From the IMG/VR virus record IMGVR_UViG_3300029267_003532, positions 1 through 64,000 of that record: a stretch of DNA of 64,000 bases. One strand, given 5' to 3'. How positions within the stretch are numbered: the first letter of the stretch is position 1; the number at the start of each line of letters is the position of its first letter. Source of the DNA: a virus. Shown in pieces: positions 1 through 64,000 of the stretch. A program made the translations under genes and the position numbers. The notes beneath the pieces were generated by a model, which saw only the letters and a program-made list of their open reading frames with translations, ran no database searches and was not told the origin of the DNA.

Positions 1-735
1 CTGGTACACGGCATCGATGCCCACCCCCGGGTACGTCGGCGTGCTCAGTCCCAGCTTGATCTTGAATCGGCTGTCTCCGAGCCGGTCGTAGATTAGCGGG
101 ATCGCCGCCGGGGGAATGCGATCCCACTCGTCAATGATCGCAATGTCCGCCGGAACCTGCGCCAACTGGGCAGCTTTGTCGGGCCGGCCCTGCGGGATGT
201 GCGTCCCTCGCAGGTAGAGCGCGCCGCGTTGAAACGTCTTGAGCCCAACGTTGTCCGTATCGCCGGCGGTCTCACGCAACCGGGGGCTGTGCGCGATCGC
301 TGGGTCTACGCGCGTGTGCGCAAAGTCGCCGGCGATCCCCGAGCCCGGAGGAAGCGCATAGAACACGTTCAGGCCAAACTCGTCGATGCCGTAGAAACCC
401 ACGTTCAGCGCGAACTCGGTCGCGCCTACCTGCGACGACTTGCGCAGGACGAACAGCGGCGCGACGCACGTGCCGGCGTAGGCTTCCAGTAGGACCGTTC
501 CTATGTCGTTGTAAAGGGGCACTAGCCACGGGTACTCGGCCAGGCTGAACGAGCTATACTCCCGCGTCCTTCTATTCTGTATGACCCGGTTCTGTTCTAC
601 CCACTGGAGGAATGTTCTCGTCGGCAGCCGAGTCGCTTGTCCCGGGGGTAAGATCAGCGCCGAGAGTTCGTCTTTCTCTTGCTCGGTCAAGTAAGGCCAC
701 AAGTCGCGCAAGTCGCTGCTCGTCGGTAAGATCAT
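1..735 (-). CDS. terL: Terminase large subunit, lambda gpA family (5' part, runs off the window)
   Basis: Manual translation from the ATG at 735 gives MILPTSSDLRDLWPYLTEQEKDE...FSLAEYPWL...VLRKSSQVGATE...DIAIIDEWDR...LSTPTYPG, i.e. gpA-type Walker A (KSSQVGxTE), Walker B and STPT coupling motif. It is absent from the ORF track because it has no stop codon in the window. Confidence 0.9.
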   Translation of the reverse strand, partial: MILPTSSDLRDLWPYLTEQEKDELSALILPPGQATRLPTRTFLQWVEQNRVIQNRRTREYSSFSLAEYPWLVPLYNDIGTVLLEAYAGTCVAPLFVLRKSSQVGATEFALNVGFYGIDEFGLNVFYALPPGSGIAGDFAHTRVDPAIAHSPRLRETAGDTDNVGLKTFQRGALYLRGTHIPQGRPDKAAQLAQVPADIAIIDEWDRIPPAAIPLIYDRLGDSRFKIKLGLSTPTYPGVGIDAVYQ

Positions 736-1153
736 CGGAGATCACAATCTCGTGCTCTGGTCCAGTACCCTCATGACGGATGCGAGACGGTTGCTCGGTT
801 CCCAGCAACTTAGCCTCTTGCGCCACGCTGAGACGAATCTCTGTGTAGTCTTTCTCTCCCCAAGCTGCACGCCGAGCCTCGCGCAGTTCGGCCACCTGGC
901 GACCGCGTAGAGTTTCAGTGTCGTCAATGGCCTTTTCCCGCCATTGTTTTCGCAATGCCGTCAAGTCGCGGCTCAGCGTCGACTTATCGTATGGCTTGCC
1001 GTTAACCGGATTGACCAACCCTGCCCCGTGAGGCGATGGCAGAGGCAACCGTTCCTCGATCTCATGCAACGTGAGCCCACGAAGATACAATCGCGCGACC
1101 CACAGTCGTCGATATTCAATTCGCGCCTTGTCGCTTGTCGTCCAACGGGCCAC
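572..1153 (-). CDS. terS: Terminase small subunit-like HTH protein
   Basis: N-terminal HTH (RRLWVARLYLRGLTLHEI...KSTLSRDL), C-terminal 'EAKLLG...HEGTG...DLTDEQ' typical of TerS, and position directly upstream of terL. Confidence 0.75.
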   Translation of the reverse strand: MARWTTSDKARIEYRRLWVARLYLRGLTLHEIEERLPLPSPHGAGLVNPVNGKPYDKSTLSRDLTALRKQWREKAIDDTETLRGRQVAELREARRAAWGEKDYTEIRLSVAQEAKLLGTEQPSRIRHEGTGPEHEIVISDDLTDEQRLARLVALLDRARERRTLGADLTPGTSDSAADENIPPVGRTEPGHTE

Positions 1154-1207
1154 TATTGCACTCCATGCGATGCAATCTTAAATCTGCATCAAATTCGAAA
1201 CTGACCC

Positions 1208-1236
1208 TTGACTTCCGGCCAAACCAGAGCTATGAT
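1208..1236 (+). promoter_or_regulatory. sigma70-type promoter of a small moron-like gene
   Basis: TTGACT-17 bp-TATGAT. Confidence 0.55.
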
Positions 1237-1285
1237 GCCGTCCGAAACAAACAATAACACGAATTGCACAATCGGAGACAGTACA

Positions 1286-1534
1286 ATGCAAATCGAACCA
1301 TTTAGCCCCGAATGGCACGTTCGCGAGCAAGCCTGGGCTGACGAATGCAACGCCAACTTTGAAGACGCCGCCGCACAACTAGTCACCCAAGGCTACACGC
1401 GCCACGATCACGATCGCCGGCACTACCCCTCGACCTTTCACAAGGACGGCGAAACCCAAGTTTTGGTCCGAGACCTAGGTTCCAGCAAATGGCGCGCGCG
1501 CACATACAGCGACAGCGAAATGCACTACCTATAG
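1286..1534 (+). CDS. Hypothetical protein (moron-like, opposite strand to its neighbours)
   Basis: GGAG RBS before ATG 1286 and its own promoter. Confidence 0.6.
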   Translation: MQIEPFSPEWHVREQAWADECNANFEDAAAQLVTQGYTRHDHDRRHYPSTFHKDGETQVLVRDLGSSKWRARTYSDSEMHYL

Positions 1535-2911
1535 GGCCAACTCGCCTTCGACCAGAACAGGCGCCAGACCGAGCCCAACGAGACGCTCCAGAATGACCGC
1601 GACATAGGCCGGTGAAATCTCCATCCCATAGACGAGCCGGCCTGTTTGCTCCCCGGCCACGTGCTGGCTTCCACTCCCCGAAAACGGCTCGTAGCACAGC
1701 TCGCCCATCTTGCAGTGCTGCTCCATCGGAACGGCGAACACCTCGACCGGTTTTGATGTCGGATGCAGTGTGGTTGTACCGGGCGAGATGGTCGGGATTT
1801 CCCACACACTACGTGGGTAATCGTCGGACACCCGAGACGGCTTTTTCCCCTTGACCCACCCGAAAAAGCACGGCTCGTGTTGCCACAGATACCATGATCG
1901 GGTCAACACAGGGCGATCCTTGACCCACACGATTTGTTGATGCACGAACGCGCCAAACTCGGTCCAGACGCCCTCCAGCATCGCCTGGTTGCGAGAAGCG
2001 TGCCAACAATACCAAGCTGCATTGGGCTCGATCGCGTGCTCAACCGCGCAACGGATGAAGCCGCGATATAACTCGCCGTCTGCGTCGCCTTCGTCCCATG
2101 TGATACCATAGGATTCTGACCAGTCCTTGTTCTTGTCCGGCTTGTTCCACTTGTGCGGGTGATTGTCGCCGGTATATCCGACCAGGTAGGGTGGGTCTGT
2201 GGCGAATAGGATCGCGCGCTCGCCGGCCATCAGTCGGGTAACGTCGTCGGGACTGGTGCTATCGCCGCACATGAGACGGTGACTTTTCCCGGGCACACGC
2301 TTGCTTGGAATCTCCCAAATCTGCCCAACTGCTGTTCCCCACTTTTCTTGGAGTTCGGCTGCTTGGTCGATTTGCGGGCCGGGATCCGGAAGCGGAGCCT
2401 CGCCGCCGGCGACCAGTGCACCCCACTCGTCGCCCAGGCTGACCGGCATCTCGCCAGCCTCGGCCAGCCCTCGCAGCACGTCATCGATACCCTCGTTCCA
2501 AAGGCTCATCATCTCGGTAAGGCCGAGGGGGCTGCCGCCCAGCGTCAGATTGTTGTGGTCGATGCCATAGGCTTGGGCGGCAGCCTCGGACGATGCGTCT
2601 ACGCCAAAGAGGACAGGCACGGCCCAGCGGCCGCCTTCAAGGACCTCGACACCACGCGGTGGAGGACTGCTGTCATCGCGCATCGCCGCCAGGGCCTGAA
2701 ATCGTCCGTTCCCTTCGACAATGCCACCCTGGCCGCCGTTTAGCGCTGGCTCGAATTTTGGCGGGTCTTTGAACCCGTGCCGTACGATCGATATGCTGAG
2801 CGCTTCGAGGTCGTGCTTTTTCGGATTCTCCTCCCAGAGCAACGCGATGTCCAGGGGCACGTATTCTAGTCGTAAGCGTTCGGTGTCAGTCAATGTGGTC
2901 TTGGCTCCCAA
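1529..2911 (-). CDS. DNA adenine methyltransferase with ParB-like N-terminal domain
   Basis: DPPY catalytic motif, HPTSKP, EPFSGSGS SAM-binding motif, N-terminal NPKKH/IVEGNGR ParB-like domain. Confidence 0.9.
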   Translation of the reverse strand: MGAKTTLTDTERLRLEYVPLDIALLWEENPKKHDLEALSISIVRHGFKDPPKFEPALNGGQGGIVEGNGRFQALAAMRDDSSPPPRGVEVLEGGRWAVPVLFGVDASSEAAAQAYGIDHNNLTLGGSPLGLTEMMSLWNEGIDDVLRGLAEAGEMPVSLGDEWGALVAGGEAPLPDPGPQIDQAAELQEKWGTAVGQIWEIPSKRVPGKSHRLMCGDSTSPDDVTRLMAGERAILFATDPPYLVGYTGDNHPHKWNKPDKNKDWSESYGITWDEGDADGELYRGFIRCAVEHAIEPNAAWYCWHASRNQAMLEGVWTEFGAFVHQQIVWVKDRPVLTRSWYLWQHEPCFFGWVKGKKPSRVSDDYPRSVWEIPTISPGTTTLHPTSKPVEVFAVPMEQHCKMGELCYEPFSGSGSQHVAGEQTGRLVYGMEISPAYVAVILERLVGLGLAPVLVEGELAL

Positions 2912-3321
2912 TTATGATTAGGATCATAATCTGAATGGTTCAGCTTGTACGCCCGCGCCATCGCCGATACATTGACCATCCGTTCGACCCGCGCACTCAA
3001 TCCTGGAAATGGGGCCAGGTGCGCCGGTATATCGGCCATAATCGGCGCGCAGCCCTCGGGTAGCTCCACACAATACCGGTCGAGCGGGCCAGCATCTCGC
3101 GCCCGCGCCATCAGCGACCACGGCGTGCCAGCGGCATCCACGCCGGCGAGATAGACCAGATCCCCGCACTGCGCTTCGCCCGACTCGTAAGCCGAAACAG
3201 GCTGCGCGACCCACGGCTCCATCTCAGACAAATCGTAGACCCCGCCGCAGTACAACGGCTGGCCGACGTATAACCCGGCATAGATTGTGGCGACCGCGAG
3301 CAAGAGATCCATAATCCACAC
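2890..3321 (-). CDS. Exported protein, possible RlpA/double-psi beta-barrel fold
   Basis: Hydrophobic N-terminus; CGD...ARARDAGP...MADI pattern resembles DPBB domains. Confidence 0.4.
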   Translation of the reverse strand: MWIMDLLLAVATIYAGLYVGQPLYCGGVYDLSEMEPWVAQPVSAYESGEAQCGDLVYLAGVDAAGTPWSLMARARDAGPLDRYCVELPEGCAPIMADIPAHLAPFPGLSARVERMVNVSAMARAYKLNHSDYDPNHNWEPRPH

Positions 3322-3367
3322 AAAACGAATCTAGCCCGGTTCCACCGAACCAGGCTAGACACGTTCC

Positions 3368-3883
3368 CTACACCCGATTGAGCCCCCGCGCCACACTCGC
3401 AGAGACCTGGCCCTGCACGCCGACGATCTGTCGCCAGCGATCAACGACAAACTTGACGAATACCTCCTCGGGGACAATCGCCAACGGCGTGTCGGCGATG
3501 AACTCCCGATAGACCTGTCGGGCTGCGTCCTCGACCTGCGACTGAGGAAGCTCTCTGAGCCGGTTGCCGGTCTCTTCCTTCAGCGCATCGAGGACCCATC
3601 CGACGAATTCCAGTATCTGATCGAGCAGCTCTTCGTCTGTATCCCCTCGACGCTTCAGCCACATACGGAATGCCCAGGTTACGATGGCGAGGACGATCAC
3701 TGCGATCAGTAAAATCCAGACCCACGACGCGGACGGGTCGAGCCCCAGCGCGTGTGCACCGGGTTGGGTTTGGCCCAGCGCCAAGGTGCCGCCGATACCG
3801 CTGAGGATAGTGAGAATGAAAGAGAGGACTTCGATCAGAATAGACAACCACTGTGGACGGGAACCGGAGTCAAAGGTATGCAT
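3368..3883 (-). CDS. Membrane protein, putative holin
   Basis: Two TM helices followed by a charged helical C-terminus; first gene behind a late-type promoter. Confidence 0.5.
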   Translation of the reverse strand: MHTFDSGSRPQWLSILIEVLSFILTILSGIGGTLALGQTQPGAHALGLDPSASWVWILLIAVIVLAIVTWAFRMWLKRRGDTDEELLDQILEFVGWVLDALKEETGNRLRELPQSQVEDAARQVYREFIADTPLAIVPEEVFVKFVVDRWRQIVGVQGQVSASVARGLNRV

Positions 3884-3936
3884 GCTGTCTCCTCGTATCC
3901 CCCCACCAAGTAAAGCTGACAGAAAATGTCAGCTTT

Positions 3937-3989
3937 ATTATACCAAAAGGTATAGTCTCAAGTCAAGGGGAAATAGAACGGATTTTCTA
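3937..3989 (-). promoter_or_regulatory. Late-type promoter with upstream LexA-like box
   Basis: TTGACT-18-TATAAT containing the palindrome TATACC-N4-GGTATA; TAGAACGGATTTTCTA at 3974-3989. Confidence 0.7.
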
Positions 3990-4011
3990 ATCCGGGAAGG
4001 AAATCGAGGGG

Positions 4012-4053
4012 AAAAACAAAGCGCCCTCGACTGGGGGGGGAGGCCGAGGGCGC
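4012..4053 (-). terminator. Intrinsic terminator ending a short transcript of about 70 nt
   Basis: AGCGCCCTCG stem, C-rich loop, followed by TTGTTTTT on the minus strand. Confidence 0.7.
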
Positions 4054-4089
4054 TGTCCTTGCCGCCTTGCATGGGGTTCGGACAAGCTC

Positions 4090-4142
4090 AGTATAGCACA
4101 AACGTTCTGCGAAAGTCAAGGCGGATTAGAACGGATTTTCTA
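4090..4142 (-). promoter_or_regulatory. Second late-type promoter with identical upstream box
   Basis: TTGACT-18-TATACT; TAGAACGGATTTTCTA at 4127-4142; an extra AGAACGTTTGTGCT box in the spacer/-10 region. Confidence 0.65.
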
Positions 4143-4282
4143 GTTTGGGCGGTTCTGAGTAGGAGGGTTAGTAACGAAAGATCACTCTCCTCGGGCAGTC
4201 TATTTCGTGATTTGACACGGGGCTGTTTCAACGATATACTGTGTCTAATGTGTCTTATATGCCTACCTATGGGGTACAGTAA

Positions 4283-4486
4283 ATGTCAAGCATCCTTACT
4301 GCAGGAGAAGCTGCGAAACGGCTAGGTGTTACGCAACGAACCATAGCGCGGTGGATCAAAAAGGGACGGTTTCCAAACGCCTACAAGCTGGATCCCACCG
4401 AACGAACATCTCCCTACCGTATTCCCGTGACCGACATCGTCGCATTCGAGGAGACGCGAAGGACCAGCATCGCCGTAACCGGCTAG
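4283..4486 (+). CDS. xis: Excisionase-like MerR-type HTH protein
   Basis: ILTAGEAAKRLGVTQRTIARWIKKGRFPNAYK...YRIP; adjacent to attP; promoter TTGACA-17-TATACT upstream. Confidence 0.8.
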   Translation: MSSILTAGEAAKRLGVTQRTIARWIKKGRFPNAYKLDPTERTSPYRIPVTDIVAFEETRRTSIAVTG

Positions 4487-4614
4487 TCTCTCCCAAAAAG
4501 AAAGGTCACCAGTGCGATAACACTGATGACCTTAACGCTAGACGCCCAATCTCTCACCCAGAGATATTGCACCTTAACAATTGAATTGTGAAGGCTCTTT
4601 GTTGCGTCTTCGCT

Positions 4615-4657
4615 GTGAGCCACATAGGACTCGAACCTATAACCCGCTGATTAAGAG
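4615..4657 (-). other. attP core: 3' half of tRNA-Lys(CTT)
   Basis: Minus strand CTCTTAA-TCAGC-GGGTT-ATAGG-TTCGAGT-CCTAT-GTGGCTC-AC gives anticodon loop, 3' anticodon stem, T arm and acceptor strand. The 5' half is absent, and the site lies between xis and int. Confidence 0.85.
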
Positions 4658-4720
4658 CAACCAGGTGACGTGGTGATACGTATCAACGGGTCATAGCATC
4701 CGACAACTGTCGTACCGGAC

Positions 4721-5581
4721 TCAACTCGAAATGCCGATCCCAAACCTCATCATTCCGAGGATCAGCCGCAGCGTCTGCAGATCCCCGCCCTTACTCACAT
4801 ACAAGCGGGCAAACGTATGTCGCCAAATGTGGCACATCCGTGGCTTACACGCCACGCCGGCCAGCGCCGCCCGTCGGCGCAAAAGCTGATTGAGCCCATT
4901 CGGCGTCAGCCCTCGGCATGTCAACGTCGCCCGGCCACCCACGGCGACAAACACCGTATCGGCGGCCTCGGGGCGAACCTCCAGCCAGGCCGAGAGAACG
5001 TTCGCCGTCTCTGTCCAAAACGGCACCGTGCGATCGGCGTGCGACTTGGAGCCAGCCGCTCGGACTACCACCAGGCCGCGATCCTCGCCGAGATGAACGT
5101 CTCCTGGCTCCAGGCGCACCAGCTCGCCGGCGCGCAGACCCGTATCGAGCAGCAGCATCATGATCGCCCGATCGCGGAGACCGACTGGACTGTCGTTGCA
5201 CGTGTCCAGCAGCGCCTGGACCTCGTCCAGCGACCACGTCTCGGGCAACTGTCGGTCCGGCTTGATCCGGGGCCGGCCAGCCATCGGGTCAACGTCGAGC
5301 CAGCGCTCAGCAACGCAGAATCGAGTAAACGCGCGGATCGCGCGATCATACGCGGCCACCGTGCCGGAGCGAATCTCAGAGCGCTCGACCCGGGCCTGCA
5401 AGTGCGCGAAAAACACTCGCAGGCTGGAACGAGTCAGGCTCGACACGTCACCGGCGCCCTGTTTCTCCAGGAACGCGATCAGGCTGCCGAGTTGCGTCTC
5501 GTAGAACCGGATCGTCGCCGGCCGTCGACCATACGATCGGCGGTCCAATATAAACTCTGTCAGTGCGGCCTGAAGCTCCAT
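4721..5581 (-). pseudogene. int: Tyrosine integrase (XerC/D-like), apparently C-terminally truncated
   Basis: N-terminal SAM-like domain, RDRAIMMLLLDTGLRAGEL and HIWRH are present; the protein ends LRLILG-MMRFGIGISS* without the LGH histidine or the catalytic Tyr. Confidence 0.75.
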
Positions 5582-5718
5582 AGGGTTCTCCAATGGAATC
5601 AAGCCGCCTTGCAGTAGGGCAGGCGCGGCGGGGTACGCTTCCCAGGGCAACCCCCGTCGCGCCAACCATCTTATCATAGATCCAGATCAGGCGCAAACGC
5701 CACACGAAAGGAACGACC

Positions 5719-5910
5719 GTGGAAGACGAAGCCGAGTATGTAACCGAGGAAGACCCCGTTGAAGCAGCGCTCAAGCAACTTGGGATCGAAAGCGGGGCCT
5801 ATGCCGACAAGTTGCGCATCCTAGCCGAAAAACACTACAGATCCATAGCAAACGAACTGAGGTGGATCATCGACCAGGTCTACGGCGAGCAAATCATCGC
5901 CGAGGGCTAG
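5719..5910 (+). CDS. Small Arc/RHH-like DNA-binding protein
   Basis: KLRILAEKHYRSIANELRWII resembles Arc helices; AAGGA RBS. Confidence 0.45.
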   Translation: MEDEAEYVTEEDPVEAALKQLGIESGAYADKLRILAEKHYRSIANELRWIIDQVYGEQIIAEG

Positions 5911-6057
5911 CCTTACCCGATCACCCGGCACCCAACGCGCGGCGCGGGGCGTACCATTGCCCAGCGCCGCCGGCGCCCCCGAAACCAACGACGCGAAACT
6001 ACGAGCCCGCACGCATACACTCGACCAACTAGCACCGACCACAGGGGGAAATACCGG

Positions 6058-6585
6058 CTAATCTGAATCCACCGACAGCGATCCATCCTCGCTCCTCTCC
6101 CCCTCGTCGCCGCGCAGCCGGCGCATCAGATCAAATACTCGAGCCTGATCTTCCGGCGACAACTGGTCCAGATCCTCGACCATGCTGTACGCCAACTGTT
6201 CTTTGAGCGTGCGCGGCCCAGGTTCGCCGTCCACTTCGTCAGGATACTGTGGCCCCACCTTGGCAGCTAGGCTCTGAACAGTGGACACAATCGCATCTTG
6301 AACGGGGCCTGCTAAACGGCGAAACCACGTCAACAGATTTCGTTCTTTTTCCTCCACTGACGGCATTGAGGGCAGCGGGGGCAGCAATCCAGCGCGGCGC
6401 ATCACCGCATCAGGAGGCAAGTCGAGCGCTTTCGCGATATTGGAGCAGAAATCAAAACTGACCTCGCGCTGACCACCCAGGATCATATAGACGGTAGACT
6501 CACTTATGTCGGCCCGGCGTGCCAACTCGCGCCGAGTCCAACCCCGTTTTCCTAGTTCGGCCAACAGCCAGTTGTTGAAATCCAT
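6058..6585 (-). CDS. CI-like XRE-family repressor (no S24 peptidase domain seen)
   Basis: GWTRRELARRADISESTVYMILGGQR HTH; divergent from a Cro-like gene. Confidence 0.85.
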   Translation of the reverse strand: MDFNNWLLAELGKRGWTRRELARRADISESTVYMILGGQREVSFDFCSNIAKALDLPPDAVMRRAGLLPPLPSMPSVEEKERNLLTWFRRLAGPVQDAIVSTVQSLAAKVGPQYPDEVDGEPGPRTLKEQLAYSMVEDLDQLSPEDQARVFDLMRRLRGDEGERSEDGSLSVDSD

Positions 6586-6608
6586 ACATCACCGTCTATA
6601 TTTCACGC

Positions 6609-6663
6609 TTGACACATCTTTTTTTGTGTGATATAATCATCTTTAGTGTGAGACATTCTCACA
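6609..6663 (+). promoter_or_regulatory. Early rightward promoter and operator
   Basis: TTGACA...TATAAT (6609-6637); palindrome TGTGAGA-CAT-TCTCACA at 6647-6663. Confidence 0.7.
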
Positions 6664-6680
6664 AGACAGGAGAGGCAAGA

Positions 6681-6899
6681 ATGTCACAAGTCGAGCCCGA
6701 CAACATCAAGCCAAGATCCACCATTATACTGCAACCCATTGATCGCGACATTGCAGCCACTTTGATGAGTCGCTATGGTACAAATCTGTCTGCGACAATT
6801 CGAATGGCTTTACGCGACAAGGCTCGGGCGCTTGGACTACAAATTCCCGGACTACAGATCGACCCGCAATCCGCGCCACCTAGCGTCGCCTTGCGATAA
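6681..6899 (+). CDS. Cro-position small RHH-like regulator
   Basis: AGGAGAGG RBS; beta-strand plus NLSATIRMALR helix. Confidence 0.6.
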   Translation: MSQVEPDNIKPRSTIILQPIDRDIAATLMSRYGTNLSATIRMALRDKARALGLQIPGLQIDPQSAPPSVALR

Positions 6900-7017
6900 G
6901 GGCACGCGGGAGAGAGTACGCTTCCCAGGGCAGAACTCTCTCCTCTGCTCGCTCCCTAGTATATCACAACTGTAAAGATTTTGTCCACTCTAGTGTAGAG
7001 ACAGGGGGATTCAAATT

Positions 7018-8016
7018 ATGATCACAACCGGAAACACACATAAACCAGACCAGCACATCATCGTAGCCGCTGACATCGGCTATGGCTATACCAAGGCAAC
7101 GTCCATCATCGACGGCGAGACCCTGACCGTCGCGTTTCCCTCGGCCTATGCCCAGGTCGCCCGCCAACTCCACGACGGCAGCAAGCGCAAGCGGATCCAC
7201 ACCTGGGACAACGACTGGTACTTTGGCAAAGACGCGCTCATCTATTCAAAGTCTCCCATCACCAGTCGCGATCGCAACCGCCCACAGGAGATGATCGAGA
7301 TACTCTTCCTCGGCCTGCTCTCCGAGCTTGGGATCTATCATGGTGAGATCGAGCTGCACACCGCCCTGCCCGTCGAATGGCTGGGCGATGCAGATACCCT
7401 GCGCGGCCTGCTCACCGGCCGGCACATCGGGCAGCGCCTTGATCAGAACGACAAGCGCATCGACGTCACCGTAGGTCGTCCCCTGGGCAACGAGCGCGAG
7501 CGTAGCGGAGTCTTTTTCTACCCTCAGCCTCTGGCCTCCTTTCTCAGCCGGGCCGCCCACGACGACACGCTCTGGGAAGACTGGTCCACCGTACTGATCG
7601 TCGACGTTGGCACTGGCACCTTTAACGAGTGCTTGATCGTGGCAGGGGAGTGGATCGACGAGCGCGCGACTTCCAAGCCCCACGGCCTGGGCGTCGTCCT
7701 CGAGGCCGCCCTCCAGGACCAGGAAGCGCAGACTGGACGCCGTGACCTGCTGCACATCGCGAGGGGAAAGCTCTGGGCGCGCAACCGCGAACTGCTCGAC
7801 CTGGCGCAACCGCACATCGACGCTCTGGCCGAAGACGTCATCCAGGCTGCCGCTGACATCGCCGAAAACATCAGCCTGCAGATGGTCATCCTCACCGGTG
7901 GAGGCGCGCACTTTATCCAGTCACACGTCCGCGCCCGTTTCGGAGACATCGTCAGTGTTTCGCAGTATCCCGAACTCGACAACGTCAAGGGCCTGCTCGA
8001 CGCGGCCACAGAATAG
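7018..8016 (+). CDS. parM: ParM/StbA-family actin-like ATPase
   Basis: DIGYGYTK phosphate-1, PQP, VDVGTGT phosphate-2, LTGGGA adenosine motif and NVKG. Confidence 0.9.
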   Translation: MITTGNTHKPDQHIIVAADIGYGYTKATSIIDGETLTVAFPSAYAQVARQLHDGSKRKRIHTWDNDWYFGKDALIYSKSPITSRDRNRPQEMIEILFLGLLSELGIYHGEIELHTALPVEWLGDADTLRGLLTGRHIGQRLDQNDKRIDVTVGRPLGNERERSGVFFYPQPLASFLSRAAHDDTLWEDWSTVLIVDVGTGTFNECLIVAGEWIDERATSKPHGLGVVLEAALQDQEAQTGRRDLLHIARGKLWARNRELLDLAQPHIDALAEDVIQAAADIAENISLQMVILTGGGAHFIQSHVRARFGDIVSVSQYPELDNVKGLLDAATE

Positions 8017-8017
8017 A

Positions 8018-8078
8018 ACCCCATCGAGTGTATACAATGGTATACACTCGATGGGGTGAATGTATACAATGGTATACA
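8018..8078. repeat. Perfect 18-bp-arm palindrome plus duplicated 18-mer; candidate centromere/operator
   Basis: ACCCCATCGAGTGTATAC-AATG-GTATACACTCGATGGGGT (8018-8057); TGTATACAATGGTATACA at 8029 and 8061. Confidence 0.85.
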
Positions 8079-8079
8079 A

Positions 8080-8343
8080 ATGAAACCCATCTCGGCGCGC
8101 ATCACAGACAACCTATATCAGGCCATCCAGGACCAGGTAGACGCCGGCACGTTTGCCTCTCGCTCGCAGGCCGTCGCCTATTATCTGCAGCGCGGTTTCG
8201 ACGCCGATGCCAATAACCACGAGGCACTGCGCCAGATCGTCCGCGAGGAACTGGCCCGCGTCCAACTCCAGCCGGCAGGACAGCCGGCACAAAAGACCGC
8301 TAACCCCAAGCGCGCCGCCATGCTAAACAAAGTTGTCCGATGA
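8080..8343 (+). CDS. Ribbon-helix-helix protein, ParR-like adaptor
   Basis: MKPISARITDNLY...FASRSQAVAYYL RHH, LRQIVREEL coiled segment and flexible tail; follows parM. Confidence 0.75.
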   Translation: MKPISARITDNLYQAIQDQVDAGTFASRSQAVAYYLQRGFDADANNHEALRQIVREELARVQLQPAGQPAQKTANPKRAAMLNKVVR

Positions 8344-8495
8344 ACGACTACAAAACTGAGATCGGCTGGACAATCGCATTACTTACCCTGATCCTGGGCC
8401 TGCCCGCCTACTACTGGGCGCGGCAGAAACTCGCGGACTACATCCAGCGCCGCAACGCGCCGCCGATCCGCTACAAAGGGAGGAGCACAAAATGA
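8340..8495 (+). CDS. Small single-TM membrane protein
   Basis: MNDYKTEIGWTIALLTLILGLPAYYW..., coupled by ATGA overlaps at both ends; below the ORF-track cutoff. Confidence 0.6.
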   Translation: MNDYKTEIGWTIALLTLILGLPAYYWARQKLADYIQRRNAPPIRYKGRSTK

Positions 8496-9835
8496 AAACG
8501 CGACAAGCAGCACCTGCCGCCGATGGGCTCCGTCCGTTTGTCCTCAATTGGGAACGAAGCATCTGGCAAACTATGCGCCGCCAATCCATTCCCTATGCCA
8601 TCGTCGATAAAGCGCGCGCCGCGCAGACGCTGACTTTCCGCCTGCGCCTGGCCGATGCCGGACATCTCAAAAAAGCGCTCGGTATGTCCGAGCAGATCGC
8701 CCTCGACCTGGGCGTCAAGCGCGTGCGCATTGCGCGCAACCTGGGCTACCTGGACGTCGAGATCGGCCTACCACAGGCCTACCACCAAAAACTGAGCGTC
8801 TCGGCACTGCGCCGCAAAGGCGGTACCTGGGTCGCCCTCGGACAGACCTCGATCGGCACCCCGGTCTACGTCAACCTGGCCGGCAACCGCACCTGTCACG
8901 CCCTCGTCACCGGGGCCACCGGCAGCGGCAAAACCGTCGCTGAGCGTTTGATCGCCTGGACCCTCTCCACAGACAACCAGCCCGACCAGGTCCAACTGAT
9001 CCTGATCGACGGCGCGAAAAAGGGCGCGGCCTGGTGGGGCTTCGAGCACGACGCGCACCTCGCGCACCCGATCATTGTCGACAGCAACGAGGCGGTGGGC
9101 GCCTTGGCCTGGGCCGTGGCCGAGCTCGATCGGCGAATGGCCCAGGCTCGCAAAGGCCCGCGCTTGTTTGTGATCATTGACGAGATCCGCGCCCTTCTCA
9201 ACGTCGCCGGCGACCAGGTCGCCCAGGCCGTCGAGTACATTGCCAGCATTGGCCGCGAGTTCGGCGTACACATCATCGTCGCTACCCAGCACGCCCTCAC
9301 CGACGCACTAGGAGGCAGTATCGCCAAAGCGAACCTCGTCATGCGCCTGACCGGTTGGGTGGCCGATGCGACCGCGGCTCACGTCGCAACCGGGATCAAC
9401 AAATCCGGGGCCGAGCACCTCCAGGGCAACGGCGACTTTTTGCTCGTCGTGGCCGGGCAGGCGCACCGCCTCCAGATGGCAATCGTCGAGAACCGCGAAC
9501 TGGGCCGGCTGGCGCGCTGTGAGACCGTGCCCCGCCTCGAGCTGGACCATAACATTGACCGCGTGCTCCAAGTCGCCAAGCCAGCCTCGCCGCGCAAAGA
9601 TCTCGATACCGAGGCCGAGGCCGTCGCTTATGCTTTGGCAACTGAATGTGGCGCGAATGAACTGCGTGCGCGCTATGGCCCGATGGGTACGACCCGCGCG
9701 CGTCGTATCCGTGACTTTGCCCGTACCCTGCGCCGCGTTCTGCCCGGCCTCGGCTACATCTACCCCCTACCACTGACTACCATATCATCTGAAACCGCCC
9801 GCCAGGCCAAAATTCCAGCATCACTGGTAGGGTAG
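8492..9835 (+). CDS. FtsK/SpoIIIE-family DNA translocase (TraB-like)
   Basis: HALVTGATGSGKT Walker A, LILID, FVIIDE Walker B, GREFGVHIIVATQ, GAEHLQGNGD; possible C-terminal HTH. Confidence 0.9.
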   Translation: MKTRQAAPAADGLRPFVLNWERSIWQTMRRQSIPYAIVDKARAAQTLTFRLRLADAGHLKKALGMSEQIALDLGVKRVRIARNLGYLDVEIGLPQAYHQKLSVSALRRKGGTWVALGQTSIGTPVYVNLAGNRTCHALVTGATGSGKTVAERLIAWTLSTDNQPDQVQLILIDGAKKGAAWWGFEHDAHLAHPIIVDSNEAVGALAWAVAELDRRMAQARKGPRLFVIIDEIRALLNVAGDQVAQAVEYIASIGREFGVHIIVATQHALTDALGGSIAKANLVMRLTGWVADATAAHVATGINKSGAEHLQGNGDFLLVVAGQAHRLQMAIVENRELGRLARCETVPRLELDHNIDRVLQVAKPASPRKDLDTEAEAVAYALATECGANELRARYGPMGTTRARRIRDFARTLRRVLPGLGYIYPLPLTTISSETARQAKIPASLVG

Positions 9836-9877
9836 TAGGGGGTAGGGGCAGGAAATCGAAAGGAAACAGACAGGCAA

Positions 9878-10243
9878 ATGAAAGGCAAATTCTGGATTCA
9901 GATTACTATATCCCTGGTCCTGATCGCCGGGGCCGGCGCGGGCCTCTATGCGCTGATCAAGAGCCTCGACGCCGGCACGCTCAAACTGATCGTGGGCTTT
10001 CTGCTGGCGCTATCGACCATCGTCGTGGTCGGCCTGCTCTATGCCGGAAAGGACGCGCTGCAGGTCTACCTGGTCCGCCGCCACGAGCGCGATGACGACG
10101 TGCGCGATATGCAGCGGGTCGCCCAACTGACCCGCCTAACGCGCGTGCCCCGTGCCACCGAAGCGCCCGCGCTGATGGCCCCGCCCGAGTTCACGGGATC
10201 CTACCGCAACACCATGATCGACGGCAAAGTAGAGATCGAGTAG
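9878..10243 (+). CDS. Two-TM membrane protein
   Basis: Two hydrophobic segments; in operon with the FtsK gene. Confidence 0.7.
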   Translation: MKGKFWIQITISLVLIAGAGAGLYALIKSLDAGTLKLIVGFLLALSTIVVVGLLYAGKDALQVYLVRRHERDDDVRDMQRVAQLTRLTRVPRATEAPALMAPPEFTGSYRNTMIDGKVEIE

Positions 10244-10252
10244 GAGGGTTCA

Positions 10253-10435
10253 ATGATCACCTTGCTGATTGCGCTGATCCTGGCCCTGCTCTGGCGCGTC
10301 TCGCTCGAAACGCGCTTTCGCGTCCCGCGCGCCGTTGGCGAGGCCTTGATGCGTCTCCAGGTCGGCCGGCTGCGCCTGGACCTGATCGTCTATCGACCAC
10401 GCCGCGCCTACGCACACGTGATTGTCGGTCCCTAA
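10253..10435 (+). CDS. Small membrane-anchored protein
   Basis: GGAGG RBS and hydrophobic N-terminus. Confidence 0.6.
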   Translation: MITLLIALILALLWRVSLETRFRVPRAVGEALMRLQVGRLRLDLIVYRPRRAYAHVIVGP

Positions 10436-10459
10436 TTTTGGGCCGTCTCGTTTGTTATA
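10430..10459 (+). promoter_or_regulatory. Phage-specific promoter, copy 1
   Basis: CCCTAATTT-N12-TTTGTTATA. Confidence 0.75.
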
Positions 10460-10494
10460 GAGACACCACAATCACATTTTTCAGGAGGATTGTT

Positions 10495-10800
10495 ATGGGT
10501 CTAGACATGTATTTCAGGCGAGACATCGCCAACGTTCTGCGAGCCACTGCGTGTGCCAGTGAGGGAGCAGCAGGGTTGGCGATGGACATGGTCGAGGAAG
10601 CAAAACTGCGTGCCCAGTTGAACGCAGAGGGGATTCCTACGGAGCAGTTGCTTCGCATCTACCGTTTAGGTGTGCGCAACACGCTGATCTCGGTTGGCCT
10701 GGCATTTGGTTTGGAGCCAGTAGGACCGAGCGCTCAAGTGAGAACTGGAGCAGCCTCGGCACTAGCCAGCCTACTCTGGGCTGAGACACCGAGAGATTAA
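10495..10800 (+). CDS. Hypothetical protein (MGLDMY N-terminus)
   Basis: AGGAGG RBS; directly after the phage promoter. Confidence 0.65.
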   Translation: MGLDMYFRRDIANVLRATACASEGAAGLAMDMVEEAKLRAQLNAEGIPTEQLLRIYRLGVRNTLISVGLAFGLEPVGPSAQVRTGAASALASLLWAETPRD

Positions 10801-10817
10801 ACATTTCAGGAGGAAGC

Positions 10818-10982
10818 ATGTCCATCGTCACTGTGATCTTGGGAATGTTTGCAGCCTCTATCTTGATCACCCTCGGTGTAATCGCCTACCGTGCCGGAGG
10901 CTTTGGATACTACTTGATCGGCATTTCTATTTTGTTGATTGGCTGGCTGATCCGTAGCAAGCTAGAAAACAAGGGCAAGTAA
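10818..10982 (+). CDS. Small two-TM membrane protein
   Basis: AGGAGG RBS; MSIVTVILGMFAASILITLGVIAYRAGGFGYYLIGISILLIGWLIRSKLENKGK. Confidence 0.6.
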   Translation: MSIVTVILGMFAASILITLGVIAYRAGGFGYYLIGISILLIGWLIRSKLENKGK

Positions 10983-10997
10983 GCTATTGTACCGCAT

Positions 10998-11055
10998 AGA
11001 ACAAGCGTTCTTTAGAACAAAGGTTCTTGACTTGGCAGTCCCCTTTTGGTACAAT
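10998..11055 (+). promoter_or_regulatory. Promoter with two tandem LexA (SOS) boxes
   Basis: AGAACAAGCGTTCT (10998) and AGAACAAAGGTTCT (11014) abut TTGACT-17-TACAAT. Confidence 0.8.
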
Positions 11056-11115
11056 CGGGGTAATCCTGCCAAGAAATGTCAGGTTTAACTGCCATTGGGG
11101 GGCTAGGAGGTCATC

Positions 11116-11502
11116 ATGCCATTCGTTATGCAAGGCACCTTGTTTGGAGGTCCGCCCGTTGTCTCCGGCAACGTCGTCGACCGCCTCGAGTACATCCTCA
11201 CCGAACATCCTGAAGCGCGCGACTCATACAAGGCCGCAATGGCCCTCTACTGGCTAGAGTTCGACGGCCTCGACGCCGCCCTGCGCCAGGCGCTCGCGGA
11301 TGCACTCGACGAACGTCAAGCCGACCACCTTTGCGCCGAACTGGCTGATGCTTTTCAGCAATGGTTTGTCCGCTTTGCCACCTCGCCTAAAACGCTACAG
11401 AACCGTGCGATGGAATTGCAGTCAGACAAGACCGAGCTCGATTCCTCGCCCGATGTCCGTAAATGGCGAGATCGGCAGAGCAGGGCGGGGCGGATCAAGT
11501 AG
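11116..11502 (+). CDS. Hypothetical protein
   Basis: AGGAGG RBS and clean ORF. Confidence 0.7.
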   Translation: MPFVMQGTLFGGPPVVSGNVVDRLEYILTEHPEARDSYKAAMALYWLEFDGLDAALRQALADALDERQADHLCAELADAFQQWFVRFATSPKTLQNRAMELQSDKTELDSSPDVRKWRDRQSRAGRIK

Positions 11503-11691
11503 AGGAGAAAAGGATTAGACTTGTGATCATAAATTAAAAGATCAGACCCTGTACCTGGCGGGGGAGGGTCTGATCTACACCGGGAGAAAGGCGGCGCCAT
11601 TTACTCAGTTACGAGTTCAATCCTTTTAACACCCCACCTTTCCTACACACACTATAATAGTTTTTTCACCCAAATGCAAGAGAGGCACAAA

Positions 11692-12000
11692 ATGGATCAA
11701 AAAAGGACCCAAAGGTTTGCGCTCTTTGTTCTCGCCGAGCTGGCCTGGGGGACGCTCTTGGCTCTCTTTCTCCAGCACACGCGCCCCGGCCGCTATCTCG
11801 CTCGCAACAACCAGTCCTGGCTCGCCGTTGTCATCGGCGTCGCCGGCACCCTGATCATCGAGCTGATCGTCTCTCCTCTTCGCGCCGTCTGTCATAGCGC
11901 CCTGGCCTTCGCACTCTCTGCTGTCGGCATCGTGGCCCGGTCGCTGATCAACGAGCACAAGCTAGAAAGGACCCTCCACGATGCCGCGCACAGATCCTAG
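11692..12000 (+). CDS. Three-TM membrane protein
   Basis: Hydrophobic segments; GAGG RBS. Confidence 0.6.
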   Translation: MDQKRTQRFALFVLAELAWGTLLALFLQHTRPGRYLARNNQSWLAVVIGVAGTLIIELIVSPLRAVCHSALAFALSAVGIVARSLINEHKLERTLHDAAHRS

Positions 12001-12277
12001 ACCCTACACAAAGTGGGCCGCGATCGACGCGATCAAGGCCGTTGACGCGATCAAAAACCTGCACATCCAACTGATCCGCGGCTTGATCCAGGGAGACCGC
12101 GACGACCAGATCGCCGAGTACATCCTGCAAGCTGACCAACTGCTCTCCAGCCTGCGCGACCGCCTGATCACATTCCGAGATGGCCCCAATATTGAGCAGC
12201 TCGTCGACTGGATCATGGGTGACGAGACCTTGCTCTGTCTCATTGTCCATCGCCTGGAAGGAACGGATTCGCGTTAG
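11981..12277 (+). CDS. Hypothetical protein
   Basis: AAGGA RBS; overlaps the previous gene. Confidence 0.6.
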   Translation: MPRTDPRPYTKWAAIDAIKAVDAIKNLHIQLIRGLIQGDRDDQIAEYILQADQLLSSLRDRLITFRDGPNIEQLVDWIMGDETLLCLIVHRLEGTDSR

Positions 12278-12402
12278 GATCATAATCTGAAAGAGGACAC
12301 GATGGACAACTCGAATCTCCATACCCATCGCTTGAGACCTCGGTTTGGTTCTTACTATGACATCAATGCCTTTATTCGCGCATTAGAAATGCAAGGTTTG
12401 GT

Positions 12403-13779
12403 ATGACACAAAACACATTTCCGGGTTTTGTCCCCCCAACCGAAAACTGGAGCAAATTGCCCCACGTCCTGATCGAGGCACTGCCCTTGATCGAAACTGT
12501 TGGCGAGCTCAAGATCATCCTCTATGTGCTTCGCCACACCTGGGGCTACCACGAGACAGAAAAGCGTATCTCTCAAGATGAATTCGAGAACGGTCGCAAA
12601 CGCAAAGACGGCACGCGCCTCGACCCTGGCACCGGGCTCTCCCGAAACACCATCAAGGACGGCATCAAACGTGCCGTCGCTCATGGCTTTATCATCGTCG
12701 AAACGGATGACCACGACAAGGCCCGCATCCAACACTGGTATCGCCTCGCGGAACTGGCGCCTTCAGAGGGTCAAAAGTTGCCCCCCACCCACGAGCCGGA
12801 GGATCAAACTTTGACAGGTGGGGGTCAAAGTTTGACCCCCAGAGGGTCAAAAGTTGACCCCCCAACCGCGCCAGAGGGTCAAACTTTGACCGTCGTACAT
12901 GGAAAGAAACCTGTAAACAAGAAACAAACCAACAGAAAGAAAAATACCGGCGCATCCGCGCCGGCCCCAAATCCAGCACAGCAGCAGCTTGCTCGTCTTC
13001 GTTCCAAACTCGGCAGCGATCCCCTTTCTGTAGCGGCTGCATCAGAGCGAGCACAACAAGATGCCGGCGGGAGGATCTGGACCATACCTGTCGAAGCGGG
13101 GGGCACAGATACCGCCGGCGCGCTCATGCTCCGCGCCTGGCTGGAAACCAACCAGCTCGATCCCGATCTCGTGCCGAAAAAGACACACGACAAATACCAG
13201 GCCGCTCTTTCCAGGCTGGCTTCCACATTCGATACCCTTTCCCCCGCGCAGGCAGCCAATGCCGTCGAGATCGTCCTCGATCGCGACAACCCTGAATTCA
13301 GCTACTACACCTATGCTAACCCATCTGTCAAGAAATTCGCCGATGATTGGACCGCCGTTGCTCTGCGCCTGCTCTGCGGCCAGCCCGGCTACCTGACTGT
13401 GACTGGAAAGGTCCCACGCAACTATGACAACCTGATCAACCGTGGCGACACAGAAACCGATTTGATCATACCGGATAGCAATACTGCCGAATGGATCATC
13501 CCTCACGAGCCGCCATCCGAGGCCACCCAACTCTGGCACGCCGTCCAGGACGAGCTCAAACTTCAAATGACCCGCGCCACCTTCAACACCTGGATCAAAC
13601 CTCTGACCTGCCTCAGCCTGGACCGTGACGCCTGCACCGCCACGCTCCAGGCCCCCAACGCCTACATCGCCGAATGGATCACAGAGCGTCTATCCGCGCC
13701 CATCGCGCGCACCCTGGCCGGCGTCGCCGACCTGCCGCCGGATCAATTCTCCTTTACCTGCCAAGCGAGTGAACAATGA
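12403..13779 (+). CDS. Replication initiator (O-like wHTH N-terminus) fused to a C-terminal DnaA N-terminal domain
   Basis: ELKIILYVLRHTWGY...ISQDEF...GTGLSRNTIKDGIK; C-terminus LWHAVQDELKLQMTRATFNTWIKPL...APNAYIAEWI resembles DnaA domain I. Confidence 0.85.
   Translation: MTQNTFPGFVPPTENWSKLPHVLIEALPLIETVGELKIILYVLRHTWGYHETEKRISQDEFENGRKRKDGTRLDPGTGLSRNTIKDGIKRAVAHGFIIVETDDHDKARIQHWYRLAELAPSEGQKLPPTHEPEDQTLTGGGQSLTPRGSKVDPPTAPEGQTLTVVHGKKPVNKKQTNRKKNTGASAPAPNPAQQQLARLRSKLGSDPLSVAAASERAQQDAGGRIWTIPVEAGGTDTAGALMLRAWLETNQLDPDLVPKKTHDKYQAALSRLASTFDTLSPAQAANAVEIVLDRDNPEFSYYTYANPSVKKFADDWTAVALRLLCGQPGYLTVTGKVPRNYDNLINRGDTETDLIIPDSNTAEWIIPHEPPSEATQLWHAVQDELKLQMTRATFNTWIKPLTCLSLDRDACTATLQAPNAYIAEWITERLSAPIARTLAGVADLPPDQFSFTCQASEQ
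12766..12945 (+). repeat. Putative replication origin: five palindromic iterons and an A-rich tract inside the initiator gene
   Basis: GGTCAAANNTTGACC-like units at 12769, 12802, 12823, 12845 and 12877 (spacing 33/21/22/32), followed by A-rich 12903-12945. Confidence 0.8.
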
Positions 13780-14024
13780 AACGTGGAACCATTGGAACCC
13801 TATCTGCATCCAACAAAGCCGTTCTGGCCGGCATCCAAATCTACTGGGACGTCAACGGCATCCCACCCACAGTGCGCGATCTCTGCACGCAACTGCACAT
13901 CGCCTCGACGTCCACCATCCACCACCACCTCGACCGGCTCGAACGCCTGGGCTACATCCAGCGTCGACCCGGTATCCCGCGTTCCATTCGTATCACCCAG
14001 AAAGGCGCCCCCAATGCTGCCTAA
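13776..14024 (+). CDS. LexA-type DNA-binding-domain-only protein
   Basis: GIPPTVRDLCTQLHIASTSTIHHHLDRLERLGYIQRRPGIPRSIRI; no peptidase domain. Confidence 0.85.
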   Translation: MKRGTIGTLSASNKAVLAGIQIYWDVNGIPPTVRDLCTQLHIASTSTIHHHLDRLERLGYIQRRPGIPRSIRITQKGAPNAA

Positions 14025-14178
14025 CCCAACCCTGACCGCCCTGCTCCGCGAGCAGTGGACCTACACGCTCCGCCTCACTGTCCAGGCCTTCCTCGCCGCT
14101 CTGACCGGCACTTGGCTCGCCCTCACCTGCCCGCCGGTCAGGGCTGACCAAACCGAAGAGGTCAAACTTCCATGGTGA
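14014..14178 (+). CDS. Small hydrophobic hypothetical protein
   Basis: Fills the gap in the operon and overlaps both neighbours. Confidence 0.45.
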   Translation: MLPNPTLTALLREQWTYTLRLTVQAFLAALTGTWLALTCPPVRADQTEEVKLPW

Positions 14179-14912
14179 GCAGAAGAGGCATCAGACTCTG
14201 GTTTCGCTGGGTTGCCTGTCGCCGGCAGGCCCGCCGCTGGCTGCGCCACAACGACGCCGACAAGATCGTCGCCGCTGTAATGTGGCACCTGAACGTCGCC
14301 GCCGCGCACCTCTCACCGAGCTTCAAATCGAGCGCCATCTATGCACTCAAAAACCGCTTGATCCAGCACTTCTACCAGGCCGGCTACACGAGTGCCGTCC
14401 AGCTCAAAACACAAAAAGCGCTCTGCTGGCGCTGCGAGGGAACGGGCGACTTTTACGGCGAGGAATGCTGGAAATGCGAGGGGACCGGTATCTATCGCAT
14501 ACACCACCTCTATCTGTTCGTCTTTCGCATCGCCGGCCGTACCTATGCCTGGCACCAACCAACCAACCAGGTTGAGTACGACGTCACTCTAACGGATGAC
14601 ATCGTAGGCGCCTATCAGGCGCGGACCCGCGATCGAGGCGCCTTCCTTTTCGGCTATCCAGGCCTGCTTGTGCTTTACTACCTCACCGTGTACGAGTACT
14701 TGCGCCAGCGCGGCTACGAGGTCGCCCCCGACTACGACCTGCGTCCCCGTCTGGGCAAATGCATCGTCGAGGACTGGTCTGCCTGGGCCAGTTCGAAATC
14801 CTGGCTCTGCAAACTGAGCATCCTGACCGACCAGGTGCGTAACTGGCTGCAATCACGACCTCACAAAAACGTCGAGCGTGGCTTTGTCGAAGAAACAGAA
14901 ATCCCGTTCTGA
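14172..14912 (+). CDS. Hypothetical protein with CxxCxGxG zinc finger and SSB-like acidic-IPF tail
   Basis: CWRCEGTG...CWKCEGTG; ends EETEIPF. Confidence 0.65.
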   Translation: MVSRRGIRLWFRWVACRRQARRWLRHNDADKIVAAVMWHLNVAAAHLSPSFKSSAIYALKNRLIQHFYQAGYTSAVQLKTQKALCWRCEGTGDFYGEECWKCEGTGIYRIHHLYLFVFRIAGRTYAWHQPTNQVEYDVTLTDDIVGAYQARTRDRGAFLFGYPGLLVLYYLTVYEYLRQRGYEVAPDYDLRPRLGKCIVEDWSAWASSKSWLCKLSILTDQVRNWLQSRPHKNVERGFVEETEIPF

Positions 14913-14924
14913 AAGAGAGGATCA

Positions 14925-15461
14925 ATGAAATACGCCGAGAAATCGCCCTACTGGGTCACAACGGTCAACCCGTACAAATCCCAAGCCGAGATCATGGTCC
15001 TCCTCGAGGACTTCGGCGCAACCAACAGCATGGTCGCTCAGGGCCAGGCTGACGGCAAACTGGCTTGGCTCGTCCGCTTCGAGTACGAGGGCGTCGCGCA
15101 CCGCTTCGCCTTCACTCCGCTCGAATGCGAGTACCCGGACAAGGTCTCCAGCTTTGGCGGCACGCGCCGCAAGCACTCGGACCAGGCCCGGTTCCAGATG
15201 GGCCGCACCGCCGCCCATTTCACCAAAGCGATCCTGACTGCAGCCGAGTCCCAGCCGCACGCTCTCTTTGGCTTTGTCGAGCTGCCCGAGGCTGGCTACC
15301 ACGCCGGCGGCATTCCGGTCACAGCCGGCGAGCTCAACATAGACGGTCTGGTGGGCCAGCTACCCGAACTCTCATTCGGAGACATCGGCTCACGTCAGGT
15401 CCTGCTACAAGCCGAGACCCCGGACATCCGCGTCGAGTACGTTGGTGAGGTGGTCCAATGA
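14925..15461 (+). CDS. Conserved phage hypothetical protein
   Basis: GAGG RBS; operon-coupled. Confidence 0.65.
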   Translation: MKYAEKSPYWVTTVNPYKSQAEIMVLLEDFGATNSMVAQGQADGKLAWLVRFEYEGVAHRFAFTPLECEYPDKVSSFGGTRRKHSDQARFQMGRTAAHFTKAILTAAESQPHALFGFVELPEAGYHAGGIPVTAGELNIDGLVGQLPELSFGDIGSRQVLLQAETPDIRVEYVGEVVQ

Positions 15462-16231
15462 CCACCCCCAAACGCTATGACTGCATCTACCAACCGGCCG
15501 GCCGCGCACGCGAATACGCCCCCTGGGCGCTCAACCTCTACCGCGGCTGTGATCACGGCTGCACCTACTGCTACGCGCCGGCCATCGTTCGCATAGACCG
15601 CGCCGAATTCCACGCACACCCGACCCCATACCGCGACATCCTGCACCGCGTCGAACGCGCCGCCAAGCGAGCCAGTGGCCACGTCGAGCGGGTCCTGCTC
15701 TGCTTTACCAGCGATCCACACCAGCACCTCGACAGCCAGACCGGCCTCACCGGCCAGGCCATCGAGATACTGCACTGCAACGGCATCAAGGTCACGCTCC
15801 TGAGCAAAGGCGGCTGGCGCTCGATGATCGATATTGAGCGGCTTGGCCCCGGCGACGCCTACGCGACCACCCTGGCTTGCCCGCAATCCAGGGTGGCCGA
15901 ATGGGAGCCCAACGCCGCGCCCATCTCCCAACGGCTCGACGCGCTCGAACACGCCCGCTATCACGGCGCGGACACGTGGATATCTTTCGAGCCGGTGATC
16001 TGGCCCTGGGCAACCCTCGAGCTGCTCTCCCTGGCCCAAGGCCTGATCACCCACTGCAAGGTTGGACCGCTGAACTATGCCAACCGCCTGCCGGCGCACC
16101 TGCGCGCCCAGGTCCCCGAGGTAGACTGGGTGCAGTTCGCCGATAGCTTCCAGGCGCTATGTGATCGGTACAGGGTCGTGTGCCAGTTCAAGGAAGAACT
16201 TTATACCCGGATCGAGGCTGCTATCAAGTAA
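15458..16231 (+). CDS. Radical SAM protein (SplB/Rv2578c-like)
   Basis: LNLYRGCDHGCTYCYA, TSDP, WEPNA, WISFEP. Confidence 0.85.
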   Translation: MTTPKRYDCIYQPAGRAREYAPWALNLYRGCDHGCTYCYAPAIVRIDRAEFHAHPTPYRDILHRVERAAKRASGHVERVLLCFTSDPHQHLDSQTGLTGQAIEILHCNGIKVTLLSKGGWRSMIDIERLGPGDAYATTLACPQSRVAEWEPNAAPISQRLDALEHARYHGADTWISFEPVIWPWATLELLSLAQGLITHCKVGPLNYANRLPAHLRAQVPEVDWVQFADSFQALCDRYRVVCQFKEELYTRIEAAIK

Positions 16232-16248
16232 ACGGAGTGATTCCCATT

Positions 16249-16533
16249 ATGAACACAATCACAATCGTTCCCACTCGCACCTACAACCAAGCCTACACCG
16301 GCTATCACCTCTGCTTGCTCTCTATCTTCAAACGCGCCCGCCTGGACTGCGAAAAAGCCTCGCGCAAACACGCCGTCGATGCGCTCTGCTTTCTCTGCAG
16401 CGACCGCGCCGAGACTCTCAGCCAATACCTCAACATCACCACCGACGACCTCACCGGCCTGACCCGCCGCTGCTGGCAGCAGGTACGCGAACGCTTCGGC
16501 CTCACCCTGGACGATCTGGACAGACCGGACTAG
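16249..16533 (+). CDS. Hypothetical protein
   Basis: GGAG RBS; last gene of the operon. Confidence 0.55.
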   Translation: MNTITIVPTRTYNQAYTGYHLCLLSIFKRARLDCEKASRKHAVDALCFLCSDRAETLSQYLNITTDDLTGLTRRCWQQVRERFGLTLDDLDRPD

Positions 16534-16756
16534 TGGCAGGTCACTCTTCCTGAGATCGAATAACGCGAAAGCGGCGTGTAACTGTCTCCAGTGCACGCCG
16601 CAATATCAGAGCGACCGCGCCGATGATGATGAATAGTCGACGGCGCTTTTTGTTTTTGGGCTTGGACTCTGAGGAATCTTCGGATACTGGGATGCTGTTG
16701 GGTTCCGGCTGGTCTGTCATGATGGATGCTCCTCCTGTTATGAATCAAGTCGCTTA

Positions 16757-17557
16757 TCAGTAACAATACCGCGAGACCTCAGCCCCGCCGGCATCGTACA
16801 AATACCCACAGTCGCCCTTGTTATTCCACAGGGCTTGCTCGTTCCCAAAACTCAACCCGCAAGACTCCGGGTGGCCCTCGTTCGTATACACCCGACACAC
16901 CTGTCCCGGCTGCAGCTCGATCCCCGGAAACACAAAGTCCTGCCCCGGCGCGCCGGCGTTCAGACGCCAACCGCCCAGGTTCACCGACGAGCCGCCCTGG
17001 TTGGCGATCTCGGCATATTCGTCGCTCTCGACCCGCTTGACCACTCCATCGTAAAAGATGAACGAGATCACGACCTTGCCGGGGGCTGCTTGTGGCTCCG
17101 GGGTGTTTGTCGGCACGGGCGTCGCAGTCGGTATCGCCGTCGCCGTTGCCGCAATCGTCGGTACAGGTGTGGCCGTGGGCGGCGGCGTGTTGGTCGGGAC
17201 CAGCGTCGCGGTGGGCACACTCGTGGGCGTCGACGTCGCAGTTGGCGCCGGCGTGTTCGTGGGGACGGGCGTCGAGGTGGTTGTCGCTGTAGCAGTCGCA
17301 GTGCTGGTTGCCGTCTGGGTGTCCGGGGGCGAGGGCGTAACGGTTGACGTGGCTGTGCTGACCGGCGTTGGACTGGGCGACGCTGTCGCGGTCTCGGTCG
17401 GGATCGGCGTCGACGTCGGCGCGCTCGTGGGCGTCGCTGGCAGCGCGTCCGCATCCACAGGTAGTGGGGGCAGGGTGGCGATCCGGTTCGCTGTCGGCGA
17501 CGCGCAGCTGGCCAGCAGGACCAGGGAGAGGGCGAGTAGGGCGAGTGTGCGCTTCAT
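16757..17557 (-). CDS. Lipoprotein with Pro/Thr-rich linker and lamin tail domain
   Basis: Lipobox LLAS-C; PT repeats; [10 protein letters not shown]...DEYAEIAN...VNLGGWRL...LWNNKGD LTD signature. Confidence 0.85.
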
Positions 17558-17744
17558 GGTTAGAGCAGCCTTTGCACTAGATATCGAACGCCACTATTTT
17601 CATTCTACCCTAACTCGTGAAAAAGCACAAAGTCAGCGATCTATTGAGATTATGATCATAATGGAAAAGGTCACCGCGACAACGGTGGCCTTCAGATCAA
17701 GGACACTCTCGCTGGCGGGGGAGGCCGGCAGCCTGGGGCAGGGT

Positions 17745-18011
17745 CTACTCTCGCTCGCTCTCAGGCATCTCGTCGGGGTGATCGACCCAGAGCAGGTCGT
17801 TCGGGGTGCAGCCGAGGGCATTGCAGATACGGGTGAGGACAGCCAAAGAGATCATCTGTTGCTCGTTGGTAGCCATCCGAGAGAGAGTACTGGTTGACAC
17901 ATTGGCTTCTTCGCTGAGCATTCGATAGGTCATTCTGACCCCGCGCCGATCGCCGGCTAGGGCCATCCTAGAACGTAGTTGAAACCGTGCTTGCCCCATT
18001 GTTCCCTCCAT
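17745..18011 (-). CDS. XRE-family HTH regulator (YozG-like)
   Basis: YRMLSEEANVSTSTLSRMATN...ICNALGCTPNDLL. Confidence 0.85.
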   Translation of the reverse strand: MEGTMGQARFQLRSRMALAGDRRGVRMTYRMLSEEANVSTSTLSRMATNEQQMISLAVLTRICNALGCTPNDLLWVDHPDEMPESERE

Positions 18012-18034
18012 AAATCATTTACTATGCTGCGTAT

Positions 18035-18144
18035 AGTATACCACGGAAGACGTTACGATGTCAATACGCTACGCCGTCTAATTGTACGGATTTTCCACAT
18101 TTAGCAAACTGACCCTTGACAGAAAGACCAAGATCGAGTATACT
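18035..18144. promoter_or_regulatory. Divergent sigma70 promoters for the xre and sigma genes
   Basis: Minus strand TTGACA-18-TATACT (18064-18035); plus strand TTGACA-17-TATACT (18116-18144). Confidence 0.75.
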
Positions 18145-18300
18145 TATATTGAGTAATTGATACAACGAAGGAAAACGAAGAGGCGAGGTGCTACGAACAC
18201 CTCGCCCCGAATGCCAAAACCTACACTCGCGAAAGTCAGGACTCTGGCAGCCTCATGATACCACGAGAGGCGGTCAGGGTCAAACAACAGGAGGACCCGA

Positions 18301-18843
18301 ATGCTGACCACAGGCCAGCCGCTGACCGCCAATCAGCAAGCAACGCTAGTTGCCCTGCAACCCTATCTGACCCGCATTGCGCACAACATCGTGCGCACCC
18401 ACTACCCCGAGCAAGACGCCGACGAACTGCTCCAAACAATGAACGAAGCCATCTGCGAGCGAGCCGCCCAGGACCCGACCTTCCTCGACCAGACCCCGGG
18501 CTACATCACCCGCGCAGCCGCCTGGGCAGCCCGCAACTACTGCCAGCGCGAGCGCTTTGGCCACAACCTGGTCCCCCAGTCCCTGGACGCCGAAACCGGC
18601 GACGATCACACCCTGGCCGAGACGATCCCCGCGCCCCTCGCCGACCTCGATCTGCCCCTCGACGTCGCTCGCGCCCTGGCCAGGCTCAGTCGCAAGCGCC
18701 AACAGATCGTCGCAATGCTGGCCCAGGGTTTCCAGCGCAAAGAGATCGCCGAGCGCTTTGGCGTCAAATCGCCCAGCCTCACCTGGGACTTGAACAAGAT
18801 CAAGACCGTGCTGCAGCCGGTCTACGCAGCGGTGAGGAGGTAA
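18301..18843 (+). CDS. Phage-encoded sigma70-family (ECF-like) sigma factor
   Basis: Region 2 (DADELLQ...YITRAAAWAARNYCQRE), SLD linker, region 4 HTH (LARLSRKRQQIVAM...KEIAERFGV). Confidence 0.85.
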   Translation: MLTTGQPLTANQQATLVALQPYLTRIAHNIVRTHYPEQDADELLQTMNEAICERAAQDPTFLDQTPGYITRAAAWAARNYCQRERFGHNLVPQSLDAETGDDHTLAETIPAPLADLDLPLDVARALARLSRKRQQIVAMLAQGFQRKEIAERFGVKSPSLTWDLNKIKTVLQPVYAAVRR

Positions 18844-18847
18844 CACG

Positions 18848-19621
18848 ATGGATCAAGTCTACACGTTCACCTTTACATTCAAGGCCAACGGCCAGATTCG
18901 CAAGCAGACCCGCCGCGTGCCCATCGCCGAACTTTGGCAGAAATTTAACCTCGCCGCAGACTGGCGCCGCGAGGGCGTGCCCGAGGAGAACCGCAGGTCA
19001 GAGGTGTATGGCCCCGGTCTCTCCAAGGTCATCTGCGACGAATACGCGCGCCGGCGGCTGCGCGAAATCCTCGAACCGCTGGGCCTCGTGCCGATCGAGC
19101 CAGAGATCATCGGTCTGCTCTGGGCGCGCCTGGCCGGTGAGGATCGCTATCAGCTTTACAAAATTCGCAAAGAAACCGTCGAGCTCGAGGGCTACGAGCG
19201 CCCGCACCTGATCCACCACGGACTGATTCCCGTCTCCGACGACAAGGTCGACGCGGCATTCTGGTGGTCCACCGAGAAATGCTGGCGCGACCTGGGGATC
19301 TGGATCAACGATAGCCCTGGACTGATCATCATGTCGTACGTGAACACAGTCAAGGTCGCGCTTCAGGACATCCCTCACATTGTGCCCCAGTTGGCCGACG
19401 GACAGGTAATCCGCGCATCCGTCCGCTTTGACTACAAGGGCCGGGCCAATCGCTACCCATATATGGTTCCTACCCGGATCAAAACGCGGATCAACGATTT
19501 ACGCGGCCGCTACCCCAACGCGACTGAGGATCTCGCCGTCGTGCCGACATCGATCCTGCATGCGTCGTATGGCTATGGATTGCCCTCGGCATTGAGTCCC
19601 ACACCGGCATTCGCAGGATGA
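18848..19621 (+). CDS. Hypothetical protein
   Basis: GAGGAGG RBS and clean ORF. Confidence 0.7.
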   Translation: MDQVYTFTFTFKANGQIRKQTRRVPIAELWQKFNLAADWRREGVPEENRRSEVYGPGLSKVICDEYARRRLREILEPLGLVPIEPEIIGLLWARLAGEDRYQLYKIRKETVELEGYERPHLIHHGLIPVSDDKVDAAFWWSTEKCWRDLGIWINDSPGLIIMSYVNTVKVALQDIPHIVPQLADGQVIRASVRFDYKGRANRYPYMVPTRIKTRINDLRGRYPNATEDLAVVPTSILHASYGYGLPSALSPTPAFAG

Positions 19622-19710
19622 TATATGGATTCGGATCATAATCCAAATGCCCTTGCTCTATCTTGCCGTTTTTGGTAAGATAGAGTCACAAACAGAACGG
19701 ATGTGCTACT

Positions 19711-20424
19711 ATGACAAAACTACTGATCACCAAACTGCAAAAGCGGCCCGATGGCAACGTCGATCTCTTTGGCCGCGGTCATCGCTACAAAGACACGACC
19801 CTATTTGACGTGTCCGATCTCTTTGAGGTGGGCATTGACCCCGCCGATCTCCAGGTCGGTGTCGAGACGCCATGCCGGTTTTATGCGCACTGTGTCGCGT
19901 CTTCAAAACTGAACAAGAGCGGAAATCCTTACCTAAACGTCGAATACCTGGAGGCTGTTTCCAACGGCAACGGCAACGGCAACGGCCACCAGGCCGCGCC
20001 CGCCGGCGAACTGAACAGCGCCATTTTGGATGAGCTGCGCGCTGTTCACGGCGAACTGACTCAAATGCGCCGGCTGCTCAACCGTGCGTTTGTGGGGCAG
20101 GTCATCGACCCGCCGCTCGTAACGGATGACGACCCAACCGAACCGCCCACGGGTGAGGGAGATAACGACCTCGACGATCCTGACGACGTCCCACGCCCAC
20201 CTGCTACCAGTGCCCAGCCACTCAGCGACGATCAGGCGCGACGCAACTTTTCCAGCCTGGCCGGGCCGGCGATCCGCGAGGGCCAAGTCACGTCGGAGGA
20301 GGTCAATGAACTGGTCAAAGGTGCTATCGCCACAGGTTGGCGCGACGCGCTCGTCGAACTGCAGGCGCTGATTGCGCAGGCTGAGAGTGAGCAGGAACGC
20401 GAACTCGTTGCAGTTTATCCCTAA
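19711..20424 (+). CDS. Hypothetical protein (beta-rich N-terminal domain, acidic linker)
   Basis: Promoter TTGCTC-17-TAAGAT and LexA-like AGAACGGATGTGCT (19694) upstream. Confidence 0.7.
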   Translation: MTKLLITKLQKRPDGNVDLFGRGHRYKDTTLFDVSDLFEVGIDPADLQVGVETPCRFYAHCVASSKLNKSGNPYLNVEYLEAVSNGNGNGNGHQAAPAGELNSAILDELRAVHGELTQMRRLLNRAFVGQVIDPPLVTDDDPTEPPTGEGDNDLDDPDDVPRPPATSAQPLSDDQARRNFSSLAGPAIREGQVTSEEVNELVKGAIATGWRDALVELQALIAQAESEQERELVAVYP

Positions 20425-20448
20425 TTTTCATCGCCCTCATTTGTTATA
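20419..20448 (+). promoter_or_regulatory. Phage-specific promoter, copy 2
   Basis: CCCTAATTT-N12-TTTGTTATA. Confidence 0.75.
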
Positions 20449-20459
20449 TAGACACAACA

Positions 20460-20602
20460 CCTACCCGGTCCGAGACGCGGACTGACCACCGAATCCCCCA
20501 GGGTGGGACCGAGGTACAAGCCAGCAAACGCTGGACAACCTGACTGGCCACGAGCGCGGATTGGACGGCGAGATGACGGAGACCAACGACGGACCGGGTA
20601 GG
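20460..20602 (+). ncRNA. Candidate structured RNA or leader
   Basis: 13-bp perfect closing helix CCTACCCGGTCCG/CGGACCGGGTAGG with internal hairpins; starts just after a promoter. Confidence 0.5.
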
Positions 20603-20616
20603 GGAAAGGGGCTTCA

Positions 20617-20907
20617 ATGCTCATCATCCAATCTGCATGTGCCGAACTGATTGTTAACGTCAAAGACGATGGCTTGACCGACATCGACATGGGTCAGGCT
20701 ATCACGGCCGCAACCGACTACGTCGCCCAACAATTTCCCGGCGAGGATTGGAAACCAGTCGACGTCCAACTCGTCAACTATGATCGCGTTCGGGTCTACT
20801 ATCGTCGTCCGTTTACCGGAGAGTCCGACCTGGATGAAATCAACGCCCACTATGCCCGACTGGCTCGTGTGGGCGACTGCTGCCCGCCCGCTCTGGAGCC
20901 TGCATAG
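20617..20907 (+). CDS. Hypothetical protein
   Basis: AAGGGG RBS. Confidence 0.6.
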   Translation: MLIIQSACAELIVNVKDDGLTDIDMGQAITAATDYVAQQFPGEDWKPVDVQLVNYDRVRVYYRRPFTGESDLDEINAHYARLARVGDCCPPALEPA

Positions 20908-20916
20908 GAGATTCCA

Positions 20917-21552
20917 ATGAAACTTCAAGTTGCACACATCAATCCATCCTCCTACGTCGACGGCCCCGGCCAGCGTGCCGTCCTCTACCTGGCCGGCTGC
21001 CCGATCCGCTGCCCTGGCTGCCAGTCCCCGTATCTCTGGGACGAGAATGCCGGCGCCGCAACGGACGTCGACCAAGTGGCCGCCTGCCTGCTCGACACCG
21101 GTCTGCCGATCACCATCTCCGGCGGCGAGCCCTTCGCCCAGGCACCCGCCGTGGCCGAGTTACTCGTCGATCTGCGCATCCAGCAGCCCGACCTGCACAT
21201 CATCGTCTACACCGGCTTTGTGGTCGAAGACATTCTCGACGCCATAGCTCCCGCGATGCCCGAAGCGTGGGTTATCCTCCACGCCGCCAACGTCCTCGTC
21301 GACGGTCCGTTCCAACCCGAGGACGACCACGACCAGGTGCAGTGGCGCGGCTCCAGTAACCAGCGTCCCATCGACCTGCGCGCGACGTGGGAGCGAGCCT
21401 GGCGTTCCCTGGCCCTACTGGACTGGGATGCGCAGACCCTGACGATCACCGCAGACGGCGACCTGCTCGGCGCCGCCGGCACGATGGACGACCTATTCGG
21501 ATCACCAGCCCTGGTCCCCACGCGTATGTGCGGCCAGGTCAGAACAATCTAG
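20917..21552 (+). CDS. Radical SAM protein, NrdG/activating-enzyme-like
   Basis: DGPGQRAVLYLAGCPIRCPGC, ISGGEPF, VYTGF, LVDGPF, WRGSSNQR; no NrdD in the window. Confidence 0.9.
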   Translation: MKLQVAHINPSSYVDGPGQRAVLYLAGCPIRCPGCQSPYLWDENAGAATDVDQVAACLLDTGLPITISGGEPFAQAPAVAELLVDLRIQQPDLHIIVYTGFVVEDILDAIAPAMPEAWVILHAANVLVDGPFQPEDDHDQVQWRGSSNQRPIDLRATWERAWRSLALLDWDAQTLTITADGDLLGAAGTMDDLFGSPALVPTRMCGQVRTI

Positions 21553-21620
21553 CTGTTTCTCCTCCTGTTGGGGGTGCCGGGGGTGGTGTGGCAGCCATTC
21601 CCGGCCCCTCGTATTTTGGC

Positions 21621-21650
21621 CCCTAATTTTGGGGCCGCTCATTTGTTATA
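21621..21650 (+). promoter_or_regulatory. Phage-specific promoter, copy 3
   Basis: CCCTAATTT-N12-TTTGTTATA. Confidence 0.75.
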
Positions 21651-21709
21651 GATATAGATTGTGAACCTAATCTGAATGAGCAACCGAACAGGCCAAACAG
21701 GAGAACAAC

Positions 21710-23008
21710 GTGAGCGTCAAAATCGAGGACAACCCGATGGACACAGCCCAAGTTATTGCCGAAGCCAAGAGCATTATCAACCAGCGCCGCCGCGAGGCCG
21801 CCGAGCGGATGGGGGTGGACGAAAGCAAGGTCCAAACGCACCGCATCGAGCTACGTCGGCTCCGCGAGGCCGGTCTCCTGATTGACCTCGACATCCACGG
21901 CGTCTCGATGTTCAGCGTTCGCACGACCTACGCAGAGCTGGGCATCGGCGCAGAGGACGTCCGTGCCAAGCGGATGCGGGCAGGTACCAAGGACCTCTTT
22001 CCAGAATACAGCAAAAAGCTGCGCTCCCTCGAGGGCCGCGCGCGCCAGAACCTCGCCAAGCATTCACACTCGATCCCGGCCTTCGGCCAGTACCGGTGGC
22101 TTCCGTGGACAGCTTACCAGGCTTACTCGGACAAACACACCCAGATACTCGCCGAGCTCGATGCGACCAAGGCGGAATTGCTCGCCAAGTACGACGAGTT
22201 GCGCGAGGAAAACCGCGCCTACTTTGAGCAGGTCGCCCTGCGCGCCTGGCAGGACCTGCGCGCCGGATTCTCATATCCGGACAGCGGCATGATCGTTACC
22301 ACCGATCATACCGAGTTTGGCCCCGGCGAAGAGGGCAAGTTCGTCGAATACGTGGTTCAAAAAGTCCTTGGCCGGATGCCTCTCCCGGACGAAATCCGCG
22401 ACGGCGTGCGCATCGACTACAAGACCTCGATTCTCTACTCCGAGGCCGAGATCGCCGCCGACCAGTCCGCGCTCGAACAGGCTGAGGCCGAGTACGCGCA
22501 GGCCCGGTTTCAGCACGCGCAAGCCGAACAGGCTGCCTTCGACGTCCACCTCCAAGAGCGCGAGGCCGAGGGCCAAGTCCAAGCTCGCATCGCTGCCTAT
22601 CGCCGGGCCGAGCTCGAGCACGCGCGCCAACAGCTCGCCGAGATGGGCAGCCCCATCCAGGACGCCCTCGACGGCCTGCGTGCCAACTTGTACGACGCTG
22701 TACGCACGCTGCTGGCCGGCCTGCGCAAGAACACCACGTTTCGCGGCAAAGCCGGCTCCAAGGCCGCCGACCTGTATGCGTACTGGCACAAGTTGAACGG
22801 GGGACTGCTCCACGATGCCGACTTGGAGCAAGCCCTGGCCGCCTTGGACGGCGAGATGAAGTCCTACCAGGTCGCCGACAAAGACGCCCGGCAGACGCAG
22901 ATCGGCGACATCGAGACCCAACTCGCCGAGATCGCCGCCCTGACCGCCGAATCCGCGCGCAAGATTCGCAGCGAGTCGGGCAGCAGAGCTTCGGTCCTGG
23001 AATTGTAG
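21710..23008 (+). CDS. DUF3150-like coiled-coil protein
   Basis: LLIDLDIHG...GTKDLFP...ARQNL...FGQYRWLP pattern; ends SRASVLEL. Confidence 0.6.
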   Translation: MSVKIEDNPMDTAQVIAEAKSIINQRRREAAERMGVDESKVQTHRIELRRLREAGLLIDLDIHGVSMFSVRTTYAELGIGAEDVRAKRMRAGTKDLFPEYSKKLRSLEGRARQNLAKHSHSIPAFGQYRWLPWTAYQAYSDKHTQILAELDATKAELLAKYDELREENRAYFEQVALRAWQDLRAGFSYPDSGMIVTTDHTEFGPGEEGKFVEYVVQKVLGRMPLPDEIRDGVRIDYKTSILYSEAEIAADQSALEQAEAEYAQARFQHAQAEQAAFDVHLQEREAEGQVQARIAAYRRAELEHARQQLAEMGSPIQDALDGLRANLYDAVRTLLAGLRKNTTFRGKAGSKAADLYAYWHKLNGGLLHDADLEQALAALDGEMKSYQVADKDARQTQIGDIETQLAEIAALTAESARKIRSESGSRASVLEL

Positions 23009-23010
23009 CG

Positions 23011-23331
23011 ATGATGATCGTATTACGCAACACGACCAGCCGCAAGGACGCGGTGTACATCATTGAGGTGGACGAGGACAACCAAAAGGTGGCCGGTTGG
23101 TGGGGGCGCTGGGACACGTACCAAGCCCACGGCCTGGCTGGCCTGCGCAGTCAGATGAAATGGGACGGGCCATCCTATCAGAACGCGGCGGACAAGCTGC
23201 TGCGCCAAAAGCTAGAAAAAGGATATGTCCCCGTCGATCAACTGCCGGCATCTGTGTCGACGCCCGCGGCGCCCGATCCTAACCCGCCATCGCCCCGCCC
23301 GCGTTCACGGGCGGCAATGCTGGAGCTATAG
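23011..23331 (+). CDS. WGR-domain protein
   Basis: WWGR motif and KLEKGY; Pro-rich linker; ends SRAAMLEL. Confidence 0.7.
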   Translation: MMIVLRNTTSRKDAVYIIEVDEDNQKVAGWWGRWDTYQAHGLAGLRSQMKWDGPSYQNAADKLLRQKLEKGYVPVDQLPASVSTPAAPDPNPPSPRPRSRAAMLEL

Positions 23332-23877
23332 ATGTCAAACCTGGTACAGCTTGATTTCCTGACAATGATCCACTTGCCTCCTGTATGGACAGCGCCAATT
23401 CCCAGTGGATACGGACATTGGTGCTGTCCTCATTGTCACGATGCCGCCAGGGGATTTGAAGCCCCTTTATCGTTCCCTGCCACAAACAATCGCCAAATAG
23501 GTCAGTGCCGAACCTGTAACTATGAACATCACTTCAGCCTGCTTTATGGTCAAACTCCAAACGGGTATCCTGAGACGCGCATGGATTTAGAGCAGGCCCA
23601 TATCGCAGCTCACATTCGAACCGGGTTCCCCAAGATTTGCCCGGCTGGTCACGCGAATCCCGTTTGTATGGCAAATTGTGAGTCGTGTCCGCACCATCAA
23701 GCTGACGCGCGCTTGCACTGGCGCTGTAACCATCCGGCTTATCAAAAAGCGATTGGTGTACATTGGTGTCTAGGTTGTGGTATGGAACTTGGCCCTTGGG
23801 CAGAGGCTCATAATTGGCATTACTGCGGTGGGCCAACCAACCAATGCATGAGAGATTGGGAGATAACAAATGGATGA
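23332..23877 (+). CDS. Cys/His-rich multi-zinc-finger hypothetical protein
   Basis: Several CxxC motifs; lower GC than neighbours. Confidence 0.5.
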   Translation: MSNLVQLDFLTMIHLPPVWTAPIPSGYGHWCCPHCHDAARGFEAPLSFPATNNRQIGQCRTCNYEHHFSLLYGQTPNGYPETRMDLEQAHIAAHIRTGFPKICPAGHANPVCMANCESCPHHQADARLHWRCNHPAYQKAIGVHWCLGCGMELGPWAEAHNWHYCGGPTNQCMRDWEITNG

Positions 23878-24070
23878 ACGCACTCGCAACCGATTTGCCG
23901 CCAAGTTTGGTCTGCCTGCTGGACAGGTCCGAACGTTCGACGCGTTGACCGCGCACGAAAAAGAGGACGTGCGCCGCTACTACTCCCTCTACAATGCACG
24001 ACACTATGTCTACGCCATCAAGCGCGCTGGCGGATTGGTCGTGAAACGGTTCCGGCTCAATACCGCTTAG
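23870..24070 (+). CDS. Hypothetical protein
   Basis: GGAG RBS. Confidence 0.55.
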   Translation: MDERTRNRFAAKFGLPAGQVRTFDALTAHEKEDVRRYYSLYNARHYVYAIKRAGGLVVKRFRLNTA

Positions 24071-24089
24071 GATCATAATCCAAATCTAT

Positions 24090-24119
24090 CCCTAATTTCT
24101 AGCCTTCCCGTTTGTTATA
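24090..24119 (+). promoter_or_regulatory. Phage-specific promoter, copy 4
   Basis: CCCTAATTT-N12-TTTGTTATA. Confidence 0.75.
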
Positions 24120-24146
24120 TAGGTACAACTACAGGAGGGACAAACG

Positions 24147-25721
24147 ATGAACGTGAACAAACTGACCGCCATTCAACAAGCTGACGTCTTTATCCGCGCT
24201 CGCTACCCTGGGCTCTTTATCCGCTCGCAAGAGGAAGCGCGGGTCGAATCGGCCATTCGCGGCCTACTCGCGACCGGCAAGCACGCCCACAAGGAGGTCT
24301 TGACCTGGACCATCAGCCGGGGTGTGCGCCTGGCCGACGCGCCGGCAGAGGAATACGGGCCAACCGATCCGATCAGCGCCCTGCAGTGGTTCGCCGGTTA
24401 TGGCGTCACCGAGGAAAAGCCCGCCGGCACACCGGCGGTCGCCATCTTCAAGGACCTCGATCCCTATTTCCAAGACCCCCGCGTTGTTCGCGCTCTGCGC
24501 GACCTGATCGCCGACATCACCAGCACCCAGCGCACGCTGATCGTCATTTCCCCAACACCCAACGTGCCCGAATCCTGCAAGCGCCAGGTTGCCATGATCG
24601 ACTGGGCGCTTCCCACGGTCGACGAGCTGGCCGGCATGCTGGGCGACTTTATCGCCGACCTGCCTGACCGCGTACAATGCGACCTGAACGGCGACAAGGA
24701 GCAGGTTGCCAAGGCACTCTGCGGCCTCACCTGGTTTCAGGCCCAGTCGGTACTCGCCACCGCCGTGATTGCCACCGGCAAGCTGGACGGGGCTGCAATC
24801 GAGTTCATCATTTCGGAAAAAGCGCGCCTTGTCCGTGAATCCGGGCTCCTCGAGTTCTACCTGCCCGACAACCTGCCCGACATCGGCGGCCTGGATGAAC
24901 TCAAAACCTACATCTCGCGTAGGCGCCGCTCTTTCACGGACAAGGCCCGCGACTATGGCGTACCCACGCCCAAGGGCTTGCTCCTTGTCGGCGTGCCCGG
25001 CTGCGGCAAATCGCTGGCCTGCAAGTCACTCTCCAAGCTCTGGCGGCTGCCCCTGGTCCGCCTCGACGTCGGCGCGCTAATGGGCTCCCTGGTCGGCCAG
25101 TCAGAGGCCAACCTCCGCCAGGCGCTGCAAGTCGCCGAGTCATCCAGCCCCTGTATCCTCTGGCTGGACGAGATTGAAAAGGGCCTCGCCGGCGTCAAGT
25201 CGAGTGGGCAAACCGATGGCGGGACCACCGCCCGCGTTTTTGGCGCGCTGCTCACCTGGCTCCAGGAAAAGACCGCGCCGGTTTACATGGTCGCAACCAG
25301 CAACGACATCAGCGCGCTGCCGGCAGAGCTGCTGCGCGCCGGACGTTTCGACGAGACCTTTTTCGTAGACCTGCCCAACACGCAGGAACGCCGAGAGATT
25401 TGGACCATCCACGTCGCCAAAGCCGGCCGCAATCCGGCCAACTTTGACCTCGAGGCCTTGGTCCAGGCCAGCGACGGCTATACAGGTGCAGAGATCGAAG
25501 CCGCAGTCGGCGACGCTTTGATCGCCGGTTTTGACCAGGATCGCGAGATCACTACCGGCGACCTGGTCACAGCCATTGCGGGCCGCGTGCCCCTGACCGA
25601 GACGATGGACACGCAGATCAACGCCCTGCGCAAATGGGCTGCCCGGCGCGCCAAGCCGGCCAGCAGCGCCCAAGCCGGCCAGGCCGAGTCCAAGAGCCGC
25701 GCCGCGACACTCGACTTATAG
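24147..25721 (+). CDS. Ycf46-like AAA+ ATPase (SpoVK/Ycf46/Vps4 family)
   Basis: IRARYP...EEAR N-domain, DIGGLDELK, GVPGCGKS, LWLDEIEKG, ELLRAGRFDE, LRKWA; ends SRAATLDL. Confidence 0.92.
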   Translation: MNVNKLTAIQQADVFIRARYPGLFIRSQEEARVESAIRGLLATGKHAHKEVLTWTISRGVRLADAPAEEYGPTDPISALQWFAGYGVTEEKPAGTPAVAIFKDLDPYFQDPRVVRALRDLIADITSTQRTLIVISPTPNVPESCKRQVAMIDWALPTVDELAGMLGDFIADLPDRVQCDLNGDKEQVAKALCGLTWFQAQSVLATAVIATGKLDGAAIEFIISEKARLVRESGLLEFYLPDNLPDIGGLDELKTYISRRRRSFTDKARDYGVPTPKGLLLVGVPGCGKSLACKSLSKLWRLPLVRLDVGALMGSLVGQSEANLRQALQVAESSSPCILWLDEIEKGLAGVKSSGQTDGGTTARVFGALLTWLQEKTAPVYMVATSNDISALPAELLRAGRFDETFFVDLPNTQERREIWTIHVAKAGRNPANFDLEALVQASDGYTGAEIEAAVGDALIAGFDQDREITTGDLVTAIAGRVPLTETMDTQINALRKWAARRAKPASSAQAGQAESKSRAATLDL

Positions 25722-25725
25722 AAAT

Positions 25726-25768
25726 CCCTAATTTTTGGTCTGCCCATTTGTTATATGGGCAGACCAAA
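25726..25768 (+). promoter_or_regulatory. Phage-specific promoter, copy 5, embedded in a 14-bp inverted repeat
   Basis: CCCTAATTT-N12-TTTGTTATA; TTTGGTCTGCCCAT-TTGTTAT-ATGGGCAGACCAAA. Confidence 0.75.
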
Positions 25769-25782
25769 CCAAGGAGGATAAC

Positions 25783-26190
25783 GTGAGCAAATATCGGAAA
25801 CTCAAGACCAAATTCACCAGCCGCGTGCACCTGCGCGAGGCGCTCCAAGCCACCGGCTTGCCTTTCGAAGAGGCCCGGCCTGGTCAGGCCCTGACCCTCA
25901 ACGGATACGGCGGGCAGCGGCGCGAAGCGACCTTTGTAGTCCGCAAGCGGGCGCTGGGCGCACGATACGGCGACTTTGGCTGGCAGTGGGATCCCGCGAC
26001 CAAGGGTTTTACTCAGATTGAGGATGATCTCGACGCCGGCCATCTGCCCGTTCAGCAGAACCTGCAGGCCATCAAGCGCGAGTATGCCTACGCTGCGACC
26101 GTGACACAGGCGAGGGTAAAGGGCTACCAGATTCGTCGCATCGACCTGCCGTCAGGCGAGATTCAAATCCAGGTTACAGGGAGGATCTAA
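25783..26190 (+). CDS. Ycf35/DUF1257-like protein
   Basis: S-x-Y..LKTKF...LREAL...GYGGQ...DFGW...REYA...KGY pattern; follows the Ycf46-like ATPase. Confidence 0.8.
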   Translation: MSKYRKLKTKFTSRVHLREALQATGLPFEEARPGQALTLNGYGGQRREATFVVRKRALGARYGDFGWQWDPATKGFTQIEDDLDAGHLPVQQNLQAIKREYAYAATVTQARVKGYQIRRIDLPSGEIQIQVTGRI

Positions 26191-26411
26191 TGCAGGCATT
26201 CACATTGACGATCACCATCAGCGTTGACGGCGAGACCGTTGTGGGCGAGGTCTCTGGGATCAAAGGCAAGCGTTGCTCTGACATCGCGGCACTGCTCGAC
26301 AAAGTCGGCGACGAGACCGAACATCGGCACACTGCGGACTATGACGCAGTCGAGCCGGTTCAGATCAATGCCGGCATCGGCAGCACCTTGTCCTTGGATC
26401 GTAACGGATAG
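26190..26411 (+). CDS. DUF2997-like protein
   Basis: ITISVDG..V.GEVSGIKGKRCSD...TADY. Confidence 0.8.
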   Translation: MQAFTLTITISVDGETVVGEVSGIKGKRCSDIAALLDKVGDETEHRHTADYDAVEPVQINAGIGSTLSLDRNG

Positions 26412-26465
26412 GCGGGTGAGCCGGGATATGGTAGCGTATATCCCGGCTTAGTTGGAGCACACGCA

Positions 26466-26705
26466 ATGGCTACACCTACGGTTCGAGAAATCCGAGAGAT
26501 AACCCTCACTGTCGACAAGTACACCGACGAGGTTGTCTCGCGCGCCTACGAGGTCGTTCATCACTACATGTACGACAGCTATCGTGGCTTCGACAAAGAC
26601 TATCTGACCAGCATCGTGATGCAGGTTGAAGTGGCTGCCGTCGCCCGCGCCCTGGACGAGTGGACCGAGTATCTCAAGCAGCTCCATCAAGCGAGGTTGT
26701 TCTGA
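26466..26705 (+). CDS. Hypothetical protein
   Basis: GGAG RBS. Confidence 0.6.
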   Translation: MATPTVREIREITLTVDKYTDEVVSRAYEVVHHYMYDSYRGFDKDYLTSIVMQVEVAAVARALDEWTEYLKQLHQARLF

Positions 26706-27115
26706 TGCAGACACAAACCATCGTCCTACCGCACTGGCTCACGCCAGCCTTCGCCCGCACCTGGCTCAAAACGTTGGACGCTGCCTCCCCGGGCCGGCAG
26801 CGCGACCAGATCGAACGCTACCGCGCCATCGCTCGAGGCGAGGACTGGAACGAACGCCGCGACTACCGTCTCTCCTGGCGCGAGCCCTACACCGATCACC
26901 ACCTCGCTGACCAGGTCGCCACCGCGAAACACGCTACTGGCGACGAGGAGGCCAGTACCAACTATGAGATGCGCCTCGCGTTCTGGCAGATCGCCAAGCG
27001 GACGATCGACGATGGTGTGCTGAGTCCCGAAACCATCAACGCCCTCGCCGAGCGGGGCCGGCGGAACGGGTGGGAGAGTGCGCTGCACGACCTCAACGAA
27101 GCGAGGACACAATGA
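26705..27115 (+). CDS. Hypothetical protein
   Basis: TGATG coupling; GAGG RBS. Confidence 0.6.
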   Translation: MQTQTIVLPHWLTPAFARTWLKTLDAASPGRQRDQIERYRAIARGEDWNERRDYRLSWREPYTDHHLADQVATAKHATGDEEASTNYEMRLAFWQIAKRTIDDGVLSPETINALAERGRRNGWESALHDLNEARTQ

Positions 27116-27405
27116 GTGACGTATCTGCGACCATCAATCGACCGCTGCGCGCGATCCCCATGTCCGACTTTGGCGAAGAGAAACCCGATCGCGCTGTTCA
27201 CGCCTGGCTCAAGCGGCACAGCGAGGGCCGGATCTGTCCGGTCTGCCTGGAGCCTATCAGCAATCAAGCCACAACCTGCGGACCATGCTCGCATCAATGG
27301 CGGCAAATCAAGCGCGCCCCGCACTTGCTCGCCGAGTGGATCGTCGACGTCGCGCAGCACGAGCGCGAGGGCATCGCGCACCTACACCTCTGGGAGAGAT
27401 CATGA
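27112..27405 (+). CDS. Zinc-ribbon hypothetical protein
   Basis: CPVC...CGPC; ATGA coupling. Confidence 0.6.
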   Translation: MSDVSATINRPLRAIPMSDFGEEKPDRAVHAWLKRHSEGRICPVCLEPISNQATTCGPCSHQWRQIKRAPHLLAEWIVDVAQHEREGIAHLHLWERS

Positions 27406-27776
27406 ACCCGATTCGATTGCACCTGACCGGCCAGCCGCCGCGCAAGTCCAACAGCCGGCGCATCGTTCGCACTCGCGAAGGACGTCCGCGCGTCATCAAG
27501 AGCGAAAACGCGCTGGCCTGGACAAAAGCCGCCCTGGCACAGATCCCCGCCGAGGCGCGCGCAGGCGTGGGCAGCCCCGATCAGCCGCTCGCGATCACGT
27601 TCTGGATTCGCTATGGCACACGCCGGCCCGATCTCTCGGTCGAGCTGATCCTCGACACATTACAAAAGGCCGGGGTCATTGCTGACGATCGCTATGTATT
27701 CGAGACGCACGCATTCAAAGAGATCGACGCCGAAGCCCCAGGCGTCGAAATCTTGATCGAGGAGGCAGACCTGTGA
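27402..27776 (+). CDS. rusA: RusA-family Holliday junction resolvase
   Basis: GQPPRKSNSRRI...RRPDL...ILDTLQKAGVIADDRYV...PGVEILI. Confidence 0.8.
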   Translation: MNPIRLHLTGQPPRKSNSRRIVRTREGRPRVIKSENALAWTKAALAQIPAEARAGVGSPDQPLAITFWIRYGTRRPDLSVELILDTLQKAGVIADDRYVFETHAFKEIDAEAPGVEILIEEADL

Positions 27777-27891
27777 TCGAAACTTTGGCCCGTTGGATTG
27801 ACTGGCTCTACCAGTGGCAAGAACGCCGGCGACTGCGCCGGTTTGAGCGGGATCTGGATGGGTGGATCGCGGAGATGGGGATCGAGGACTG

Positions 27892-29430
27892 ATGAGTACC
27901 TACATCACCGTAACCGATATGTTCTGCGGCGCGGGAGGCAGCTCTCAAGGCGCCTTCTCTGCCGGCGCTGAAGTCAAGATGGCCGCCAATCACTGGCAGC
28001 TTGCCATCGAGACGCACAACACAAACTACCCGACCGTCGATCATGACTGCGCCGATGTCAACCAGGTCATGCCCAGTCGCTGGCCCACCACGACAATGCT
28101 GTGGGCCTCGCCGGAATGTCCGCATCACTCCATCGCCTCTGGGCGCAAGCGAGCCAGCAAGCAGCGTTCCTTTTTCGACAAGTCGAACGATCCCGCCGCC
28201 GTGCGATCCCGTGCCACAATGTGGGATGTGCCACGATTCGCCGAATACCACGACTATCAGGCCATCATCGTCGAGAATGTCGTCGAGGTCCGCAAGTGGA
28301 GGCTCTTTGACGCCTGGCTCCATGCAATGCGCCTCCTGGACTATGACTACAAACTATGCTATTTCAACAGCCAATTCTTTGGCGTGCCGCAGAGCCGCGA
28401 CCGCTTCTACGGTGTGTTCTGGAAAACAGGCGGCAAGGCACCGGATCTCGACTATCGCCCCAAGGCCTGGTGCGCACAGTGCGAGCGTGAAGTCGAGGCC
28501 GTGCAAGCCTGGAAGAAAATCGACTATCATTGGGGCCGCTATGGTCCACGCCGGCAGTACCTTTACCGCTGTCCGATCTGCGCCGAGGTCATCCAACCGT
28601 TCTACGCCCCGGCCTTTGTTGCCATCGACTGGCAGGACCAAGGCACACGTATCGGTGATCGCAAGCGACCGCTCAAGCCACGCACGATGGAGCGGATCCA
28701 ACGAGGCATCGAGGAATACGGCCACCAGTACCTGATGATCGAGACGGCCTACACTAACTCCCAATCCCGGCGTGCGCATCCGGCCTCTGAGCCCCTGGTC
28801 ACACAAACCGCGCGTCAAACCCTCGGCGTTACGATGCCGCTTGTGACCTCAGTCAACTACTACGATGACCGGGCCAGGCCGGCCAGCGACCCGTTGCCCA
28901 CGCAGACCACTGCCGAAAAGCAAGCCATCACTATCCCGCCCTCGGCCATCGTCGTCCTGCGCCAACACACCGATCACAGGTCTCCAGCAGAGCCACTGAC
29001 TACCATCACGGCCGGCGGGAACAATCACGCCTTGCTACGCATGCCCTTCTTGGCTGTCAACTATAGCCCTGGCCACTGTCGATCGATCACCCAGGAACTG
29101 AGCTGTATCACTACTATAGATCATCACGCTCTGGTTGTCCCAGAGCCGTTCATTGTCAATTACTACGGCCGGAGTTTTACCATACCGGTAGGCCAGGCGC
29201 TGTCTACCATCCCGACCATAGCGCACCACGGCTTGGTGCAATACGAGACGCCGCGCGTGGAAGACTGCTGCTTTCGAATGCTTCGCCCGGACGAAATCGG
29301 CAGGGGCATGGCATTTGATCACGACTACATTGTTCTGGGCAACAAACGGCAGCAGGTGCGCCAATACGGTAACGCTGTCACGCCGCCGGTTGCGCAGTTT
29401 CTATTCAAGAAGGTAATGGAGGTCCTGTAG
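27892..29430 (+). CDS. DNA (cytosine-5) methyltransferase
   Basis: DMFCGAGG, SPEC, IVENV, PQSRDR, QYGNAVTP. Confidence 0.92.
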   Translation: MSTYITVTDMFCGAGGSSQGAFSAGAEVKMAANHWQLAIETHNTNYPTVDHDCADVNQVMPSRWPTTTMLWASPECPHHSIASGRKRASKQRSFFDKSNDPAAVRSRATMWDVPRFAEYHDYQAIIVENVVEVRKWRLFDAWLHAMRLLDYDYKLCYFNSQFFGVPQSRDRFYGVFWKTGGKAPDLDYRPKAWCAQCEREVEAVQAWKKIDYHWGRYGPRRQYLYRCPICAEVIQPFYAPAFVAIDWQDQGTRIGDRKRPLKPRTMERIQRGIEEYGHQYLMIETAYTNSQSRRAHPASEPLVTQTARQTLGVTMPLVTSVNYYDDRARPASDPLPTQTTAEKQAITIPPSAIVVLRQHTDHRSPAEPLTTITAGGNNHALLRMPFLAVNYSPGHCRSITQELSCITTIDHHALVVPEPFIVNYYGRSFTIPVGQALSTIPTIAHHGLVQYETPRVEDCCFRMLRPDEIGRGMAFDHDYIVLGNKRQQVRQYGNAVTPPVAQFLFKKVMEVL

Positions 29431-29467
29431 GGGCTCCTATAATGTGGATACGCGGAAAAGGTAAACT

Positions 29468-29932
29468 GTGGACGAACAGATTGGAATCGATATGAGAGAG
29501 GCCCTGGCCGCCTATGCCCACGAAGCGTGGTCCAAGTGGATGAAGCACATTTTCCTGAAAGGCTACACGGTCTATGGAGGGGCACACGCTATCCCGGCAC
29601 AACTCAAGAGCCGATGGTGGAGACAGTCCAGAACGCCCTATCAGGATTTGCCAGAAGAGGAAAAAGAGAGCGATCGAAAAGAAGCCGATACGATATTGGC
29701 AATCATTCGCACGGCGCGAATCATCAAGCCGGGTTGGTCGTTACCCCAGCGCAAGTGCTCGGATTGCGGAGCCGAGATGATTGCGGTTGCGGCTATCGTT
29801 GATGAGGGCATCGGGCTTTGGTTTGAATGCCCTGAGTGCCTAAACGACGGAGAATCGATCGACGAGTGGCCGTTTATCATCGATGTGGTTTCGCTGGATG
29901 AATTAGAACGCGCTGGCTTTGAGCGCCGCTAA
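29468..29932 (+). CDS. RyR-like domain plus zinc ribbon hypothetical protein
   Basis: HEAWSKW...PYQDLPEEEKESDR; CSDC...CPEC. Confidence 0.6.
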   Translation: MDEQIGIDMREALAAYAHEAWSKWMKHIFLKGYTVYGGAHAIPAQLKSRWWRQSRTPYQDLPEEEKESDRKEADTILAIIRTARIIKPGWSLPQRKCSDCGAEMIAVAAIVDEGIGLWFECPECLNDGESIDEWPFIIDVVSLDELERAGFERR

Positions 29933-29958
29933 GAAAGATACTCAGAAGGGAGATTGAA

Positions 29959-30153
29959 ATGTATGTGTTTAAGCGCTACTTTGACGAAGATGACACGCAT
30001 ATGATCAGCGGGACCCAGGCGCAGGCTGAATTGGCACACTACTATGAGGATGTCGATGCCATAAGGGACGAACTGATGGACGGCGGAACCGTACGCACGC
30101 CGTATGCGCTGTACTCTGAATCTGAAGCTGAATTGCTCGATTCCGATAAGTAG
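29959..30153 (+). CDS. Small acidic hypothetical protein
   Basis: GGGAG RBS. Confidence 0.55.
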   Translation: MYVFKRYFDEDDTHMISGTQAQAELAHYYEDVDAIRDELMDGGTVRTPYALYSESEAELLDSDK

Positions 30154-30188
30154 AATACTCGGCGCTGCTGAGCATTCGGGAGGATACT

Positions 30189-30536
30189 ATGGCTACAAAA
30201 TGGCTGTGCAACACGTGTGGAGAGGTCACGTCTCATGGTGGAGCGTGTCCGGTCTGTGCATCGACTGATGTTGAGCCGCTCGACTCTGAGCGAGATGTTG
30301 TGCTCCGTCGCAAGCGCGATCTTGATGCAGGGCTATATCGCAAATATATCGTCTTTGATACGGACACAGAGGTCGAAACAGACGGCTTTTGCTTTGTGCT
30401 CAAGCCGGAGACAGATTCGGCCGCGTGGGATGCGTTGCAGGCATACGCGCTGTCGACCACGAATCCCCAGTTGGGTGCTGATCTGATGCGTTGGTTGAAT
30501 CAGAATCTTCGTTCGGTTGAAGTGATCGAATTTTAG
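30189..30536 (+). CDS. Zinc-ribbon hypothetical protein
   Basis: CNTC...CPVC; GLYRKY...FVLKPETD. Confidence 0.6.
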   Translation: MATKWLCNTCGEVTSHGGACPVCASTDVEPLDSERDVVLRRKRDLDAGLYRKYIVFDTDTEVETDGFCFVLKPETDSAAWDALQAYALSTTNPQLGADLMRWLNQNLRSVEVIEF

Positions 30537-30546
30537 GGAGGACAGT

Positions 30547-30930
30547 ATGCCAGCGTTGAGTTTCAAGGCGCAGTTTGCGCCGTTGGTCGAGAGTGGACAG
30601 AAAAGGCAGACGATCCGGGCCTGGCGCAAGAGGCCGATCAAGGTTGGCCAGCGGCTGTATTTGTATGCGGGTATGAGGACGAAAGCCTGCAGGAAGCTCG
30701 GCGAGAGCGAGTGCACAGAAGCGATCCCGATTGAGATTCAAGGGTATAGCTGGGATGCTCGGCTCGGTCAGGTTGTGCTGTGGCACGAGTTTCTGCTTTG
30801 GCAGTATGAGGTGAGACAGATTGCCGTAGCGGATGGGTTCGAGACGGTTGAGGAGTTTTTCAAGTTTTTCTCACCGGATGGAGAGAAGTTTGAAGGCCAG
30901 CTCATCAAGTGGGGAGATCCGATAAGTTGA
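30547..30930 (+). CDS. ASCH/PUA-domain protein
   Basis: LSFKAQFAPLVESGQKRQTIR...AVADGF. Confidence 0.8.
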   Translation: MPALSFKAQFAPLVESGQKRQTIRAWRKRPIKVGQRLYLYAGMRTKACRKLGESECTEAIPIEIQGYSWDARLGQVVLWHEFLLWQYEVRQIAVADGFETVEEFFKFFSPDGEKFEGQLIKWGDPIS

Positions 30931-30955
30931 CTACTCGGAATACGGAAAGAGACCG

Positions 30956-31387
30956 ATGACTGAGCATCCAGAAAACGTACTTTCAATCCCACCTACATCA
31001 GACGGCTTTTACTTTTGCTTATGGGAAGCCATCCGCGTTGACATGGGCGTTGTCTATGAAGACGCGGTAGGGCTCGGAAAGGTTACAGAGCGGTACCGCT
31101 TGGCACGTGCAGGCCGGCAGCCCTGTCCACTGGCCGAGACCTGCAAGACCCGCGCGCGCCATCTCGCACGCATCTCCAATCGCCAAACATCCACAATCTG
31201 GGCAACATTGACCAAGTCGGAACGCAAGCGACTCTCCAATAAAACCCAGGATCTTGTATTCGAGGCCGAGTCTCGTATCGGCGCATACATCCTAGGCCCG
31301 ATGATCAAAACCTGGTTGGAGCAAAACACGGGCACCTTGCTGGGGGTCCGAATACGTCATTTGTTGGACAGCCACACGGTACACTAA
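30956..31387 (+). CDS. Hypothetical protein
   Basis: ORF within the operon. Confidence 0.5.
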   Translation: MTEHPENVLSIPPTSDGFYFCLWEAIRVDMGVVYEDAVGLGKVTERYRLARAGRQPCPLAETCKTRARHLARISNRQTSTIWATLTKSERKRLSNKTQDLVFEAESRIGAYILGPMIKTWLEQNTGTLLGVRIRHLLDSHTVH

Positions 31388-31402
31388 TCTGGGAGAACGC
31401 CA

Positions 31403-31777
31403 ATGCCCTGGTGGAACGACACACAAACCTACTATCAATGGCCGGCGCTGCACTTCCCGATCCACACGCGCCAAATGGAAATCGAGTACCTTGCGATCAA
31501 GTGCGCCGGTTGCGGCAAACCCATCCGCTACCTGCACGGCCAAGGCACAGAGCATTCACAATGCACAACCGTGCGCTGCGCCGGCCTCTGTCCGTCCTGC
31601 AAACTGATCACCTACGCCCAATTTCGTGTGTACGCAGACCACATTCTCTGGGAAAGCAGCCGTGGCTGGCGCTGGCTTGCAATGCGAAAAGAACCACCGG
31701 TCCGGGCATGGTGGGCGCTAGGGCTGCTAATACTGGCCCTGCTGCTAGGAATGCTGTGCACCCGCCTGGGTGTCTAG
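31403..31777 (+). CDS. Zinc-finger protein with C-terminal TM helix
   Basis: CAGC...CPSC; hydrophobic C-terminus. Confidence 0.55.
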   Translation: MPWWNDTQTYYQWPALHFPIHTRQMEIEYLAIKCAGCGKPIRYLHGQGTEHSQCTTVRCAGLCPSCKLITYAQFRVYADHILWESSRGWRWLAMRKEPPVRAWWALGLLILALLLGMLCTRLGV

Positions 31778-31802
31778 CTACACATAATCAACGGAGGATT
31801 GT

Positions 31803-32087
31803 ATGTCCGAGTACCTGGAGACCCACCCAGACGTACCCGTCTGGCCGGTCGTCATTCGTGACGGCAAAGTCTACGTCAACACCGATGGCCTACTGCGTCA
31901 CATGGTAGACCTGGACAAAGCCACACCGCAAACGTGGCAGCGCATCTACACGATCTCTATCGCGCCACGCGCCGTGCACCTGATGACCGCGCGCCTCAAA
32001 AGCGGCGACTCGATGCAGATACGCCGAGAAATGTACAAACTGATCGACCGTGCTGCTCAAACAGAATATCATCCAGAGACAGAGTAG
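31803..32087 (+). CDS. Hypothetical protein
   Basis: GGAGG RBS. Confidence 0.55.
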   Translation: MSEYLETHPDVPVWPVVIRDGKVYVNTDGLLRHMVDLDKATPQTWQRIYTISIAPRAVHLMTARLKSGDSMQIRREMYKLIDRAAQTEYHPETE

Positions 32088-32226
32088 GGGAGTACACTAC
32101 GACACACAAGCCCGCTCTTTATATCTCTATGTCTTATAAGCGACCTTATGCGACATAGACAAAATGCTCCCAAACTGGGACCGGTGACTACTCCCCTGCC
32201 CCAAAATCACACAAACAGGTAGGCCA

Positions 32227-33684
32227 ATGAACCCGTTCTGGCAAACCGACAACATCACACTCTACTGCGGCCACGTCCTCGACGTCCTCCAGGCCCTGCA
32301 GGCAGAATCTGTACACAGCATCATAACCAGTCCGCCGTACTGGGCATTGCGTGACTATGCGCTGCCGCCTGTGGAATGGACTGCCGTTTCCTACGTACCC
32401 ATCGTCGGCCTGCCTGAAATTAACGTACCGGCTTGGCGCGGCTCCTTCGGCCTCGAACCCATACCCGAAATGTTCATCGGTCACCTGGTCCTCATCTGGC
32501 GTGAGCTGCACCGCGTCCTGCGCGCTGACGGCACCTGCTGGCTCAACCTGGGAGACACCTACTCCCAAGACACAAAGTGGGGCGGCAAATCCAGCCACAA
32601 GAACGCCCACTCGTGCGCCGGCGGTTATGCGACCGCGCGAAACCTACGAACGCAAACCAGACTCAAATCAAAAAACCTCTGTGCCATCCCCTGGCGCGTC
32701 GCCCTGGCGCTCCAGGCAGACGGCTGGTATCTCCGCAGCGCCCCGCCGTGGATCAAACCCAACTGCCAGCCAGAGAGCGTCACCGACCGCGCCACCACCG
32801 CGCACGAATACTGGTTCCAGTTCTCCAAATCCAAGCGTTACTACTGGGACCCCACCGCCGTGCGCGTCCAATCCGGCAATGGCTGGCATGGCGGGACATT
32901 CACAAACGAGCGCAAGCAGCAAACCCAGCCCGGCCTCGGCCACGGTCCCCGTAACGAGCGCCCAGGCCGCAATCGTCGCACCTCCGATACCTGGAATGAA
33001 AGTCTCGATGCCCGGATCGCCGACTACCGCGCCTACCTTGCGCACCTCGAACACATTCGCGACCATGGCGGCCTGCTCCTCGACGAGGTCGGCGATCCCC
33101 TGGGGTTGATGTTTTCCACGCGTGGCTACAAAGGCACCCACTTTGCCACATTCAACGGCGCACTGATCGAGCCAATGATCAAGGCCAGTACTTCGGGCCG
33201 TGGCTGCTGCCCCCAATGCGGCGCGCCCTGGGAGAGGGTAACAGACCGCGAGTTTATCCCGCAGCCTGACGTCAGTGTCGCAAAGGGCATAAAAGGCAAC
33301 AGTTCGCAAAAACCAATGGATCAATCCAGCAATTGGGACGGCTTTCCTCGAGGCACGGTGGCAATCACCACCATCGGCTTCCGCCCTACCTGCGCCTGCT
33401 ACGACCACCTCTACCGTGCTCTACCCCAGGCCCACTCCCCGCGCAAGCGTCACCAGCGCCAAATCTCTGGCAACTGGTGGAAGCGCGCTCGTCGCCACCC
33501 TGGACTGAGCGACTGGCCCGTTGAACCCTGCATCGTCCTCGATCCCTTTGCTGGCGCGGGTACAACCGGACTAGAATGCATCCGCCTTGGTCGGCGTGTC
33601 GTCCTGATCGACCTCAGCGAGGAATATTGCCGTGATCACATTGTACCCCGCCTTTCCGCCCCCATTCAGCCCATCCTCTTCTAA
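32227..33684 (+). CDS. DNA methyltransferase (beta class, SPPY; probably N4-cytosine)
   Basis: ITSPPYW, WLNLGD, HFATF, LDPFAGAGTT. Confidence 0.9.
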   Translation: MNPFWQTDNITLYCGHVLDVLQALQAESVHSIITSPPYWALRDYALPPVEWTAVSYVPIVGLPEINVPAWRGSFGLEPIPEMFIGHLVLIWRELHRVLRADGTCWLNLGDTYSQDTKWGGKSSHKNAHSCAGGYATARNLRTQTRLKSKNLCAIPWRVALALQADGWYLRSAPPWIKPNCQPESVTDRATTAHEYWFQFSKSKRYYWDPTAVRVQSGNGWHGGTFTNERKQQTQPGLGHGPRNERPGRNRRTSDTWNESLDARIADYRAYLAHLEHIRDHGGLLLDEVGDPLGLMFSTRGYKGTHFATFNGALIEPMIKASTSGRGCCPQCGAPWERVTDREFIPQPDVSVAKGIKGNSSQKPMDQSSNWDGFPRGTVAITTIGFRPTCACYDHLYRALPQAHSPRKRHQRQISGNWWKRARRHPGLSDWPVEPCIVLDPFAGAGTTGLECIRLGRRVVLIDLSEEYCRDHIVPRLSAPIQPILF

Positions 33685-33687
33685 CAC

Positions 33688-33736
33688 AAAAACGCCCCTT
33701 CATTGCCATTAGGATCATAATCACAATGGAGGGGCG
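33688..33736 (-). terminator. Terminator between the convergent early and late operons
   Basis: CGCCCCTTCATTG/CAATGGAGGGGCG stem with an A5 tract on the plus strand (U tract for the late transcript). Confidence 0.7.
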
Positions 33737-33759
33737 CACCATGTATCACGCAACACGCA

Positions 33760-35514
33760 TCAGTACCTGTGTCGCCAGAATACCTGGCGGATCAACCACC
33801 GCAGCCACGCCGGTACCTCGTCCCACGGCGGTAGCATGTCAAACGGCCAGTCATCCACGATCTCTAGCTGCGTCTCAGACGCATAGCTAGTGGCACTCGC
33901 CACCGGAAAAAACGAGATACCCTGTATCTCTACGGCGAACGGCGCATCGACCACCTGCTGGCCGTTCAGCAGCACGGTGACCGTATGGTCGCCGCTGGGT
34001 ACTGGTGTCGGGGTCGGTGTAGGCGAGGGCGTATCCTCGATCACCTCCAGATCAGCCTCGCCAAAGAACACATCATTCCAGCCCACCGCCCATTCCCAGG
34101 TCGTGCGCGTAAAGATCGTTACCTGGTTGGCCAGTGCAACCGCCTCGACCTCGATCAATGTCCACTCGTCATACACCCGATCCATCACCTCTGACCAGAC
34201 GACGCTCGCCGAGGTGAGATCCGTCCCACCGAACGGATCGATTCCGATCCACGTCCGCCCGTTCCCTTTGCGATCTGGGTTATCTTTGGTACCACTGCCC
34301 ATCTTGACCTGAAACCATACTCGCAGCCGCTGCCCCGGCTGAGCCTCGGCCACCTGGTAAATCCCGCCTTCCCAGGTCGTGAACACATGAAAGACTTTTT
34401 GGCACTGTCCGTGCCCTGACAGCGCGTGTTCCACATTCGACGTGAACTCTGGCCGCGTTTCTTCCTTGTTCCACCATGGTACCCAAGGCCGGATCACCTT
34501 TAGCGCACTGATCCCATCCACCTCACGCACCGCGCCTGTAAACGTACCATCAAAACCGGTCACGTTATCCTCCTCTGGCCTGGCCTCGGGCCGCTCGTAT
34601 CCCTCTGCCAGCGCCACCTTAAAATCGGCCACCACGCCGGCCTTGTCCAGCCAATGCCACGTGTCACAATGCGCCGATCGAAACAACGCCAAGCACCAGA
34701 TCGTCTGGCGCTCTGGGTCAGCGTTCCACTCGTCGATCTCCCGATAAGCTGCCTGTACCCAGCCGCTGTTCACGTCCGCCCATTCGACGTCCGGATCTGT
34801 CTCGGTGATATAGACCGGTACATCCTGTAGATGATCGGGAATCGCGTGCATAAAGTCCTGGTAGGCGCGAAAGTGGAATCTGCGGTCCGTGTACGGTGCA
34901 TCCATCGTCGCCTCGGACGTGACCAGCGCGGGGTCTGTGCCGTGCGTATAGGTGTGGAGAGTGATACCATCCACAGTACCACCTCGTTCCTCAATGAGCC
35001 TCAGCACATCCTGGAAATAGACCAGCCAGTCACCGGACTCATTTCCCGGATAGCCCGTGTCGACATTCCACGGCGCAACCGCGCCGACAATCACCTGATG
35101 CTCTGCGCCAGCCCGCGCCTTGATCTCGCGTTGGCACGCCACAAAGCATGCCGCGTAATCTGCCGGCGTGATAGGTTGCCCGTGAGGCCACTCCTGCTGG
35201 TGATTGGTCTCGTTAGCGATGATCCAATGAGAACAGCCCACACTCGCGGCCGCAAATCGGCCAGCTTTGACCGAGAATGCCGGCACGTACTCGTGCTCGG
35301 GGATTGTGCCGTCCGGGTTCCAGCCGTTGTTCAGCCGTACCATAGCCACCAGACCCTGCTCTGCCAAGTGCAGGTACTGCCCTCCGGTCACGATGTCTGG
35401 GTCATTGTGGCCGATAGCTTCTGCAATCACAACCCAGCCTTCACGCCCAGCCTCGACGATCAGGTAGGCGCCGTCTCTGTCATGGACGCCATAGATAGAA
35501 TCTGTAGGAAACAT
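33760..35514 (-). CDS. Clan GH-A-like glycoside hydrolase with CBM-like domain (possible lysin or envelope hydrolase)
   Basis: WIIANETN acid/base and VYITET nucleophile motifs; beta-sandwich second domain; PTPTPT linker. Confidence 0.65.
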   Translation of the reverse strand: MFPTDSIYGVHDRDGAYLIVEAGREGWVVIAEAIGHNDPDIVTGGQYLHLAEQGLVAMVRLNNGWNPDGTIPEHEYVPAFSVKAGRFAAASVGCSHWIIANETNHQQEWPHGQPITPADYAACFVACQREIKARAGAEHQVIVGAVAPWNVDTGYPGNESGDWLVYFQDVLRLIEERGGTVDGITLHTYTHGTDPALVTSEATMDAPYTDRRFHFRAYQDFMHAIPDHLQDVPVYITETDPDVEWADVNSGWVQAAYREIDEWNADPERQTIWCLALFRSAHCDTWHWLDKAGVVADFKVALAEGYERPEARPEEDNVTGFDGTFTGAVREVDGISALKVIRPWVPWWNKEETRPEFTSNVEHALSGHGQCQKVFHVFTTWEGGIYQVAEAQPGQRLRVWFQVKMGSGTKDNPDRKGNGRTWIGIDPFGGTDLTSASVVWSEVMDRVYDEWTLIEVEAVALANQVTIFTRTTWEWAVGWNDVFFGEADLEVIEDTPSPTPTPTPVPSGDHTVTVLLNGQQVVDAPFAVEIQGISFFPVASATSYASETQLEIVDDWPFDMLPPWDEVPAWLRWLIRQVFWRHRY

Positions 35515-35527
35515 TCAGCCAGCCTTT

Positions 35528-35851
35528 CTACGTCTCGGCTATGATAATGAAATAGTCCTCAAACGTGTTCCCTCCAACCGTGTATTGAATCTCAACTCGA
35601 TATCGATGACTGGCGGTCAACGATCCAATACGCGGCAGCGTGATCACATCGCCAACAACCGATGCAGCACCATCCTCTAGGACTTCATCCGTAACATCCA
35701 CCCAATCATCCACAGATGTTTTAAGCATGTCGTACACGACAACGGTTATATTCGTCGGAGATGACCCGTTTGCTGTTGTTGTGTCAGAGTATGCGAGTGA
35801 TTCATCTATGCCCTGACGAACCTTGTCTAAAAGTCGAATTCCACCACTCAT
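35528..35851 (-). CDS. Small Ig-like virion/tail adaptor protein
   Basis: Beta-rich, YRVEIQYT; located at the end of the tail module. Confidence 0.5.
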   Translation of the reverse strand: MSGGIRLLDKVRQGIDESLAYSDTTTANGSSPTNITVVVYDMLKTSVDDWVDVTDEVLEDGAASVVGDVITLPRIGSLTASHRYRVEIQYTVGGNTFEDYFIIIAET

Positions 35852-37671
35852 GCTTCCTCCGAAACAAATGTCAGCACGCGCGCTTTGGACGTCCATCCCA
35901 ATGTTCGCGCAGTTGATACAAAACTCAACGTCCGCGCCTTGGATACAAACGCCTTCGCCACAGGAATCGTACCAATGTAGACAAGTGCGGTCCCAAATCC
36001 AGAATCTGACGCGATTCCGCTCGGTAGAATCGCGACGATACCGACAAGCAGGGAGATCACGCCAAAGTCACCCGCACTCACGATACCGACCGGAGAAATT
36101 TGCAGGTCTAGCGACGATAACCCAAATACTTCGGAGCTTTCCAATCCGCTTGGCGTCAATATTCGTGTGCCCGGCAGAACCTGACTTGTCCCAAAGCCCC
36201 CGCTCGTTTCTATTCCACTTGGCTGGAGCAGCGTTATCCCTATACCTACTGTCACGGACCCAAACGTAGCCCCACTGAGGATGCCAGAAGGAAGTAGCGA
36301 TACTACACCGGGTGACAATACAGTCGACCCAAACTCAGCGCCCGCCGCAATCCCGCTTGGTTGGAGCAGCGCTGCACCTGTACTTATTATTGCAGACCCA
36401 AATGCAGCTCCACTGAGGATGCCAGAAGGAAGTAGCGATACTACACCGGGTGACAATACAGTCGACCCAAACTCCGCGCCCGCCGCAATCCCGCTTGGTT
36501 GGAGCAGCGCTGCACCTGTACTTATTATTGCAGACCCAAATGCAGCTCCACTGAGGATGCCAGAAGGAAGCAATGATACAGCGCCGGGCGATAAGACTGT
36601 TGATCCAACGTTTTCCGCACTGGGCAGACCAGCTACAGCCAGCCATAGCCCCAGCGTCGCCGAACCAAACGTCTCCGCACTTACTATCCCTGACGGCGAC
36701 AACGATACTGCCCCAGGGGCCAGCGTCGCCGCCCCGATGCCCTCTTCGCTCGTTACGCTTGACGCCATCAGGCTTACAGATCCAGGAGACGCAGTATGCG
36801 ATCCTACGATCTCGCTACTGACAATACCATTACTCAGAAGGGCTACCGCACCGGGTGACACGATCCCCGCCCCGAACGTCTCGCCTGTGGCCACCCCGCT
36901 CGCCACCAGCGTTTGTCCCCCTGTCCCTGCTGCGTACCACACCCGCCTCCGTGGCCACGCGTACAATTCCCACCGCGTCTCCGGTGCATACATCGACCGA
37001 ATCACAGTCGCAGGCAATGCGCGGTTGTATAAGCGAGGCTCTGCCATATAAGCCGTGTTCAGCGCATTTCCACCACCGTACATTGCCCCGAGTGTAATAC
37101 CCGTATTTCCGTTATCAAATGAACTGCTGTATGTAGCTGAATTGATCTCTTCTCCATTCACGTACAACCGGCTTGTTACCCCGTCATATGTTGCTGACAG
37201 CAACGTCCATGCGCTGGAAGGCACTGCATTCGCAGCATCCAAGTTCTGTACTCCACCGGATGTGTCAACTTTCCATCTCACTCCGTATGGAGCTACCGCA
37301 TCCGTCGCCCACTGTAGGCATGTGCTCCAATTCCCATTGGACATCATCACGTCAAAATTCGCCCTGGTACCTGGCTGATACAGCCACACTGACATGGTGA
37401 TTTCGAGCAGCCCAGACAACGATATGTCCGCCTCAAAGTACCGTGAATTGTTAAATGCAGGTACCTGCCCGAGCGAGGTAGACGTCCATGCCGGCGAGTT
37501 ATACCCCGCCAAGTGCCGGCCACGACCGGACACATCACGGAGCCTGCTGGCCCCGGCACTCAGCAGCGTTGGCCACCACCCCGCCAACCCAGCCGCCTGT
37601 GGCGACTCCCAATTGACTCCCATCCACACATTCGGTGGATGCCGGAACGGCCACCCGCCCCGAATCGACAC
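35848..37671 (-). CDS. LamG-like jellyroll tail protein with 23-aa Ser/Gly repeats
   Basis: WTLLSATYDG...LYVNG...PRLYNRAL; repeats of LxPSGIxSxxxFG. Confidence 0.8.
   Translation of the reverse strand: MSIRGGWPFRHPPNVWMGVNWESPQAAGLAGWWPTLLSAGASRLRDVSGRGRHLAGYNSPAWTSTSLGQVPAFNNSRYFEADISLSGLLEITMSVWLYQPGTRANFDVMMSNGNWSTCLQWATDAVAPYGVRWKVDTSGGVQNLDAANAVPSSAWTLLSATYDGVTSRLYVNGEEINSATYSSSFDNGNTGITLGAMYGGGNALNTAYMAEPRLYNRALPATVIRSMYAPETRWELYAWPRRRVWYAAGTGGQTLVASGVATGETFGAGIVSPGAVALLSNGIVSSEIVGSHTASPGSVSLMASSVTSEEGIGAATLAPGAVSLSPSGIVSAETFGSATLGLWLAVAGLPSAENVGSTVLSPGAVSLLPSGILSGAAFGSAIISTGAALLQPSGIAAGAEFGSTVLSPGVVSLLPSGILSGAAFGSAIISTGAALLQPSGIAAGAEFGSTVLSPGVVSLLPSGILSGATFGSVTVGIGITLLQPSGIETSGGFGTSQVLPGTRILTPSGLESSEVFGLSSLDLQISPVGIVSAGDFGVISLLVGIVAILPSGIASDSGFGTALVYIGTIPVAKAFVSKARTLSFVSTARTLGWTSKARVLTFVSEEA
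36272..36570. repeat. 138-bp near-perfect tandem repeat (about 2.2 copies)
   Basis: CCACTGAGGATGCCAGAAGGAAG at 36272, 36410 and 36548. Confidence 0.9.
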
Positions 37672-38153
37672 TACTGCACCTCGTCGATCAACGGCGTCAC
37701 GGTCAAAACCTGATCTGTGCCTGTCGCCGTTAACGCCTGACCACTCTGGTTTATCACTACCGGAAGGCCATAGCGCGCCGGTAGCGGAAATATCCAACTT
37801 GCCCGCTGAGGGTCGGTGTCATTTGATGCCACCAGTGACCCAACATAGTGGAGTCGCTTGGCGTCATCCTCGCTGTTATAGGCTGCGTCACTCCCGGAGC
37901 ATTCACCGTCATAGTCGGTGCCGTCGTGCGAGCTGGACCAGTAGACGTCCACAACCTCGCCTGCAGCGGGAGCTGCGTCAAAATCGACCTCTAGGCTGAT
38001 CCGCGCGCGGGCAGCGTGTGTGGATTCGAAATCGTGCTCGTCTCCAGCGCGTCCATTGCCGTCCGCCAGGCTCGTTAGCGTCAATGTCTCGTCGCCGCCC
38101 GCGCTCGTCCACACGATATCGGTGCCTTGTTTCTGCAGGACCTCATTAGTCAT
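37671..38153 (-). CDS. Putative virion structural protein
   Basis: Acidic beta-rich protein in the tail module. Confidence 0.6.
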   Translation of the reverse strand: MTNEVLQKQGTDIVWTSAGGDETLTLTSLADGNGRAGDEHDFESTHAARARISLEVDFDAAPAAGEVVDVYWSSSHDGTDYDGECSGSDAAYNSEDDAKRLHYVGSLVASNDTDPQRASWIFPLPARYGLPVVINQSGQALTATGTDQVLTVTPLIDEVQ

Positions 38154-38166
38154 AGATTACCTACCT

Positions 38167-38376
38167 CTATGCGGACGTATCCACGCCCGCAGCGAAATTA
38201 ACCAGGTCGTTGACCACGAATTGGATCTCGTTGTCTGTACTGGACTCTCCACTATTCTGGATTGTCGCGTTTTGCAAGAACATCCACATCAACCGGCGCG
38301 CCACGGCCTCATTACGTATCGCCTCGGTTGCTGCAGCCACCGCCATCCGATTACGCAGACTACTACTGCTGCGCAC
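38167..38376 (-). CDS. Small tail-associated hypothetical protein, possibly degenerate
   Basis: LRNR...STDNEIQFVVN; weak start context. Confidence 0.4.
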   Translation of the reverse strand: MRSSSSLRNRMAVAAATEAIRNEAVARRLMWMFLQNATIQNSGESSTDNEIQFVVNDLVNFAAGVDTSA

Positions 38377-38403
38377 TGCACCTGCAGACTACAACCGCCA
38401 TTA

Positions 38404-38637
38404 TCACAACACCTCATTCAACCGCCGCAGCTCAATCTCATCCAACCGCACCACCCCCTCCTGCAGCGCCCATACAGCTAGCTGCACTCGGTTCTCCAAC
38501 CGGACCTTGCGCAGAATGTTCGTCATGTGATTCTTGACCGTGTGATACCGGATACCTAGCCGTGCAGCCAACTGGCGATTATCCAGACCCCTCACAACTA
38601 ACCGCACGATCTCGGACTCGCGCAGCGTCAGGGTCAT
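38404..38637 (-). CDS. LuxR/NarL-type HTH-only regulator
   Basis: LTLRESEIVRLVVRGLDNRQLAARLGI..HTVKNHMTNILRKV..ENRVQLAVWA. Confidence 0.9.
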   Translation of the reverse strand: MTLTLRESEIVRLVVRGLDNRQLAARLGIRYHTVKNHMTNILRKVRLENRVQLAVWALQEGVVRLDEIELRRLNEVL

Positions 38638-39101
38638 TGCATCGGCGCCCGCCACGCTGTCGGCTGAGGAGGATATGCTGGCTGCTGCGGATACGCCGTC
38701 GCAGTAGGATATGGCGACTCTGTTGGATACGCTGTGGGCAGCGCAGGGCATTCCACTGGCCTACACGTAGGAAGCGGTCGAGGTGTCAGCGTTGGTCGAG
38801 GTGTCAGCGTTGGTTGAGACGTCAGCGTTGGAGCTGGCGTCCATGTTGCCGAGCAGTCGATCTGCCCTGGACAATCGTGAAACCATGGAGTAGCCAGACT
38901 TGTTGTCGCAGTCGGTTCCGCAGAAGGCACGGTCGACGTAGGCATTGCCGCCGACGTGCAAGTCGGCGTCCCGATAGGCGAGATGGGAGAATCGCTCTGC
39001 GCAAGCAGCGACCCCGCATTTCGCTCACACACAGTAACCAGTGTTAGCACAACCGTTAACGCCAATAGTGTTGCGCCTAAGGCCCAAGATTTGATAGACA
39101 T
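38634..39101 (-). CDS. Exported Pro/Thr-rich low-complexity protein
   Basis: Signal-like N-terminus; SPISP, PTLT and PTAYP repeats. Confidence 0.65.
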   Translation of the reverse strand: MSIKSWALGATLLALTVVLTLVTVCERNAGSLLAQSDSPISPIGTPTCTSAAMPTSTVPSAEPTATTSLATPWFHDCPGQIDCSATWTPAPTLTSQPTLTPRPTLTPRPLPTCRPVECPALPTAYPTESPYPTATAYPQQPAYPPQPTAWRAPMQ

Positions 39102-39161
39102 TCTTTCTCCTTTACTGAGACCAGGACTATCCCAGTTTGTCGATCATTGAATCAACACACT

Positions 39162-39404
39162 TTACCCGATTTCCCCGAAATCTTCCTGGCTCGCCACGCT
39201 CTGTGCGGTCAGAACCTGAGCCAGATCTGACCGCTCTTGTAAAGACAAGCTATCTACCAAAGCATGGATCTTTTGCTTGCCCTCTCGTCTCTCGATTTCG
39301 GCAGTGATTTCACGCTGCTCTGCACGAATTTGTTTCACGTGTTGAGTCCGGTCACACAGCATAGAATACAGTTCGTCCAACGAAGACTTGCTCAAATCAT
39401 CCAT
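39162..39404 (-). CDS. Small coiled-coil hypothetical protein
   Basis: GGAG RBS. Confidence 0.6.
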   Translation of the reverse strand: MDDLSKSSLDELYSMLCDRTQHVKQIRAEQREITAEIERREGKQKIHALVDSLSLQERSDLAQVLTAQSVASQEDFGEIG

Positions 39405-39405
39405 G

Positions 39406-39783
39406 TTAGTCTCCTGTCTTGTGTCGTATCACGCGTGGCGTGCCAAACACTGCTTGGCTTGCGATGCCAAGTGCTTTGCTTAGCGGAATATACCGCCGCA
39501 GCTTGCTATTCCAAGCAGCCTCGTTGCATGCCTCTTTAAGTAAATCAGGCCGGTTCGTTAGGCCGATCGGCACACCAAGGCGCGTCAAAATTGCCTGATC
39601 GACAATGATCCGCGTCGCCTCGGCTTCTTCCTCTGCCTGCTTGCTCTGAACATAGAGAGCCTTGGCGAGCGCCTGCGCTGCATCGTGTTCTAGATCCAAT
39701 AGCTTTCGGCCATTGTGCAGCACGAGCACTCGCGTGCCCTCACGCCGCACAGTAACAGTACTAAGCTTCGGAATGAATAGCAC
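39406..39783 (-). CDS. Hypothetical protein
   Basis: AGGAGG RBS. Confidence 0.6.
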   Translation of the reverse strand: MLFIPKLSTVTVRREGTRVLVLHNGRKLLDLEHDAAQALAKALYVQSKQAEEEAEATRIIVDQAILTRLGVPIGLTNRPDLLKEACNEAAWNSKLRRYIPLSKALGIASQAVFGTPRVIRHKTGD

Positions 39784-39792
39784 TTTTCCTCC

Positions 39793-40200
39793 TTACAACT
39801 TAAAGATTCTGTTGTCGCCGCTATCCCACTGCACAGTGATATCCCCACCATTGGGGGTAACAGGCAATCCTGTCGCCGTATCAATGTTGGCAATCAATCG
39901 ACTCGACGCCTCTACGCCAGTATCCTGGTAGACATCGACCGACTCGCTAACATCTCCCGTGACGGACGTTAGTGTCACGTCTTCAGCGTCTGCCACACCG
40001 GCAGTTTCAGTCTTGCTGCTCAAGTTTTCAGACGTGGACACACGACTTGCAGCATCTCGATCTGCCAAGTCTTCATCTGTGCTAAGATTTGGTGTATCAT
40101 CTGCTTCATCGATCAGAACAATCTTGATGTTGTCGCCGCCCCAATCGATCTCTCCCGCAAGAAAACCCTCACGCCCCTTATCGTACAATGCATTCGCCAT
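39793..40200 (-). CDS. Minor tail/virion structural protein
   Basis: MANALYDKG...LPVTPNGGDITVQW...IFKL, a pattern typical of siphophage minor tail proteins. Confidence 0.7.
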   Translation of the reverse strand: MANALYDKGREGFLAGEIDWGGDNIKIVLIDEADDTPNLSTDEDLADRDAASRVSTSENLSSKTETAGVADAEDVTLTSVTGDVSESVDVYQDTGVEASSRLIANIDTATGLPVTPNGGDITVQWDSGDNRIFKL

Positions 40201-40225
40201 GTCAGTCTCCTGTTGTTGAGAGGAA

Positions 40226-41806
40226 CTAGACTCCCTCTTGTTGATCCTGTAGTAGCCGTGCCAATTTGCGCTCAAATGTATTTCCTGCCCCAGCAGGAAT
40301 CAAGCGCGCTGTTCGCCCATTCAGGTCTATCTCGGCGCCAACTAGCTGATGCGTCGTCCATTGATCGCGCAGATCAGAATCTCCGGATAGTAACGTTTCT
40401 CCGGCACGAAAATCTGTTACGACGATGATCCCGCGCGCCATGATCTCGTCGACCGCCTTTGCCTTTCCTGTCGCCGAATATACATGGTCGCGCACAGAGA
40501 TGTTGCTCGATGCACTGGGCTTCCTTTGCTCAACCACGCGCAAAGCCGCGATAGCGGTTGCAGTCTCTGCGTCAATCGTGCCAGATACCTTGTACGCAAT
40601 CTGGCGATAGAGCCCACCAAGTTGTCCAATCGTGTCGTCGTCCGAGGCCACAGCCGTGCGCTGAACTTGGCCTTGCGCATCAGTGTAGACGACATAGACC
40701 TTTTGCGCACTGTCCGTGATCGAACCTCGGACAGAGACCTCGCGCCCGGGCTGTCGACGCACATAGTATTGTACTGTCTCTTGGTCTTGCTCTTCGATGT
40801 ATAGTCGACCATCCTCATCAATTCCCCAGGCGAGAATTGTGTTTGCGTTAATTCCCGCAGTCTTGACGCACCAAGTCATAATGTCTTTAGGCGTCTGGTC
40901 GTTCTCAAAGGCGACTGTTCCGGGTAGCTCCAGATCTTCAGCCGTAAGTTGTGTGAAATCCTGCACGATCCCCCAGGGCTCCATCGCCTCAATCAAGTCA
41001 CGCGCTACGCGGCCAATGGTGACTGTCTGCTCATCTGTACCAACGACACGCACGTCCGCAAACCGCCCGTACACCGAACCATCACTGGCTGTGTTTTCGC
41101 CCCACTCAGTCAACTCAAATTGCAGATCGATATAGGTCGTGTTGGGATTGGTCTTAATTGTCTGCACACCACTATAGGACGCAGTCTTGGACCACAGCAA
41201 TCCTGTATCGTCGTATATCGCAACCTTACCCGGCCAATCAAATGGCAACTCAACGACTGTTGAAAATGCTATACGCTCAACACCGCCGCCAAAAGGCATC
41301 TCGTACCGCGCATAGACATACTCGCCTGATCGATACTGCGTCCCGCGCCGAGGCTGCAGGACCAACGCGTCTTCATCGTTGTTCACAGAAAACTTGTTGG
41401 GCACAAACGAACCTGACACTTCAGACGGAGTGACCCATTTGCCTACGCGCTGGTCCTGATATACCCGGTTGTATGGTACGAAATCTAAAAGCGCCCCCTT
41501 CCCAACGGCTGTGACCGTGATGGCTTGGCTTGTTGAGCCGGAGCTTTCGCTGATGTCGACAATCACGCCAACAAAGAGCTTGTTGCACAGTCCTTTGCGC
41601 AGGATTACCTCATGCAAGAAGCCCAAGTCTGAATAGTCCGGCCCAATCATTCGATCTTCCTGCCATGAGAGCGTGCCATAGCCTCCACCATCCTCACTGT
41701 AGAATGAGGACCACCGGATGCCATATGCGTTTAGGTGCCTGTGCTGGACGTCATCGTGGTCATAGGTCTCCAGCACGGGCGACGTTGTCACAATGCGCGA
41801 TCTCAT
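40226..41806 (-). CDS. Tail tip/baseplate hub (Tal-like) protein
   Basis: GGYGTLSW...LFVGVIVDI...ITVTAVG; position in the tail module. Confidence 0.6.
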   Translation of the reverse strand: MRSRIVTTSPVLETYDHDDVQHRHLNAYGIRWSSFYSEDGGGYGTLSWQEDRMIGPDYSDLGFLHEVILRKGLCNKLFVGVIVDISESSGSTSQAITVTAVGKGALLDFVPYNRVYQDQRVGKWVTPSEVSGSFVPNKFSVNNDEDALVLQPRRGTQYRSGEYVYARYEMPFGGGVERIAFSTVVELPFDWPGKVAIYDDTGLLWSKTASYSGVQTIKTNPNTTYIDLQFELTEWGENTASDGSVYGRFADVRVVGTDEQTVTIGRVARDLIEAMEPWGIVQDFTQLTAEDLELPGTVAFENDQTPKDIMTWCVKTAGINANTILAWGIDEDGRLYIEEQDQETVQYYVRRQPGREVSVRGSITDSAQKVYVVYTDAQGQVQRTAVASDDDTIGQLGGLYRQIAYKVSGTIDAETATAIAALRVVEQRKPSASSNISVRDHVYSATGKAKAVDEIMARGIIVVTDFRAGETLLSGDSDLRDQWTTHQLVGAEIDLNGRTARLIPAGAGNTFERKLARLLQDQQEGV

Positions 41807-42030
41807 TCTGATTCCTTGCTATCAGACCTCAAGCTCAGGTATACGTGTTCTCCGCGCTGTTCTATACTGTACGGCCCATCAGGCAAACCTTCAGCCTTCG
41901 CATATGCAGCCATGACTGCATTCAAGCCCTGGCGCAATGCGCGCAGTTCGTTTTGCAATGTCTGTTGTTTTTCCTGCAGTACCATGATTGGCACAAGTTG
42001 TGCTTCTGTTAGTTGAACTTGACCTGTCAA
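41803..42030 (-). CDS. Small coiled-coil tail-fibre-associated protein
   Basis: Follows the fibre-like gene. Confidence 0.55.
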   Translation of the reverse strand: MTGQVQLTEAQLVPIMVLQEKQQTLQNELRALRQGLNAVMAAYAKAEGLPDGPYSIEQRGEHVYLSLRSDSKESE

Positions 42031-43268
42031 GATGCCTCCAGCACAGCTACGCGCTCAGCCAACATTCGCACTTGCTCAAATTGGTCATTCATACTCGCAA
42101 GCAACTTCTTTTGACGCGCGCCAATCTGGCGAAACGCGCCCAGCATCAGTGCCTGCAAGCCTTTTCGACGCAAATACACGTCATCCCCAGGCGTGACGAT
42201 CTTCATCGTAGCCAGTCTACTGTGATCGTACTTCACGATCCGGTCTTGCTGGCCAGCCATTAGATGGTACAGATCGTCGAGCGCCTGTACATCATCTTCC
42301 TCGTCGAATGTCTCTAGAGCCCCTCTATATTTCAGGTCTCCGTCTTCGTCAATGATCAGGCAATTCTGCCACGACCCACTGACGCGCGCGAAAAAACCAA
42401 AGCAATTTCCGTCTACACGGACGTTAGCCCAGTCCGTACCAGACAACTGCCCGGCGTAGAATTCCATGATACTACGCGCCGTCGTGTTGGATCCCACCTC
42501 GACGTTAGCAGCCAGGCCTGCGCGTAGCACCAAGGCCGCGCCCTCCTCACCGCTGGCCACGCTGCTATCTTTGAGGCCTGTGATCTGCAACCCGCCGGCT
42601 CCACTTTCATTCAGCCCCATCTCACCATACACACTAGAGAGATCAATAACATCCGTTGCGCCGTGTGCAACACTGTCATCCATAAACCACTGGTTGCCAT
42701 CTATCGTAAAGCGAATCATCTCGATTGCGTCAAGAAACGTTTTGCCTCCACGAAAGATAGAGAGATAAGGGTTAGTGCCCAGATCTTCAACCTCATTGTT
42801 TGCGTCAATGAAGAATCCGATACTGTGATCCGCGGCAATGCCGCCGCGGTCGTTGCAGTACAGATCCGGTGAAATATGGTAGGATCCGCCAGATCGGGTG
42901 AGCCAGCGCTTGGCCACGCCAGCCTGGTCATAGATGGCTACAGATTCAAGGTCAATGGTCATCGCTACAACACCGCCAACCTTGATCACAACGCGATCAT
43001 CATCGCTTGCGTAGATCGTGGTATCGCCGTTTTCATCCAGAATGATTCCATCAGTCGCGCCGGCCAAATTGAGCTTGATATAGCCTTTGGAGACTAAAAG
43101 GTAGGCCTGACCTGTATCATCCAGGTCTGCGCCGGCAGCAAGCCCCCACTCATCAGATGTCAAACCCAACAATCCGTTGAGATTTCCAATTCGCACGTGC
43201 GGTGTCAGATCGTCCCCTTCCCACGGCTCGTCACCGATTGTACAAATCTCGAAAGCTCGATCAGTCAT
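42027..43268 (-). CDS. Tail fibre/spike protein with C-terminal chaperone-like coiled coil
   Basis: VRIGNLNG N-terminus; LMLGAFRQI...ERVAVLE C-terminus. Confidence 0.6.
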   Translation of the reverse strand: MTDRAFEICTIGDEPWEGDDLTPHVRIGNLNGLLGLTSDEWGLAAGADLDDTGQAYLLVSKGYIKLNLAGATDGIILDENGDTTIYASDDDRVVIKVGGVVAMTIDLESVAIYDQAGVAKRWLTRSGGSYHISPDLYCNDRGGIAADHSIGFFIDANNEVEDLGTNPYLSIFRGGKTFLDAIEMIRFTIDGNQWFMDDSVAHGATDVIDLSSVYGEMGLNESGAGGLQITGLKDSSVASGEEGAALVLRAGLAANVEVGSNTTARSIMEFYAGQLSGTDWANVRVDGNCFGFFARVSGSWQNCLIIDEDGDLKYRGALETFDEEDDVQALDDLYHLMAGQQDRIVKYDHSRLATMKIVTPGDDVYLRRKGLQALMLGAFRQIGARQKKLLASMNDQFEQVRMLAERVAVLEAS

Positions 43269-44340
43269 CGTCGCCTACCAATCGCACCAGCCCAGCCCCA
43301 GAGGGGCCAAACACAGTCGCCGTGACGCCCTCGGGAAGCGTAGCGGAATCTCCAGACTTGCGCTCTACGCTGTACTCATAGTAAGCGTACTCGGACCCCG
43401 GATTCGTGACACTCAGGATCTCTACCCAAATCTCGGTGACATCCGCACCATTGTGACATGTCAACAGCAGCCGATCGCCGACACTGGCACAAGGCGCGTG
43501 ACCAGCAGGGCCGTCGTACAGCTTGATAGTCGTAGGAGGCAGCGTCGTGGTCGTATCTGTTGTCGTTGTTGTGTCCGTAGTCGTGGTCGTGGTCGACGTC
43601 GACGTCGACGACACAGTGATCGTCGATGTCGACCCAGAGCCGGTCTGTGTCGTCGTCGACGCACCGGTTGTGGTCGTGCCACCGGTCGTAGTCGTCGAAG
43701 TAGTTGTTGAGTTTGGCCCGATTTGCGTGCTATCATCCCGGATGACCAATTCATCCAGGTAGAGATCACCATACGTGGTTGTTTCAGAATACAGGCATCC
43801 GATTCGACACAATGTCGTGTTGTCGAACCGGGTGTCATTGTCCAACGAGCTGTGGGTCGCCTGCAAGGAGCCATCTATCCAGAGCTTGTTCTCGCCGGTT
43901 CCCGCACCACGCGATATGTGGATCTCAATATAGTGCTCCGCGTCCGTGACAGCAACGTATGTGCCAACCGAGCCGCCGTCGTCTTCGTACGAAAGCAAAC
44001 GGACACGAAAGGTTGACCCGTTCCAATTCAAGTTGACTTGAGCCGCGATCTGCGTTGAATTGGTAAAGACCAGAAACGCGAACTCGTCCCCCGATGACAT
44101 TGTGAGCGAGTTCGGGTCGATGTAGACACGCGCTCGAACATCGCTTGCACCAGGCGTAAAAGCCACTTGCCCATAAAGAGAAACCACTGAGCCCGACTGC
44201 GGCTGAACCCTCATGCCATATGAAGATTGACCACACGCTGCATTGGCATATGCCTGGACATAGGATGTCTCGGAAGGTAAGACGGAATCTAATTCCGAGA
44301 GATTGCCAGCATCAAAGTCAATGTCTGTGATGATAGACAT
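43261..44340 (-). CDS. Tail protein with beta-sandwich domain and long poly-Thr/Ser linker
   Basis: DFDAGNLS...LWIDG...LYLDELVI; about 50-aa T/S tract. Confidence 0.65.
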   Translation of the reverse strand: MSIITDIDFDAGNLSELDSVLPSETSYVQAYANAACGQSSYGMRVQPQSGSVVSLYGQVAFTPGASDVRARVYIDPNSLTMSSGDEFAFLVFTNSTQIAAQVNLNWNGSTFRVRLLSYEDDGGSVGTYVAVTDAEHYIEIHISRGAGTGENKLWIDGSLQATHSSLDNDTRFDNTTLCRIGCLYSETTTYGDLYLDELVIRDDSTQIGPNSTTTSTTTTGGTTTTGASTTTQTGSGSTSTITVSSTSTSTTTTTTDTTTTTDTTTTLPPTTIKLYDGPAGHAPCASVGDRLLLTCHNGADVTEIWVEILSVTNPGSEYAYYEYSVERKSGDSATLPEGVTATVFGPSGAGLVRLVGDDD

Positions 44341-45920
44341 CAGTCTTTCTCCGCATAGACCCAGGATATGTTTTCTGTGCCCGGCATCACAGTGAATGAA
44401 AAACTGTTCGAGCTTGCAGTTGGCGTCTCGGTCGCTTGAACTGAGTTCGTGTCCCAGGCGATAACCTTCACAGTCCAAGCGCCATCAGTTACATTACTCA
44501 CTGTGACCGTCTTCTGTACAGTACTTGTCCACCTAATAGTCATTACCAAGTGATCGCCGTCGCCGGTGCACAAGAGCTTGTCCATCCCGGTGCTGCTCAC
44601 ATAGTCTGACCAGTCCACTGCACCCAACCAATCTTTCCAGTTGACGAGTGCGGTTCCGGTCGATGTCGAGCCGCCAATAGAGTAGAAATCTGGGTCGCCT
44701 GGATTCCCATTTGTCCACACATTGTGCGAAGATTCAACCAAGCCTGGCCAGCGACCTGCCCCTATTCCCCACTTGAGTGTGATGCCCAACCACTCGATCT
44801 GTTTTGAGTTTGTATATGGAGCGTATTCAACCCTCAGTGGGGACCCGGTCCCGAGTATCCAGGGCTCTGGCCAGTATTGATGTATGATCAGCTTTTTGGG
44901 CTCGATCTTTTCCCTGCACGCATTCAGATGATCGACAAATTTGCCGAACACTCCGTGGTAAAGGTTAGTCGCAACCGCGTCAATCGGGTACTCTAAAAAC
45001 GGCTCCATGATCACATTGGCATAGTGATCTGCAGAGTCCGGCCATGTAAAGTCCGGGCGCGTTCTCATAACAGACGCGACGATAGGACGGTTGTACATAT
45101 CCTCGCTGCGAATATGTTGTCCAATTTCAGAGACCCATGGCACGACATAGTCTCGGATATTGGAGACCATAGTCGCGTTCCATTCAGTCTCTCCCCAGTA
45201 ATCCTGGTTGAACGTCCAATTCTGTTCGTCCCAGAGCCCCCACATACAGACTGCCGGGCTACTACCCACCACGCCGATGATGAATGAAATACGATCCTTC
45301 ATTGCCTGGATCGCATCGCTGCTTGTGTAGATCTCGTATGGCTCAGCCAGAAATCCTCGATCCTGGGACTCGCAGCGATCGCCGGTTATCAGGTAGTAGT
45401 TGTTATAGTTCCACGCATGGTAGCGCCATGCGTTGGCCTTAAAGCTATGAAAGCCCTCCAGCGCCCACCACACCTTGAGCCCGGATGCCTCGCAGGCATC
45501 CAGAAACTGCTTAATGTTGCTATTGTCCCACTTGTCTTGGGAAAAGTTCGCCCCACCGAGAGTGCCCGAGACCTGCGCAGCCCGGAACGTTGCCAGATTG
45601 GTGTCGTCAAGCGCTGTATCCCACACGTTATAGGTTCCGTGTGGTGGTGGTTCCAAGCCGTATGTCGGTTCGCCTTGCGGATAGTTGCATCCCGTAGCAC
45701 GTACGCGCACCAACTTGATACCGGCCGCGACCACCGCGCTGCACCAATCACTGTACGTCACGAATGTCCCGCTGTTGAACGGATTCTCTAGTGTATCCGC
45801 AGGGAACGGCCCGCCACGAACGTGGTTTGTGCTTTTCTGCAGGATGTCATTCGCATTGATGTATCCGCTGTAGCCCGGATAGAGCCCGTAACCCGGGTAC
45901 TGTTCGACGACGTATACCAC
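44340..45920 (-). CDS. GH5-like glycoside hydrolase with C-terminal beta-domain
   Basis: GIKLVRV, GLKVWW, SSPAVCMWGLWDE, DMYNRPI TIM-barrel pattern. Confidence 0.6.
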   Translation of the reverse strand: MVYVVEQYPGYGLYPGYSGYINANDILQKSTNHVRGGPFPADTLENPFNSGTFVTYSDWCSAVVAAGIKLVRVRATGCNYPQGEPTYGLEPPPHGTYNVWDTALDDTNLATFRAAQVSGTLGGANFSQDKWDNSNIKQFLDACEASGLKVWWALEGFHSFKANAWRYHAWNYNNYYLITGDRCESQDRGFLAEPYEIYTSSDAIQAMKDRISFIIGVVGSSPAVCMWGLWDEQNWTFNQDYWGETEWNATMVSNIRDYVVPWVSEIGQHIRSEDMYNRPIVASVMRTRPDFTWPDSADHYANVIMEPFLEYPIDAVATNLYHGVFGKFVDHLNACREKIEPKKLIIHQYWPEPWILGTGSPLRVEYAPYTNSKQIEWLGITLKWGIGAGRWPGLVESSHNVWTNGNPGDPDFYSIGGSTSTGTALVNWKDWLGAVDWSDYVSSTGMDKLLCTGDGDHLVMTIRWTSTVQKTVTVSNVTDGAWTVKVIAWDTNSVQATETPTASSNSFSFTVMPGTENISWVYAEKD

Positions 45921-47833
45921 TAGCTCACCTCAATCTGCTCGTGTAATCGGGGCGGCTTACGTCGCAATTTCAATCGACGAGGATGCAGCTTGTTGTATCT
46001 GTCCAGAAGCCGCTGCGTCTCATTCACATTATGAACACAACCGAAATAGAACGCGCCTGGGCGCAGATCGCTTTGCCAGTCATCTCTACGCGAGACGCGA
46101 AAGTCCCCGGTCCACGTCGTCTCATTCTCTGGGCTGCACCGGACAACCTTTCCGTCCACCGTGATCGCGGTTCCGTAATGTCGGCACAAACGCCTGGCCT
46201 CGGCCCAACGCACCGTCTCGTCGGACGTGCCATCTGGCATCCATAGTAAGATAGAATAGGGGTTTGGATAGCCCTTGAGCGGTTTATCCAGCTTGCGCGC
46301 GTAGAGCGACTTGTGTGCCAGCTTGATCATCGCCGAGGTCTCTTCAACCTCGCCGGCACGCACTACGACCGTGAGCCACGGTTCGCCGCGCTGATCGCCA
46401 AGGTCGAACTGGGGATAGTCCTGCTGATTCATGATGCAGCGCATCTCGTACACGCTGCCATACTCCCAGGGAGAGAGCCCCGTCTGTCTCCGGATCCTCG
46501 CCCACGAGCCTGCCTTGCGCCTGTACGGATGCACCCCACCGCCGACGTGTTTGCCCTTATAGAACGGTAGCTTACACCCGCACGTCACGACGTGGATAAC
46601 CTTGCCTGCCTCCAACCACTTGTACATCATGCGGTTATCGTCCGCGCCCCAACCAGGTAAGCCGAACGGCCCCTCCTCACAGAAGCGGAATCCGTCGAAA
46701 GCATCTTTATAGAATAGCCCGTACCCGGTATGGGACAAGCACCGATTCTGATAGGCCCGCTCGATCCAGTCCGGCCAGCGCACCCAAGCCTCGTCTTCGT
46801 CGATACGCATATCGGGGATCTCAACCCCAATCCCGATCAGGCCTGGGCGGGGGCTGAGATAGTCGAGCATCTTTTCCACGCCGCCGTGGAGTGGCACCAC
46901 ACCGCCGTCGAGCATCAGTACGTGGCTATACCCGCCGTCACATTCTGCCGCATTCAATCCGGCATTGCGCCCTGGGCCAGCGCCCGTGTTCTCTCGATGA
47001 ATCACCGTCAAGCCGCTCTGTTCATTCAGCCAGGCCATTGTGCCGTCGTGGCTGCCATTGTTGACGATTATGATCTCGTCAACCGGCTCCTTGTCCAGTA
47101 CGTCGAGCTGACGCTTCAGAACGTCGCAGTTGTCCAACGTCGTGATGACCGCCTTGACCACATAGCTTTTGGTCAGCAGCGGGGCCTCTGGCCACTGGTA
47201 GCCATAGTCAGAGGCAATGTCCTGCAACATCGTGCGCACGCCATCGTCATGAAGCATATTCGGATGAAAGACGGTTTGATATTGCGCGTGCTTGTTGTGT
47301 TTTCGGTTGAGGTACAGCGCATCACGCGGCTTGACTGTATCCAGCAGGCCCTGCTTGTGGAGAATCTCAACCAACTCGACCGGATCACGCGCAATATCAA
47401 ACCGCACGTGCGCCCGGTCCTCGCATGCATACTCAATCATGTGATTCCACACTACATAGCGGTAGGCGTACCGATCGAGAGGGTACTCGTACTCGGCAAC
47501 CTCGGGGAAACGCTTTTCAAAAAAGTGCCAGTAGATGGGTGAGAGATGTGTCGGCTCACGTATCCAGCTTTCCATCACCTGCTTGGGGTGACGAATCAGA
47601 TGGATAACAAATGCCTCAGCCAAGGGCGCCGTGTACAGCCACGGCGCGGCCAGCCAACTCGATTCGCCTCGCACGCGCAGGCGCACCTTGAGTCGCTCTA
47701 GAGAGGCAAGATAGCCCCAGTAGGAGAACACATCCTCGTGCCCTGTCTCAATGCCGGCAGTGGTCAAGAGCCGGGCGACCATGCCTGTTCCACAGCGGCC
47801 TGTTCCTGTCGCTATCACGTCGATCTTACGCAT
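45920..47833 (-). CDS. Sulfotransferase-GT2 glycosyltransferase fusion
   Basis: ATGTGRCGT (5'-PSB) and IHLIRHPKQVMES (3'-PB); then VITTLD...IIIVNNGSHDGT...ENTGAGPGRNAG...LMLDG...GWGADD. Confidence 0.8.
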   Translation of the reverse strand: MRKIDVIATGTGRCGTGMVARLLTTAGIETGHEDVFSYWGYLASLERLKVRLRVRGESSWLAAPWLYTAPLAEAFVIHLIRHPKQVMESWIREPTHLSPIYWHFFEKRFPEVAEYEYPLDRYAYRYVVWNHMIEYACEDRAHVRFDIARDPVELVEILHKQGLLDTVKPRDALYLNRKHNKHAQYQTVFHPNMLHDDGVRTMLQDIASDYGYQWPEAPLLTKSYVVKAVITTLDNCDVLKRQLDVLDKEPVDEIIIVNNGSHDGTMAWLNEQSGLTVIHRENTGAGPGRNAGLNAAECDGGYSHVLMLDGGVVPLHGGVEKMLDYLSPRPGLIGIGVEIPDMRIDEDEAWVRWPDWIERAYQNRCLSHTGYGLFYKDAFDGFRFCEEGPFGLPGWGADDNRMMYKWLEAGKVIHVVTCGCKLPFYKGKHVGGGVHPYRRKAGSWARIRRQTGLSPWEYGSVYEMRCIMNQQDYPQFDLGDQRGEPWLTVVVRAGEVEETSAMIKLAHKSLYARKLDKPLKGYPNPYSILLWMPDGTSDETVRWAEARRLCRHYGTAITVDGKVVRCSPENETTWTGDFRVSRRDDWQSDLRPGAFYFGCVHNVNETQRLLDRYNKLHPRRLKLRRKPPRLHEQIEVS

Positions 47834-49235
47834 TTGGCGGAGGCTCCTTGGTTGTCTCATTCGGCCACCATGGACCGGGATGTCCCTCCAATGGATCAAG
47901 GTAGAGCAATGGTTCAAACTTGCACCACCCCTGACGCAGGCTCCATTCTTTACGCATCTGCGTTCTGGCCCACAGCGCCCGGTTGTGGAGGGTCAACTCG
48001 GTGATCAGCCGCTTGCCCTCGATCTTCCACTGCGCGATCTCGCGCTGCCGGTGTTTCGGCTTCCATTTGCGCTGAATCTCCATTGAGCCAAAATCGAAAT
48101 AGATCGCATAGTCCTTGAATTTCTCCAAGTGCACGCGCAGGTCAAAGTTCAGGGCAAGCAAATTTCCGCCCAGCACTGCGGCCTCGATCACTGTAAGCCC
48201 ACACGTCTCCGAGATGGATGGATGTGCATAGACGTTGGTCAGGTAGAATAGCTCGCCGACCACGCGTGGGTCGACGCCGGCGACAAAGCGGTCGTCGATC
48301 TCGGACGCAAAGTGCAGCCACGAGCGGATATTCAACTTCTCGGCCAAGTCACAGCAATATCGCTTGTACTCCATAAACTCTTCGCCGAGGCTCTGCCAAT
48401 CGACGCCGATCAAGCAGCCCGTATAACCAGAATCCTTGACGCCAGCCAGCAACATAATGATCTTGTGGATCTGCTTGGAACGCCCCATCCGTGCCGGGTA
48501 GATCATCCCGACGTCGGCCTCCAACAGGCCGGTCGCACGCGCGATCTTGAGCGTCTCTGGTCGAAACTGCCACTTGTGCAGCAGATCCACGGCGTGGGCG
48601 GAATCACAGCACACCGAGCGCCAGGGCTCGCCGGCCAGGCGATAGGACCGGTCTACGTATGCCTTCTCTGAGTAGTTTGGATAGACAAAGTATCCCGGCG
48701 CAGCCAGCCCCCGGCACATCTCTGGGTAGGTCATTGGTGTGACCTGGGTCGGCGTGGAATGCACCCAGTGCAGCCATACCAGACCCGGCAGCCGCTGGGC
48801 CACGCGTCGCATAGCGACGTTGTGTTCGTGGTACACGTCGAGCAGTACAATGTCGTGCGTGATGCACACGTTCACATCCTGGAGATTCTCATAGAGAACC
48901 TCTTCAATCTGGGCGACGCGCTTCTCAAAATCATCAGCTATGCCCTGCACGAGGTGCAGGGGAGGGATCACCGGACGGAGATCGATTTTGGCCCGGTCCC
49001 ACACACCCGGGGGGGACGCAGTCTGGAATGGGACCAATGTGTCTGGCCCAGACGTCTGGCGAACCGGCATACCCTCTTGCACCAGCACACGCACCGGGTT
49101 GTAGCCATGCTCCATCAGCATGCGGATTTGGTTGGTCGCAACTGTGACAATGCTGTAGCCGGTATCCGTCGTATAAAATGTGGTCAGGAGAGCAACTTGT
49201 GGCCTTGACTTTCGACGTCTAACTTGTATCTGCAT
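47826..49235 (-). CDS. GT4 (GT-B) glycosyltransferase
   Basis: YPARMGRSKQ; HPSISETCGLTVIEAA (EX7E motif). Confidence 0.85.
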   Translation of the reverse strand: MQIQVRRRKSRPQVALLTTFYTTDTGYSIVTVATNQIRMLMEHGYNPVRVLVQEGMPVRQTSGPDTLVPFQTASPPGVWDRAKIDLRPVIPPLHLVQGIADDFEKRVAQIEEVLYENLQDVNVCITHDIVLLDVYHEHNVAMRRVAQRLPGLVWLHWVHSTPTQVTPMTYPEMCRGLAAPGYFVYPNYSEKAYVDRSYRLAGEPWRSVCCDSAHAVDLLHKWQFRPETLKIARATGLLEADVGMIYPARMGRSKQIHKIIMLLAGVKDSGYTGCLIGVDWQSLGEEFMEYKRYCCDLAEKLNIRSWLHFASEIDDRFVAGVDPRVVGELFYLTNVYAHPSISETCGLTVIEAAVLGGNLLALNFDLRVHLEKFKDYAIYFDFGSMEIQRKWKPKHRQREIAQWKIEGKRLITELTLHNRALWARTQMRKEWSLRQGWCKFEPLLYLDPLEGHPGPWWPNETTKEPPPNA

Positions 49236-49244
49236 ACAATCTTC

Positions 49245-49997
49245 CTAGTTGATCGTGACCTCTTCGGCCACGCGCGCCGCCGGCGCGATGTAGAGTGTTC
49301 CAGCCACAGCATGTGCCAGGCCCGGGGCAAAGTGAACAGAGCGCAGCTCTCCACGAACAATCGCGTTTTCTAGCTGTGCATGTCCATCGTCGTCCAAGCG
49401 CCAGCCCTGCCGCGCATCCACGTGCTCCGAACTACGAATATGACTGCTCCACGCCACCAAGCCAACCTCGCCCGTATCCGGCACGCTACTGAATGCAAAT
49501 CGCCCGCCAGCCTCACTTCGCCCCACCCACGCGCCGTCACTGGCCTGCAGGCCCTCCGCAAAGCCAATGGTCTTGGTTAGTGTCTTGCCCCATGCGGGCG
49601 CATATGGATTGGCTCCGGCAACCTGTATTTCGCCTTCCTCATCCGGACCGGGCGACAATTTCCAATCAGAACCATCAGGAGAGGCAATCGTATCATTCTC
49701 TCCACTGGGTGAGAGTAGCTCATCCAGATTGACCACTGCAAGGTCTCGCTCGACCCCGTTCTCGTCGAGTGCGTACAGGTGTCCGTTCTCCAGCGCATAG
49801 ACTCTGACGCTGCCCACGCGTGGCGTGCTGGGTCGCTCAATCACCGCAAACTGCAACAAGTCGCCCAAATCGATCTGCCCATCCACGGCCCCGCCGGCTG
49901 TGGACAGCACATACGCAAACATCTGCCTGAGACGCTCAAGCTCAGCTCTCAGATCAGCGATATTCTGTTCGGCCTGCGAGAGTTGCTGTTTTTGCAT
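49245..49997 (-). CDS. Tail protein
   Basis: N-terminal coiled coil; GWRLDDDGHAQLENAIVRGEL host-specificity-like segment. Confidence 0.6.
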   Translation of the reverse strand: MQKQQLSQAEQNIADLRAELERLRQMFAYVLSTAGGAVDGQIDLGDLLQFAVIERPSTPRVGSVRVYALENGHLYALDENGVERDLAVVNLDELLSPSGENDTIASPDGSDWKLSPGPDEEGEIQVAGANPYAPAWGKTLTKTIGFAEGLQASDGAWVGRSEAGGRFAFSSVPDTGEVGLVAWSSHIRSSEHVDARQGWRLDDDGHAQLENAIVRGELRSVHFAPGLAHAVAGTLYIAPAARVAEEVTIN

Positions 49998-50000
49998 GAT

Positions 50001-52517
50001 CTACTCATAGAACGGATAGATAGTCCGGAAGAGCGCGTGTGCCTGAATAGACGTCGAGTCGCCGGGCACATGCTGGTCTTTGATCTCATGTACTTCAAAA
50101 TGTGAAATGCGCGTACCTTCGTTTGAGACCGAAAGGCCGCATTTACTACCCGTATGTGTTGAATCTGTGGTCTCACAAACCAATGTCTCAGGGCGGAACA
50201 GGTCCTCCTTGGTCCGGCTGACAAACAGGTACAGATTGCCTCCGTGAGCAATCGCACCAATCCAGAACCATTGACGAGAGGGAACCTGATACACAACAGT
50301 ATCCAAATCTGTAGCAAAACTCGCCGTGTGCTCTTGGATCGTCACAACAGGCTGGGAAAAGGAAAACAAGTACCCGTCTTCGCTGCCATAGGTCAGATCG
50401 CTGGCTCTCAACCAGATGCCAGCATGCATAAATGAGGCATTGTCCACCCATACTTTGGCCCATGCCATCATATCGGTGAACCCCAACGCCGACGCCCACT
50501 CTAGCGGCACAGGAATGACGTCCGCTTGCATTTCGCCAAACTCTTCGACTGAGTAATAGTAGGTCTCGCCGCTCTGTGTAGCAATATGCCCTCGCGTGAC
50601 GGCATCGCCATTCCAAGCTATACCTGTCTCATTGAACTCACCTGCATCATCTGGATCCGCCTTACAGGCCCGTAGGTCGTCCAAATAGAGCACATGCTGT
50701 GATCCGCTTGTATACGTGCCAATGATTCGCACACTCTGGATGTTGGACCAACTCGGTGTCTCATGTTCGCTGAAACTAGACAACGTTGCCTTTAGAATCT
50801 GCCAGGGACCTGCTTTGATGGTGGGCGAAAACGTGTAGCTGAAATAGGAATCGTCAGAGCTATACAATCTCAGCTCTACAGACAGCGCTGAGGGTAGAGA
50901 ATAGTACGCAAGATTGCACGCCAGGGCGATGTAATCTCCTGACTCGAACGCTCCCAGATTGATCGGCGTGGGTAGCGTACCAACCATATCGCCCGCGCCG
51001 CCAGAAAACGTCATTGATTGCGACGCAGCTCCATCCTGACAAATATACTCGTACGCGTCTGTGTTTGCCGTCGAGCCGATCCACGATTCGTCGCCCTCGA
51101 ATATGGCAATTTGTTCCCAGAAATGGTCATAGTCTTCAAACGTCTCTTTGATGGTTGTAGCCTTGTAGCGATGCCACATTACATCAAGCCGATTGTTTTG
51201 ACCCGGCAAAAACGCCGGCACATTGCCATACGCGGACACGAGATGAGTCATTTTATTGCTGCCATCGATGACGTGCAGCACCTCGCTGTCCGAGAGATGT
51301 TCGAGCAGCAGCGTTTCGCTGTCTGACACTCCCTCTCCTAAAGGTAGAAACGCCTCGATCGCGGCTTCATCTGTGTAGAGCAATTTGACGCCATCGATGT
51401 CTAGCTTGGACGTACCGCGCTTGCGCTTGACGTACACATCGACGTAGAGATTGATGTCCTCCACATCGCTCATCTCGGTGTCAGGCAGATCAAATTCGCC
51501 AAGCAGACGCGCCTCCCATTGATGCGTCTGCGACACACGCTTGATAGAGCCATAGCTAACCTGGGCGCCGTAGGGCCAGCCGTAGCGAATGTCCCAGTCC
51601 AACTCACTATGCGCATTGCTGCGCGTGATAACGGCGACTGCCGCGCGCCCCCGGTGATCGCTCCAATTGGAGAGGGTAAAACGTCGCCCGTACTCGGTCT
51701 CATTGTGCTCCGGCACACAGCGCATGTAGCTGCCGCCGCAGCGATCGGCGTCGACGACCGTTGACCAGGCACTGGATGTATTGATGTACGCACTGTCAGA
51801 TGAAGGGTAGGTCGTCGCCAAGTTGTCGAGGCCTTCTGTTCGTCGAGCCAGCCAGAACCGCTCAATAGAGGCCGCACCTCCAGCGCTTGGCGTGACTTGG
51901 TAGCGCATCAGCGCAGGCAGGCTGCCTTTAATGTCGTCGCCGTCGACGGTGACATAATCCTGACTACCGTCCCCCACATTGTGCAGCGTGGTCGCGGACA
52001 GCACCTCGACCAGGCTGTCCGGGTCACTGGTCGCTATAGGCCACGTGCGCAGCGTGACGTCCACCTCTAGCCGAAACAATCCGCTGCTGTTCGCGCCACG
52101 ATCCGGGCGATTCTTGGCGCGCTGCCTCAGCGCCGGCACCGGACTTTGCACGTAATGGTAAAACGTCGAGCGCGTCCCCGCCGCCGCCCCTTCCGGTTTG
52201 TATTCAAGCGTTCCACCTGCCACATTGCGCACGGCAAGCTGGAACGCTTCCAGCTTACCCATCATCCCCGCCCACGTCGCGCTGCTGATAATTGCCGTGA
52301 ACGTCACATCTGCCAGGTTCGATGTCTCGTCGACAGCGACAGGAAACTCGCCCCCCTCTCCGCCGTAAACGACCTCGATTCGCTTCTCTTCGCTAAAACG
52401 CAGCGTTCCAACGTTGACGGTATAGCCCTCGCTCGCGCCGGTCTGCAAGGACAGATCAAACGTGATGTCGTCGCGCCCGTCTGGGTGGAGGATCAGGGTT
52501 GTATTGCTTCCACTCAC
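50001..52517 (-). CDS. Distal tail (Dit-like) protein with inserted carbohydrate-binding-like domains
   Basis: Follows the tape measure gene; FLPGQNNRL; YLDDLR beta-sandwich. Confidence 0.6.
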   Translation of the reverse strand: MSGSNTTLILHPDGRDDITFDLSLQTGASEGYTVNVGTLRFSEEKRIEVVYGGEGGEFPVAVDETSNLADVTFTAIISSATWAGMMGKLEAFQLAVRNVAGGTLEYKPEGAAAGTRSTFYHYVQSPVPALRQRAKNRPDRGANSSGLFRLEVDVTLRTWPIATSDPDSLVEVLSATTLHNVGDGSQDYVTVDGDDIKGSLPALMRYQVTPSAGGAASIERFWLARRTEGLDNLATTYPSSDSAYINTSSAWSTVVDADRCGGSYMRCVPEHNETEYGRRFTLSNWSDHRGRAAVAVITRSNAHSELDWDIRYGWPYGAQVSYGSIKRVSQTHQWEARLLGEFDLPDTEMSDVEDINLYVDVYVKRKRGTSKLDIDGVKLLYTDEAAIEAFLPLGEGVSDSETLLLEHLSDSEVLHVIDGSNKMTHLVSAYGNVPAFLPGQNNRLDVMWHRYKATTIKETFEDYDHFWEQIAIFEGDESWIGSTANTDAYEYICQDGAASQSMTFSGGAGDMVGTLPTPINLGAFESGDYIALACNLAYYSLPSALSVELRLYSSDDSYFSYTFSPTIKAGPWQILKATLSSFSEHETPSWSNIQSVRIIGTYTSGSQHVLYLDDLRACKADPDDAGEFNETGIAWNGDAVTRGHIATQSGETYYYSVEEFGEMQADVIPVPLEWASALGFTDMMAWAKVWVDNASFMHAGIWLRASDLTYGSEDGYLFSFSQPVVTIQEHTASFATDLDTVVYQVPSRQWFWIGAIAHGGNLYLFVSRTKEDLFRPETLVCETTDSTHTGSKCGLSVSNEGTRISHFEVHEIKDQHVPGDSTSIQAHALFRTIYPFYE

Positions 52518-52954
52518 GATTTCACCTTTGGATCATAATCCAAATGCATCAAGCGGCCCTCGATGCGTGCTACGGTCTCGCTGATCGCCTCTTCTCGCAG
52601 CGCCAACCGTTCCAGCACGCGCGCGGTCTGCTCATTGCTCTCTGCCATCTTTTCGATAGCCCGTGTCATGCTCGACCGCACGTACCACACAGGCGCACCG
52701 TCCTCATCCACACGGCTGTGCCACTCGTGCAAATCGCCGATCTGCGCTTCTATCTTGCGCAAATCGACATCACTCGGCACACAGCGCCGCGGCGCCTTGC
52801 TTTCGGCCTCCTCTGGAGCAGACTGTCCCACGGTTGTGTCGTGAGAGCCCTTGTCTATCAGAGGAGAGACCATTTTCCATACTCGTTCCAGCAACAAGAT
52901 CACCGCGATCAATCCGCCTACAAACCCGCCAATTTGAAGCAGTTCAGGGTCCAT
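52514..52954 (-). CDS. Single-TM coiled-coil protein (holin/XhlA-like?)
   Basis: MDPELLQIGGFVGGLIAVILLL; C-terminal VARIEGRL. Confidence 0.55.
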   Translation of the reverse strand: MDPELLQIGGFVGGLIAVILLLERVWKMVSPLIDKGSHDTTVGQSAPEEAESKAPRRCVPSDVDLRKIEAQIGDLHEWHSRVDEDGAPVWYVRSSMTRAIEKMAESNEQTARVLERLALREEAISETVARIEGRLMHLDYDPKVKS

Positions 52955-52976
52955 TGAATCCTCGATGTAATTGCTA

Positions 52977-55900
52977 CTATACCCCACCCGGGACAATGCT
53001 GTGCAACCCGGCGCTTTGCGTGACCTCGTCGAGCAGTTCGCGCAAGAACCCGCCGGCGTCGCGTCCATCGCGCACGTTCGGGAACGATTGCTCGCCAATC
53101 TGAATCACAACGACCGGGCTGTTCTCGAGCTGCCCGCCTGTAGTCGCCGACGCTGGTACAAGATCCGATATACCCAACTGAAAATTCAGCGCGCGCTGCA
53201 TTGCCGGCAGCAATCCGGTCAGCCGCTTTACGTTCTCCGCTGCACCCGCAAACGTCATTTCAATCGGAGAGGGGGAATTGTGCTGTGCCCACTTTGGAAG
53301 CGTCCAGCCTTCAAACTTTTCTTTTAACCTGACGATGTAATCCAGCCAGTTTTTAGCCGACTGGGTCAGATTGTCGAATACAAGCAGCACTGGATCTAGG
53401 ATATTCAATTTGGCGTTGCTCAACGCGTCTATCAATGTATTCCAGCTCTCGAGGAGCGTTGTGCCTAGCCATGAATCCAGTGCCTCGATTGCCTTGACAA
53501 AGTTGTCATTGATAAAAGTGACAATCTCGTCAAAGATGGGCTTGATGTCTTCCTCGACAAAATCCCACACATCTTGCAGTGCAGGAAGAAGCGTTTCGCT
53601 CCATGCTCCGGCCAGCAGTTCGGCGGCCTTGAGAACCGTGACTTCGAGCAGCTCGCGCAGGGCGTCGAAGAGGGGATGAAGATCCTCCTCAAGGAATCGC
53701 CTTCCTCGTTCCCACATCGGAATCAGCGTCTCATCCCACACGGTTTGCAGTGTGGCGATTCCTTCGGGTATCTTTGTCTCCAGGAACTCGAGCAACGTGC
53801 CCAGGATCGGAACTTCTTTGAGGTCTTCCCACCATTCGCCGAACTTTTGGGCGACCAAGCGTTTGCCCTCGTCGAACCAAGTCGCGATCTTTGTCTTGGC
53901 CGTGTTCAGGTATCCCTGTGCCTTTTGAGGCAGCGTAGAGAAAAAGCCCTCGACCTCTCCACGAATTCCCTGAAACTCTTCAGAGAACCCGCCGAACTCG
54001 AGATCTAGTCCAACCTTGGCCCCCTCGCCGCCAACCTGGAGGTTACTCAACGCGGACAGCGCATCGCTGACGCCGCTGACCTTGTCGGCCAGCTCAGACA
54101 TCGCGTCAACCATCTCGCGTTGGATGTCTGCCCCATCCTGGAGCGCCGCCAGGTATTCCTGCTGCCACGAAACTGCATCCTCAGCGGCCTGGGCCTCTCC
54201 CTCGGCAGATTCCAACTTTTGGCGCAGTGCGTCAGGAATAAACCCCGCCGCTTCAGCATCGGCGACCTCGGACTGCACTGCCTGGAGGTTCTTCATCGCC
54301 TTCTGATGTTCGAGCGTCAAGCGAATATACTTGGTGTATTCTTCGCCGCCCTCGCCCAGGCGTTCGGCAATTCCAGAGAGCACTTCCTCGTTGACCTGGC
54401 CTGTCTCTCGGAATCCGGCGATTACCTGGGCCACCTCTGCGCGCACCTCGCGGAACGTGCCGAGCATTTCGTCCTGGTCCATATCGCCCAATGAGACCGC
54501 CGTCTCCAGCGCCGACCGGATCGGGGCCAGCGTGTCGCGCAAGATGCCAAAATCCGCAAGCGCGAACGACTGGAGGTACGTGTCCATCAGGTTCTTGCCC
54601 CACTTGACGATGGAGGCAAGCGGACCTTCTTTCGGCGGTGAGAACGAGGCGAGGAAACGAGAGATCATCGTGCCGATGAACGTCACGGCTTGCTTGAGCA
54701 CTGTCCGGCCGGCATTGACGATGCCCTGTCCGAACGATACGATCAAGTTCCAGCCCCACTGAAGCGCACCTTTGACATGCTTGCGCCACACGAGCACGAT
54801 CATGGTCACGACGTTGAGCGCGGCGTCGCGCAGAGGGACCATCGCCTGATCGGCGCGACCCTCGAGGAGCAGTCGTAGAGATTCGAGTAGAGACTGAAAC
54901 GTGCTCAGCACGACCGCGGCGGCATCGTTGATCGTGAGCAGAAACTCGCGGATACCGACCCCGCCCTGGAACAGACCGCGCAGTCGGGCAAAGAAGGGCT
55001 CAATCGTGTTGCGCACGAGACCCTGGAAGGTCTCTTTCAGCGCCGCAAAAGACTGCTTGATCTGGTTGGCCCAGAACCGGATCGTCTGCATGATCTGATC
55101 GAGCGTGGGCTTGACGTAGGCAATCACGCCCTCGACCGTGGTGCGCAGTCCGCCCCAGTCTTCTTTCCACCCGCGCGCAAGCATCTTGCCCACGGCAGCC
55201 AGGGCGACAATCGCCGCCACGACCCCCGCAATGATCGGAAGGATCGGCCCCAGGCTAGCCGCGCCCGAGATACCCAGCATCTTGAGCCCGGCGCTCACCG
55301 ACCCAAGCATCGCCTTCAACTTGGGCAGCATGCCGATGACCGTGATCACCGGCCCAGCCACCGCGCCCAGCCCAGCGCCTGCCACGGCGATGCTCGCCAC
55401 GGCTCGCTTGATCGGTTCAGGGATACGATCCCACAGCCCGATCAGCGACGTCAGCAGGTCAGCCATCCTGCCAGCAGCCGGGGCAAACAGCTTTTTGATG
55501 TCGTTGCCCATGTTGCGAATACTGGCCCGCGCGCGTGCGATCTTGGTCGCATTCGTCTCAGTAACTTCGCCAAAGAATTCGCTCTGACGTGCAGCCGCTT
55601 CTCTGGTGGCCGTCAGGATCGCAAGCTGTTGTTGCTCGCGTGAAAGTTGGTTTGCCTCCACGCCAATGCTCTTAGCATAACGTTCCTTAGCCTCGGCCTC
55701 AGAGACGATCAGGCCCAGATCGTCCAAGCGCGCGGCGGACCCACGCGCCAGGCCCAGCGCCAACTGCTCATAGAGTTCAGAAAAGCCCTTGCCAGTTGCC
55801 TCTGCAGCCGTCGCCACAGAGTTGAGCATCCAGCCCATTTCTTTCATCGGGTCGATGCCGGCCAGGGCCAAGGCGTTGGCTTTGCTCATCAACTCGGCTT

Positions 55901-56180
55901 CGTCTACGACACCCCGGCTGGCTTCCTGCCAATCTCCGAGCATCTCACCAGCATTCTTGCCGAATGCCTTGGTCATGCGCGCGAACTTGCGCTCGATGCC
56001 CTCGAGGGCGGCGCCGCCCTCGCCCAACTTGAACATCGCAGCAAGGCCTGATGCCGAGGTCGCCGTCAATGCAGCGCCGAATGTGGCCAGTCGCTTTTGC
56101 ATTTTACTCAGCGTAGCCTCGCCGCTCGCGGACTTGCCTATAATTTCAAAGACGATTTTTTCAATGTTGCCAAAAGACAT
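52977..56180 (-). CDS. Tail tape measure protein
   Basis: 1067 aa, Ala/Gly-rich helical, RLDDLG, central hydrophobic stretch, W-periodic repeats, HNSPS motif. Confidence 0.92.
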   Translation of the reverse strand: MSFGNIEKIVFEIIGKSASGEATLSKMQKRLATFGAALTATSASGLAAMFKLGEGGAALEGIERKFARMTKAFGKNAGEMLGDWQEASRGVVDEAELMSKANALALAGIDPMKEMGWMLNSVATAAEATGKGFSELYEQLALGLARGSAARLDDLGLIVSEAEAKERYAKSIGVEANQLSREQQQLAILTATREAAARQSEFFGEVTETNATKIARARASIRNMGNDIKKLFAPAAGRMADLLTSLIGLWDRIPEPIKRAVASIAVAGAGLGAVAGPVITVIGMLPKLKAMLGSVSAGLKMLGISGAASLGPILPIIAGVVAAIVALAAVGKMLARGWKEDWGGLRTTVEGVIAYVKPTLDQIMQTIRFWANQIKQSFAALKETFQGLVRNTIEPFFARLRGLFQGGVGIREFLLTINDAAAVVLSTFQSLLESLRLLLEGRADQAMVPLRDAALNVVTMIVLVWRKHVKGALQWGWNLIVSFGQGIVNAGRTVLKQAVTFIGTMISRFLASFSPPKEGPLASIVKWGKNLMDTYLQSFALADFGILRDTLAPIRSALETAVSLGDMDQDEMLGTFREVRAEVAQVIAGFRETGQVNEEVLSGIAERLGEGGEEYTKYIRLTLEHQKAMKNLQAVQSEVADAEAAGFIPDALRQKLESAEGEAQAAEDAVSWQQEYLAALQDGADIQREMVDAMSELADKVSGVSDALSALSNLQVGGEGAKVGLDLEFGGFSEEFQGIRGEVEGFFSTLPQKAQGYLNTAKTKIATWFDEGKRLVAQKFGEWWEDLKEVPILGTLLEFLETKIPEGIATLQTVWDETLIPMWERGRRFLEEDLHPLFDALRELLEVTVLKAAELLAGAWSETLLPALQDVWDFVEEDIKPIFDEIVTFINDNFVKAIEALDSWLGTTLLESWNTLIDALSNAKLNILDPVLLVFDNLTQSAKNWLDYIVRLKEKFEGWTLPKWAQHNSPSPIEMTFAGAAENVKRLTGLLPAMQRALNFQLGISDLVPASATTGGQLENSPVVVIQIGEQSFPNVRDGRDAGGFLRELLDEVTQSAGLHSIVPGGV

Positions 56181-56628
56181 CTTTGATGTCCTGCTCCTCT
56201 ATTGCGTTAGGATCATAATTCGTATATCTACCGAGTCTGTTTGCGTACTCAAACCGTTCTCGAAATTCCGATGAGCCACTCAACTGCGCCGGCTCAGATT
56301 CATCTGTCACATCGTCAAACGAAGGCAGGTCAGGCAGCCGCTTTGCCTTCTTGGACAACATCGGCGCCAGCGCGCGCGACATGCCTACTTCTATCGACGA
56401 GACCTGCGCCATTCGATCGTTCCACTTGGCCCGCGCTACATATTCGTATTGCGAAAGCAGCCAGCTACCGGACCGAGCATAGATGTATTCATCGGTGAGG
56501 CCACGGTAACTGGCTACGTCAAAGACCAGAGCGTCGATCAGTTTGAGGGCACGCTGAAACTGCCCCGCAAGCGTTACAGTGTCATGCCTCCCAGCAGCCC
56601 GTCCACGCTGCCCAAACCGGCGAAAAAA
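56161..56628 (-). CDS. Tail assembly chaperone -1 frameshift extension (gpT-like)
   Basis: Slippery T TTT TTC at 56628-56622; the -1 frame is open to 56161 without its own upstream start. Confidence 0.75.
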   Translation of the reverse strand, partial: FFRRFGQRGRAAGRHDTVTLAGQFQRALKLIDALVFDVASYRGLTDEYIYARSGSWLLSQYEYVARAKWNDRMAQVSSIEVGMSRALAPMLSKKAKRLPDLPSFDDVTDESEPAQLSGSSEFRERFEYANRLGRYTNYDPNAIEEQDIKDVFWQH

Positions 56629-57125
56629 TGGGAGATACTATCCCGCAGGTCCTGAGACTGGCTGAGGTTGAGAAAAAACGCTTTGACCAAGGGAGCCAGT
56701 TCCAATTCAATCGAGTTCAGCCACTTTCGTCCCGCTTTGATGTCGTCAAACTGGAGCACGGCAGCGCCCAACCAGACTAGGTCAGACTCGCTCAGTGCAG
56801 CGATCGTGCCAAAGAGCACCACACGGTTGGACAGCGACGGATTGCGGGTCACGGCTTGCAGCGAGCGCTGCGCAACCTTTTCGCCCCGCACGGCCAGCCC
56901 GCCGAGCACCTTTAGAATCTGAATGATCGTGCCGAGTTTGGGCTCCTCGATGACGAACGTTCGCCCGGCCAGCGTGATCTCGTTCGACTCGTAGCCAGCA
57001 GGGGCTTCCGTTTCGTCCAGAACGGCGGTTTCCTTTTCGAATTCCTCCTCCACGATGGTTTCCAGCAAAACCGACTCTTCCCCTTCATTGAACTCCATCT
57101 CGTCGTCTACCTGGCTCATGCTCAT
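56574..57125 (-). CDS. Tail assembly chaperone (gpG-like)
   Basis: Lies between the tail tube and tape measure genes. Confidence 0.8.
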   Translation of the reverse strand: MSMSQVDDEMEFNEGEESVLLETIVEEEFEKETAVLDETEAPAGYESNEITLAGRTFVIEEPKLGTIIQILKVLGGLAVRGEKVAQRSLQAVTRNPSLSNRVVLFGTIAALSESDLVWLGAAVLQFDDIKAGRKWLNSIELELAPLVKAFFLNLSQSQDLRDSISHFFAGLGSVDGLLGGMTL

Positions 57126-57742
57126 GAAGCCTCGTCCTCTTCAAAGATAAATCCATACGGTCCATGGTGATCGGCCAGGGTCGTGTCGGCCCGCAGCTTG
57201 AACGACGTCGGCAGTCCGGTCGCCTCGGTGCGTTGGATATTGAGTTCGGCGTCCACGTTGGGCACGGCCTTGCGGAACGCAAAAACCCGCATCAGGCCGG
57301 TCTTGGCATCCTCCTGGATCACATAGAGTTCGCGTTCCGTCCACGACGCCGGCGCGTTGAGAGGCAGCCGAGCCTGGTCGACCACAGACCCGGTTACACC
57401 CACCGGTGCGGGCGTGCCCCACACGATTTGCAGCACGTCGACCGTAGAATCGAGCAACGTCGTGCCCATCTCCATCGTGGTCGAACCTGGCTCACCTTCA
57501 TCAAGGTTATAGTTTTTCTGATCGATCGATATGCCGTCCTCAGACTCGGTCGCGCGTCTGATGGTCACACCGTCCTCAGTCGTAGGCGCGAGCGCAGTCA
57601 AACCTGCCGCCAGGGCATAGGTCGTCGGATTGATCACCGATTCGAGCTCGCCCGGAAACGACGCCAAGTTCCCGTAGGCCAGATACGACGCGCCTTTCCA
57701 AACATCATCACGGTCGATTGTAATTTGAGATACCAGTCCCAT
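57122..57742 (-). CDS. Major tail tube protein
   Basis: TTEDGVTI...IDQ...TTLLD; siphophage tube size and position. Confidence 0.8.
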   Translation of the reverse strand: MGLVSQITIDRDDVWKGASYLAYGNLASFPGELESVINPTTYALAAGLTALAPTTEDGVTIRRATESEDGISIDQKNYNLDEGEPGSTTMEMGTTLLDSTVDVLQIVWGTPAPVGVTGSVVDQARLPLNAPASWTERELYVIQEDAKTGLMRVFAFRKAVPNVDAELNIQRTEATGLPTSFKLRADTTLADHHGPYGFIFEEDEAS

Positions 57743-57748
57743 CTCTAT

Positions 57749-58117
57749 CTACCTCCCGCCGAACTGTCTCGCAAACACAGCCTCGGCGCGTGTTGCCCGG
57801 CTTCGCCTACGCCGGGCCTTGACGATTTGCTTGAGCGCTGCCAGATACTCGTTCACGGTCAGGCCATCCGGCAGCAGCGGCACGACCCATTCCTGAAACG
57901 AAACGTCGTCAGGGGACTTGTCTATGCGCACGACGGTCACGTGTTGTTCGGACGAGAATGACGTGATCAGCGCCTTGATCCACACCGCTTTGTCGAAATA
58001 GACCCGGCACCCGTCCGGATCGCAAAAGAACTCTGTGTCGTCGACCTCGCTCTTGCGCCGGATATAGAGTGCTTGGCATGGTGACCGCGTTGTCTTTCGC
58101 TTGCGTTGGCGGGTCAT
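57749..58117 (-). CDS. Hypothetical protein
   Basis: Coupled within the late operon. Confidence 0.55.
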   Translation of the reverse strand: MTRQRKRKTTRSPCQALYIRRKSEVDDTEFFCDPDGCRVYFDKAVWIKALITSFSSEQHVTVVRIDKSPDDVSFQEWVVPLLPDGLTVNEYLAALKQIVKARRRRSRATRAEAVFARQFGGR

Positions 58118-58677
58118 CTGCGTCGGACTCCTGTCCCAGCACGAACGATCTCGAGGCCGAACTCACGGAATTGTCGCTGTGCATCCGGTCGCCAGCGATG
58201 CAAAGCACGATCCGGGAATGGATTAGCCGCAGTACCTGGATGTTGCACGCTCCAAAAATGATACAGGCCGGCTCCGTTTGGACCATTCTCCCAATAGAAA
58301 GAGAGCGGATACCCCTTGGCAAGCTGGGCAGCTGCGCCACCGGTCGGGATCTCGTGCGGCGACGTGCCCTTGGTTATCAGGTTCCACAAGGACAGTCCAT
58401 CGCCCACGATGGCCGTCGAGTGAATCTCGAACTGATCCCAATGTCCACCCTTGTTGCGCACGGGCTGACGAACCTGGATGCCTTCTGAAAACTCGCCCGA
58501 CTGCTTTGGCGCTTCTTCTACCAGCTTGTCGCGCAGGTCCTCGGCAAGCCGGCGCGCCAAAGCAAGTCGGCCGGCAGCCACCTGGCGCTGCTTCATATCC
58601 AAGCGACGAGCTACCGCGGACGCACTTTGCCCCCGGCGTTGGCGTATAGTTAGGCCGATAAAGTGTACTCTGGACAT
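58114..58677 (-). CDS. HK97 gp10-like neck/tail-completion protein
   Basis: APKQSG...KGTSPH...V.HPGTAANPF. Confidence 0.8.
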   Translation of the reverse strand: MSRVHFIGLTIRQRRGQSASAVARRLDMKQRQVAAGRLALARRLAEDLRDKLVEEAPKQSGEFSEGIQVRQPVRNKGGHWDQFEIHSTAIVGDGLSLWNLITKGTSPHEIPTGGAAAQLAKGYPLSFYWENGPNGAGLYHFWSVQHPGTAANPFPDRALHRWRPDAQRQFREFGLEIVRAGTGVRRR

Positions 58678-59213
58678 CAGTCCTCCAGATATTGTGTAAT
58701 CTGGATCATTCTCAGATAATCGACGTCGTCCTCGTTCTGCTGGTCGCCAGACACGCCGTCGTTCAGATGCACCACGTTCTCGGAAAAGATACGCACCGCC
58801 GGCTTTTGATCGCGCTGCTGTCGACCGGCGATTTCCGGGTTAGCCTGCAACACGTCAACGATGGCCTCGCCATAGCGGTGGCAGAGATCGACAACCTCGT
58901 CTTCCGTGTCCGCGACCACCCACGCGGTATAGATCAACTGGTACGTGGCGTTCTGCGCAGCCAGCCGACCCGCCTGGCCCTGCGGGTCCATCCGTTCCAC
59001 GATGGTCAGGATATACGGATAGTACGCGCTGGGCAGCTCCAGCATAAACGCACGATAACCCCGACTCCAGTTTTCAGGCTCAGGCAGCGTCAGCGCGTCG
59101 ATCTCTTCCCAACGCACCTCGACCGTATCCAGTGCATCGCCGAGATTGTCTTGCAGCAGCGTCTCCGCCGCCCGCTCGACTGTCTCCCCTTCGTACCCAT
59201 CGCGATAGCTCAC
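58677..59213 (-). CDS. Tail terminator/neck protein
   Basis: GTGA-coupled start; YP.I...RY..AIVDVL. Confidence 0.6.
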   Translation of the reverse strand: MSYRDGYEGETVERAAETLLQDNLGDALDTVEVRWEEIDALTLPEPENWSRGYRAFMLELPSAYYPYILTIVERMDPQGQAGRLAAQNATYQLIYTAWVVADTEDEVVDLCHRYGEAIVDVLQANPEIAGRQQRDQKPAVRIFSENVVHLNDGVSGDQQNEDDVDYLRMIQITQYLED

Positions 59214-59683
59214 GGCAGCCCCCTGGCCAGCGCCCTGGTCGTCGCATCCAGCATTGCGCCTTCGTGCGATACCACCGGCACGCCCACCGGCGACGCGCTT
59301 TTGCCGATCAACGCTTCCACCTCGGGCCACGCCTGCGCGCACTCGGCCTCGAGCTCTGCCTTGAGGCCATCCAGCATTTGCAGCAGGTCATAGTTGGACA
59401 GTGTGTCCCCTGCCCGGTTGTTTTTGGAACGATAGCGATTGATCGCGCACCATTCCCGTCCAATCGGAATCAGCCGCACGGTCGCCTTGTCCACGATCCA
59501 CTCGGCAACGATGTCCGGAATATCGGCCTCTGCCGGCACCGTCGCCGTGCCATAGGCGTCACGCTTGGCCGCCGCAATTGCCGCCGCCTTGATCGTCACA
59601 TAGTCGATCCCGGTGTCAGCTTCGAGTAGCGCCTCGGTACTGGGCCAGTTATTCGTGACGTACTGGCTGATGTCGATGGACAC
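59210..59683 (-). CDS. Head-tail adaptor protein
   Basis: Follows the major capsid gene; helical. Confidence 0.55.
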   Translation of the reverse strand: MSIDISQYVTNNWPSTEALLEADTGIDYVTIKAAAIAAAKRDAYGTATVPAEADIPDIVAEWIVDKATVRLIPIGREWCAINRYRSKNNRAGDTLSNYDLLQMLDGLKAELEAECAQAWPEVEALIGKSASPVGVPVVSHEGAMLDATTRALARGLP

Positions 59684-59728
59684 ACTGCGCCTTTCCCGTT
59701 AGGAACCTAAACCGAATAGATGACTATC

Positions 59729-60805
59729 CTACGGCTCAATGTCCGCGTACACGAACGCCGCAGGATAGTTCATTTGCGGCAAACGGCTGGTCTGTACGCG
59801 CACGTTCTCAGTTACAGCCTCGGCATTGATATAGGTCTCGGCCAGCGCGCCGGGATTCTCGGCTACGACGATCTGTCCGTTGACCACACGGGCGACCGGA
59901 CCGTCCTTCATTTCCATAATCGGCACACCTGCGACCGTATCCGGCCCGGTAAAGAGCACGTGCCCGGTATCCAGGAAGTAGTTGCGCGTGTCGACTTGGT
60001 CAGCCGAGGTGATATAGAACCCGTTCTCGATCCGGATCTCGCCGATGCCGAGAATCTCGACCACTTCGGACATCTTGGGCGTGATGACGCGTGGGTCCGT
60101 ACCCGAAAGTTCGTTCTTGATCCCCGTGTTCTTTTTCAGGTATCGCCAGACCCCGGTTCGGCAGTACATTGCAATCTCAGACTGGTCGACGCCCAGGTCA
60201 TCGGCGATCAACTTGGACCAGTTGTACACGTCCTCGATGACGTCCGTGTCCGCCGCGCTCCAGGCTGCCGCGGCAGTCGGCTGGTGGGTCGACGTGAACC
60301 AACTGTTTTGCTCGTCGCCGTCCAGATCATAGTTCACCGCGATGGTCGTGCCGTTAAGATACGCAACCGACAGGTTGTCCTTGGCGGCTTCCCACGCCAT
60401 CCACTTGGTCCGGTTTACGTTGCGCCGTCGCAGGCGCAGCGCCTTGCGTAGCAGGTCTTCAGCCGCAGACCGGGCGATCGCCTCGTCCGGACTGTGCAGG
60501 TTGATCATGTCGCTCGCCTTGAGGATGTCCTTTTCAGCGATCAGGAAGAGCTCCATAAAGAGTTCGGTCTGATCGCCGGACCCCGACACGACCGGCGTAT
60601 CGGCGTTGTCCGCCTTGAAACTGGCGAGGCCCGCGCCGTCGATGTGTCGCACGCGGAGTTTGATCCGGCGTGACATCGTCGTCGACAACGGGGCGAACGG
60701 AACGTCGTAAATCTCGCTCTCGTTGATCCGTCGCTCCACGACCCGCGTCAGGACGTGCGCGTCCTTGATGTCGACTGGCGACAGATAGTAGTCATTGGTT
60801 GCCAT
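59729..60805 (-). CDS. Major capsid protein (lambda gpE-like)
   Basis: 358 aa; RTKWMAWEA...WSAADTDVIED...RLPQMNYP pattern of the capsid E family. Confidence 0.85.
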   Translation of the reverse strand: MATNDYYLSPVDIKDAHVLTRVVERRINESEIYDVPFAPLSTTMSRRIKLRVRHIDGAGLASFKADNADTPVVSGSGDQTELFMELFLIAEKDILKASDMINLHSPDEAIARSAAEDLLRKALRLRRRNVNRTKWMAWEAAKDNLSVAYLNGTTIAVNYDLDGDEQNSWFTSTHQPTAAAAWSAADTDVIEDVYNWSKLIADDLGVDQSEIAMYCRTGVWRYLKKNTGIKNELSGTDPRVITPKMSEVVEILGIGEIRIENGFYITSADQVDTRNYFLDTGHVLFTGPDTVAGVPIMEMKDGPVARVVNGQIVVAENPGALAETYINAEAVTENVRVQTSRLPQMNYPAAFVYADIEP

Positions 60806-60845
60806 GATGCTTTTCCTCCGTATAGCTGTCTAGCCGCCTGGCGAC

Positions 60846-61265
60846 CTAGTCGTCGAAGACGCACGAAGGGAAGTACGTCTTGAGGTTGGTCAGAGACGTG
60901 CCGTGCAGCGAGTACCCGCCCATCGTCAATTCGCTCTTGTCGAACACGCATTGGGCATAGAGACCTGCCACCGCACGATCTCCCAACGTCACGTCGTGCG
61001 CTTCCCAGGTGAATACGACCTCGCCCTCGGCCGGTGTCTGTCGGCCATCGGTCGCGGTCTTGAGATAAGGACCGTATTTGCCCGCGCCCGTCCCCGTGTC
61101 GATCTTGACCAGAAACGTGCCGGGACTCAAGCGCCGGCGGCTCTTGGTGTCCGCGACTACGGTGCTGGCATAGATGAGCACGGTCGTTTTGCGCTCGTTT
61201 CCGACCACGCTCTTGAGCGGGCTTTTGTTGGCCCAGGTGTTGGTTTCATAGTACGGCTGTGCCAT
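60846..61265 (-). CDS. Head decoration protein
   Basis: LSPGTFL...GKYGPY...ATDGRQT; directly upstream of the capsid gene. Confidence 0.75.
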   Translation of the reverse strand: MAQPYYETNTWANKSPLKSVVGNERKTTVLIYASTVVADTKSRRRLSPGTFLVKIDTGTGAGKYGPYLKTATDGRQTPAEGEVVFTWEAHDVTLGDRAVAGLYAQCVFDKSELTMGGYSLHGTSLTNLKTYFPSCVFDD

Positions 61266-61300
61266 GGTGCTTTTCCTCCGTTCAGAATTCTCTGAGCCCG

Positions 61301-62983
61301 CTACCCGCCGAGGCTCTTGTCAAATGCGTCGATCGCCTCGTCCGGCAAAGCGCGCGCCGTTTCGGCGTCAATCGGCGCGGTTCGGTGACCTGGCTCTCGC
61401 CCTGGCCCGCTCACGTCCGCCATCGACCGATCTGGACGCACCGGCGCGTTCAGCGAAAAACGCGCTTCCTTGGGCAGCGCGTTGACGATTGCCAGCACGA
61501 TACCGTCGACCGGCGACGTACCGTCATCCGCGATGTCAAAGCCCAACCCATCGGGCTGCAGCGCGGCCTGGACGGCCTGCACGACCACCGGATAGTGGCG
61601 CGTTCCCTCGATTACCGTGACGTCGTCGCGCTGCACGCGACCTTCCATCGCGGCCACGATGCTGGAGACCTCAAGCCCTCGCGCTTTGGCTCGAAGCTGT
61701 ACTTGGCGCTCCAGCGCCCCGTCCAGCGCAAACCCTTGTGCTCGCAGCACTCTGGCTTGTTCGAGCAATACGACGTCCTCCGGGCTCAGCGCGGGAGTCT
61801 GGTCTCGATTCTGCTCCTTAGTCATAAGTTCCTCCCTATACTGCGTGAATTGGACCCCGGAGAACGAAGCCGCCACCGCGGTCGGCGCGACCCCGAACCC
61901 TTGCAGGTCCGGCAACTGTGGATAGTTGGTCAAAAGCAAGTGGACGAGCGCCCACGGCCAAACCGTATCTGGATGGCTGCGGTCGTGAAAGTCAGCCCAG
62001 ATGTACACGCTGCAATCGCGGATCAGCCCCTTATCGAGCTGTTCTCGCGTATCCTCGTCGCGTACATCCAAGCCGCCATACAGGTGCTGGCCCACCTTGA
62101 CCAACCTGTCAACAAAACCGACCGTTTCACTGGCCGGCACAATCCCATCCGTCTCTACATGATGCGTGCTCGCCGTAATCGCGACGTGGTTGAGCGCGCG
62201 CCCCTCGAACGCTTCGTACATAGCGTCGATCATCGACTGGTCGACGGCTAAAGATGTGCCTGTCTGTGGCCGGAACGTCGTCGAGACGCGAAAGATTTCC
62301 TTCCAGATCAGGCCGTTGTCGTCCGCGCCAATATCCGCGGGCAGCGAGACCGGGTCGCGCAGCGCCATGCTGAACACGCGGGGTGTGCCGCCCATGTCGG
62401 CAGCAAGAGAGGTATCCTCTGGCTGTGCCACTGGCTGCCAGACGCGCATCACCTCTTGTAGTTCTCCGAACGAGACCTCGTTCGCGTCGTCGATGATGTA
62501 GGGCAATTTGTGATAGCGCTCGCCGAGCTGGATGATGCAGTAATCCACGAACACGTCAGTCAGCCATGGATAGCGATAGGACCCGTCCGGCATCGTGACG
62601 TGTGCGTTTTCCAATGCTTCGCACAGCAACCCGCGAATGTCCTCAAACGACACATCCTCGATGGCTGTGACAACCGATACGCCGCCGGCCAGCATAAACG
62701 TAGGTCGGTTCCGGGCTTGAGGTAGCCCAGCCTGCACTGACAGATTGACCCCCGTATCTTTGACCTCGCGGACCCACTCCTGTGCTTTGTCCTCGGTGAA
62801 CGTGCCACGGCTGAACACGAATGCGACGATGGTCTCGTCTTCGTCGCTGTAGAGCGCCTGCACACCCTGCTCTAGCTCACTGTCCAACAAGCGAAGGTCG
62901 CCGTAAGACTCCAGGCTGGTTACTCCACTCGCCTCAACGACGATACTGCGTTCTTTCAACTGACCAAGGTTCACGTCTGCCAA
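61301..62983 (-). CDS. Prohead protease/scaffold (Mu gpI-like)
   Basis: WKEIFR...GFV..L...IRDCSVYI...HLLLTNYPQL; scaffold-like C-terminus; GAGGAG RBS before TTG 62983. Confidence 0.7.
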   Translation of the reverse strand: MADVNLGQLKERSIVVEASGVTSLESYGDLRLLDSELEQGVQALYSDEDETIVAFVFSRGTFTEDKAQEWVREVKDTGVNLSVQAGLPQARNRPTFMLAGGVSVVTAIEDVSFEDIRGLLCEALENAHVTMPDGSYRYPWLTDVFVDYCIIQLGERYHKLPYIIDDANEVSFGELQEVMRVWQPVAQPEDTSLAADMGGTPRVFSMALRDPVSLPADIGADDNGLIWKEIFRVSTTFRPQTGTSLAVDQSMIDAMYEAFEGRALNHVAITASTHHVETDGIVPASETVGFVDRLVKVGQHLYGGLDVRDEDTREQLDKGLIRDCSVYIWADFHDRSHPDTVWPWALVHLLLTNYPQLPDLQGFGVAPTAVAASFSGVQFTQYREELMTKEQNRDQTPALSPEDVVLLEQARVLRAQGFALDGALERQVQLRAKARGLEVSSIVAAMEGRVQRDDVTVIEGTRHYPVVVQAVQAALQPDGLGFDIADDGTSPVDGIVLAIVNALPKEARFSLNAPVRPDRSMADVSGPGREPGHRTAPIDAETARALPDEAIDAFDKSLGG

Positions 62984-62996
62984 TGGTCTGCTCCTC

Positions 62997-63056
62997 AAAC
63001 AAAAACAGGGGCCGGGACTGCGTCACAATTTCTGTGAACGCAATCCCGGCCCCTGT
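62997..63056 (-). terminator. Strong terminator/attenuator in the leader of the head operon
   Basis: ACAGGGGCCGGGA...TCCCGGCCCCTGT followed by TTTTGTTT, immediately before the RBS. Confidence 0.75.
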
Positions 63057-63118
63057 GGGACGGCTGGTGCGTCTATTCAATCTCGCCGTGTTTTCACGTC
63101 GTTTTAGACTATGGCTTC

Positions 63119-63170
63119 ATTATACCATACGGTATAGTTCACTGTCAAGCCGGTTTAGAACCTTTGTTCT
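63119..63170 (-). promoter_or_regulatory. Late-type promoter with upstream LexA box
   Basis: TTGACA-18-TATAAT with TATACC-N4-GGTATA; AGAACCTTTGTTCT at 63157-63170. Confidence 0.75.
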
Positions 63171-63390
63171 GTTTGGCTGGCTTTGCACGTGGCGCGGGCG
63201 CTTTATCTTCCTCGTCAATCATAGATGCGATCTTTTCCGGCTGGGCCACCGTCGCCACGCGTGTCACTTCCCAGTTATGTATCCAGACAATATAACATCC
63301 AAATCGAACCGCGCGCAGTTTGTCCAGTAACGCCTGAAAGGTATTTGATTTGCGAACGGTCACATTTGCGCCAAGCTGGCTCATAGGCAT
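63145..63390 (-). CDS. Small hypothetical protein
   Basis: AGGAG RBS; overlaps the GT2 stop. Confidence 0.5.
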   Translation of the reverse strand: MPMSQLGANVTVRKSNTFQALLDKLRAVRFGCYIVWIHNWEVTRVATVAQPEKIASMIDEEDKAPAPRAKPAKQNKGSKPA

Positions 63391-64000
63391 TCTCCTAATA
63401 CTCGCCGGTCACCCCACGCCCCGGACTGACTGACATAGTAATTGTCCTGGATCTGGCTGACCATCCCCCGTCGTTGGTTGTAGAGCGGTCTCAGTCGAGC
63501 AATGTGTTTGTCTCTTGATTCGCCTCTGTGCCCCGAGCTATCGAGCGAGTTCTTGCGCTGGATATTGTGCAGATGGACCCGCAGATCCACCGCGCACTTG
63601 AACCCGCACACCGAGGCGCGATGCGCCATAAGCAGGTCCTCGAACCCATAAAGGTGGTCCTCAGCCAGCACATCAAAGTAGCCAGTCTCGTCCAAAAACC
63701 AGCCAGTGTGAATCACACAATGCCCGACCACCGGGAAATACTCGTGCCAGTACCCATGCGCCTGGATCAACCGGCCTTGATTGGAGGTCTCCAATTCCTC
63801 ATACCAGGGAGAGGCAATAGCTATCCCTGGGTTTGTTTCCAGCAAGTTGCACAGGAACGGAATCCACCCCTCGGTTTCCAGCTCGACGTCGTTATCGACC
63901 TTGATAAAGTGCTGCCCTGGCTTGCGCCTGGCTAACACCTGGTTTAGCGCGCGCGGACATCCAATGTTTTCAGAATTGCAGATCCAGTCAATTGGCCAGC
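63381..64000 (-). CDS. GT2-family glycosyltransferase (5' end outside the window)
   Basis: Frame open to the edge: NSENIGCPRALNQ...IKVDNDV...GYFD...YGFED. Confidence 0.85.
   Translation of the reverse strand, partial: WPIDWICNSENIGCPRALNQVLARRKPGQHFIKVDNDVELETEGWIPFLCNLLETNPGIAIASPWYEELETSNQGRLIQAHGYWHEYFPVVGHCVIHTGWFLDETGYFDVLAEDHLYGFEDLLMAHRASVCGFKCAVDLRVHLHNIQRKNSLDSSGHRGESRDKHIARLRPLYNQRRGMVSQIQDNYYVSQSGAWGDRRVLGECL

Follow-up and report, generated by a model that had tools for sequence, protein, structure and literature searches.

An exchangeable ParM-type cassette and an FtsK translocase with a two-TM partner in the early operon of a temperate tailed phage

The window analysed here, 64,000 nucleotides of the IMG/VR record IMGVR_UViG_3300029267_003532, belongs to a temperate, tailed phage of siphovirus type. 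The initial annotation had described parM, an RHH gene, a small membrane-protein gene, ftsK, a 2-TM gene and a further membrane-protein gene behind a CI/Cro switch, and all six are present on the + strand of an early rightward operon (Table 1). The tailed-phage setting is likewise borne out by a tape measure, major head and tail proteins and a GpA-type terminase. A Chloroflexota host is plausible, and the host is probably a filamentous member of that phylum.

Table 1. Genes and sites of the integration, immunity and early regions of the phage (positions in the window)
Feature	Position	Strand	Evidence or remark
tRNA-like att core, beside xis (4283-4486) and int	4615..4664	-	alignment with L163
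XerC/D-like tyrosine integrase	4721..5677	-	PF00589 6e-22; TIGR02224 1.7e-33
CI-like HTH repressor	6058..6585	-	PF01381 7.7e-10; kept in L163 (5e-54)
P_R-like promoter, TTGACA-17-TATAAT with extended TG	6609..6637	+	12/12 consensus positions
Cro-position gene, 72 aa	6681..6899	+	ORF; kept in L163 (2e-24)
Hairpin between cro and parM	6908..6943	+	nutR/tR1-like position
Leftward promoter-like site TGGACA-18-TATACT, P_RE-like position	6958..6987	-	sequence conserved in L163
ParM-type actin-like ATPase (cassette type A)	7018..8016	+	PF17989 ALP_N 1.5e-12; phrog_691; TIGR03739 4.6e-13
Repeats between parM and RHH gene	8018..8078		2x TGTATACAATGGTATACA and 18-nt perfect inverted repeat
RHH-like small DNA-binding protein, ParR/adaptor position	8080..8343	+	weak matches
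51-aa single-pass membrane protein	8340..8495	+	overlaps RHH stop and ftsK start, 4 nt each
Soluble FtsK-type translocase	8492..9835	+	PF01580 1e-22; phrog_1358 2.6e-36
Repeats at ftsK 3' end	9754..9848		four CTAC facing three tandem RGTAGGG
121-aa two-TM partner of FtsK	9878..10243	+	two clear TM helices
60-aa membrane protein, N-terminally anchored	10253..10435	+	one N-terminal TM helix
Soluble protein, about 100-120 aa	10438..10800	+	homologues adjoin ftsK in some distant loci
54-aa two-TM protein	10818..10982	+	
Two perfect SOS boxes (GAAC-N4-GTTC) abutting sigma70-like promoter	10999..11055	+	

The perfect sigma70 promoter ahead of the Cro-position gene, a gene that had no match in Pfam, forms the upstream bound of the unit. 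The hairpin that follows shows compensatory stem changes and a conserved loop when aligned with L163. At the other end, the SOS boxes and promoter are the start of the next (replication) operon, with one SOS box at the matching position in L163; they bound the unit downstream, so that it probably reaches 10982, and its last gene is probably that of the 54-aa two-TM protein, for which no homologues were found in the fetched loci. A position behind P_R makes constitutive expression in lysogeny less likely, and in this respect speaks against a role in segregation. Tight coupling of the genes, as first described, holds for the RHH, 51-aa and ftsK genes (two 4-nt overlaps) and for the 2-TM and 60-aa genes (9-nt gap); it does not extend across the 63 nt, filled with repeats, that separate parM from the RHH gene, or across the 42-nt gap after ftsK.

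In the record, a 43-nt gap in the integrase gene at about 4755-4758, a deletion relative to L163, takes out the LGH..Y motif. This truncation is not present in the contigs of four sequencing runs, which carry 39 extra letters at the gap, encoding HASIETTQVYLA. The integrase thus appears intact in the population contigs, and a stable plasmid state is therefore not required. The att core is unrecombined in the record, and ARAGORN found no complete tRNA there. A contig bridging 3918-4644 is present in the four runs, the assembly graph forks at 4615-4657, and the unintegrated att junction occurs in the four runs as well as in L163 and L164.

The ParM-like ATPase matches phrog_691 ('partition protein') over its full length (3e-31) and retains intact actin motifs (DIGYGYTK, DVGTGT, GGGA). 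The neighbouring RHH-like gene, whose start is more likely ATG 8080 than GTG 8056, gave weak matches only (ParD-type RHH 0.0018, phrog_4738 repressor 0.0075). Between the two genes, four GTATAC motifs fall within 48 bp, with 0 expected by chance, and the repeats are a candidate centromere or operator of the RHH protein. With no more than two units of 18 bp, they may serve the RHH-ftsK genes as an operator, and a weak promoter-like site lies inside the same stretch (8041-8070). These repeats stand between parM and the RHH gene, not upstream of parM as in R1-type parC, an arrangement that speaks against segregation.

The initial annotation had treated the partition genes and ftsK as one unit; comparison with relatives divides them into two modules, with parM/RHH an exchangeable cassette replaced independently of the FtsK module. 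The closest relative (FtsK 83% identical) has a non-homologous actin-like gene and adaptor at the equivalent place; in L163, the type-A ParM is replaced by a non-homologous ALP and the RHH gene by an unrelated 78-aa gene. Elsewhere, an FtsK 61% identical (P0013) and a ParM 76% identical (P0231) have matching contig records, four each and the longest of 78,133 nt, which suggests that the two may sit on one contig.

The phage FtsK combines alpha and beta domains with a three-helix, gamma-like domain at its C terminus, and its hydropathy (maximum 1.16) reveals no TM segment. A PDB profile search returned FtsK (3e-50), EccC (7e-30) and TcpA (3e-20), and an AF2 model (pLDDT 87) matched the FtsK alpha/beta motor in Foldseek (E 1.6e-27, TM 0.67-0.72, about 380 columns). 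The C-terminal domain is probably gamma-like: cellular FtsK gamma domains align colinearly with that of the window family in an HMM alignment, and hhalign gave E 8e-5, but a fold search with the domain gave no significant match. In trees, the family joins cellular FtsK and a short FtsK clade of phages and Chloroflexota, and stays separate from EccC and from the Tra-like proteins of actinomycetes. Trees, profile search and Foldseek therefore place the protein with DNA-translocating FtsK and not with EccC or defence ATPases. Like cellular FtsK (P. aeruginosa and E. coli motor domains; PDB 2IUT, 2IUS, 6T8B), it has an alpha and beta motor with conserved Walker A/B and ATQ motifs and a gamma-like domain with a G-x-x-RA-x-R helix, at about 24% identity only; unlike cellular FtsK, it lacks the 4-TM domain and linker and has a separate 2-TM partner instead.

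This kinship bears on whether the genes serve superinfection exclusion or defence, with a membrane-associated FtsK/HerA-type ATPase and small membrane proteins intercepting or expelling incoming foreign DNA, a role that we consider highly improbable. PADLOC gave partial ATPase-domain matches (SspH 1.3e-20, mads_8 1.7e-15), and small membrane protein genes do lie near the immunity region. The matches, however, extend no further than the generic FtsK ATPase domain within much larger proteins, true FtsK is far ahead in PDB and profile searches, and no further defence components are adjacent. The genes are also placed after P_R and not in a unit expressed during lysogeny, and their cellular homologues are SOS genes.

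The 2-TM gene lies directly 3' of ftsK in 11/11 family loci holding sequence there. Its product has a conserved, predicted cytoplasmic tail ending FxGxYRD..(I/V)E(I/V)E and belongs to a family of 20 representative clusters, all of 111-162 aa. The other small genes are kept less widely. The 51-aa protein reaches a Kyte-Doolittle value of only about 1.3 (hand-calculated), against 2.5 for its L163 homologue, and the homologue in L163/L164 has a clear TM helix; the 60-aa protein is conserved only in L163. Homologues of the soluble 10438..10800 protein adjoin ftsK in six loci (L197, L201, L224, L206, L006, L014).

Recurrence of the cluster, in which a partition NTPase precedes FtsK and the 2-TM gene, is confirmed in several distantly related tailed-phage contigs, and ftsK and the 2-TM gene stay paired in every relative examined. 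Just upstream of ftsK lie a different ALP in L163/L164, ALPs in L003, L017 and L005 (the last with tape measure and Dit), and ParA with a ParB-like gene in L009; in L166, a window-family locus, AAA_25 and IstB-like genes take the place of the partition gene. That independent phage lineages have ParM or ParA at this position suggests that the association is not simply fortuitous. The sister clade of the phage FtsK comprises other tailed phages with ParM or ParA upstream and an Anaerolineae/Caldilineae chromosomal operon, ordered lexA, SOS box, short ftsK, 2TM and a DUF6504-like gene, which is an undescribed, LexA-controlled operon of Chloroflexota. It shares with the phage the FtsK/2-TM pairing (2-TM proteins related, hhalign 75%) and the type of SOS box, and differs in its short FtsK without gamma-like domain, its direct LexA control and its third conserved gene.

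Because the cellular homologues are SOS genes, the phage module could target host DNA or host division. Perhaps, then, two unrelated early functions share one operon: a replication organiser like AlpC/AlpA, and an FtsK/2-TM pair captured from the SOS regulon and directed at the host, for example clearing or moving its chromosome or blocking division during phage development. SOS division inhibitors of other bacteria are small membrane proteins encoded beside lexA, the cassette is swapped independently of FtsK, and the genes occupy a delayed-early position. The recurrence of ParM or ParA immediately before FtsK in separate phage lineages nevertheless makes such a division of labour unlikely, as does the gamma-like, sequence-reading domain kept in the window family, unlike the cellular short form, which points to a specific DNA target. 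The model for the first function is the Corynebacterium glutamicum prophage CGP3, an integrating prophage whose actin system is induced early and is required for its replication (PMC4446434). Likened by description, CGP3 resembles our phage in its actin-like protein and adaptor, which tie circular phage DNA to filaments; it differs in its reversed gene order, adaptor first, and its published abstract mentions no FtsK or 2-TM partner.

The initial annotation had also called the genes TraB/Spd-like and proposed spread between cells. In this reading, a membrane-tethered FtsK hexamer, its C-terminal DNA-binding domain guided to a clt-like repeat cluster, would pump the phage's double-stranded DNA by way of septa or cell junctions into adjoining cells of the filament, virion-free and aided by Spd-like TM proteins. 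Such transfer is pure inference, and we regard the reading as quite unlikely. It would draw on the translocase-type motor with its gamma-like domain, on the constant pairing with small membrane proteins, on the filamentous habit of the Anaerolineae/Caldilineae, the likely host lineage, and on the cluster of 7-8-bp RGTAGGG/CTAC repeats at the ftsK 3' end, the place of clt in pSVH1-type plasmids. The four CTAC repeats fall within codons of the conserved YPLPLT tail of FtsK, and the three tandem RGTAGGG lie immediately ahead of the RBS of the 2-TM gene, with no significant RNA fold; the cluster is, however, confined to the subfamily with that tail and is not enriched genome-wide. A clade with small FtsK-like proteins of Streptomyces and Kitasatospora, which we take to be Tra-like, was rejected (AU p = 0.024), and the window-family profile scored pIJ101 Tra at 40 bits against about 190 bits for cellular FtsK. 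No kinship is detectable between the small TM proteins and SpdA, SpdB or KilB of pIJ101, the closest cellular homologues are chromosomal SOS genes rather than transfer genes, the recurrent neighbours are partition genes, and the phage ORFs scanned yielded neither a relaxase nor a T4SS gene. What stands of the first reading is thus its observation, the DNA-translocase kinship and the recurrence. Since FtsK groups apart from the Streptomyces Tra-like proteins, TraB/Spd is possible as an analogy and fails as family membership. What the phage has in common with the Streptomyces system (pSVH1, pIJ101; PMC4447253) is one translocase of the FtsK family, acting on dsDNA and bearing a DNA-binding domain at its C terminus, together with downstream genes for small membrane proteins and short repeats close to the 3' end of the gene for the translocase. 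Unlike that system, ours has a phylogenetically distinct ATPase without TM segment, and it is a virion-forming phage whose host is probably no actinomycete.

Blocks of a similar kind have been described in other phages, and DNA transfer has been proposed for some: actinophage SpdB2 homologues were suggested to help phage DNA spread (PMC4447253), and Pathria et al. (2012, PMC3357382) put forward a 'DNA translocation operon', in Bacillus phage 0305phi8-36 and its relatives, as a means of moving phage DNA. There, too, the translocase ATPase lacks TM helices and is accompanied by separate proteins that bind the membrane and by one resembling actin/MreB. That translocase, however, is TraG/VirD4-like (AAA_10) and paired with a MobC-like relaxase, whereas the motor here is a true FtsK with alpha, beta and gamma-like domains; deletion of the 0305phi8-36 island gave no laboratory phenotype, so that it is non-essential there (PMC3357382). 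For the cassette, precedent comes from the Bacillus plasmid prophages vB_BceS-IEBH, Bp8p-C and vB_BtS_B83, temperate tailed phages maintained by a ParM-like ATPase followed by a small RHH-type DNA-binding protein (RHH/HTH adaptor) and short repeats, with Xer-type recombinases in vB_BtS_B83 (PMC11526630). Our phage differs from these in its probable Chloroflexota host, its apparently intact integrase and putative plasmid state, and the location of its cassette in a P_R early operon, joined to an FtsK/2-TM module.

The reading we prefer, as a tentative possibility, is that actin filaments and a membrane-tethered pump segregate extrachromosomal phage DNA, two co-transcribed modules handling the phage's own genome. 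The first, an exchangeable type-II partition cassette of ParM-like actin ATPase, RHH adaptor/regulator and GTATAC repeats, would position circular phage genomes and push them apart. In the second, the 2-TM protein, with small accessory membrane proteins, may give the soluble FtsK motor a membrane anchor in trans, replacing the N-terminal 4-TM domain of cellular FtsK. Bacillus subtilis SftA, another soluble FtsK-like protein, offers an analogy by description only. As both modules follow Cro and a tR1-like hairpin, and so are delayed-early in position, they would act after infection or induction, when the genome is a free circle. We infer that hexameric FtsK, at the membrane or closing septum, would move the double-stranded DNA of the phage across the division plane or out of it, thereby leaving each daughter cell of the host filament with a copy of the phage.

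The translocase encoded in the early region of this phage is an FtsK-type DNA motor. Its 447-aa product matches the FtsK/SpoIIIE family (PF01580, 1e-22; phrog_1358, 2.6e-36), and among 37 members of the window family, which comprises the phage FtsK and its relatives, G144, G146, K147, E231, T265, and Q266 do not vary and D230 hardly does, covering the Walker A, Walker B, and ATQ motifs. When the profile of these 37 members was searched against the PDB, solved FtsK motors (3e-50) ranked ahead of EccC (7e-30) and of TcpA, a coupling protein of conjugation (3e-20). An alpha domain precedes the beta domain, as PF17854 was called on many family members and the PDB profile alignment begins at profile position 19, and the AlphaFold model (pLDDT 87) was matched by Foldseek to FtsK alpha/beta structures over 376-392 columns (TM 0.67-0.72), with TcpA, EccC, and HerA far behind. 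About 35 residues lie before the alpha domain; no hydrophobic segment was found in the protein (best 19-residue hydropathy, 1.16), and the 4-TM domain PF13491 was found on no family member, so that, unlike cellular FtsK, the phage protein is without the N-terminal 4-TM domain and linker. By HMM, the C-terminal three-helix domain could be aligned colinearly with gamma domains from three cellular FtsK proteins (…LR…G..RA.RI…), and hhalign gave it a probability of 61% (E 8e-5) against FtsK gamma. PF09397 was not called by Pfam on this C-terminus, and a fold search with a model of the isolated domain (pLDDT 68) returned no significant match, the XerD C-terminal domain with FtsK gamma (5DCF) reaching Z 3.5. 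Because the isolated-domain fold searches were weak, we name this domain gamma-like rather than gamma.

Trees built with FastTree (93 rows) and IQ-TREE (LG+C20, 44 rows) agreed. The window family was monophyletic (98), short FtsK proteins encoded on viral and metagenome contigs made up its sister clade, and the two together grouped with canonical cellular FtsK, separate from EccC, which formed its own starred clade, and from the small FtsK-like proteins found in Streptomyces/Kitasatospora and in mycobacteria. The initial annotation had suggested a phylogeny of the translocase against TraB, TcpA, and EccC, and its place proved to be with cellular FtsK and not with type VII (EccC) or defence ATPases. 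In contrast to the multi-ATPase-domain EccC/EssC proteins of type VII systems, the phage FtsK has a single ATPase domain and falls in a separate clade, and EccC E-values were at least 20 orders of magnitude weaker than those for FtsK. A role in exclusion or defence is very unlikely in our judgement; the matches to SspH and mads_8 were restricted to the generic ATPase domain.

It had also been proposed that this FtsK is of the TraB type and, with small Spd-like membrane proteins, moves phage DNA across septa without virions. Neither likeness held in the sequences compared. When the window family was constrained to group with the Streptomyces/Kitasatospora proteins (taken as Tra-like), 17.5 log-likelihood units were lost (AU p = 0.024); authenticated pIJ101 Tra fell on a long unresolved branch; and the family profile gave 40 bits to pIJ101 Tra and 54-67 bits to the small Streptomyces/Kitasatospora proteins, against 170-208 bits to cellular FtsK. 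Searches of pIJ101 (spdA, spdB, kilB) and of 60 actinomycete loci with HMMs built from the 51-, 121-, 60-, 54-, and 120-aa proteins gave no matches. TraB-like intercellular spread is therefore unlikely. Of all features, only a cluster of repeats at the 3' end of ftsK is specifically reminiscent of clt, whose 8-bp repeats are bound by a C-terminal wHTH. In this cluster, four inverted CTAC repeats lie inside codons of the conserved FtsK C-terminal tail YPLPLT and face three tandem RGTAGGG copies just 5' of the 2-TM gene. The cluster is conserved with covariation in three relatives (L163, L170, and L172); in L170 and L172 the facing repeats change together (CTACC/GGTAGG versus CTTACC/GGTAAGG). 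No enrichment of the KOPS-like GGGNAGGG or of GGTAGGG was found across the window. The cluster may be an RNA hairpin or a protein-binding site; a structured RNA at this 3' end found no support, as fold z-scores ranged from -1.6 to -2.6 and the predicted structures differed between loci.

The most constant companion of the phage FtsK is a small membrane protein. Two strong TM helices are predicted in the 121-aa protein and one in the 60-aa protein, and a 2-TM protein (90-157 aa) lies directly 3' of ftsK in all 11 family loci with sequence there, with x-R-L-S-D-Q-A…VLxG as a motif in its loop and an acidic C-terminal tail that is conserved. The 2-TM family is a small one, and among its 20 representative clusters, all of 111-162 aa, there were no fusions to FtsK. 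An equivalent 2-TM gene is present in the sister clade, and hhalign alone relates it to that of the phage (75%, E 2.6e-5); an iterated HMM of the 121-aa protein did not reach the sister-clade proteins. We infer that the 2-TM protein is a membrane anchor acting in trans, replacing the usual cis anchor of FtsK.

Upstream of this pair lies a partition cassette. The 332-aa ParM-like protein matches ALP_N (1.5e-12) and, over its full length, phrog_691 'partition protein' (3e-31), with weaker matches to ParM NF010498 (4.6e-6) and PRTRC-D; its actin-fold nucleotide-binding motifs, read off the translation, are intact, and the protein is an actin-like partition ATPase. The 87-aa gene directly 3' of it, for which ATG 8080 is the most likely start, has weak RHH matches (0.0018; 0.0075). 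In the 63 nt that separate these two genes, TGTATACAATGGTATACA occurs twice, against no copies expected by chance, giving two 18-bp near-palindromes with four GTATAC in all (8029-8078), and a perfect inverted repeat of 18 nt lies there too. The repeats are a candidate centromere, of which a position between parM and the RHH-like gene and a low copy number are atypical. No clear iterons were found in the L163 cassette.

The closest relatives, L163 and L164, show how these genes travel. Their FtsK is 83-87% and their integrase 81% identical to those of the window phage, and the CI, Cro, 51-aa, 121-aa, and 60-aa genes are common to all. Precisely the stretch from the conserved ribosome-binding region of parM to the 51-aa gene is taken up, in these relatives, by another actin-like gene (ALP_N + MreB-like_C), without BLASTP similarity to the window ParM, followed by an unrelated 78-aa gene, so that the RHH-like gene was swapped together with the actin-like one. 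Conversely, contig records match (four contigs each, longest 78,133 nt) between a ParM 76% identical to that of the window (P0231) and an FtsK of only 61% identity (P0013), which suggests that the two lie on one contig. As judged from these comparisons, the partition cassette is exchanged independently of the FtsK module. Such independent exchange is typical of incompatibility determinants. The initial annotation had read the genes as one tightly coupled operon, and in part this stands: all six genes are present, the 51-aa gene overlaps both the RHH-like gene and ftsK by 4 nt, and no strong terminator was found within the six-gene run. What did not stand is their unity, since they are two modules rather than one. 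That the modules are also functionally unrelated, with the FtsK/2-TM pair acting on the host, seems rather unlikely to us.

The surroundings of the modules are those of a temperate, siphovirus-type phage (Table), in keeping with the tailed phage first recognized here; the source record is 79,955 bases long (IMG/VR), with a CheckV completeness of 92%, and the window covers its bases 1-64000. The stem of the hairpin between cro and parM carries compensatory changes relative to L163, the loop is kept, and the leftward promoter-like site is also conserved. We take these elements to correspond in position to lambda tR1/nutR and P_RE, a layout that, by analogy, would place the parM-ftsK genes in the delayed-early slot.

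Features of the window and of one chromosomal relative
Feature	Position	Strand	Remarks
GpA-type terminase	begins 735		runs off record start
Excisionase-like	4283-4486		beside tRNA-like att core
XerC/D-like integrase	4721-5677		beside tRNA-like att core
CI-like HTH repressor	6058-6585		divergent from 6609-6637 promoter
Sigma70 promoter, perfect	6609-6637
Cro-position gene			72 aa; downstream of 6609-6637 promoter
Hairpin after cro, then leftward promoter-like site	6908-6987		TGGACA-18-TATACT
parM	7018-8016		332 aa
RHH-like gene	8080-8343		87 aa
51-aa TM gene	8340-8495
ftsK	8492-9835		447 aa
Repeat cluster, ftsK 3' end	9754-9848		CTAC/RGTAGGG
2-TM gene	9878-10243		121 aa
60-aa TM gene	10253-10435
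54-aa gene	10818-10982
Two perfect tandem SOS boxes	10999-11055		GAAC-N4-GTTC; abutting sigma70-like promoter
LexA-domain gene	13776-14024		82 aa
Radical-SAM genes	15458-16231; 20917-21552
Tape measure	52977-56180	minus
Major head protein	59729-60805	minus
Tail protein		minus
Chromosomal operon	L193:8487-11927		lexA - 1-2 GAAC-N4-GTTC - short soluble FtsK (alpha + beta only) - 2-TM - DUF6504-like; also L178, L182, L191, L195, L198, L218, L223, others

The SOS boxes and promoter that follow the 54-aa gene mark the start of the next operon, which is one of replication and includes g128, an initiator with a DnaA_N domain, and a gene for a LexA DNA-binding domain only. Perfect SOS boxes number only three in the 64-kb window, and L163 has one at the same place; host LexA may directly control phage replication. 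The 82-aa protein is a LexA DNA-binding domain alone (PF01726, 1e-14), without an S24 peptidase; its domain shows kinship with the LexA proteins encoded ahead of cellular short ftsK genes, and it could be an uncleavable LexA mimic.

The gene cluster recurs in other phages. A single-protein scan of viral contigs gave no match; the relatives came from alignment-based scans. Just 5' of ftsK, the viral sister contigs again encode a partition NTPase, actin-like in L003, L017, and L005 and represented by ParA with a ParB-like protein in L009, and therefore the lack of conservation that the initial annotation had allowed for can be set aside. One locus of the window family, L166, has AAA_25 and IstB-like genes 5' instead. 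L005 also carries tape measure and Dit genes, and integrase, replication, and radical-SAM genes are common to L003, L017, and the window phage. In L003 and L017, HNH-like and HTH genes lie between ftsK and the 2-TM gene (L017:9868-10176).

Those proteins of the sister clade that come from metagenomes are encoded on chromosomes, with a full-length LexA gene directly 5' and transketolase, FdhD, and CcmF genes flanking. One or two perfect SOS boxes lie 10-50 nt before the cellular ftsK in at least 14 loci, and a DUF6504-like gene lies 3' of it in 19. These cellular proteins consist of alpha and beta domains only, whereas the phage form has the gamma-like domain as well. They fall into more than 4000 protein clusters, whose names, where given, point to Anaerolineae, Caldilineae, or Chloroflexota, except for a single stray label of Proteobacteria. 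Given these names, the related LexA domain, and an SOS box before the phage replication operon of the same type as that before cellular short ftsK, the host is likely to belong to Chloroflexota. Literature searches found no paper on the chromosomal lexA-ftsK-2TM operon, which is possibly an unrecognised part of the SOS response and of cell-division control in Chloroflexota.

Evidence on the free form of the phage comes from sequencing runs. The integrase in the record is without 43 nt at 4755-4758, a part that encodes the catalytic LGH…Y. Since the main contigs in all four public runs with this DNA have 39 extra letters there (reverse complement, HASIETTQVYLA), we take the integrase as intact and its truncation as a record error or rare variant; decay of the integrase towards an obligate plasmid prophage was dropped for the same reason. 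In L163 and L164, phage genes flank int on both sides. A contig bridging the unrecombined att site was present in each of the four runs, which shows that a free form exists and nothing more, as virions or replicating DNA are possible sources. A contig joint from 7808 to 9599 was disregarded because one side is 21 letters only, and ARAGORN found no tRNA gene in the window or L163. The k-mer depth left of the att core (1-4400) was about half that on the right (4800-12000) in all four runs, and two sequence variants were seen at 115-319; co-existing strains with a common early region and different packaging arms are suggested.

We tentatively favour a DNA-segregation unit for a free circular phage genome. 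ParM filaments and their adaptor would position genome copies. FtsK, as a hexamer anchored through the 2-TM protein to the membrane or the closing septum, would clear phage DNA from the division plane or carry it across, and the gamma-like domain may orient this motor. ParM/FtsK-type blocks are already known in phages. ParM-like and RHH/HTH partition genes occur in Bacillus plasmid prophages (PMC11526630), and prophage CGP3 has an AlpC/AlpA system (PMC4446434); cluster J mycobacteriophages and many Bacillus phages have genes annotated as FtsK-like. The 'DNA translocation operon' of phage 0305phi8-36, dispensable in the laboratory, combines a TM-less translocase with separate membrane proteins and an MreB-like protein (PMC3357382). 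That system pairs a MobC-like relaxase (Replic_Relax) with a TraG/VirD4-like ATPase, whereas here no relaxase family matched any scanned early-region ORF and the ATPase is FtsK-type. What the present case adds is that FtsK and the 2-TM protein are cleanly paired, that the motor has a gamma-like domain, and that a cellular homologue is under SOS control.

It is tempting to speculate, although we consider it distinctly unlikely, that phages of multicellular filamentous Chloroflexota recruited an SOS-controlled FtsK/2-TM septal pump from the host, gave it a gamma-like domain that reads sequence, and joined it to actin-type partition, so that phage genomes are pumped across septa down the filament and infection or lysogeny passes between cells without virions. 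If true, this would be an independently evolved, FtsK-derived functional analogue of Streptomyces TraB spreading. Tailed phages whose hosts form chains or filaments repeatedly pair partition with a DNA translocase, the hosts including Bacillus, actinomycetes, and now probably Chloroflexota. With a ParM cassette that can be exchanged, an FtsK/2-TM pair that is invariant, and a cellular counterpart under LexA control, the function of this pairing becomes testable.

Follow-up and report, generated by a model that had tools for sequence, protein, structure and literature searches.

What reads a two-box DNA element that recurs five times, at constant spacing, in front of genes of an uncultured phage? 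The window under analysis is a stretch of 64,000 bases (bases 1-64000 of a 79,955-bp phage genome). An earlier reading of its letters (the sequence-only reading) had described five plus-strand copies of the element CCCTAATTT-N12-TTTGTTATA, placed at gene boundaries in a constant 21-bp register. This was confirmed by an exact-pattern search, which gave five matches in the window, all on the plus strand, with a box-start distance of 21 bp in 5/5 copies. The sites and the features downstream of them are as follows.

10430..10459, plus strand: predicted promoter copy 1, predicted +1 at A10465; followed by ATG 10495 (101-aa protein) and by 10818-10982 (54-aa membrane protein)
20419..20448, plus strand: predicted promoter copy 2, predicted +1 at A20454; followed by a conserved leader, by 20617-20907 and then by the radical-SAM gene 20917-21552
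20454-20616, plus strand: the leader after copy 2, about 150-163 nt, highly conserved
21621..21650, plus strand: predicted promoter copy 3, predicted +1 at A21656; followed by GTG 21710 of a 432-aa protein whose protein-atlas neighbours are DUF3150-like
24090..24119, plus strand: predicted promoter copy 4, predicted +1 at A24125; before ATG 24147 of an AAA+ ATPase
25726..25755, plus strand: predicted promoter copy 5, predicted +1 at A25761; followed by GTG 25783 of a DUF1257 protein, by DUF2997 (26190-26411) and by more plus-strand genes
20617..26411, plus strand: predicted regulon core, comprising a 96-aa ORF (20617-20907), radical-SAM (Fer4_12), the 432-aa protein, three small proteins, the AAA+ ATPase, DUF1257 and DUF2997

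The chance expectation for the exact pattern, estimated from shuffles, is 0.00. No further site with up to 3 mismatches was found besides the five, and a search of the full 79,955-bp phage genome gave no sixth exact copy. A weight-matrix scan of the full phage genome, a check proposed with the sequence-only reading, employed a matrix trained on 15 sites from four phages. The five sites scored 37-42 bits and the rest stayed at shuffle level, with the best independent runner-up at 11.6 bits against a shuffled mean of 11.0 and maximum of 14.9. Four of the five copies had been said to precede a ribosome-binding site, and these were indeed found 28-60 nt 5' of start codons (ATG 10495, GTG 21710, ATG 24147 and GTG 25783) that have a Shine-Dalgarno sequence, while the remaining copy, at 20419, stands 5' of the 163-nt leader. 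In two copies, the TAA within box 1 terminates the preceding ORF (10253-10435; 19711-20424).

Are these sites promoters? The motif is kept at the same gene junctions in every related contig with flanking sequence that bears the sigma-like gene described below, with five copies in G001, four in L014 and two in L013/L015. The ortholog of copy 1 in G001 (L002 3512) precedes a homologue of the 101-aa gene, and those of copy 2 (L002 12780, L014 3181, L013 2445) all lie 5' of the radical-SAM gene. Copy 3 has orthologs at L002 13565, where box 2 reads GTTTTA, and at L014 6074; copy 4 at L002 16316 and L014 8221; and copy 5 at L002 17953 and L014 9928. Identity between orthologous sites is 90% in box 1 and 98% in box 2, with 48% in the spacer and 35-36% in the flanks. 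The spacer register is the same in 15/16 distinct copies from four phages, one copy in a relative being 1 bp longer, a difference of a size that promoters tolerate. T or C comes directly after A5-A6 in 15/15 sites, G25-T26-T27 is invariant in all of them, and column 36, six bases past box 2, is purine-only throughout and always A in the window. Among the relatives, positions 2 and 24 of the boxes vary between C and T.

The sequence-only reading took the sites for promoters, and promoter-like they are in their boxes conserved at orthologous junctions, their AAY...GTT layout and their rigid spacing; from these features they appear to be active promoters. That they instead bind another DNA-binding protein, terminate transcription or mark recombination or module boundaries is very unlikely. 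A short hairpin with T-rich sequence behind it can fold in two copies (10426-10445 and 21617-21637), both of which were marked as terminator-like, but the hairpin is absent in the other three copies and in most relatives, and the terminator reading was rejected since only 2/5 copies have it. The two boxes are also dissimilar, being neither direct nor inverted repeats of each other, and this unlikeness, the constant 21-bp register, the strict orientation to genes and the short distance to start codons argue against any non-promoter role.

Which holoenzyme would such promoters suit? Promoters of extracytoplasmic function (ECF) type have AAC/AAY at -35 and CGTT/GTT at -10, separated by a rigid spacer (PMC6411747, PMC8103513). 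The five sites fit this layout, with AAY in the upstream box, (C/T)GTT 20 bp on and a rigid spacer. When G25-T26-T27 is aligned to G-11 T-10 T-9 of Mtb sigma-H, column 36 falls exactly at +1 (PMC6411747), and its purine is the likely transcription start. ECF-type promoters start 6-8 nt past the -10 box, and column 36 stands 6 nt past box 2. Alternatively, sigma-70 holoenzyme could read the sites aided by a phage activator that binds CCCTAATTT, like the MotA/AsiA system at T4 middle promoters, TGTTATA then being an extended -10 element. All window copies do read TG-T-TATA, resembling TGnTATAAT, and the upstream box is placed like a MotA box, but the relatives have CG in place of TG, and the essential T-7 position can hold A, G or T, whereas G25-T26, which a sigma-70 hexamer would not include, is invariant. 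The extended -10 reading was rejected on these two grounds, TG not being kept and T-7 not being conserved. The -35 region matches sigma-70 at 1/6 positions, real sigma-70 promoters elsewhere in this genome are near consensus, and no candidate for the phage activator was identified. Sigma-70 with an activator is thus very unlikely here, and the earlier statement that these are not sigma-70 promoters stands.

The phage itself encodes a sigma-like protein, in the following setting.

18301..18843, plus strand: divergent ECF-like sigma factor gene (180 aa: sigma-2 domain, disordered linker, sigma-4 domain)
18848..20424, plus strand: two genes right after the sigma gene (257 and 237 aa), which always follow it

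In the protein model, helices span residues 10-88 and 117-179 around a low-confidence linker (88-112), and regions 1.1 and 3 are absent, as expected of an ECF (group 4) member of the sigma-70 family. Model residues 113-180 match region 4 of E. coli sigma-E on -35 DNA (2h27_D; Z 9.3, rmsd 2.0, 68/69 aa), for residues 9-86 the counterpart is the N-terminal domain of SigE (8b3z_F; Z 8.7, rmsd 2.4, 73/77 residues), and the sigma-2 domain model matches 5uxx_A as well (rmsd 2.7 over 80). The top Foldseek matches of the model are sigma factors, without exception. Profile TIGR02937 (sigma70-ECF) fits 13/14 family members nearly end to end (best E 1.2e-9) and gives this sigma 23.5 bits, below the curated cut-off of 42.9. 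Pfam Sigma70_r4_2 scores 24 bits (E 3e-5), below its cut-off of 25.7, and the Sigma70_r2 profile has no match in this sigma. The proposal that an ECF-like sigma is encoded here is upheld by the match of both modelled domains to solved ECF sigma domains, with profile scores below cut-offs; the protein is a divergent relative, best called ECF-like. It has no tblastn match in 50,697 phage records and no homologues in 185,579 species genomes. No recognisable anti-sigma gene was found, and the weight matrix gave no motif copy upstream of the sigma gene that could serve autoregulation. The 257- and 237-aa proteins match nothing in Pfam, PHROG or the atlas, and their genes have their own copy of the promoter motif in the L013 lineage. 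Among the largest ORFs tested, none looks like a phage RNA polymerase.

Does this sigma read the five sites? The sigma gene is always directly upstream of the promoter-bearing block, and in 11 distant phages with an AAA+ homologue both sigma and motif are absent within 10 kb. Since there are only four lineages, forming one small clade, shared ancestry could explain this co-occurrence. The sites might also be real promoters read by an ECF-type sigma of the host, the phage sigma serving some other target. The AAY...GTT layout is common to many bacterial ECF regulons (PMC6411747, PMC8103513), and a second dispersed motif, GGATCATAAT, which G001 shares with this phage, is a conceivable target of the phage sigma, but its core is sigma-70-like (CATAAT/TATGAT) and lacks ECF features. 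The constant adjacency of the sigma gene and the promoter-bearing block also speaks against a host sigma, as does a scan of 185,579 species genomes, where the exact motif gave 55 scattered single matches, mostly in AT-rich taxa, and no clustered ones. A host sigma as the reader is unlikely. In 2.9 million viral contigs, a looser motif pattern gave 69 matches, one per stretch; this pattern demands T at position 23, and even G001 then shows one match only. The sole record seen with several copies of the motif is the sigma-bearing relative G001, and megablast found no close relatives in the phage collection. Taking co-occurrence and promoter type together, we infer with reasonable confidence that it is the phage sigma by which the five sites are read; they would probably be promoters for host core polymerase carrying the phage's ECF-like sigma.

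The control region of the sigma gene suggests how such a circuit may be set in motion.

18116..18144, plus strand: sigma-70-type promoter before the sigma gene, TTGACA-17-TATACT
18180..18283, minus strand: candidate antisense unit in the sigma leader, with TTGACC-17-TATCAT at 18283-18255 and a hairpin plus T-run at 18208-18170
17745..18011, minus strand: 88-aa Cro/CI-type HTH (XRE) regulator, divergent from the sigma gene, with promoter TTGACA-18-TATACT at 18064-18035

The equivalent promoter 5' of the sigma gene in G001 is TTGACA...TACAAT. Both the antisense promoter and the hairpin with its T-run are kept in G001, and a candidate antisense transcription unit may lie within the sigma leader. 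If the phage sigma reads the five sites, host sigma-70 holoenzyme would initially transcribe the sigma gene from the consensus promoter at 18116-18144. The divergent XRE regulator probably modulates this step, together with a small predicted antisense RNA that would run on the minus strand from about 18248 to 18172. Domain 4 of the sigma would then bind CyCTAAyTT at about -35 to -27, domain 2 would read yGTTATA at about -12 to -6, and transcription would start at the purine six bases past box 2, that is, at the five adenines listed above. The two small genes at 10.5 kb would be turned on, together with the post-sigma block of radical-SAM, 432-aa protein, AAA+ ATPase, DUF1257 and DUF2997 genes and possibly the genes up to 33.7 kb. 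No convincing terminator was found between 26 and 33.7 kb, and the predicted output may therefore exceed the AAA+/radical-SAM genes. The motif has no copy before the virion genes, so the sigma would govern only part of the genome. The phage also encodes an integrase and a CI-like repressor; with these, and with a second regulator of XRE type that is transcribed away from the sigma gene, the "middle" timing of the regulon is uncertain.

The leader after copy 2 matches no known RNA family. At gathering scores, Rfam gave no match anywhere in the window, and in 20400-20700 there was none at E up to 1 either; no tRNA genes were found in the window. The fold z-score of the leader is only -1.7. Compared with L014, the closing stem has one pair kept by a compensatory change and one pair broken, and further leader copies were not found in viral contigs. 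The 96-aa ORF that follows it (20617-20907) has no match in the relatives. Downstream of copy 3, another leader element, GAACCTAATCTGAAT, is conserved.

What might the arrangement be for? It is possible, though doubtful, that the sigma gene, the divergent XRE regulator and the antisense RNA form a switch gating a conserved accessory cassette (radical-SAM, DUF3150-like, AAA+ ATPase, DUF1257 and DUF2997) apart from the replication and virion genes. If true, this would be a sigma-gated module, for example for counter-defence or for DNA or protein remodelling. The five near-identical sites, each with a predicted start base, and the natural variants in relatives make a testable sigma/promoter pair from an uncultured temperate-type phage lineage of about 80 kb without a close relative in the phage collection. 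Marking the AAA+/DUF1257/DUF2997/radical-SAM cassette as separately controlled may help to find the role of this widespread cassette, and an orthogonal sigma-promoter pair can be useful in synthetic circuits.

The phage-sigma strategy is already known from other phages, and the lineage here is new; as a bipartite, ECF-style example it would join the few characterised phage sigma regulons. In the middle promoters of T4, the MotA box replaces the -35 element and a canonical TATAAT is read by sigma-70. The present sites are alike in having a phage-specific box in the -35 place, whereas their -10 element is not of sigma-70 type. Bacillus phage SPO1 is strictly lytic and its sigmas drive all middle and late genes, whereas only five promoters are involved here. 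The proposed likeness to SPO1 is that phage sigmas (gp28, gp33/34) displace the host sigma on core polymerase and read bipartite, phage-specific promoters (PMC13401047).

Bacterial ECF promoters (Mtb sigma-H GGAAYA-N17-GTT, EcfG AAC...CGTT, E. coli RpoE GGAACTT) are alike in their near-invariant boxes (PMC6411747, PMC8103513), with an A-tract and then a pyrimidine at -35 and (C)GTT at -10. The phage sites differ in having CT, not GG, before AA, an AA-to-GTT distance of 20 bp instead of the 21 of sigma-H, and a -10 box that extends to GTTATA; a co-transcribed anti-sigma gene and an autoregulatory copy, common though not universal in ECF regulons, were not found here. Coliphage phiEco32 (gp36) and Salmonella phage 7-11 encode an ECF-like sigma that serves middle and late promoters of its own (PMC12276001, PMC4331800). 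There, as is proposed here, a small phage sigma expressed from host sigma-70 promoters redirects host core polymerase to few highly conserved, low-copy phage promoters. Promoters of phiEco32 consist of one element, AATGTA, with its centre at -11.5 (PMC12276001), whereas those predicted here have two boxes at a fixed distance, and no partner like gp79 was identified. A regulon of the gp36 type was rejected on the bipartite motif and the lack of a tblastn match for the sigma among phage records. In contrast to phiEco32, the predicted regulon here takes in an accessory block but leaves out the virion genes, in a phage with lysogeny-type genes.

Exact scanning of the window for the two-box motif CCCTAATTT-N12-TTTGTTATA returned five matches, at 10430, 20419, 21621, 24090 and 25726, all on the plus strand and at gene boundaries; chance expectation from dinucleotide-preserving shuffles is 0.00. 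The scan and the ORF positions bear out what the sequence-only reading had observed of this motif. In two of the five copies, the ORF upstream ends on the TAA within box 1. Four copies are followed, 28-60 nt on, by a start codon that has a Shine-Dalgarno sequence (ATG 10495, GTG 21710, ATG 24147, GTG 25783), and the remaining copy precedes a 163-nt leader. No extra sites with up to three mismatches were found in the window, and no copies beyond the five across the full 79,955-bp record. The weight-matrix scan of the phage genome proposed at the outset was carried out with a matrix from 15 sites of four related phages. The five sites score 37-42 bits and the next independent site 11.6 bits, the level of shuffled sequence, so the motif has no weaker members and none before the minus-strand virion genes.

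The sigma gene (18301-18843) encodes a 180-aa protein with weak matches to Pfam Sigma70_r4_2 (E 3e-5, slightly below the cut-off) and to the sigma-factor family phrog_1740 (E 4e-5). NCBIfam TIGR02937 (sigma70-ECF) matches 13 of 14 family members nearly end to end, all under the curated cut-off. An AlphaFold model, with 14 homologues as input and a mean pLDDT of 80.5, has two helical domains with a disordered linker between them. Using this model, the top Foldseek matches were all sigma factors, the ECF sigmas SigL, SigE, SigH, AlgU and RpoE first. Residues 113-180 superpose on region 4 of E. coli sigma-E on -35 DNA (2h27_D; Z 9.3, rmsd 2.0 Å, 68 residues), and residues 9-86 on the N-terminal domain of SigE (8b3z_F; Z 8.7, rmsd 2.4 Å, 73 residues). 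Since both domains superpose on solved ECF sigma domains, the modelled product is accepted as a divergent ECF-like sigma, as first proposed, by its fold and two-domain architecture and with sequence scores below curated cut-offs. The family is rare, with only 15 clusters among 5.8 billion proteins searched, and no homologues were found in 185,579 species genomes.

The consensus of the 15 sites, T-CyCTAAyTTT-n-GG-n4-CcCAT-t-yGTTATA, has the AAY...(C)GTT skeleton in common with ECF promoters. Mtb sigma-H promoters carry GGAAYA (-34 to -29) and G-11 T-10 T-9 with an optimal spacer of 17 bp, and almost all box positions and the spacer length are essential (PMC6411747); the RpoE element is GGAACTT (PMC8103513). 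The AA-to-GTT distance is 20 bp in the phage motif, compared with 21 in sigma-H promoters. When G25-T26-T27 (columns of the 15-site alignment) are placed at -11 to -9, the predicted +1 is column 36. Among the columns downstream of the boxes, it alone contains only purines (10 A, 5 G), and each of the five window copies has an A there, preceded by a pyrimidine.

A sigma-70 reading of the five sites was tried and rejected: the base at the would-be T-7 position varies, the invariant G-T falls outside the sigma-70 hexamer, and the TG of the window copies reads CG in relatives. The early remark that the motif does not match sigma-70 is thereby upheld, and recognition by sigma-70 with an activator at box 1, in the manner of T4 MotA, is considered very unlikely. 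Near-consensus sigma-70 promoters at 6609, 11027, 18064 (minus strand) and 18116 indicate that the host housekeeping promoter type is canonical and that the five-copy motif is a separate class.

In every related contig with usable flanks, the motif lies on the sigma strand.

Related contigs carrying the sigma homologue and the motif
G001 (contig handle L002; IMGVR_UViG_3300009506_000029, 61 kb): sigma identity 73%; 5 copies; CTCTAAyTT-N12-nnCGTTATA
L014: sigma identity 70%; 4 copies; form as in G001 (CTCTAAyTT-N12-nnCGTTATA)
L013 / L015: sigma identity 46-48%; 2 copies; CCCTAACTT...CCGTTATA

The kept gene order is sigma, two genes without assigned function, radical-SAM, 432-aa protein, small genes, AAA+ ATPase and DUF1257, and the site junctions are equivalent across the related phages. 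Between orthologous site pairs (ungapped), identity is 90% in box 1, 98% in box 2, 48% in the spacer and 35-36% in the flanks; one L013 copy has 1 bp more in the spacer. When 2.9 million viral contigs and 596 Gb of prokaryotic genome sequence were scanned, only scattered single motif matches came up. In 11 of 11 distant phages, sigma and motif are absent within 10 kb of the AAA+ homologue (32-41% identity); the motif therefore tracks the sigma rather than the cargo gene. This conservation pattern fits reading by the phage sigma better than any of three rivals: the sigma-70 and activator scheme, reading by a host ECF sigma, which is unlikely, and sites that are not promoters at all, which is very unlikely.

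The AAA+ ATPase, DUF1257 and DUF2997 genes adjoin one another (24147-26411), and in two distant phage contigs (L147/L148) the radical-SAM homologue again lies downstream of the AAA+ homologue. The AAA+ family, phrog_8638, also occurs in cluster-O mycobacteriophages, e.g. Corndog. The leader after promoter copy 2 (20454-20616) is ~88% identical to that of L014, far over neighbouring non-coding DNA, and is absent from G001. It can close by a 13-bp stem; from one phage to the other, one change in the stem is compensatory and one pair is broken. No Rfam match was found, and the fold z-score is -1.7. It is a candidate cis-regulatory RNA ahead of the radical-SAM gene. Downstream of promoter copy 3, the leader element GAACCTAATCTGAAT is kept in three phages (window 21656-21709, L002 13595-13640, L014 6104-6130), and TGAACC lies downstream of both L013 promoter copies.

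The region upstream of the sigma gene, with its candidate control elements, comprises the following.

16757-17557, minus: 266-aa protein with a lamin-tail domain
17745-18011, minus: 88-aa Cro/CI-type HTH regulator with a good ribosome-binding site, divergent from the sigma gene, promoter TTGACA-18-TATACT
17058-17897, plus: long ORF, probably spurious; the minus strand carries the two preceding genes
18116-18144: TTGACA-17-TATACT promoter upstream of the sigma gene, with an equivalent in G001
18208-18170, minus: intrinsic-terminator-like hairpin with T-run, within the sigma 5' leader
18283-18255, minus: sigma-70-type promoter, within the same leader

Both minus-strand leader elements are kept in G001 and would yield a candidate antisense RNA of ~75 nt.

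The phage is uncultured, tailed and metagenome-assembled, a single virus record of 79,955 bp (window, bases 1-64000) with 58% G+C; no close relative was found in the phage collection. Its genome holds a tape-measure protein and tail genes, partition-like, FtsK-like and replication-initiator genes, several DNA methyltransferases, and:

4721-5677, minus: tyrosine-integrase-family gene
6058-6585, minus: CI-like HTH gene, facing a perfect sigma-70 promoter at 6609

Several repeats were also observed. A near-identical sigma-70 promoter family of the form CCTTGACTTG...TTTGGTAyAAT occurs at genome 79177(-) and window 3968(-), 4121(-) and 11027(+). A ~70-bp repeat in two copies (window 2880-2945, genome 78460-78525; ~4.4 kb apart across the record ends) holds the GGATCATAAT site and a promoter-like TTGGCT-18-CATAAT, and 36275-36560 contains three copies, at 138 bp spacing, of a stretch that includes TGAGGATGCCAGAAGGAAG. 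Another dispersed motif, (T)TAGGATCATAATC(y)(r)AA, is found chiefly at junctions between genes, in both gene blocks (window 2918, 12274, 19634, 24067, 33709, 52531, 56207; genome 78499; further 7023(-), 17654/17657, 47075(-)). One copy is immediately 5' of promoter copy 4, and another sits within the loop of the large inverted repeat that separates convergent genes at 33.7 kb. G001 also has the motif, including the orthologous site between the two post-sigma genes; the motif could be an operator or partition-type site.

The large ORFs tested show no resemblance to a phage RNA polymerase; transcription must therefore fall to the host core polymerase. In the proposed mechanism, the sigma would be produced by the host sigma-70 holoenzyme and would redirect core polymerase to the five sites, activating two small genes at 10.5 kb as well as the block that starts at 20.4 kb. 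The stretch from 26 to 33.7 kb showed neither a convincing terminator nor a strong sigma-70 promoter, so transcription may read through into the RusA and methyltransferase genes. "Middle" timing of the regulon is a guess, because the genome has lysogeny-type genes.

In a marine flavobacterial phage with a comparable arrangement, the -10 box is reported to read ACGTTATATA. A phage sigma with a few strongly conserved private promoters is well known from phiEco32 gp36, phage 7-11 and SPO1 (PMC12276001, PMC4331800). Unlike in these regulons, the present sites are bipartite in the ECF style, the sigma is of a new and rare lineage, the predicted regulon is an accessory cassette only, and the temperate-type genome has a switch-like region next to the system.

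Follow-up and report, generated by a model that had tools for sequence, protein, structure and literature searches.

A C-terminal tail shared by three unrelated proteins in the Ycf46-type ATPase module of a phage

Three neighbouring genes of this uncultured phage encode unrelated proteins that finish on nearly the same eight residues, which raises the question of whether the likeness arose by chance, by copying of DNA or by selection on the proteins, and of what such an ending might do. The genes lie in a plus-strand module within the window, by which we mean the whole 64,000-nucleotide stretch of DNA analysed here:

20917–21552, plus strand: NrdG-like radical SAM protein, 211 aa, untagged (Pfam Fer4_12, PF13353, E 4e-28; phrog_626, E 2e-28)
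21710–23008, plus strand: divergent DUF3150-family protein, 432 aa, largely coiled coil, tagged (iterated HMM)
23011–23331, plus strand: WGR-like protein, 106 aa, comprising a 75-aa domain, a Pro-rich linker and the tag (WGR, E 0.12)
23332–23877, plus strand: Cys/His-rich protein, 181 aa, untagged (no family match; homologue at the same place in locus L001)
23870–24070, plus strand: small protein, 66 aa, untagged (no family match; homologue in locus L001)
24147–25721, plus strand: Ycf46-type AAA+ ATPase, 524 aa, tagged (PF00004, E 6e-28; AAA_lid_3, PF17862, E 2e-6; phrog_8638, E 2e-138)
25735–26190, plus strand: DUF1257 (Ycf35-like) protein, untagged (PF06868, E 3e-9)
26190–26411, plus strand: DUF2997 protein, 73 aa, untagged (PF11211, E 1e-5)

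The three tags are as follows:

22982–23005, plus strand: tag 1, SRASVLEL, the end of the DUF3150-like protein (...GSRASVLEL), with a TAG stop next
23305–23328, plus strand: tag 2, SRAAMLEL, the end of the WGR-like protein (...RSRAAMLEL), with a TAG stop next
25695–25718, plus strand: tag 3, SRAATLDL, the end of the Ycf46-type ATPase (...KSRAATLDL), with a TAG stop next

The shared ending and the genes that carry it

Endings of the form [ST]RA..L[DE]L were found on exactly three ORFs of the whole 79,955-bp phage genome, all in this one neighbourhood; these ORFs are 3 of the window's 1228 stop-to-stop frames of at least 30 aa, and the pattern occurs internally in none of the frames. Given how often each amino acid occurs in this genome, such an ending has a probability of 9e-7 per C-terminus, giving about 1e-4 expected tagged ends in 120 genes and a probability of 2e-13 for three or more, a value that is only indicative because the motif was defined after being seen. 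The tiny expected count rules out chance. Duplication of DNA was also ruled out: the tag codons are identical at 11–14 of 24 nucleotides and at 1–2 of 8 third positions, so the match lies at the protein level. The starting claim of the sequence-only reading, that three unrelated neighbours end alike as proteins, is therefore borne out. The common TAG stop was dropped as a notable feature, since TAG closes 33 of the 81 long ORFs. A look-alike ending, ...RRVTSLDL, closes an ORF at 72181–72456 that is antisense to long minus-strand genes and probably spurious.

The family names given to the two tagged partners in that reading hold as distant relationships, one of them as a weak match only. The 432-aa protein gave no direct Pfam match, even at E 10, and a single-protein scan of viral contigs gave nothing. 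An iterated HMM connects it with 15 loci, distant members of which hit the PF11348 model with E-values from 1e-11 to 4e-24; the PF11348-matching loci reached in this way (L002, L004, L006, L012, L110, L117 and L156) scored 44–86 bits. Together with an Atlas feature score of 0.93 and TM values of 0.58/0.73 to DUF3150 clusters, this transitive homology led us to file the protein as a divergent relative of DUF3150. The 106-aa protein falls below the PF05406 cut-off (13 bits against 22, E 0.12, model positions 8–76 of 79). WGR is the sole recurrent Pfam family among its relatives (5 of 31 members match), and one weak phmmer match, P0154, is a true WGR protein at E 1e-51; we therefore call the protein only WGR-like. 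The true start of the DUF1257 gene is likely the GTG at 25783, because the homologue alignment begins at MSKYRKL, and one Gly and one Cys are invariant in the alignment of DUF2997 homologues.

The radical SAM gene had been described as an orphan, which its distribution does not bear out. Homologues were found by HMM in 24 of 172 loci; the gene lies immediately 5′ of the ATPase gene in several bacterial loci and recurs beside it in phages. NrdD (PF13597) is absent from this phage genome, which is 92% complete. By gene neighbourhood, the enzyme is a recurrent member of the module rather than an orphan add-on, and since it is without an NrdD partner and travels with the ATPase module, we did not file it as NrdG.

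Conservation of the tail and its association with DUF1257 and DUF2997

Among 272 distinct ATPase homologues drawn from bacteria, archaea and phages, the pattern basic-x(0-3)-hydrophobic-[DE]-hydrophobic was exactly terminal in 109 (about 40%) and lay 1–3 residues before the end in a further 17, against a background of 0.57% per internal position. Cyanobacterial ATPases end in EYQR[ML]EF. By these comparisons the tail is the ancestral end of the Ycf46-type ATPase family and not peculiar to this phage; in one homologue sample, the nearest cellular ATPases fell mostly in tail-less clades. The eight residues are this phage's form of a linear motif, written R-(small or hydrophobic)-x-hydrophobic-L-[DE]-L, that is short, follows a flexible linker and lies at the C-terminus itself or within 1–2 residues of it.

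Homologues of the partners carry it as well. Those of the long DUF3150 type end in [ST]RA[AGS]x[LI]E[LVF], and at least 22 of 32 WGR-like homologues, from an exhaustive search yielding 33 cluster representatives including the query, end in [ST]RAAxLE[LFWIV] after linkers that cannot be aligned. Two other phage contigs (L192 and L193) show the order DUF3150-WGR-AAA with all three proteins tagged. The motif is conserved in all three families and co-occurs in other phages, so that the refuting outcome named by the sequence-only reading, homologues without the motif or no co-occurrence across the three genes, did not arise; the tail is a selected feature of three unrelated families. A suggested co-variation of C-termini within genomes was found in part: the last residues of the DUF3150 and ATPase tails match in 5/5 genomes of the nearest clade (L/L, L/L, L/L, V/V and F/F), but over 31 loci ATPase and partner tails were no more alike within genomes than between them (permutation p 0.17). 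Genome-specific tag codes were accordingly rejected, the matching last residues being confined to the nearest clade.

The tail is also portable between protein families. Of the tagged non-ATPase ORFs in viral loci, 43 share the strand of the ATPase gene and 3 lie opposite, the corresponding matches among neighbours in cellular loci being 5 on the plus and 2 on the minus strand, and a 351-kb phage has 38 ORFs, mostly ORFans, that end in xRFEILDL.

In cellular loci, a DUF1257 gene adjoins the ATPase in 30 of 31 cases with a tail and in 6 of 21 without one (Fisher p 1.6e-7). DUF1257 and DUF2997 are both missing from four of the five whole genomes whose ATPase has no tail, and DUF2997 is present in all five cyanobacteria examined that have a tailed Ycf46; judged by gene content, the tail in cellular genomes goes together with DUF1257 and DUF2997. 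Natural DUF1257-DUF2997 fusions at two loci (L095 and L103) suggest that these two proteins act together. Among phages, a complete, tag-rich genome of 548 kb has DUF2997 and no PF06868 match, and in a group related to mycobacteriophage Corndog the tail occurs on the ATPase and a 270-aa partner, with DUF1257 not detected. The AF2 model of the DUF1257 orthologue of locus L001 has a pLDDT of 91–98. Foldseek returned no match for this fold at E 0.001 or better, and VIA gave Z scores of 5–6, below the meaningful level, to KA1, AMPK C-terminal domain and TBP-like two-layer folds.

The ATPase and possible roles of the tail

Homologues of the ATPase, cyanobacterial ones included, align over 95–100% of its length at 41–47% identity, and the N-terminal half is conserved with cyanobacterial Ycf46, consistent with full-length homology. 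Its sequence matches in the PDB are to the p97/Cdc48 D2 domain (E 2e-48). The AF2 model (pLDDT 88) matched p97, NVL and Rix7 in Foldseek over about 570 columns (E 6e-23, TMq 0.66), the entire length of the protein aligning with the D1-D2 tandem of p97 and leaving no separate substrate-binding N domain. The model thus portrays a p97-like D1-D2 tandem with a predicted active D2 and a first half that has no ATPase-family match. Being without an N domain, the enzyme probably needs adaptors. DUF1257 and DUF2997 are encoded directly downstream, an order seen at many other loci; with the AAA domain, its lid and the full-length homology, this neighbourhood places the protein among the classic-clade AAA+ ATPases of the Ycf46 type. 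No ATPase-DUF1257 fusion was found among the longer forms of the ATPase, the sole longer form being an intein-bearing homologue.

The earlier reading had offered a docking peptide or a degron. A selected tail that is real at the protein level is best fitted by docking, and we lean towards the view that it is a short docking peptide tying cofactors or clients to one site of the p97-like machine. As an address peptide, the tail would bring the ATPase together with the DUF3150-like and WGR-like proteins at a single receptor surface of the module, so that the tagged accessory proteins would assemble on the motor or reach it as cofactors or clients. Our first choice of receptor would be the DUF1257/DUF2997 pair and our second the ATPase ring itself. 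The motif, its conservation, its terminal position, its spread to other families and its co-occurrence with DUF1257/DUF2997 are observed; that the tail binds at all, to which partner and with what consequence is what we infer. The structural models did not single out the hub to which three clients had been proposed to be recruited. When the ATPase was modelled by itself with AF2 from 96 sequences, its tail came out disordered (pLDDT 47–50), with no docking in cis, and no alignment column apart from P111 separates tailed from tail-less homologues in a way that would mark a receptor site inside the ATPase. A tail-spacer-DUF1257 model, for which the natural in-frame read-through of locus L001 was used with TAG read as Q, gave the tail region only as a helix at pLDDT 66–68. 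The tailed phages in which DUF1257 was not detected also speak against this reading, as does the finding over 31 loci that ATPase and partner tails are no more alike within genomes. The proposal of a host-takeover system found no direct support.

The degron half of the earlier proposal, also without direct support, ranks below docking, and we regard it as unlikely. The tail would then mark proteins for timed unfolding or breakdown, either by passage through the pore of the phage's p97-like unfoldase or after recognition by an AAA+ protease of the host. The ATPase is indeed closest to substrate-threading unfoldases, a flexible terminal peptide is the customary form of a degron, and the dozens of small tagged ORFans in large phages are of the early-protein type suited to timed removal. 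However, the ATPase is itself tagged, including in cellular genomes without tagged neighbours, where the strand counts given above differ little; the module has no peptidase, and the tail follows DUF1257/DUF2997 rather than a protease. An ssrA-like or ClpX C-motif degron in particular was rejected: the three tags, like the consensus of the family, are acidic at position −2, which fits neither the non-polar LAA type of end nor the basic C-motif 2.

Somewhat less probable still is a receptor in the host, such as the host's own Ycf35/DUF2997, a chaperone or a ring-shaped factor, whose site the phage would hijack by mimicking the tail of the host ATPase. The same tail on cellular Ycf46-type ATPases would fit this, as would complete phages that keep tails with no detectable DUF1257. 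This phage, like many, nevertheless has its own DUF1257 and DUF2997 right behind the ATPase, and the sampled cellular homologues nearest to its ATPase are mostly tail-less.

We give little credence to the tail as a recognition or modification site of the radical SAM enzyme. The recurrence of that gene beside the ATPase in bacteria and phages, a tailed ATPase in every cellular module carrying the enzyme gene on the ATPase strand, and the missing NrdD substrate speak for it; against it stand the tailed ATPases of cyanobacteria and Corndog-like phages with no such enzyme nearby, the presence of the enzyme in 24 of 172 loci only, and DUF2997, which with its invariant Gly and Cys would be the more obvious target.

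Encapsulins, whose shells are related to HK97-type phage capsids, load cargo through shared terminal peptides, and a signal for packaging tagged proteins into the capsid would work likewise. Such a role is scarcely credible, as ATPases of bacteria and archaea, which possess no capsid, conserve the motif as well, and the Corndog ATPase gp96 was found by mass spectrometry in infected cells only and not in purified virions (PMC4351075).

More tentatively, we put forward that the tail is the portable address code of an undescribed protein-handling machine composed of the p97-like Ycf46 ATPase and DUF1257/DUF2997. In cells the code would be carried by the motor only, and phages would have copied it onto other proteins, three here and 38 in the 351-kb phage, so as to direct these to the machine for assembly, remodelling or timed removal.

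Comparison with known systems and significance

The closest counterpart is the cyanobacterial and plastid set of Ycf46, Ycf35 and DUF2997, with which the module shares the ATPase family, the tandem fold, DUF1257 and DUF2997 directly downstream, and the type of tail. In contrast to that set, the phage module includes genes of four more kinds (DUF3150-like, WGR-like, Cys-rich and radical SAM), and two proteins besides the ATPase have acquired a copy of the tail. For the cellular set, neither its function nor its tail had a description in the searchable literature.

Other known tails offer likenesses of logic or fold. In the HbYX/GQYL docking tails of proteasome activators (PAN/Rpt and archaeal Cdc48; mycobacterial Mpa and Bpa), an AAA+ unfoldase and unrelated proteins that use the same site have a few C-terminal residues in common. 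The likeness here may be one of logic only: the phage tails lack Tyr, close with L-[DE]-L, are acidic at −2 and tolerate 1–3 extra residues, and the module encodes no 20S-like ring. The D1-D2 fold likens the phage ATPase to p97/Cdc48, whose flexible C-terminal tail recruits cofactors and is bound by PUB and PUL domains, and AF2 draws the Arg/Ala-containing segment of the phage tag as a helix. No PUB or PUL domain was found by Pfam in the module proteins. The VIM and VBM motifs bind the N domain of p97, whereas the phage ATPase has no such domain and the sequence motif differs. The tags also fit the class II PDZ pattern, a hydrophobic-x-hydrophobic end whose carboxylate is free; the module proteins yielded no PDZ domain, and tolerance of extra residues after the motif argues against a strict carboxylate anchor.

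No description of the C-terminal tag was found in the literature on Ycf46, DUF1257, DUF2997, DUF3150 or jumbo phages. The tail belongs to a widespread and unstudied gene module around a p97-like ATPase: Ycf46, Ycf35 and DUF2997 show conservation across cyanobacteria and plastids as well as archaea, phages and many bacteria, and no paper on their mechanism was found. As a conserved and portable peptide, it provides an experimental handle, a bait for receptor and clients. If the tag routes proteins to the p97-like motor, it would be a phage targeting code marking up to dozens of proteins, mostly ORFans, and a common pathway could be assigned to many "hypothetical" phage genes; such a virus-encoded protein-targeting system would also offer a handle on the long-unknown function of plastid and cyanobacterial ycf46 and ycf35.

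Cultured phages such as mycobacteriophage Corndog (cluster O) carry the system, which makes the idea directly testable. Its gp96-gp95-gp93 genes include an ATPase of the same family. They differ from the module described here in that DUF1257, DUF3150 and WGR were not detected; instead there are partner families of 266 aa and of 113 aa (HSHDGG). Comparison of the Corndog-group partners with DUF3150 and DUF2997 gave no link (hhalign probabilities of 0.5% and 3%, the latter for the small Cys protein). Corndog gp96 ends in KVRVLDL, its partner gp95 has ...ALDF near the end, and gp96 is made in infected cells, as detected by mass spectrometry (PMC4351075).

The tagged module in the phage genome

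The virus record containing the window is a single contig of 79,955 bp, estimated by CheckV to be 92% complete. On its plus strand the early and replication genes span about 7-33 kb; the structural genes lie further along, on the minus strand. Four plus-strand module genes are considered first:

20917-21552, plus strand: NrdG-like radical SAM protein gene (family match)
21710-23008, plus strand: tagged ORF 1, 432 aa, ends ...GSRASVLEL
23011-23331, plus strand: tagged ORF 2, 106 aa, ends ...RSRAAMLEL
24147-25721, plus strand: tagged ORF 3, 524 aa, ends ...KSRAATLDL

The three C-termini are exactly as given in the sequence-only reading, which regarded them as a docking peptide or degron. In both the window and the whole genome, [ST]RA..L[DE]L ends only these three ORFs, all belonging to the module itself, with zero internal occurrences in a six-frame scan and about 1e-4 ends expected by chance from the genome's own composition. 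A look-alike ORF outside the window (72181-72456) runs antisense to long genes and is probably not real. Between the tags, 11-14 of 24 codon bases and 1-2 of 8 third positions are identical, so that conservation is at the protein level rather than that of a duplicated DNA segment, in agreement with the earlier claim. All three tagged genes stop with TAG, but this codon closes 33 of the 81 long ORFs in the genome.

The earlier description of the radical SAM gene as an orphan was not upheld. Its NrdD partner is missing from the genome. Relatives of the gene occur in 24 loci; in loci from Planctomycetota and Verrucomicrobiota, as in many phages, they sit immediately upstream of the ATPase, making the gene a recurrent module member. 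A terminator-like hairpin with a T run after it at 21617-21637, between the radical SAM and DUF3150-like genes, means that transcription of the module may not be confined to a single unit. A 115-aa plus-strand ORF at 30189-30536, with a CxxC...CxxC start and a weaker tag-like end (...LRSVEVIEF), is a possible fourth client. The record opens with 145 bases (1-145) that recur exactly as a direct repeat at 75605-75749, outside the window; they may represent an overlap in the assembly, a terminal repeat or an attachment repeat.

The tail in the ATPase and its partners

The product of 24147-25721 (524 aa) belongs to the classic clade of AAA+ ATPases (PF00004 with AAA_lid_3; phrog_8638, E 2e-138), and p97/Cdc48 D2 is the closest match in sequence to its ATPase domain (E 2e-48). 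The first half matched no ATPase family in Pfam. A confident AlphaFold model built with 96 homologues (pLDDT 88) superposes at full length on the D1-D2 tandem of p97, NVL, Rix7 and AFG2 (about 570 columns, E 6e-23, TMq 0.66). The protein thus resembles a double module of the p97 type that lacks a separate N domain for substrate binding.

The tail comparison covered the 120 top-ranking homologues from the database together with ATPases from 160 fetched loci, 80 of them cellular and 80 viral, with ORFs called mechanically. Many of these ATPases end in R-x-[ILM]-[DE]-[LFIV]: SRAA[TRG]LDL in close phage relatives, GRALDL or RAIDI in many phages, GRRLEL, ERKIEL or TRKLEL in many bacteria and archaea, and EYQR[ML]EF in cyanobacterial Ycf46. 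The motif is exactly C-terminal in 109 of 272 distinct ATPases and is followed by one, two or three residues in a further 12, 4 and 1, against an internal background of 0.57% per position. Other clades have ends such as DDDRIVPTEAA or acidic EDDL, or stop directly after the last helix. From this distribution we infer that the tail is an old feature belonging to the ATPase family. One homologue (P0155, 1492 aa) includes an intein bearing a LAGLIDADG endonuclease (PF14890, PF14528).

The names given earlier to the two partners were partly borne out. Pfam gave no direct match for the 432-aa protein, but an iterated profile connects it with 15 loci; the remoter members of this set match DUF3150 at 44-86 bits, and Atlas groups the protein with DUF3150 clusters. 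Its long homologues end in SRASMLEL (L001), TRAAMLEL (L096), TRAGMIEV (L094) or TRASAIEF (L049), and more distant DUF3150 proteins in GRVIDIE, SRVMDVE or KKERVEV. The WGR match of the 106-aa protein is weak (E 0.12); WGR is the sole recurrent Pfam family among its relatives (5 of 31 members). An exhaustive search with this protein gave 33 cluster representatives, itself among them; of the 32 homologues, at least 22 have the ending [ST]RAAxLE[LFWIV], after an unalignable linker.

Tails are thus kept in the partner families, and the order DUF3150, WGR-like, ATPase, all three tagged, recurs in two other phage contigs, so the outcome that would have counted against the earlier reading (no motif in homologues, or no co-occurrence) was not seen. 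One contig (L192) carries RASVLEL, AGVLDL plus one residue, and LSVLEL, with DUF1257 then DUF2997 downstream; the other (L193) carries RAAALEF, RAAALEL and RASTLDL. In the relative L001 (84% identical) the WGR-like gene is missing and the other two tags are kept. The expectation that C-termini co-vary within genomes held in the nearest clade, where the last residues of the DUF3150 and ATPase tails agree in 5 of 5 genomes (L/L, L/L, L/L, V/V, F/F), but not across 31 more diverse loci, where within-genome likeness did not exceed between-genome likeness (p 0.17). Taken together, the tails form a single shared motif that has local dialects; these dialects are most marked among the numerous clients that large phages have.

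Candidate receptors and competing readings

We lean towards the tail being a docking, or address, peptide. DUF1257 (Ycf35-like) and then DUF2997 lie directly downstream of the ATPase, and in cellular loci with enough flank DUF1257 adjoins 30 of 31 tailed versus 6 of 21 tail-less ATPases (Fisher p 1.6e-7); in several of these six the motif is followed by a few further residues. The same division is seen inside phyla, with both states in Verrucomicrobiota and in Myxococcota. At the scale of whole genomes, neither DUF1257 nor DUF2997 occurs in 4 of the 5 whose ATPase is tail-less, and DUF2997 is present in all 5 cyanobacteria whose Ycf46 is tailed. Given natural single-chain DUF1257-DUF2997 fusions (L095:9185-9763 and L103:10355-10924), the pair is the best receptor candidate. 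Against it, Corndog-like phages carry tails on the ATPase and a 270-aa partner, yet no DUF1257 was found in them and no link to DUF2997 was established for their 113-aa Cys/His protein; a complete 548-kb tag-rich phage has DUF2997 and no DUF1257 match. In the ATPase model the tail is predicted to be disordered, and in a natural read-through construct from L001 (tail, 21-residue spacer, DUF1257) it is modelled only as a helix (pLDDT 66-68) beside a very confident DUF1257 part. DUF1257 has no clear relative among solved structures, and no column except P111 discriminates tailed from tail-less ATPase homologues. In a Caldilineaceae genome (L204, G009:C11:32000-46000) the Ycf46-like ATPase is tail-less, and a stand-alone DUF1257-DUF2997 pair lies on another contig with no adjoining ATPase.

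That the tail is a degron appears improbable, because it is also found on the motor itself and on cellular homologues, and no peptidase is part of the module. A host factor as the docking partner is rated slightly lower again. Recognition of the tail by the radical SAM enzyme is very unlikely; our guess is that DUF2997, with its invariant Gly and Cys, is the more obvious target. DUF2997 proteins (about 65 aa; window gene 26190-26411) share G-x-x-G-x-x-C and commonly T-x-EYY, and look like small modified or redox-active proteins. A capsid-loading signal is hardly credible, since Corndog gp96 was found in infected cells only and not in virions (PMC4351075). Literature searches on DUF2997, DUF1257, Ycf46 and DUF3150, together with a jumbo-phage survey (PMC7824862), yielded no account of the tail or of the module's mechanism.

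Cultured carriers and tail-rich phages

Mycobacteriophage Corndog is a cultured carrier (L205, 52415-65980). Its gp96 (AAA, ...KVRVLDL), gp95 (266 aa, ...YALDFEEVV) and gp93 (113 aa, MPCDT...HSHDGGQTWH) form a three-gene version of the module, one that is seen in some 20 IMG/VR loci; in the Corndog locus, ParB-like and Ku-like genes are close by. Rhodobacter phage RcTiptonus, also cultured, carries a basic tail dialect.

In phages the tail has spread to further proteins. Tagged non-ATPase ORFs lie mainly on the ATPase strand, with 43 versus 3 on the other strand in viral loci and 5 versus 2 in cellular loci. Three unrelated ORFs of one locus (L011) end in KRIVE[LV]. In a tiled 350,866-bp phage record (G001; L174-L191), 38 plus-strand ORFs carry the terminal pattern x-R-[F]-[ED]-[I]-L-D-[LI], a heptad shared with the present phage; they span 55-371 aa (median 116), and just 4 of them match a Pfam family. 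The tagged ORFs of this 33% GC genome often form tandem runs (e.g., L179:8412-16502), with Ile common at -10, and its ATPase ends in AKDLDL. Its DUF2997 gene lies 127 kb from the ATPase and adjoins a 390-aa protein that, by eye only, looks like a clamp-loader delta subunit.
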